Both the position numbers and the translations under genes were made by a program. A stretch of 20,000 nucleotides of DNA, taken from IMG/VR virus record IMGVR_UViG_3300030060_006061, positions 54,644 to 74,643 of that record. One strand, given 5' to 3'. The stretch comes from an uncultured virus (IMG/VR IMGVR_UViG_3300030060_006061) (lineage: Duplodnaviria; Heunggongvirae; Uroviricota; Caudoviricetes). The notes under the pieces were generated by a model. It worked only from the letters and a program-made list of their open reading frames with translations. It did no database searches and was not told the DNA's origin. How positions within the stretch are numbered: the stretch's first letter is position 1; every line of letters begins with the position of its first letter. Shown piece after piece: positions 1 to 20,000 of this stretch.

Positions 1-359
1 TAACTCACAGAAGAAAAGATCTAGGTGGATTGTCAAACTCCACGAGAGGAATTCTTAGTGGTGGTAGAGATGGTTCTGCTGGAATACAGTTTTCTGATAT
101 CGACTTCATTACAATTGCGTCTTTAGGAAATGCACAAGATTTTGGTAATCTTACTTTTTCCGGTGCATATCTAGCATCAGCATCAAATCAAATTCGTGGT
201 GTTACAGCTGGTGGAAACAGTGCGCCAAATTATTGGAATATAATTAATTTTGTAACAATTGCAACTACAGGAAACGCACAAGATTTTGGCGATTTAACTG
301 TTGGAAGATACGCACTTGGTGCTTTATCAGATTCCCATGGCGGACTAGGAGGTTTCTAA
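1..359 (+). CDS. Kelch-like beta-propeller repeat protein, 5'-truncated (last repeats only)
   Basis: Frame is open from position 3 (THRRKDLGGLSNSTRG...) to TAA at 357-359. It has two GNAQDFG repeats and the C-terminus SDSHGGLGGF. The listed start at 30 is an internal TTG; the true start lies upstream of the window. Confidence 0.85.
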   Translation, partial: THRRKDLGGLSNSTRGILSGGRDGSAGIQFSDIDFITIASLGNAQDFGNLTFSGAYLASASNQIRGVTAGGNSAPNYWNIINFVTIATTGNAQDFGDLTVGRYALGALSDSHGGLGGF

Positions 360-360
360 G

Positions 361-1776
361 ATGGCAACAATACGTAGAGCTGGTTTTGGCACTGTATTTG
401 AACTCGAAAACGATGTTGTCGGGATCGGAACTGATAATCCAACTCATAAGTTACAAGCACTCGGTAATATTCGATCAGAGGCAGCAACTGATATTGGTAT
501 CTCTTCTCTTACAACTTATCAAGGATTTACAGATAAGGAAGCAAGATTTACAACTGGACAGATTGATAATCAATCACAGTCAGGATCAACATCAGGTGAG
601 ATTGTAATTGATGGTGATGTCACAGTTTCATCTGCAACGACATTCACAAGTGGCCCACAGAATCTAACAGTCACTGATACATTTACTCTTCCATCAGGAG
701 ACACTAATAGTCGTGCATTGAAACCAACTGCAGGAAGTTTGAGATTCAATCAAGATTTTGCAACACTTGAATTTTACACAGGTAATAACTGGGCAACGGT
801 AAATACATTTACTGAAATGCAAAACAGCCCCGGAAATCGTGGTCGTGGTATAACTGCTGGATCATATCCCGGTGAAGTAGAACATATCGAATTTATAAAC
901 ATTGCAACAAAGGGAAATTCACTTGATTTTGGTGAAATGACAGAGCATCAAGGATTAATGGATGCAGCATCATCATCAACAAGAATGGTTATTTCGGGAG
1001 GATATAATTCTGGATTTGGAGGTGGTGCAGTTACGGATATACAGTATGTTACAATGGCATCGGAAGGAAATACAATAGATTTTGGTGATCAGACTCAAGT
1101 AACCTATGGAACGGGAGCGAGTTCAAGTTCAACTCGTGCTTTGATTATGGGTGGAAATAGAACTCCTGATGTTTCGCCATTTGATGATGGAAATGATGGT
1201 AACAATACGATTTGCACCATCGAAATGGCAACGATAGGAAATGCAATTGATTTTGGTGATTTAAGTGCACGAAGAGCATATCCAAGTGCTTGTGGAGATC
1301 CTGTTCGTATGGTATTATTTGGTGGATATAGTAATGATGTTGGATCACCTCTTGGTTTGAGGAGTTCAGATACTGTAATCTATGCTTCTCATGGAAATGG
1401 GGTTGATTTTGGTGAGGCATCACATGGTGGATCTAATAAAGCAGGATCAAACTCGACAAGAGGTATTTGGGCTGGAACAAGTGGGGGAAGTAATACTTAT
1501 ACTAACATCATATATACAGTTTCTATTCAAACTTTAGGTAATTCAACTGATTTTGGTGATAGAACTTATGGTTATGTTGGTTCTGCTATGTCATCACAAA
1601 CTCGCATGGTGATGTCTGGTGGAAAAAATGCTGCATCCCCATATGCAACAACTAATATAATGGATTTTATTGAGATTGCATCATCTGGAAATGCACAAGA
1701 TTTTGGCGATATTGGTTTTGATCAAGCTGATGCTGCTGGAACATCAGACTCTCACGGTGGACTAGGAGGTTTCTAA
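361..1776 (+). CDS. Putative phage tail-fibre/adhesin-like protein: extended N-terminus with A-like and B leader motifs plus a 6-repeat Kelch-like propeller (471 aa)
   Basis: ATG preceded by AGGAGGT at 347-353. N-terminus has the fibre-type motif VGIGTDNPTHKL, then LPSGDTNSR..PTAGSLRFNQDFATLEFYTGNNW. Six repeats follow and the protein ends in HGGLGGF. Confidence 0.8.
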   Translation: MATIRRAGFGTVFELENDVVGIGTDNPTHKLQALGNIRSEAATDIGISSLTTYQGFTDKEARFTTGQIDNQSQSGSTSGEIVIDGDVTVSSATTFTSGPQNLTVTDTFTLPSGDTNSRALKPTAGSLRFNQDFATLEFYTGNNWATVNTFTEMQNSPGNRGRGITAGSYPGEVEHIEFINIATKGNSLDFGEMTEHQGLMDAASSSTRMVISGGYNSGFGGGAVTDIQYVTMASEGNTIDFGDQTQVTYGTGASSSSTRALIMGGNRTPDVSPFDDGNDGNNTICTIEMATIGNAIDFGDLSARRAYPSACGDPVRMVLFGGYSNDVGSPLGLRSSDTVIYASHGNGVDFGEASHGGSNKAGSNSTRGIWAGTSGGSNTYTNIIYTVSIQTLGNSTDFGDRTYGYVGSAMSSQTRMVMSGGKNAASPYATTNIMDFIEIASSGNAQDFGDIGFDQADAAGTSDSHGGLGGF

Positions 1777-1777
1777 C

Positions 1778-3469
1778 ATGGCAAATTTAAGAACGAACAA
1801 TTTATCAGGAGAGCAAGGACAGAATGCCTATCGTGGGTCTGTTTTTTTCAATGACGATGGTGGTGGAAATGGGAGTGATAGTCTCACGGTTCCAGCTGGG
1901 TCAGATTTTGCATATGGCACGGGTGATTTTACATTTGAAGCGTATGTATGGATATCGAGATATAGTGGTGGCACGAGGCTTATTTTTTCACAGACTGTAA
2001 GCGGAACTAATTATATTCTTTTTGGTGTCACCTCATCTGGTCAGGTGACAACGATTCTTGGACATTCAAACCAAGTTACGTCAACAGAGACTATCGCTGA
2101 AAATTCTTGGAATCATGTCGCAGTTAGCAGAGCATCAGGCACTGTGAAGGTATTTGTTAATGGTGATGCATCTTCTGGATCATCGATCACCACAGATTTA
2201 AATGATACAACAAGAATTCCAACAATCGGAAAATATACACACTCAACTCAACTTCAATGGAAGGGATACATTTCAAATTTCAGAATAACAAAAGGAGAGG
2301 CACTTTATACAGTAAGTTTCATTCCACCAACAACTGAACTGACAGCAGATGCAAATACAGTTTTATTATGTTGTCAAAATTCTGATGATGTAACACAAGA
2401 GGCAACAGGAAAAACAATCACTGCAAGCGGAAATCTTGCAACTGTAGGTTACAATAAAACACAACCAAAAGTTATTCCACCATACGGAGTGGATGCAGGA
2501 AACGCATTCGGAGGGCCAATCCAACAAAACACTCAAGGATATATGTATTTCCAATCAGGAAGAACAGAGGAAAGAGGTGGAACTCGTGCTTTAATGATTG
2601 GAGGTTTCTCACCGGGTGGTTCTGATACCATTAATTTTGTAAATGTTGCGACGGAGGGGACAGCTTTAGATTTTGGAAATTTGAGTAGAGCTGCTGGTTA
2701 CTGTGGTGCAATGGGAGGTCGCACTAGAGGTGTCATACCTCTTCAATATCAAATGACTCCCTCTGAAGCCACAACCAATATTATTGAATTTTTAACAATT
2801 TTAACTGAGGGGAATACACAAGATTTTGGTGATATGGCAACTAGCACTTATGGTAGAGCATCCGCATCTAATGATGTTAGAGGAATCATATCAGGAGGAG
2901 AAGCAACGGAAGATGCCATGGAATTTATTACATTAGCATCACTAGGAAATGGTAGCAGTTTTGGTGATTTAACTCAGGGAAGAAGAGAGCCTCAATCAAC
3001 TGCTGATCCAACTCGCATGGTAACTGCTGGTGGTTATGCATCTCCTAGCACCGGCACTAGGTATAATATTATTGATTTTGTGACCATTGCGACAACTGGA
3101 AATGCACAAGATTTTGGTGACTTGACAGTAACACGTTGGAAACCCGCTGCTTGTGCTGATGCCACAAGGGGTGTATTTGCAGGTGGAGGTACACCATCTA
3201 ATTTAAATGTAATTGATTTTATTACAATTCAATCAACAGGAGATGCAACTGATTTTGGTGATTTGGTATTAACCAGTAGTCGTGGATCTGCAGGATCTGA
3301 TTCTATAAGGGGTGTTATTTTCACTGGTTTTTCAGATACTGGATCACATACTGCCAACATTGATAGCATAATTATTCAAACCACGGGAAGTGCAAAAAGA
3401 TTTGGTGAGACGACAACAGATACTCATAGTACAGGTGGACTATCAAATGGTCATGGTGGTCTTTCATAA
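1778..3469 (+). CDS. LamG/concanavalin A-like domain plus 6-repeat Kelch-like propeller protein (563 aa), A-type leader
   Basis: LamG-like motifs GTGDFTFEAYVW, WNHVAVSRASGTVKVFVNG and WKGYISNFRITKGEALYT..F.PPT at about aa 19-228. Six DFG-type repeats; ends NGHGGLS. Confidence 0.85.
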   Translation: MANLRTNNLSGEQGQNAYRGSVFFNDDGGGNGSDSLTVPAGSDFAYGTGDFTFEAYVWISRYSGGTRLIFSQTVSGTNYILFGVTSSGQVTTILGHSNQVTSTETIAENSWNHVAVSRASGTVKVFVNGDASSGSSITTDLNDTTRIPTIGKYTHSTQLQWKGYISNFRITKGEALYTVSFIPPTTELTADANTVLLCCQNSDDVTQEATGKTITASGNLATVGYNKTQPKVIPPYGVDAGNAFGGPIQQNTQGYMYFQSGRTEERGGTRALMIGGFSPGGSDTINFVNVATEGTALDFGNLSRAAGYCGAMGGRTRGVIPLQYQMTPSEATTNIIEFLTILTEGNTQDFGDMATSTYGRASASNDVRGIISGGEATEDAMEFITLASLGNGSSFGDLTQGRREPQSTADPTRMVTAGGYASPSTGTRYNIIDFVTIATTGNAQDFGDLTVTRWKPAACADATRGVFAGGGTPSNLNVIDFITIQSTGDATDFGDLVLTSSRGSAGSDSIRGVIFTGFSDTGSHTANIDSIIIQTTGSAKRFGETTTDTHSTGGLSNGHGGLS

Positions 3470-3474
3470 ATATG
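3450..3474 (+). repeat. 25-bp exact direct repeat (second copy at 6231-6255)
   Basis: GTCATGGTGGTCTTTCATAAATATG at the 3' end of both LamG-propeller genes, extending past the stop codon. Confidence 0.9.
3466..3472 (+). promoter_or_regulatory. T4-type late-promoter-like ATAAATA
   Basis: ATAAATA overlaps the stop codon of 1778-3469, about 20 nt upstream of the 3492 start. Resembles the T4 gp55 consensus TATAAATA. Confidence 0.55.
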
Positions 3475-3491
3475 AATAGGATAGTAGAACC

Positions 3492-4517
3492 ATGAGTTTT
3501 TCACCAAAAACTGTACCACTAGGAGCGATAAGATTCAACTCTGACTCACAGAAGTTAGAGTATTGGAATGGTAATATTTGGATGCAAATTCATACTTTCT
3601 CTCCAAATCTTGATGGTGGTACTAGAGGTATTTTTACTGGTATGGGTGCGATACCTAATATGAGCCCATATGGAATTCAATTTATAACAATTCCAACTCA
3701 AGGAAATGCAACAGATTTTGGTGATATGGTTGATGCGAGATCAAACGTAGGGTCTTTTGCATCAAATGTTCGTGGAGTGTTTGGTGGTGGTTACAGCCCC
3801 ACTCCAGATAATGATATTGATTTTGTTACCATACCATCAACAGGAAATGCAGTGGATTTTGGTGATATGAATTACAATGCATTTGATACGGTTGGAGCAT
3901 CAAATCAAACTCGTGGGTTATTTTTAGGAGGATCACCAAATAGTAGTGAGAATGGTGGTGTTAATAGTGTAGATTATGTAACAATTACGACAACAGGAAA
4001 TGCAAAAGATTTTGGAGATTTATTTTTAAAATGTATGACTGCGGGAGCTGGTGCAAATCCAGTAAGGGCAGTGGTTGCGAATGGAAAAGATGGCCCAGCA
4101 CATTCAAATGTTATTTTTAGAGTTAACATAGCAACACTAGGTAATTCATCAGACTTTGGGGATCAGTCTACAAGCAGACAAACCATGGGTGCATGTTCAA
4201 ATTCGGTTAGAATGGTATTTGGGGGTGGAGGCACTCCTACAAAAATATCTAGTATTGAAACTCTTTTGTTAGCGACTGAGGGTAACTCAGTATTATTTGG
4301 CGATCTTGGGGCTGCTAAATCTAGTCTTGGTGCTTGTTGTGATGCGACTCGTGCTGTATTTGGTGCTGGTATATTCCACCCTGAAACTCATACAAATAAT
4401 TTGGAATATATTAACATCGCCACTGGTGGTGATACAGTTGATTTTGGTGATTTATTGGATAATAGTAAAACATCAGGTGGCACTGGATTCTCAAATGGTC
4501 ACGGAGGTCTCGGATAA
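3492..4517 (+). CDS. Kelch-like propeller protein, B-type leader (341 aa)
   Basis: Leader VPLGAIRFNSDSQKLEYWNGNIWMQI; six repeats; ends NGHGGLG; TAATG overlap with the next gene. Confidence 0.85.
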   Translation: MSFSPKTVPLGAIRFNSDSQKLEYWNGNIWMQIHTFSPNLDGGTRGIFTGMGAIPNMSPYGIQFITIPTQGNATDFGDMVDARSNVGSFASNVRGVFGGGYSPTPDNDIDFVTIPSTGNAVDFGDMNYNAFDTVGASNQTRGLFLGGSPNSSENGGVNSVDYVTITTTGNAKDFGDLFLKCMTAGAGANPVRAVVANGKDGPAHSNVIFRVNIATLGNSSDFGDQSTSRQTMGACSNSVRMVFGGGGTPTKISSIETLLLATEGNSVLFGDLGAAKSSLGACCDATRAVFGAGIFHPETHTNNLEYINIATGGDTVDFGDLLDNSKTSGGTGFSNGHGGLG

Positions 4518-6250
4518 TGGGAATATTAAGAACTGATCGAGTATCTGGTTTAGGTGGTGCAAATGCCATCAAGGGATCTGTATTTTTTGGTAATTGTCTG
4601 AGTGCCGGAAGTGTCCTTGGATTTAATTATTTAAGAACTGAGAGTAGTGATAATTTTACATTCGGCACAGGAGACATAACGATTGAGGGTTGGTTTTTCT
4701 TCCCAAGATTATCAAGTAGCACTGGTTATCAAACTTTAGTTGGTGATACAATATACTCCAACACTGGTGGATTTACTTTTTATGTTCAGAACGGACAACT
4801 TAATTTTTGGAAAGGCACTAACGCAAGTAGTGTTGTTTCTGGTGGAACAATTGTGCAAAATGAGTGGACTCATCTTGCTTATACAAGAGAAAGTGGATCT
4901 AATAAAATTTTTGTTAATGGATCTTTAGTTGGAACAGCGAGTGATTCGACAGATTATACAGATACTACACTAACAATTGGAACTAACAAAGTAACCCAAC
5001 AATCAGGCACTGATGCTGGTCTATATTCTTTTTCCGGATTTGCTTCTAATTTGAGGATTTTAAAAGGAAGAGCACTATACACCGCAGCATTTACCCCACC
5101 GGTTGGAGAACTTCAAGTTATTGATAATACAGTTTTATTATGTTGTCAATCACCCGGAAATGTTTTACAAGAAGCCACTGGTGTTGTCTTAACCGCACCA
5201 AGGATTAACAATAGTGCTGGAGTTCAAGCATCACACTTCACACCAAACTCACCCGTTGGTTTCTCTACAACCACTGATGTTGGAACACAGTTTGGAACAA
5301 CCTTTAATGGTGTGACAACCTTTGACTCACAAGCATATATGGTTCCACCCGGTGGAAATACAAGAGAAAGAAACCGAGGTCGTGGTGTTCTTAGTGGTGG
5401 AAGAAGTAACCATGCCATGCAATTCATTAACATTCAATCTCAAGGAAATTCACAAATTTTTGGTGACAGCGTAACTGACGATGGAATAGAGGGATTTGCA
5501 GTTGGATCTTCAACAAGAGGTTTGTTTTCGGGTGGTTATCCTAGCGTAGGAAATGTAATTGAATTCATAACCTTTGCAACTACATCGAATGGTACAGATT
5601 TTGGTGACATGACCACAGGTAGAAGAAGTGGTGCGGGAGCAGGAAATGAAACAAGAGGTTTATTTGCTGGAGGATTAAATTCAAGTGGTACCTCATTAAA
5701 TACCATAGAATTTTCGACCATCGCAACATTAGGAAATTCAACTGATTTTGGTGATATGACACAGGCGAGAGATCAACTTGCCGGAGTTTCAGATACAACA
5801 AGAGCTGTTTTTGCTGGTGGAGTTGAACAAGGTGGTAGTCAACATAATATTATGGACTTCGTTACAATCGCAACAACAGGAAACGCACAAGATTTTGGTG
5901 ATATGACCGGAGTAAACACTGGTAGTGCCGGATCATCAGATTCAACAAGGGGTGTAATAACGGTTGGATATACAGCCCCGAATATGCTTGACCGAATTGA
6001 TTTTATAACAATACAGTCAGCAGGTAATGCAACTGATTTTGGTGATTTAACATTGGCAAGATATTTAAGTGCAAGTATGTCAAATTCAATCCGTGCAGTT
6101 ATTGCTGGAGGTGGATCACCCTCTTCTCAAAATACAATTGATTTTGTGACGATAAAAACAACAGGAAATGCAAATGATTTTGGTGATCTTATCGGAGGTG
6201 CTAATTTTGTTGTTGTTGGAACATCAGACAGTCATGGTGGTCTTTCATAA
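4517..6250 (+). CDS. LamG/concanavalin A-like domain plus 6-repeat Kelch-like propeller protein (577 aa), A-type leader
   Basis: GTGDITIEGWF, WTHLAYTRESGSNKIFVNG and FSGFASNLRILKGRALYT..FTPP. Paralog of 1778-3469 (shared NTVLLCCQ). Six repeats; ends SHGGLS. Confidence 0.85.
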   Translation: MGILRTDRVSGLGGANAIKGSVFFGNCLSAGSVLGFNYLRTESSDNFTFGTGDITIEGWFFFPRLSSSTGYQTLVGDTIYSNTGGFTFYVQNGQLNFWKGTNASSVVSGGTIVQNEWTHLAYTRESGSNKIFVNGSLVGTASDSTDYTDTTLTIGTNKVTQQSGTDAGLYSFSGFASNLRILKGRALYTAAFTPPVGELQVIDNTVLLCCQSPGNVLQEATGVVLTAPRINNSAGVQASHFTPNSPVGFSTTTDVGTQFGTTFNGVTTFDSQAYMVPPGGNTRERNRGRGVLSGGRSNHAMQFINIQSQGNSQIFGDSVTDDGIEGFAVGSSTRGLFSGGYPSVGNVIEFITFATTSNGTDFGDMTTGRRSGAGAGNETRGLFAGGLNSSGTSLNTIEFSTIATLGNSTDFGDMTQARDQLAGVSDTTRAVFAGGVEQGGSQHNIMDFVTIATTGNAQDFGDMTGVNTGSAGSSDSTRGVITVGYTAPNMLDRIDFITIQSAGNATDFGDLTLARYLSASMSNSIRAVIAGGGSPSSQNTIDFVTIKTTGNANDFGDLIGGANFVVVGTSDSHGGLS

Positions 6251-6253
6251 ATA
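6247..6253 (+). promoter_or_regulatory. T4-type late-promoter-like ATAAATA
   Basis: Same context as 3466: overlaps the stop of 4517-6250 and is followed by AGGAG and the ATG at 6272. Confidence 0.55.
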
Positions 6254-6271
6254 TGTTAGGAGTATAATTAT

Positions 6272-7282
6272 ATGTCAAATCAACCACCGATAGAAGTACC
6301 ACAAGGTGCAATCAGACTGAATACAGATTCTCAAAAGTTAGAGTTCTTTGCACAGGATCGGTGGTATGAGATGGCGACTGATACACAGGTGCTTGATGGT
6401 GGAGTTGGTCGTGGTATAGCAGCTGGTGGAAATACTCCAGGCCAAACAAACGTTATAGAATTTATCACAATACCAACAGCAGGTAATTCAACTGATTTTG
6501 GAGATTTAACCGCACCAAGACAAGCAGTTCCGGGTGCAACTGGTAGTTCAACTCGTGGTATAATTGGTGGTGGTCAAGAGTTTCCAGCATCAGTTAATAA
6601 AATTGATTTTATAACATTCTCATCAACAAGTAATGCACAAGACTTTGGTGATTTAACAGTTGCAAGACGACAACCAGCAACTACTGGTAATCAAACTCGT
6701 GGAGTTTTTAGTGGTGGTGAAGCACCAAATGCTGTAAATACGATAGATTTTGTAACAATCGCAGCAACTGGAAATGCAGTTGATTATGGTGATTTAACTG
6801 TTGCGAGAAGAATAGCTGGAGCTGCAGCCTCACCAACTCGTGCATTGATTATGGGTGGATATGCTGCTCCTGCGAGTCTCAATTCAATTGAGTTTCTTAC
6901 AATTTCAACAACTGGAAATTCACAAGACTTTGGAGATTTAACTGTTGCTAGGTATAATAATGGAGGAACTTCGAGTAGCACTCGTGCAGTTATGATGGGT
7001 GGTTATGCAACATCACCGGGTGCAGCAGTTAAGACTATTGATTTTGTTACCATTGCAACGATAGGAAATGCAATGAACTTTGGAGATCTTACAGAGACAA
7101 TTTATCATTCACAAACCGTATCAAATTCAATTCGTGCTGTTAGAATGGGTGGCGTTACTCCTTTGGATGATTCAATGGATTATATACAAATAGCAACTGA
7201 GGGAAATGCAGTTTTCTTTGGTGATTTACTCTCAACTCATAAAGAGGGTGCAGGTTGTTCAAATGCACATGGAGGTTTATAA
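6272..7282 (+). CDS. Kelch-like propeller protein, B-type leader (336 aa)
   Basis: AGGAG upstream of the start. Leader VPQGAIRLNTDSQKLEFFAQDRWYEM; six clear ~48-aa repeats; ends AHGGL. Confidence 0.85.
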   Translation: MSNQPPIEVPQGAIRLNTDSQKLEFFAQDRWYEMATDTQVLDGGVGRGIAAGGNTPGQTNVIEFITIPTAGNSTDFGDLTAPRQAVPGATGSSTRGIIGGGQEFPASVNKIDFITFSSTSNAQDFGDLTVARRQPATTGNQTRGVFSGGEAPNAVNTIDFVTIAATGNAVDYGDLTVARRIAGAAASPTRALIMGGYAAPASLNSIEFLTISTTGNSQDFGDLTVARYNNGGTSSSTRAVMMGGYATSPGAAVKTIDFVTIATIGNAMNFGDLTETIYHSQTVSNSIRAVRMGGVTPLDDSMDYIQIATEGNAVFFGDLLSTHKEGAGCSNAHGGL

Positions 7283-8319
7283 TGGCAATACTTAAAGTCG
7301 ATACAATCTCTGGAATTGGCACTGAAGGGCCAGTATTTGAAGGAGACATAGAATTTACAAGTCAAAACTTTTTAACACTTCCAAAGGGTGATACAACACA
7401 AAGAGGAAGAGGTCGTGCTGTGTTATTTGGTGGTAGTATAACTCCTGTTAGTCCTAATTTTTCATCCAATATCGATTACGTAGAGATGAGATCGTCGGGA
7501 GTTGGAGTGAGATTTGGCAATTTGAGTGCTGGTAATTCTTTTATGGGTTCATTTTCATCATCAACTCGTGGAATAAGTTTTGGTGGTCAACCCTCATCCC
7601 CTAATGGTCAAACAGATACTATAGAGTTTGTTACAATATCAACAGAAAGTAATGCAACAGATTTTGGTAATTTAGATAGAGGTAGAAGACAATTACAGGG
7701 TATGGGTCACTCTAACCAAACAAGAGGAATACTTGCTGGTGGTGGAGGAGATGCACCATTAGCACCAGATAATGTCATTCAGTTTGTTACAATCGCAACC
7801 ACAGGTAATGCATCAGACTTTGGTGATGTTTCTACATCAATCAGTAGAGCATCGGCAACAGGATCTTCAACAAGAATGTTAATAGCTGGTGGATCAACAC
7901 CAACAGCTATAAATACCATACAATTTGTCACCATAGCAACCACTGGTAATCCTACAGACTTTGGTGATTTATCTGCAGTAAGAATGGGAATGGGAAGAGC
8001 TTCAAACGGTGTTCGTGGTGTTTTTGCTGGTGGATACACTCCATCCTTAGTTAACATCATTGAATTTGTCAATATAGCGACCACTGGTAACACCACAGAC
8101 TTTGGTGATTTTTCAACTGCTAAAAGTAACATGGGGAGTGCTAATAATTCAATCATTGGAATTTTTCAAGGTGGTGGAACTCCTTCAAGAACCACAACAA
8201 TACAATCCATAACAATAGCGACCACTGGTGATGCTGTTGAATATGGTGATTGTAATATTACTGATCCTTTATTTGGAAGAGAGGGTTGTTCTGACAGTCA
8301 CGGAGGTTTAACAGAATGA
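7282..8319 (+). CDS. Kelch-like propeller protein, A-type leader (345 aa; start revised from 7255)
   Basis: ATG at 7282 overlaps the upstream TAA and follows GGAGGT. MAILKVDTISGIG aligns with paralog starts such as MGILRTDRVSGLG. Leader ends LPKGDTTQRGRGR; six repeats. Confidence 0.85.
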   Translation: MAILKVDTISGIGTEGPVFEGDIEFTSQNFLTLPKGDTTQRGRGRAVLFGGSITPVSPNFSSNIDYVEMRSSGVGVRFGNLSAGNSFMGSFSSSTRGISFGGQPSSPNGQTDTIEFVTISTESNATDFGNLDRGRRQLQGMGHSNQTRGILAGGGGDAPLAPDNVIQFVTIATTGNASDFGDVSTSISRASATGSSTRMLIAGGSTPTAINTIQFVTIATTGNPTDFGDLSAVRMGMGRASNGVRGVFAGGYTPSLVNIIEFVNIATTGNTTDFGDFSTAKSNMGSANNSIIGIFQGGGTPSRTTTIQSITIATTGDAVEYGDCNITDPLFGREGCSDSHGGLTE

Positions 8320-9347
8320 GTATCAATCCAGTCGAAATTCCAACAGGAGCAGTCAGATATAATACTGACAGTAATAAGATGGAGGTATATATTGGTGACA
8401 CATGGATGGAAGTCGCTGTAAGTTCACCAAATCTTGATGGTGGTGCTCGTGGAATCGTTATGGGTGGAAATCCGGGTGTAAATACTATTGATTTCTTTAC
8501 AATTTCAACTGCAGGAAATGCATCAGATTTTGGTGATTTACTTACCACATCATATTTAGGTGCATCAGGAGGAAGTCGCACTCGTGGAATATGTGTTATA
8601 GGAACACCAAGTCATAGTGATAAATTGGAATTTATTACAATCTCATCCACAGGAAATGCACAAGATTTTGGTGATCAATCTCATAGTAATCATAAAAGAA
8701 ACATATCTAATGGTGGAAGTGAAACAAGGATGATAATCGCTGGAGGGATATATGGAAATAACCCATATACTTATTATAATTCAATGGAATTTGTCACTAT
8801 TGCATCAACAGGAAATACAGTAGATTTTGGTGACATGACCGCGGCAAGAACTCAACCCTTTACTGCATCCAGCCCAACAAGATTTCTTACTCTTGGTGGT
8901 TATCAATCATCTTCACCAAATGCAAGTGATGTTATTGAATTTGTGACGACTGCATCCACGGGTAATTCTCAAGACTTTGGTGATTTAATGGAAGGTAATA
9001 GTGGAACTCCTGCGAGTTGCTCTAATTCAACAAGGGCAATAACATTTGGTGGTAGAATTGACGGAACATCAACAACAATAAGTAAAATTCAAACTGTACA
9101 AATAGCGACTGGGGGAAATGCAAGAAAATTTGGAGATTTGACTGAATCTGTAAGATTTGCTTCGGGTACATCTAGTAAAACAAGAGGAGTTAGAATCGCT
9201 GGTTATAAAGTTCCAGCTAACGCTGATGTGGATACAATGGATTACATCAATATATCCACAGAGGGGGATGCAGTTGATTTTGGAAACCTAACAAGATCAA
9301 CTCGTTCAAGTGGAACTGCAACCTCAAGTGATCATGGTGGGTTGTAA
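8316..9347 (+). CDS. Kelch-like propeller protein, B-type leader (343 aa)
   Basis: ATGA overlap with the upstream gene. Leader IPTGAVRYNTDSNKMEVYIGDTWMEV..SPNLDGG, similar to 3492. Six repeats; ends DHGGL. Confidence 0.85.
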   Translation: MSINPVEIPTGAVRYNTDSNKMEVYIGDTWMEVAVSSPNLDGGARGIVMGGNPGVNTIDFFTISTAGNASDFGDLLTTSYLGASGGSRTRGICVIGTPSHSDKLEFITISSTGNAQDFGDQSHSNHKRNISNGGSETRMIIAGGIYGNNPYTYYNSMEFVTIASTGNTVDFGDMTAARTQPFTASSPTRFLTLGGYQSSSPNASDVIEFVTTASTGNSQDFGDLMEGNSGTPASCSNSTRAITFGGRIDGTSTTISKIQTVQIATGGNARKFGDLTESVRFASGTSSKTRGVRIAGYKVPANADVDTMDYINISTEGDAVDFGNLTRSTRSSGTATSSDHGGL

Positions 9348-9375
9348 AAATACATAGATTCTGCTATACTAAATA
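9342..9375 (+). promoter_or_regulatory. Sigma70-like promoter (TTGTAA-17 bp-TATACT with extended TG) overlapping a T4-type late-promoter-like CTAAATA
   Basis: -35 TTGTAA at 9342-9347, 17-bp spacer, TG at 9362-9363, -10 TATACT at 9365-9370, CTAAATA at 9369-9375. Located in the longest intergenic gap (54 bp) of the window. Confidence 0.6.
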
Positions 9376-9401
9376 CATCAGTCATAACTTATTGAATAAT
9401 A

Positions 9402-10313
9402 ATGGATTCAGAAAAGTCAGCAGCAATTACGGAAGTTGAACTCACTCCTGGCTCTGCGATATCAGTTAGTGATCTAAAACAAGATTTAACAAACCTTACT
9501 CCTGAGTATAAGGGAATGTTAAGTCATATAGAAGAGACACTACCTGCAACAAATGCAGCATGTGATAACTTTTATAAGTCACACTCACAGATGATGACGG
9601 TGACATTAGATATCACTGATCTTACACCTATTCGTAGCATCAAGCATACTCTTGCATCAATCGAAAGAACAAAGAGTGCGATCATGGAAGCACAGATTAA
9701 TATGAAAAAGAATGAGGTGAAGATTAAGAAGAAGCAAAGAGAGATAGATAACTGCGAAGATACTTTAGATCAAGAGGAACTACAGATTGAGCTGATCGAA
9801 CTACTTAATAACAATCGTAGTATTGAGAACTCAATGAAAGGTGCGATTCGTAAGATGTCATTTTTGATGACGCAGTATCGTTCTGTTCTTGATCACATTG
9901 GTAAGGATTATATCACAGAGGAAGATTATGAAAGGGAAGAGAAACGCTATCATGTCATGACTGCATTGAAGCAAGCACTTAACTCTGCAAGACCTCGTGG
10001 TGGTGTGATTGATGAAGGTAACTCAATTTACTTATTTGACATCGGTGTCAACGTATCACATGCACAGGCAGAGATATTCAACTATCTCAAGATTGAGAAT
10101 GAAATGATCTCAAAAGGTCAAGCACCATCACATGAAATGACAGTTGAATGGCTTGAGAAGTGTGCAGATAAGTTCCAAGATTGTTCAGAAAGATTTGCAG
10201 CAAGTCGTGGATTCACAATACTTGATGAGAAATCATTGACAAGAGAAGATCAAGTGACTATGCTACCTTCAAGGGCAGACGCAGAGTATGCGAAACTAAA
10301 AGAAGCAGAGTAA
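9402..10313 (+). CDS. Hypothetical alpha-helical/coiled-coil protein (303 aa)
   Basis: Long ORF with charged heptad-like segments (IERTKSAIMEAQINMKKNEVKIKKKQREIDN...LQIELIELLNNNRSIENSMKGAIRK). No catalytic motif recognised. Confidence 0.75.
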   Translation: MDSEKSAAITEVELTPGSAISVSDLKQDLTNLTPEYKGMLSHIEETLPATNAACDNFYKSHSQMMTVTLDITDLTPIRSIKHTLASIERTKSAIMEAQINMKKNEVKIKKKQREIDNCEDTLDQEELQIELIELLNNNRSIENSMKGAIRKMSFLMTQYRSVLDHIGKDYITEEDYEREEKRYHVMTALKQALNSARPRGGVIDEGNSIYLFDIGVNVSHAQAEIFNYLKIENEMISKGQAPSHEMTVEWLEKCADKFQDCSERFAASRGFTILDEKSLTREDQVTMLPSRADAEYAKLKEAE

Positions 10314-10315
10314 TT

Positions 10316-11038
10316 ATGATTCATCTTGTAATTGGTACACCCATGTATGGTGGGATGTGCACTAGCGAATATACACAATCGTTATTAAATTTAAGTGAGG
10401 CAGCAAATAAGTCTGAAGGTGTCAAACTCACAACGATCTTTCTTGGTAATGAAAGTTTGATACAACGTGGGAGAAATACAATCGCACATCACTTTATGAA
10501 CCTACCTGATGCGACTCACTTGTTATTCATTGATGCTGACATCAAATTTCGCACTGAAGATATTGTGAAGATGATACAGGCAGATAAGTCTCTTATCATA
10601 GGCCCTGTTGCATTGAAAGGTTACAACTGGGATGAGATACGTCAAGCAGCGGTAAATGGTGAAGATGATATTGGTAGAACAGGTGGTGTTTTTAATATTA
10701 ATAGGCTTCCCGGTGTGGATATGATGAATGAGAATGAACCATTTGAAATCGAACATGGCGGTAATGCATTTATGATGATACGTCGCGATTGTTTTGAGAC
10801 ATTGAAACCCCACACTCCCATATATACTAATGGAGGAAGATCTCTACCTGACGGTGTAGAAATAAAAGACTACTTTCGTGTAGAGATAAATAAAGATACG
10901 AATCATTTATTATCTGAAGATTATTTCTTCTGTCATTCATATCGACAAGTAGGTGGAAAGGTCTGGTGTGCTCCTTGGGTGGAGACCGGACATTTTGGTT
11001 CACATCTCTTTAATGGTAAATACACTAGGAACAATTAA
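10316..11038 (+). CDS. Putative GT-A fold glycosyltransferase-like protein (240 aa)
   Basis: N-terminal strand LVIGTPMYGG, SLIQRGRN, DxD motif THLLFIDADI, FMMIRRDCFE, acidic motif LSEDYFFC and GHFG. This layout is typical of GT2-like phage proteins. Confidence 0.75.
   Translation: MIHLVIGTPMYGGMCTSEYTQSLLNLSEAANKSEGVKLTTIFLGNESLIQRGRNTIAHHFMNLPDATHLLFIDADIKFRTEDIVKMIQADKSLIIGPVALKGYNWDEIRQAAVNGEDDIGRTGGVFNINRLPGVDMMNENEPFEIEHGGNAFMMIRRDCFETLKPHTPIYTNGGRSLPDGVEIKDYFRVEINKDTNHLLSEDYFFCHSYRQVGGKVWCAPWVETGHFGSHLFNGKYTRNN
11016..11022 (+). promoter_or_regulatory. Possible late-promoter-like (G)TAAATA
   Basis: TAAATA about 21 nt upstream of the 11044 start, followed by AGGA. Confidence 0.35.
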
Positions 11039-11043
11039 CGAAA

Positions 11044-11850
11044 ATGGCACAACCAATCGTAAAATATACATTAAATAAGAAAGGGCAAGTGCCTGAGTGG
11101 ATTAACACTGGCTCATCTTCATTTGCCGGTGAACATAGTATTTCTGGAAATAAAACAGGATATATACCAAAGTATGAATCTCCACAAGATACGATCTTTT
11201 TGGGAATTGCATCTGGTGATCCAGATCCAGATGGAACTCCTGATGATTACGTTGGAATCATTACAACAAAAGCATTACTACAAAGTTATATAACAGCAAC
11301 AGGATCGACATTACAATATAAAACAACAACTCCAACAGTCACAGGTATTCAAACATCTGTAACAACTGGATTATCCACTGCATGGAATCAAGAGGAATAC
11401 TCTGGTGGATTATCAACAACAACATCTACAAAATACACAGCTTCAGGTGTTGGAACAGTTGCAACTTTATCTGGATCAACGGTTACAAAAGTTGTAGTCG
11501 CAACAGATACAACAACAGGTAGTTCTGACGCAACAACTGATACACCGATTGTAATTGATGCAGCATCTACATTAAGTGGAGTTTCAACATCATCATCTGT
11601 TGGAGTCGTAACAACCACAAACGATGCAGGTCTTGCAGTCACTACAACAACTACGACTTACACAACATCATATACTTACACTGATGTACAGACCACATCC
11701 TCAACATCAACATCTGAAACAACAACAGATGGAGTGACAACAAGAACTGACACAGTGACAACGACTGAATCTACAAATTATGATACCAGTTATGATTATG
11801 CAGCAGAAGCAACAAGACTCTGGAATATATACACGGCACTTAATTCATAG
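11044..11850 (+). CDS. Hypothetical protein with long Thr/Ser-rich low-complexity central region (268 aa)
   Basis: Ordinary-complexity N-terminus (IVKYTLNKKGQVPEWI...) and C-terminal helix (YDYAAEATRLWNIYTALNS) flank about 160 aa dominated by T/S (e.g. VTTTTTTYTTSYTYT). Confidence 0.75.
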   Translation: MAQPIVKYTLNKKGQVPEWINTGSSSFAGEHSISGNKTGYIPKYESPQDTIFLGIASGDPDPDGTPDDYVGIITTKALLQSYITATGSTLQYKTTTPTVTGIQTSVTTGLSTAWNQEEYSGGLSTTTSTKYTASGVGTVATLSGSTVTKVVVATDTTTGSSDATTDTPIVIDAASTLSGVSTSSSVGVVTTTNDAGLAVTTTTTTYTTSYTYTDVQTTSSTSTSETTTDGVTTRTDTVTTTESTNYDTSYDYAAEATRLWNIYTALNS

Positions 11851-11856
11851 TAATAT

Positions 11857-12651
11857 ATGAAATTTTATTTTGATTGTGGACTCCCTCGTTCGGGATCCAC
11901 TCTTTTGACTGCGATATTAAATCAAAACCCTAATATTCATGCTGGAACATTATCTCCAGTGATGGAATTAATGTATTATACGAATGAGATACTACATAGG
12001 GAACAAGCACAGGCATTTCCAAAACCAAAAGTATTTCAAGAGATAGTAACAAATAATATTATTAATTATTATTCTGATGTAAAAAATGAAGTGGTTGTTG
12101 ATAAGTGCAGAGCATGGCCTGCACACATAGATTTGTTAAAAAGATATGTGACTAATAATCCAAAATTGATATGCACAGTGCGTCATCCATTAGACATACT
12201 TGCATCCTTTATTACTTTATTTCATAAAGACGGAACACCTAACTTTATTGATAGAGCAATGACAGAGAGGAAAATACCAATCACAGATGATAATCGTTGT
12301 CATTATATGATGAATCCGGGTGGTATTGTGTGGGAATCAATGAACGCACTCGCAACAGCATTTAGACAGAAACAGCAACATCACATACACCTTATACAAT
12401 ATGATGATCTTGTATCTAATCCATCACAAGAGATTGCAAAACTACATGGATTTTTAGAGTTAGATCCGTATGTTTACAATTTTGATAATATTGTAGCTAA
12501 AGATAGAGAGAAAGATACTGAGGTATATGGATTACCAACGATGCATGAAATAAGAAAGAAAGTTAATAAAATATCTAAACCATATCAAGAAGTGTTGAGT
12601 GTTGATGTGATAAATAAATATATTAACTATGATTTTTGGAATCAGCAATAG
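11857..12651 (+). CDS. PAPS-dependent sulfotransferase (264 aa)
   Basis: 5'-PSB loop GLPRSGSTLL, VVVDKCR, 3'-PB motif VRHPLDILASF, and YDDLVSNP...L..FL. Confidence 0.88.
   Translation: MKFYFDCGLPRSGSTLLTAILNQNPNIHAGTLSPVMELMYYTNEILHREQAQAFPKPKVFQEIVTNNIINYYSDVKNEVVVDKCRAWPAHIDLLKRYVTNNPKLICTVRHPLDILASFITLFHKDGTPNFIDRAMTERKIPITDDNRCHYMMNPGGIVWESMNALATAFRQKQQHHIHLIQYDDLVSNPSQEIAKLHGFLELDPYVYNFDNIVAKDREKDTEVYGLPTMHEIRKKVNKISKPYQEVLSVDVINKYINYDFWNQQ
12610..12620 (+). promoter_or_regulatory. Possible late-promoter-like ATAAATAAATA
   Basis: Tandem ATAAATA in the 3' end of the sulfotransferase gene, about 30-40 nt upstream of where the propeller array resumes (12652). Confidence 0.45.
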
Positions 12652-13800
12652 ATGTCAGAAGTTAGGGTCAACAATTTATCAAACGAGAATAATACAGGTG
12701 GCCCTACTATATCAGGTATCACAACATATTCTGGCAGTCATTTCTTTGTGCCACCACAGGGAGATACTGCGAGTAGACCATCTGGTTGCAAGCCAGGATC
12801 ATTAAGATTTAACACAGATAATGCAAAGTTAGAATATTTTAGAGGAGATACGATTGGTTGGACAGAAATAGAGGCAAGTAATGAAGAGTTAGGACAAGAT
12901 CAGCATACCGTTACAGGACAAACTGGAATGGCGATTAGGGGATTATACGCTGGAGGTGGAACCCCAACTCGTGTTGATACGATTGATTACATAATTCTAT
13001 CAACACCCGGTAATGCAATCGATTTTGGTAATTTACCAGACACAAACTCAAACACACTCGGCACGGTTTCATCAAGATCAAGGGCATTATTTGGTGGTGG
13101 ATATCCATATACAAATAGAATTGGTTTTGTTGTTTTTGCAACTCAGGGAAATACCACTGATTTTGGAAATCTTTCACAGTCAAGAAGTAATTTAAATGGT
13201 CTTGGTGATGGTATTCGTGGAGTTTTTGTTGGAGGATACACTGGGTCAAATCAAACCACAATGGATTATGTTACTGTCGCACAAACAGGAGATGCTGTTG
13301 ACTTTGGAGATCTTTCAGGAGTAACAAACTCTGGATTAATTGCTAATTCATCAACTCGTGGTTTGATAGGTGGTATCAGTAATGGAGCTAATACAATTGA
13401 TTTTATTACAATTAGAACAACAGGAAATGCAACAGACTTTGGTGATATGACAGTTGGAAGATCTGGAGGGGCGGTCGGGCCATTTTGTAATGCAACGAGA
13501 GGGATATTTGCTGCTGGATACTCTGGTGGTGATCTTAATGTTCTTGATTTTGTTACAATGGCAACCAAAGGAAATGCATTAGACTTTGGTGATTTGATAC
13601 AAGCTGTATCTCAATCGGGTGCTGTATCATCACCAACTCGTGGAATGCTTATGGGCGGTATTGGTGGATCTCCGAGAGTAGCATTAAATACTATTCAAGA
13701 AACACAATTAGCATCAGCAGGAAACGCACAAGATTTTGGAGACATCTCACAGTCCAGAAACGGTGGTGGTGGTATATCTAATGGTCACGGAGGTTTATAA
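12652..13800 (+). CDS. Kelch-like propeller protein, fused A+B leader (382 aa)
   Basis: MSEVRVNNLSNENNTGGPTISGITT..FFVPPQGDTASRP...PGSLRFNTDNAKLEYFRG...W; six repeats; ends NGHGGL. Confidence 0.85.
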   Translation: MSEVRVNNLSNENNTGGPTISGITTYSGSHFFVPPQGDTASRPSGCKPGSLRFNTDNAKLEYFRGDTIGWTEIEASNEELGQDQHTVTGQTGMAIRGLYAGGGTPTRVDTIDYIILSTPGNAIDFGNLPDTNSNTLGTVSSRSRALFGGGYPYTNRIGFVVFATQGNTTDFGNLSQSRSNLNGLGDGIRGVFVGGYTGSNQTTMDYVTVAQTGDAVDFGDLSGVTNSGLIANSSTRGLIGGISNGANTIDFITIRTTGNATDFGDMTVGRSGGAVGPFCNATRGIFAAGYSGGDLNVLDFVTMATKGNALDFGDLIQAVSQSGAVSSPTRGMLMGGIGGSPRVALNTIQETQLASAGNAQDFGDISQSRNGGGGISNGHGGL

Positions 13801-13804
13801 TGTC
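13776..13804 (+). repeat. 29-bp near-identical gene-junction repeat (second copy at 14960-14988)
   Basis: ATCTAATGGTCA(C/T)GGAGGTTTATAATGTC, 28/29 identical, spanning the stop/start junction. Confidence 0.9.
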
Positions 13805-14984
13805 TGAAATCAATTCTTCTAATTTTAAAAAGGAACATGGTGATCTTGCACCGGATCTTGTTGGTGTTACAGAACTTACATCACCTTATTTCTTTGTGCC
13901 ACCATCAGGAACAACAGGAGAGAGACCAGATGATTGTGAGCCCGGCACAATGAGATTTAATACTGATGTTGGAAGTCTTGAGATATTTCGTGGTAAGACA
14001 ATTGGATGGGAACAGATACAAAGAAGAGAAAGTCAATATCTAGGAGGAGGAACAGGATCGAATACTGGAACTGGAACTCGTGTTTTACAAGCAGGAGGTA
14101 ATTCACCGTCATTAAATAATAATGTCATACAATTTGTTACTATCTCAACATTTGGAAATGCTCAAGATTTTGGTGACTTAAGTTACAATGGTGGAAACAG
14201 TAGAGGATCAGCATCATCAAACACTCGTGCTCTATTTGCTAATGATTCTCACTATAACACTATAGTTTTTTGTACCTTTGCATCTCTAGGAAACTCAACA
14301 AATTTCGGTGACACAACTTATACAGGAAGATATAAATGCGGATTATCCAACCAAATTCGTGGAATATTTGCTGGTGGAAATACCACACCAAGTTCACCTG
14401 CATCTAGTATTAATACAATAGATTCTGTCACGATTCCACAAACGGGAAATGCAGTAGATTTTGGTAATTTATCTGTAGCTCGTGCATATATAGCCACTTG
14501 TTCATCATCAACTCGTGGTGTGTTCGCTGCTGGTTATAGGTCATCACCAGTTAGTTCTGGTTCTAGCACCGTAGACTTTATCACAATCACATCAACAGGA
14601 AATGCAACAGACTTTGGTGATACTATTGGTACTCAATATGGTTGTGCTGGAGCATCAAACGCTACAAGAGGTATTATATCTGGTGGACACCTTGCCCCTT
14701 CAGGTAACACTAATACAATGCAATTCATAACTATTGCGACAACAGGAAATAGTATAGATTTTGGTGATATGGTTCAAGCATATGCGGTTCGTGTTCATGG
14801 TGGTTCATCATCATCAACTCGTGCTCTTTTTATGGGTGGATACAGAACTTCTGGATCACCAAATGCAACAAATGAGATTAACTCGGTTGAAATCGCAACG
14901 ACAGGAAATGCAACTGATTTCGGTGATCTAACAAATGCACCAATGTATACAGCCGCAACATCTAATGGTCATGGAGGTTTATAA
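13800..14984 (+). CDS. Kelch-like propeller protein, fused A+B leader (394 aa)
   Basis: FFVPPSGTTGERPDDCEPGTMRFNTDVGSLEIFRGKTIGW; six repeats; TAATG overlaps at both ends. Confidence 0.85.
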   Translation: MSEINSSNFKKEHGDLAPDLVGVTELTSPYFFVPPSGTTGERPDDCEPGTMRFNTDVGSLEIFRGKTIGWEQIQRRESQYLGGGTGSNTGTGTRVLQAGGNSPSLNNNVIQFVTISTFGNAQDFGDLSYNGGNSRGSASSNTRALFANDSHYNTIVFCTFASLGNSTNFGDTTYTGRYKCGLSNQIRGIFAGGNTTPSSPASSINTIDSVTIPQTGNAVDFGNLSVARAYIATCSSSTRGVFAAGYRSSPVSSGSSTVDFITITSTGNATDFGDTIGTQYGCAGASNATRGIISGGHLAPSGNTNTMQFITIATTGNSIDFGDMVQAYAVRVHGGSSSSTRALFMGGYRTSGSPNATNEINSVEIATTGNATDFGDLTNAPMYTAATSNGHGGL

Positions 14985-16141
14985 TGTCACAAATTAATAT
15001 CAGAAACTTATCAAACGAAAATGATGATGGATCACCAGAGATAGTTGGTGTATCTACATTTTCTGCAACATCATTCTTTGTGCCACCAAAAGGATCAACA
15101 GCAGACAGACCATCAGACTGTGAGCCCGGTTCAATCAGATTTAATACAGATACAGCAAACTTAGAATATTTTAGAGGAAAGACACTTGGTTGGAGTCAGT
15201 TTGAATTAGTCACTCCAAATCTTGGTGGAGGAACAGGATCAAACACTGGTCTTGGAACTCGTGCAGTCATATCTCCTGGCCAAAGATCACCTAGTGGTTA
15301 CGTAACAGATATAGATTTCATGACCATATCCACTCTTGGAAATGCACAAGATTTTGGTAATGCTGGTCTAACAAGGGATAAATTAGGATCGGGAGGAGAT
15401 AGAACTCGCGGTTTGTTTATAGGAGGAGAAGGAGCATCTGACCAAATTGAATTTATTACCTTCGCATCGACAGGAGATGCCACAGACTTTGGTAATATTG
15501 GTCATGGTTCTCAGATGAGATTTGTTGCTGGATGTTCTGATTCAACAAGAACAATTTTTGGTGGTGGATACAATGGGCCAGCATCATACAATACAATTGA
15601 ATATGTCACAACTCAATCAACAGGAAACGGTGTTGATTTTGGTGATCTTATTTCGACTGATAATAATGCAAAAGGTGCGTGTTCTTCATCAACAAGAGGA
15701 ATATTTGCTGGTGGTGATGAGCATAACTATAGTAATCGAACAGATCGAATTGAATTCGTTACAATTAGCACAACAGGAAACTCAACTGACTTTGGCAACT
15801 TAACGAGTTCACGAGCAATGATAGGTGGAGCTTCCAACTCAACAAGAGGATTATTTTTTGGAGGATTTACTCCAAGCGTTACAGATGTAATTGATTTTAT
15901 CACTATTGCAACAACTGGAAATGCAACTGATTTTGGTGATACGACAGTTGCAAGATCAAGAAATTTTGCTGCATCATCACCAACTCGTGCGATAAGTGGT
16001 GCTGGTTCCACTCCCAGTGGATCTATAAATACAGTTGATTTTGTTGAGATATTAACAACAGGAAATGCACTAGATTTTGGTGATTTAGTTGGAACTGGAA
16101 CTGGTGCTGCGGCTTGTTCGAGTGGTCATGGAGGACTCTAA
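14984..16141 (+). CDS. Kelch-like propeller protein, fused A+B leader (385 aa)
   Basis: FFVPPKGSTADRPSDCEPGSIRFNTDTANLEYFRGKTLGW..LGGGTGSNTG; six repeats; ends SGHGGL. Confidence 0.85.
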   Translation: MSQINIRNLSNENDDGSPEIVGVSTFSATSFFVPPKGSTADRPSDCEPGSIRFNTDTANLEYFRGKTLGWSQFELVTPNLGGGTGSNTGLGTRAVISPGQRSPSGYVTDIDFMTISTLGNAQDFGNAGLTRDKLGSGGDRTRGLFIGGEGASDQIEFITFASTGDATDFGNIGHGSQMRFVAGCSDSTRTIFGGGYNGPASYNTIEYVTTQSTGNGVDFGDLISTDNNAKGACSSSTRGIFAGGDEHNYSNRTDRIEFVTISTTGNSTDFGNLTSSRAMIGGASNSTRGLFFGGFTPSVTDVIDFITIATTGNATDFGDTTVARSRNFAASSPTRAISGAGSTPSGSINTVDFVEILTTGNALDFGDLVGTGTGAAACSSGHGGL

Positions 16142-16144
16142 ATA
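16138..16144 (+). promoter_or_regulatory. Late-promoter-like CTAAATA
   Basis: Overlaps the stop of 14984-16141 and ends 5 nt before ATG 16150. Confidence 0.5.
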
Positions 16145-16149
16145 TTAAT

Positions 16150-17142
16150 ATGGAAAAACCCTCACTCGATACGGCAAAAGCAGGTGCAATTCGTTTCAAT
16201 ACGGATAGTAGCCAATTGGAAATTTATGATGGGAATCAGTGGACAGGAATATTAGCAACATCAGGGTCACAACAAACTGGTGGGGCTCGAGGAATTATTT
16301 TCACTGGATCTTCGGGATCAAATAGCATTGATTTTATAACAATACCATCAACAGGTAACGCATTAGATTTTGGAAACCGCACTCAAAGTGTTGAACCAAG
16401 TCAAAATGCTTGTGCTTCTAGAACTCGTGCATTTTTTGGAGGAGGAGAGGGTAATACTGATAGAATAGAATTTGTAACCATAGCACAACTGGGAAATGGA
16501 ACAGACTTTGGTAATTTAACGGTATCAAGAGGTGCAGGCCCAGCAGGTGCATCAAATCAAATTCGTGCCTTGTGGGCTGGAGGAAGAACACCTAGTAATC
16601 GAAACGAAATTGATTACATTACAATGTCTCATTCGGGAAATGCCATAGATTTTGGTGATTTAATAACTGCAAGACAATGGCCTGGTGCTTTTGAATCATC
16701 TGTTAAAGCTTTTGTATTTGGTGGTAATTATCCGGGTATTAATAGTATTGAATATTTTACAATGGCACATAGTGGAAATGGTAAAGATTTTGGTGATATG
16801 ACTCATGTTCGTCAGGTTGTAACGGGAACATCAAGTAGCACGAGAGGGTTAATGGCAGGAGGGCAAACACCATCTGGTGACTCTCAGATTATCGATTTTG
16901 TTGAAATGTCTTCTATAGGAAATGCAGTTGAATTTGGTGATTTGACAGATTCAAGAAGAGCAGCAGGAGGGTGCAGTGATTGTATACGAAGTGTTGTAGT
17001 AGCGGGATACGGCCCAAATGAACGAAGCACCATGGATTATGTTCATTTTGCAACTAAGGGAAATGCTGTTGATTTTGGTGACAGTAATGACACTGGATTT
17101 TCTGCAGGAACATCTAATGCTCATGCAGGGTTAGGAGGTTAA
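16150..17142 (+). CDS. Kelch-like propeller protein, B-type leader (330 aa; start revised from 16114)
   Basis: ATG at 16150 (MEKPSLDTAKAGAIRFNTDSSQLEIYDGNQW) matches the length of other B leaders and avoids overlap with the upstream gene. Six repeats; ends AHAGLGG. Confidence 0.82.
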   Translation: MEKPSLDTAKAGAIRFNTDSSQLEIYDGNQWTGILATSGSQQTGGARGIIFTGSSGSNSIDFITIPSTGNALDFGNRTQSVEPSQNACASRTRAFFGGGEGNTDRIEFVTIAQLGNGTDFGNLTVSRGAGPAGASNQIRALWAGGRTPSNRNEIDYITMSHSGNAIDFGDLITARQWPGAFESSVKAFVFGGNYPGINSIEYFTMAHSGNGKDFGDMTHVRQVVTGTSSSTRGLMAGGQTPSGDSQIIDFVEMSSIGNAVEFGDLTDSRRAAGGCSDCIRSVVVAGYGPNERSTMDYVHFATKGNAVDFGDSNDTGFSAGTSNAHAGLGG

Positions 17143-17143
17143 T

Positions 17144-18193
17144 ATGTCTGAATTTAGAGTCAACTCAATCACAAATCAAGACGGAAGTGCAGGGCCTCAA
17201 GTATGTGGTGTCTCAACATTTAGTGGTAAGTCTGGTGTTCAGATACCAAGTGGATCATCAGAGTTTCGTAGACAAGATGGTGGTGGAAGAGGAAGAGGAA
17301 TTACAGGTGGTGGATTCGTACCTGCATCTAGTCAAAATGTAATGGATTTAATTGAGATTGCAACTACAGGAAATGCAACTGATTTTGGTGATCTCACAGT
17401 AGTTTTAAGAAACATTGCAACATGTGCATCATCAACTCGTGGAATTTTTGCGAGTGGTCAAACACCAAGTGTTAGTGATGTAATATGTTTTACGACTATA
17501 TCATCATCTGGTGGTGCAAATGATTTTGGTAATTTAAGAGAAGCGATGACAAATAGTAATGATGGTGTTCTTTCTGATAATACTCGTGGCATTATATTAT
17601 ATGGAGGGCCCACATCATTACCCCAACCTACTGTCCAAGGAACTTTAGATTTTATTACAATACCAACAACTGGTGACTCATCTAGATTTGGTGAATTAAG
17701 TGTGGCAAGAAGACATACTGCATCAATGGCCTCACCAACAAGAGGTGTGTTTGCAACAGGAAAAAATGACTCTATTAGTACTTACCTTAAAGTAATAGAT
17801 TTTGTAATAATTCAAACACAAGGAACTGCAGTAACTTTTGGGGAAATAATTACAAACGGTAGAGAACAGGCAGTTGGAGCAGGAAATAAAACAAGAGGTT
17901 TAATCGCTGGTGGTCTCAATCCGACTCCTTTTGATAGTATTGATTTTATTACACTCGCGACTACAGGAAATAGTCAGGATTTTGGTGATTTGTCTGGAAA
18001 TCGATTTGGTATGTCAAGCATGAGTAGTTCAACTCGTGCTACTTTTGCTGGTGGTAGCGCACCGGGAAGTTCCGATATTATAGAATTTGTAACTATTGCA
18101 ACCACAGGAAATGCAACAGACTTTGGTGATTTGACTGTTGCTCGAACAGTTCCACAAGGATTATCTGATGCTCATGGAGGATTAGCACAATGA
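17144..18193 (+). CDS. Kelch-like propeller protein, A-type leader (349 aa)
   Basis: MSEFRVNSITNQDGSAGPQVCGVSTFSG..VQIPSGSSEFRR..GRGR; six repeats; ends AHGGLAQ. Confidence 0.85.
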   Translation: MSEFRVNSITNQDGSAGPQVCGVSTFSGKSGVQIPSGSSEFRRQDGGGRGRGITGGGFVPASSQNVMDLIEIATTGNATDFGDLTVVLRNIATCASSTRGIFASGQTPSVSDVICFTTISSSGGANDFGNLREAMTNSNDGVLSDNTRGIILYGGPTSLPQPTVQGTLDFITIPTTGDSSRFGELSVARRHTASMASPTRGVFATGKNDSISTYLKVIDFVIIQTQGTAVTFGEIITNGREQAVGAGNKTRGLIAGGLNPTPFDSIDFITLATTGNSQDFGDLSGNRFGMSSMSSSTRATFAGGSAPGSSDIIEFVTIATTGNATDFGDLTVARTVPQGLSDAHGGLAQ

Positions 18194-19221
18194 CGGAACA
18201 AAGACCAATACAACCAACTCCCGTAGGAGCATTAAGATTTAATACTGATAGCGCGAAGTTAGAATATTTTGATGGAAATCAATATGTAAACATCACAACT
18301 GATTCACCCGAACAAAATACTGGTGGAACTCGTGGAGTAATGGCTGGTGGTGGATTCCCAAACACTGATGTAATTGATTTTGTAAACATAGATACAACTG
18401 GAAATGCAGTAGATTTTGGTGATCTAACTCGTGGTCTTTACTTGGTGCAAGCAGTTGCATCAAGAACAAGGGGATTATTTCATGGTTCTCATCAATCACC
18501 CGATCCAACTAGAAATAATCAAATAGAATTTGTAACCATAGCATCACAGGGAAATGCAGCAGATTTTGGTGATTTAACTGAGCAGGGTCATGGGTATAAT
18601 TCGGGAAGTGGTAGTAGTACTAGAGGAATATTTACTATACAAAATACATCTTCTAATACTGCTAATAATACAATAAATTATGTAACCATCGCACAAAATG
18701 GAAATGCAGTTGATTTTGGTGATCTTACTTTTGCAAGATCTGCTGCGAAAGGCAATGTAAGTTCACCTGTTCGTTCATGTTGGGCTGGAGGTCAAAATCC
18801 CTCTATTTCATCTCCTAGTGCGACTGATGTTATAGATTATATTATGATCGCAACAACTGGAAATGCAGCAGATTTTGGTGATTTAACACAAGCATCAAGA
18901 GAGGGAACAGGATGCTCGAATTGTATAAGGGGTTTTTACTTTTCTGGTTCGAGTGGAACTGATAATCAAATAGAATTTATAACCATTGCGACTCTAGGTA
19001 ATGCCATTGATTTTGGAGACCTTTCTTACAGTGCTGAAGCAGCAGGTGGTGGAGCATCACCAACTCGTGCAATATCTGCAGGAGGGACAGATAGTGGTGG
19101 TAAAGATACTATTGATTATTGGCAAATAAGCACGTTAGGGAATGCAGTTGATTTTGGTGATCGCACCGTATCGAAATATGGTTGTGGTGTTGCTTCAAAT
19201 GGACATGGAGGTTTAGGATAA
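18190..19221 (+). CDS. Kelch-like propeller protein, B-type leader (343 aa)
   Basis: ATGA overlap. Leader TPVGALRFNTDSAKLEYFDGNQY; six repeats; ends NGHGGLG. Confidence 0.85.
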   Translation: MTEQRPIQPTPVGALRFNTDSAKLEYFDGNQYVNITTDSPEQNTGGTRGVMAGGGFPNTDVIDFVNIDTTGNAVDFGDLTRGLYLVQAVASRTRGLFHGSHQSPDPTRNNQIEFVTIASQGNAADFGDLTEQGHGYNSGSGSSTRGIFTIQNTSSNTANNTINYVTIAQNGNAVDFGDLTFARSAAKGNVSSPVRSCWAGGQNPSISSPSATDVIDYIMIATTGNAADFGDLTQASREGTGCSNCIRGFYFSGSSGTDNQIEFITIATLGNAIDFGDLSYSAEAAGGGASPTRAISAGGTDSGGKDTIDYWQISTLGNAVDFGDRTVSKYGCGVASNGHGGLG

Positions 19222-20000
19222 TGTCAGAACTCAGAATTAACAACATCACAGACACTGCAGGGTCAAGTGGGCCAATTATTGCTGGTGTATCAACAGTCAC
19301 ATCAACATCACACATGGTCATGCCAAGTGGCTCAACAGAAATGCGTGGTGGAAGAGGAAGAGGAGTTACAGGTGGTGGATATCCCTCTTATAGAAATTTT
19401 ATGAATAAAATTGAAATAGCAACCACAGGAGATGCAATTGATTTTGGTGATATTACTAAAGAACTTAGAGGGCCATCGGATGGAGTATCCTCATCAACAA
19501 GAGGTCTTTTTGGGGGTGGTTTAGTAGCACCTAATAATGCCAGTCAAACTGTGATTTCATATGTCGTAATCTCCTCTGAAGGTGGTGCAAATGATTTTGG
19601 TGATTTGTCAAGAGACAGATTTATGATAAAAGGTCATTCAAATAATACTCGTGGAATATTTACTGGTGGATACGCAGTATCTCCATCTGTTCATGTTAAT
19701 AATATAGATTTTGTAAATATCGCATCAACAGGAGATGCAAATGATTTTGGTGATATATCTGCTACACCCCCAAGAAGCACGTTTGGTTCGGGATCATCAC
19801 CAACGAGAGGAGTATTTGGTGGAGGATATTATGGTGCACCGGGCACAGATGTAGCTGACATTGAGTTCATTACTTTTGCAACAAAAGGTAATTCTGAAAC
19901 TTTTGGTAATTTGAGTGCTGCGAGAAGAAATCTTGGGGGTGTCTCATCATCAACAAGAGCACTATTTGCTGGTGGTAATAATGGGTCTGGAACAAGTAAT
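19221..20000 (+). CDS. Kelch-like propeller protein, A-type leader, 3'-truncated (not in ORF track)
   Basis: Manual translation from ATG 19221 gives MSELRINNITDTAGSSGPIIAGVSTVTSTSHMVMPSGSTEMRGGRGRGVTGGG...IEIATTGDAIDFGD..., open to the window end. Closest to 17144 (shared ISSxGGANDFG). Confidence 0.85.
   Translation, partial: MSELRINNITDTAGSSGPIIAGVSTVTSTSHMVMPSGSTEMRGGRGRGVTGGGYPSYRNFMNKIEIATTGDAIDFGDITKELRGPSDGVSSSTRGLFGGGLVAPNNASQTVISYVVISSEGGANDFGDLSRDRFMIKGHSNNTRGIFTGGYAVSPSVHVNNIDFVNIASTGDANDFGDISATPPRSTFGSGSSPTRGVFGGGYYGAPGTDVADIEFITFATKGNSETFGNLSAARRNLGGVSSSTRALFAGGNNGSGTSN

Follow-up and report, generated by a model that had tools for sequence, protein, structure and literature searches.

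Split N-terminal leaders in a propeller-gene array of an uncultured T4-like cyanomyovirus suggest multi-headed host-binding fibres

We analysed a 20-kb window (the whole stretch of DNA, 20,000 nucleotides) that forms the final part of a 74.6-kb contig of a T4-like cyanomyovirus, an uncultured ocean cyanophage. The window carries 14 tandem genes with predicted heads of the six-blade, Kelch-fold propeller type. Gene calls and module HMMs built from the window indicated that the short N-terminal leaders of the array genes are whole (A+B), A-only or B-only. This organization suggests, although it does not prove, that neighbouring A-only and B-only proteins join in trans into multi-headed host-binding fibres, as we infer from sequence comparisons and structural models. 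The whole explanation, namely an accessory receptor-binding array with split AB leaders in which a B-only protein is carried by its A-only neighbour, has in our judgement about an even chance of being correct.

Array layout and leader classes

The contig encodes photosystem II D1/D2, a gp32-like SSB, a baseplate tube cap and a baseplate hub/lysozyme, and a tail-fibre gene lies directly upstream of the array. The array starts just downstream of these baseplate and tail-fibre genes and is tightly coupled to them on one strand. The features of the window were as follows.

361..1776, + strand: gene 361, long-leader propeller, 471 aa; A2 (FTLPSGDTNSR) at residues 108-118, B at 117-150 (window ~682-810)
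1778..3469, + strand: gene 1778, A1-LamG-(degenerate A2)-propeller, 563 aa; Laminin_G_3 at residues 32-171, propeller from ~277
3492..4517, + strand: gene 3492, B-only propeller, 341 aa; B at residues 4-36 (window 3501-3599)
4517..6250, + strand: gene 4517, A1-LamG-A2-propeller, 577 aa; A1 at residues 1-23, Laminin_G_3 at 37-163, A2 at 261-285 (window 5297-5371)
6272..7282, + strand: gene 6272, B-only propeller, 336 aa; B at residues 4-37
7282..8319, + strand: gene 7282, A-only propeller, 345 aa; A at residues 1-41 (window 7282-7404)
8316..9347, + strand: gene 8316, B-only propeller, 343 aa; B at residues 4-35; start overlaps the stop of gene 7282 (ATGA)
9402..12651, + strand: non-propeller block of four genes, o303 (phrog_1409), glycosyltransferase-like o240 (phrog_1574), S/T-rich o268 and a sulfotransferase (PF13469)
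12652..13800, + strand: gene 12652, A+B propeller, 382 aa; A at residues 1-42, B at 41-75; head modelled as a Kelch-fold propeller (AlphaFold)
13800..14984, + strand: gene 13800, A+B propeller, 394 aa
14984..16141, + strand: gene 14984, A+B propeller, 385 aa
16150..17142, + strand: gene 16150, orphan B-only propeller, 330 aa; after three AB genes in every relative examined
17144..18193, + strand: gene 17144, A-only propeller, 349 aa; leader residues 1-48 of low confidence (AlphaFold)
18190..19221, + strand: gene 18190, B-only propeller, 343 aa; B at residues 6-38; start overlaps the stop of gene 17144 (ATGA)
19221..20000, + strand: gene 19221, A-only propeller, incomplete at the contig end, 260 aa seen

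Along the array, the order would run from a set of three long AB genes through three A|B pairs (fused in some relatives) to three AB genes and a final B, A, B, A, A and B, the last two genes being placed by synteny. The block at 9402..12651 breaks up the array in all close relatives.

The three leader classes proposed by the initial annotation were reproduced by the gene calls and module HMMs. In the A+B genes 12652, 13800 and 14984, A covered residues 1-42 (E 2e-21 to 2e-23) and B covered residues 41-75 (E 2e-18 to 3e-17). By module HMM, genes 7282, 17144 and 19221 were A-only, while genes 3492, 6272, 8316, 16150 and 18190 were B-only, with B at residues 4-38 (E 1e-17 to 1e-19). Module A was itself bipartite: A1 comprises approximately the first 30 residues, and A2 is the motif PxGxTxxR, which was retained in the A-only genes. 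A1 is a fibre-type N-terminal anchor segment for which the model shows no independent fold, and module B (GxxRFNTDxxxLEYxxGxxW) is a three-strand beta meander. No B-only ORF could be extended upstream into an A module, each beginning at the first start codon past a stop, and every B-only gene had its own Shine-Dalgarno sequence and ATG.

Genes 1778 and 4517 had been described as passing straight from A into the propeller. This description was not borne out, because a LamG domain lies between A1, which spans about residues 1-20, and A2. Laminin_G_3 (PF13385; gathering cutoff 27.6 bits) was found in gene 1778 at residues 32-171 (E 7.6e-19, 68.8 bits) and in gene 4517 at residues 37-163 (E 2.5e-16, 60.6 bits). 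The A-HMM recognized A2 of gene 4517 at residues 261-285 (E 3.5e-5), and the A assignment of gene 1778 was weak (A-HMM E 0.36). In relatives, A-leader genes with LamG heads scored 53.9-70.4 bits against Laminin_G_3. Gene 361, previously regarded as partly A+B, does contain A2+B, and a different N-terminus of ~110 residues stands ahead of them. Together with two genes upstream of the window (contig 52265 and 53632), which likewise have a ~110-residue N-terminus followed by A2+B, it makes up a tandem set of three long AB genes, of which it is the last.

The leader classes were stable in metagenomes: the matches fell in the class of the query for 106 of 120 with an AB query, 114 of 120 with an A-only query and 116 of 120 with a B-only query, and the off-class matches were mostly truncated or double-propeller proteins. 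We compared 10 syntenic gene pairs between the window phage and its nearest relative. The leaders were 75-100% identical and the heads 40-51%; for the B-only genes the leaders were 75-95% identical and the heads 40-51%. The four non-propeller genes inside the array were 79-98% identical between both phages. The boundary between leader and head identity was sharp, near residue 55, and the leaders were conserved and specific to array position. The combination of conserved leader and hypervariable head seen in these comparisons is typical of receptor-binding proteins.

The A2+B unit in fused genes, fibre repeats and models

The initial annotation had proposed that A and B are halves of one unit. 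This proposal gained support from fused genes, a single ORF in relative L115, the A2+B repeat, and the pLDDT of A2 with and without B. In relatives G001 and G005, single fused AB genes were present at the sites of pairs 4517+6272 and 7282+8316, and L115 carried a single ORF at 17144+18190, which is the split-gene or Rosetta-stone relationship. Each fused gene joined the A leader of the first gene to the B and propeller of the second at the same syntenic position. The fused leader matched gene 4517 at residues 1-23 (56%) and 260-286 (59%), that is, on both flanks of LamG, indicating that LamG is an insert within A; it matched gene 7282 at residues 1-39 (64%, E 2e-19). The remainder of the first fused gene (4517+6272 site) best matched gene 6272 (49%). 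The propeller of the second also best matched gene 6272 and was not clearly orthologous to gene 8316; it was hard to assign because the heads have diverged to paralogue level. The L115 ORF, of 586 aa, opened with an A leader sharing 78-81% identity with its orthologues, continued through a stretch of 210 new residues and closed with B plus propeller, 45-49% identical to orthologous B genes. In P0317, A, blades, B and blades occurred within a single chain. In an outgroup-rooted tree of one gene, the fused lineage was nested among split lineages (key node 85/86), and so fusion looks derived relative to the split state.

A search with the leader profile matched 16,565 representative proteins, in which A2+B repeats were often tandem in giant fibre-like proteins. 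The best 150 of these matches contained 3-22 copies each, and A2 was always directly followed by B. By sequence comparison, A2+B is one copy of a widespread fibre repeat of ~45-55 residues, and this repeat appears distantly linked to the Pfam families Mtd_N, DUF7360 and DUF2793. Mean-field DCA of 928 repeat units gave top pairs that join A2 with B (G8-R23, R13-R23, R13-E32); A2-B couplings were not enriched across the repeat family (9 of the 20 top pairs versus ~7 expected), and they may arise from two subfamilies rather than from contacts. In the AlphaFold model of the AB protein 12652, residues 31-70 had a pLDDT of 74-81, compared with ~46 for A2 in the A-only protein 17144. Thus, in the models, A2 was confidently placed only with B downstream in the same chain; the low A2 pLDDT without B could equally reflect binding of A2 to something else.

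Based on these results, we propose that the array genes would encode accessory receptor-binding (adhesin) proteins of the T4-like cyanomyovirus, each with a short, conserved, position-specific leader and a hypervariable propeller head, to which LamG is sometimes added or for which it is substituted. The A2|B junction of an A-only/B-only pair is exactly where a head domain and the gene boundary lie, so that the pair represents a split version of one AB unit. Because the B-only protein lacks the A1 anchor, it would reach the virion via its A-only neighbour. The A2+B unit would be re-formed between the two chains, and a single anchor in the resulting fibre would bear at least two different heads.

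Adjacency of A-only and B-only genes and alternative explanations

As previously noted, each complete A-only gene in the window stands directly ahead of a B-only gene (4/4), and label shuffling within the array gave P = 0.023. Of the 6 A genes in the nearest relative's complete array, 5 preceded a B gene (P = 0.007 by label shuffle), and in relatives the A-then-B order was kept where the head of the A gene was replaced by LamG. Across the phage loci compared, the distinct A-only genes whose downstream neighbour had been called numbered 65; a B-only gene came next in 53 of them and another A-only gene in 11 (A-A-B runs), the counts being from orthologues and not independent. All compared arrays were syntenic orthologues through which the order was inherited, and the adjacency is therefore essentially one observation. 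The gene after 19221, whose type the initial annotation had left for checking, is by synteny in relatives an A-only gene, followed by a B-only gene (A-A-B). The earlier description of gene 16150 as an exception to pairing was confirmed, this orphan B being conserved in the relatives, and in some relatives the last block holds 3 B-only genes against 2 A-only ones. Strict 1:1 A/B pairing thus fails, and B-only proteins cannot all need an adjacent A-only partner.

These exceptions also fit a different explanation, in which A-only, B-only and AB proteins attach independently of one another, each at a separate site of the baseplate or of the fibre network, and the A-then-B order is a relic of gene origin and synteny. 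The genes would then have arisen by placing a head cassette and a gene boundary into an AB gene, or by tandem duplication. Orphan B genes, A-A-B runs and 2A/3B arrays are all in keeping with this explanation, as are position-specific conserved leaders (one docking site per leader) and the reduction of adjacency to one observation. We nevertheless consider it unlikely, though of appreciable weight: B-only proteins lack A1, the segment with which the remaining fibre-like proteins in these phages begin; A-only genes have kept A2, a motif that B always follows in the repeat family; and split, fused and single-chain forms all occupy the same slot.

A further explanation, which we regard as improbable, draws on Mtd of Bordetella phage BPP-1. 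BPP-1 Mtd probably docks on the tail fibre of that phage. By analogy, B would form its own trimeric beta-prism, and a B-only protein would dock onto the end or head of the protein encoded upstream, or onto another fibre, with A2 uninvolved. The orphan B would then be accommodated, and the tail-fibre gene of BPP-1 lies directly upstream of mtd, resembling the position of the array downstream of a tail-fibre gene. The apparent link of the A2+B repeat to Mtd_N, DUF7360 and DUF2793 runs through intermediate sequences. Among 47 leader-profile matches of at most 1000 aa, 18 matched one of these families at E ≤ 1e-3, and 7 of the 47 scored above the curated cutoff: P0424, P0446 and P0474 for DUF7360, P0427, P0443 and P0478 for DUF2793, and P0441 for Mtd_N (28.6 bits, cutoff 26.3). 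The match of P0441, at residues 133-161, lies inside one A2+B unit (110-174). However, the Mtd_N match spans A2 as well as B, so that B alone would be a truncated unit. The direct comparisons were also non-significant: nine window leaders gave no Pfam match, including Mtd_N (PF18454), at E up to 10, and hhalign of the leader against BPP-1 Mtd gave a probability of 0.2% and E 0.29, with SLRFNTDNAKLEYFRG aligned to EITVDTDKNTVVVHDG in the expected register.

The PDB searches gave no match with the full-length profile, the narrow A2+B profile or P0441. The leader profile matched only residues 369-406 of 9d83_D 'Gp49', which carry a convincing A2+B motif at a non-significant E of 0.25; literature naming 9D83 or 9D84 yielded only unrelated texts. 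PTL_trimer (PF26696), an Atlas lead in 22-42% of members of neighbouring clusters, was set aside, as the Pfam search gave no match and no paper naming it was found.

The heads were examined with the AlphaFold model of gene 12652 (mean pLDDT 83, >90 in the head). Foldseek against the PDB returned KLHL12, KEAP1 and designed SAKe propellers (TM 0.84-0.88 by target, rmsd 2.2-2.7 Å, 14-18% identity). According to the model, the head is a Kelch-fold six-blade propeller with six four-stranded blades. The blade motif of the heads is I(D/E)(F/Y)(V/I)TIxxxGNAxDFGDL, and no window propeller gene had a Pfam Kelch match at E ≤ 0.01. At least ~8,000 metagenome matches of the head family were obtained for each query searched, and the family had no Pfam model, solved relative or named homologue. 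Against the available INPHARED phage records, tblastn of propellers 12652 and 18190 gave no match and identified no cultured carrier, and a distant propeller gave only a weak S-SKS1 match; megablast of window 9000-13000 against phages gave no match. Open-access texts on cyanophage propeller or LamG fibres yielded nothing on the head family.

Kelch domains of eukaryotic viruses work inside cells, and poxvirus Kelch proteins were among the fold matches of the head, which would suit intracellular, Kelch-type host-takeover proteins rather than virion parts. We consider this very improbable, because the genes adjoin baseplate and tail-fibre genes as described above, the leaders resemble fibre repeats and hit PHROG families annotated as virion structural protein and tail fiber protein, and the conserved-leader/hypervariable-head pattern is one usual for receptor-binding proteins. 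Finally, joining of A-only and B-only products by frameshift or readthrough into A-head-B-head chains is scarcely credible and was discounted as a general mechanism: single-chain forms occur in nature, the ATGA overlaps at window 8316 and 18190 place the B gene in the -1 frame, and genes 4517 and 6272 share one frame with one stop codon and 21 nt between them, but the frames differ among junctions, the four junctions would need three event types (-1 frameshift, +1 frameshift, readthrough), and every B-only gene has the start signals mentioned above.

Comparison with known fibre systems and implications

Branched (anchor-branch) receptor-binding protein (RBP) systems are known from phages G7C, K1-5/SP6 and KP32/KP34 and from the Menlow and PhiK64-1 groups (PMC6872550; PMC13352976). 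In these systems, the first RBP provides a T4gp10-like branching domain as the docking site for a peptide of the second RBP, and the binding has been shown experimentally (PMC6872550). The first RBP bears a conserved N-terminal anchor, and the RBP of the next gene has a short conserved N-terminal piece without the anchor. The B-only genes of the window have the same properties, with no anchor, a short conserved N-terminal piece, a variable head and an adjoining A-only gene. Variable heads and conserved N-termini are also shared, and the several RBPs carried by one particle in those phages would have a counterpart here. In contrast, the A leader here has only ~43 residues, and no T4gp10-like branching domain was found, domain searches giving only the 43-residue leader, LamG and the propeller. 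Unlike the N-terminal pieces described for those systems, the pieces here together make up one repeat unit, each supplying a half, and fused forms of this unit occur as well; the heads are Kelch propellers and LamG domains rather than the beta-helix depolymerases reported there.

Two single-chain systems are also comparable. Mtd of BPP-1, considered with the families Mtd_N (PF18454), DUF7360 (PF24059) and DUF2793 (PF10983), resembles the array proteins in that a variable binding head comes after a short beta module at the N-terminus (GTTAQ...G...x(D/N)T(D)...L.V..G). Mtd holds the whole unit in one chain, whereas in the array it is divided over two genes. The N-terminal domain of Mtd has been described as a trimeric beta-prism (PMC10743442). 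The mosaic adhesive trimer (MAT) fibres of Bdellovibrio resemble the array in architecture, being a large paralogous fibre set with diverse adhesive tips on stalks of repetitive trimeric beta-prism (PMC10769870). Unlike the array, MAT fibres are bacterial, and each is a single chain without split leaders (PMC10769870).

A more specific version of our proposal is possible, if somewhat doubtful. Each unit of the array would comprise A and B modules in threes, A2+B would form a trimeric beta-prism layer built from up to six different chains, and up to 18 different Kelch/LamG heads per virion would be carried on a few branched hetero-oligomeric fibres. If this six-chain version is true, heads would be gained or lost by cassette insertion or deletion at the A2|B junction, and a fibre repeat divided between genes would be a new build of multi-specific phage fibres.

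T4-like cyanophages are a major cause of death of marine Synechococcus and Prochlorococcus, and the apparatus by which they recognize hosts is poorly known. The sharp boundaries between leaders and heads are natural swap points for host-range studies. If the split leaders co-assemble, the array would be a compact genetic system for placing many exchangeable binding heads on one particle, and branched receptor-binding complexes would have a second way of forming, one that differs structurally from the gp10-like branching domains used by enterobacterial phages.

Genomic setting and the propeller head

The window closes a 74,643-base IMG/VR virus contig, estimated by CheckV as 38% complete, and covers its final 20 kb (54644-74643, + strand). 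The contig encodes photosystem II D1 and D2 and a gp32-like single-strand DNA-binding protein; as tail components it has a baseplate tube cap, a baseplate hub/tail lysozyme and a tail fibre. On these grounds it was assigned to a T4-like cyanomyovirus. Outside the window, 10 consecutive N lie within the contig's 1985-aa baseplate-like gene (G000:C1:44160-44169). The tail-fibre gene immediately precedes an array in which every gene is on the + strand and adjacent genes share a 1-4 nt overlap or are separated by a gap of at most about 20 nt. The array has 14 paralogous genes in the window, named here by window start, and two further copies just upstream. The C-terminal part of each paralogue comprises six repeats of ~48 residues (motif IDFVTIATTGNAxDFGDL) and ends in GHGGL.

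Features of the array other than the leaders (window positions)
1755-1777, 7262-7281, 8297-8315, 13781-13799, 14965-14983, 18171-18189, 19202-19220: GHGGL/Shine-Dalgarno junctions at the ends of propeller genes
9402-12651: four non-propeller genes that break up the array here and in every close relative, namely o303 (phrog_1409); a glycosyltransferase-like protein (phrog_1574; phage homologues named dpG-synthase-like or putative glycosyltransferase); a Ser/Thr-rich 268-aa protein; and a sulfotransferase (PF13469)
1145-1423, 7779-8156, 8258-8581, 10523-10813, 11388-11642, 12935-13568, 15727-16011, - strand: ORFs of 84-125 aa inside plus-strand genes

The GHGGL codons read CAY GGA GGN YTN and place a GGAGG Shine-Dalgarno sequence 7-10 nt upstream of the next ATG; the same bases therefore serve both the protein motif and the next gene's ribosome-binding site. 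This recurrent junction may be a recombination site between paralogues. The four non-propeller genes may serve glycosylation or sulfation of virion proteins, and the minus-strand ORFs appear to be incidental products of the repeat composition.

In the AlphaFold2 model of 12652, the head had pLDDT above 90, and Foldseek aligned it with the Kelch domains of KLHL12 and KEAP1 and with designed SAKe proteins (TM 0.84-0.88 by target, rmsd 2.2-2.7 Å). Pfam matched neither the heads nor the leaders of the window's propeller genes, and a profile search of solved structures returned no sequence-related structure for the propeller protein. Each of three queries had at least about 8,000 metagenome homologues, and informative names were absent among those listed. 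In more distant phages (L001, L024, L026, L032, L040, L046, L049, L070 and others), the propeller occurred in double-propeller proteins of ~620-640 aa or behind other leaders (MANYPQLD..SGVW.L, FN3-like N-termini, or a divergent AB form with TEPSSPxNGxxWWDTxxDKLYxY), and the genes frequently stood in runs of two or three. No paper on a Kelch-propeller/split-leader family was found in the open-access literature searched, with most subscription journals outside that scope.

Leader classes and A-then-B order

The initial annotation had divided the propeller genes by two conserved N-terminal leader modules, A and B. HMMs made from the window's own leaders bore out these classes.

Leader classes by leader HMMs
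12652, 13800, 14984 (+): AB
7282, 17144, 19221 (+): A-only
3492, 6272, 8316, 16150, 18190 (+): B-only
361 and two upstream genes: long-leader AB, with a ~110-residue N-terminus followed by A2+B

The annotation had also described A as running straight into the propeller in 1778 and 4517. Instead, a Laminin_G_3 lectin domain (LamG; E 7.6e-19 and 2.5e-16, respectively) sits between the two parts of A, termed A1 and A2; therefore, A itself is composite. The A assignment of 1778 was weak (A-HMM E 0.36). B-only genes start at the exact point where B starts in AB genes, and the ORF calls allowed no upstream extension. Leader type was stable in metagenome matches: 106/120 matches to an AB query were AB, 114/120 to an A-only query were A-only and 116/120 to a B-only query were B-only, the remainder being mostly truncated or double-propeller proteins. 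Some A-only and B-only orthologues carried a glycine-rich extension of 30-70 residues (MGYGGGGGG..., MNLNFWPKMYYSGGGG...) ahead of the leader (L015:11189-12355, L015:13449-14651, L016, L023, L115; P0244, P0246, P0331), so a free leader N-terminus is not required.

In the window, all four complete A-only genes were directly followed by a B-only gene, as first described (4/4; P = 0.023 by label shuffling within the array). We then compared 77 + 38 IMG/VR loci and the upstream portions of four records. One contig clade kept the entire array in identical order: three long-AB genes, three A-then-B units, the four non-propeller genes, AB AB AB B, A|B, A and A|B. Since this order is conserved in the syntenic clade, the gene after 19221, raised earlier as a possible B-type gene, is predicted to be A-only with a B-only gene next; the nearest relative, L011, has A at 12048, A at 13076 and B at 14158. 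Across all fetched loci, the downstream neighbour of distinct A-only genes was B-only in 53/65, A-only in 11/65 and other in 1/65. This count covered + strand genes with a called downstream neighbour, took identical sequences once and treated LamG forms as A by N-terminal pattern. The counted genes are orthologues, so 53/65 shows that the pattern is conserved rather than that it arose repeatedly. In some relatives, LamG replaced the propeller as the head of the A gene, and the B-only gene was still next. Another phage group (L103:6135-8942, L105, L107, L116) had three tandem genes with AB-type leaders and non-propeller heads of 140, 348 and 361 aa, two with LamG, again as a set of three; this trio followed a 1326-aa protein whose N-terminus resembles that of the source contig's 1985-aa protein.

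The A2|B junction and the A2+B repeat unit

A profile of 29 AB leaders was searched against 1.84 billion representative proteins and matched 16,565 at E <= 1e-3, of which 142 reached E <= 1e-30. The top 150 of the 16,565 were mostly of 1-5 thousand residues with 3-22 copies each, and contained 944 units spanning both A2 (motif PxGxTxxR) and B (consensus ILPRGTTAQRPTTPVNGMIRYNTTTNKFEVYQGGAWVDL). From these units, A2 and B together make up a single contiguous repeat of fibre-like proteins. The proposal that A and B are halves of one unit gained support here, A2+B being present as a single piece in thousands of proteins. Among matches of <= 1000 aa, 18/47 matched DUF7360, DUF2793 or Mtd_N at E <= 1e-3 (7/47 above the curated cutoff), and others had Collagen, Peptidase_S74 or YadA-head domains, which mark trimeric fibres. 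When couplings within the repeat family were analysed, A2-B pairs ranked top without enrichment, a ranking that subfamilies may confound.

In the AlphaFold2 model of 12652 (AB), A1 (residues 1-30) had pLDDT 35-40 and A2+B (residues 31-70) 74-81, with strands at 51-54, 59-63 and 70-72. In 17144 (A-only), the entire leader had pLDDT 46-57, with A2 below 50. These single-chain predictions agree with a possible dependence of A2 on B. An ESM Atlas leader model (residues 1-84) resembled small viral proteins (TM 0.86-0.90).

Two relatives, contigs G001 (= L078+L003) and G005 (= L081+L004), had single AB genes in place of the second and third A-then-B units. For L003 AB:385, the leader matched 4517 at residues 1-23 (56%) and 260-286 (59%), and the best match to the remainder was 6272 (49% over 343 residues). 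For L003 AB:366, the leader matched 7282 residues 1-39 (64%, E 2e-19) and the B piece was similar to that of 8316. These alignments indicate that a fused gene combines the A leader of a pair's first gene with the second gene's B and propeller and lacks the first head (and LamG). At the position of 17144+18190, L115 had a single 586-residue ORF. It opens with an A leader that shares 78-81% identity with its A orthologues, continues through 210 unmatched residues and ends in B plus propeller (45-49% to orthologous B genes). The metagenome protein P0317 had the order A, about four blades, B, blades. In an o303 protein tree (19 rows, 10 ingroup and 9 outgroup, near-identical contigs excluded), the fused lineage nested in a group whose other branches were split (key node 85/86), so the fusions look derived, as judged from one gene in mosaic phages. 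The propeller genes are modular, and the A2|B junction is where a head and gene boundary are present or absent.

Proposed assembly in trans and relation to known systems

Ten syntenic genes were compared between the source phage and its nearest relative. Their leaders were 75-100% identical and their heads 40-51%, no higher than between paralogues; the four non-propeller genes were 79-98% identical. Within a 50-residue stretch of 17144, identity dropped from 100% to about 50%. A conserved adaptor with an exchangeable head, as these alignments suggest, is the classic receptor-binding-protein pattern. Because the pattern was equally strong in B-only leaders, the comparison argues that B is a functional adaptor rather than a remnant.

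Since a B-only protein has no A1, we infer that it would be carried to the virion through its A-only neighbour, rebuilding the A2+B unit with that neighbour's A2; the rebuilt unit would then give a fibre with several heads. Such trans assembly is plausible, about as likely as not. Strict 1:1 pairing of A and B is opposed by the conserved orphan B (16150), by A-A-B runs and by arrays with two A-only and three B-only genes in the last block. In the leading rival explanation, A-only, B-only and AB proteins attach independently. A second rival is Mtd-like serial docking with A2 uninvolved. The Mtd_N match of P0441, a leader-profile match, falls within one A2+B unit; when the leaders were compared directly with BPP-1 Mtd, similarity was not significant (probability 0.2%). 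A non-virion role for the propeller proteins has to be weighed against the receptor-binding-protein pattern of leader and head, and recoding against the Shine-Dalgarno sequence and ATG that every B-only gene has of its own.

The closest known counterparts of the array are the anchor-branch receptor-binding complexes found in G7C, K1-5, KP32/KP34 and their relatives, where a second, adjacently encoded protein with only a short conserved N-terminal peptide is carried by an anchored first (PMC6872550). In the array proteins, no gp10-like branching domain was found, the two N-terminal pieces make up a single fibre repeat between them, and binding is a prediction. The A/B split-leader feature is real and conserved, and the split-leader array is a putative novel form of branched or multi-head phage receptor-binding systems.
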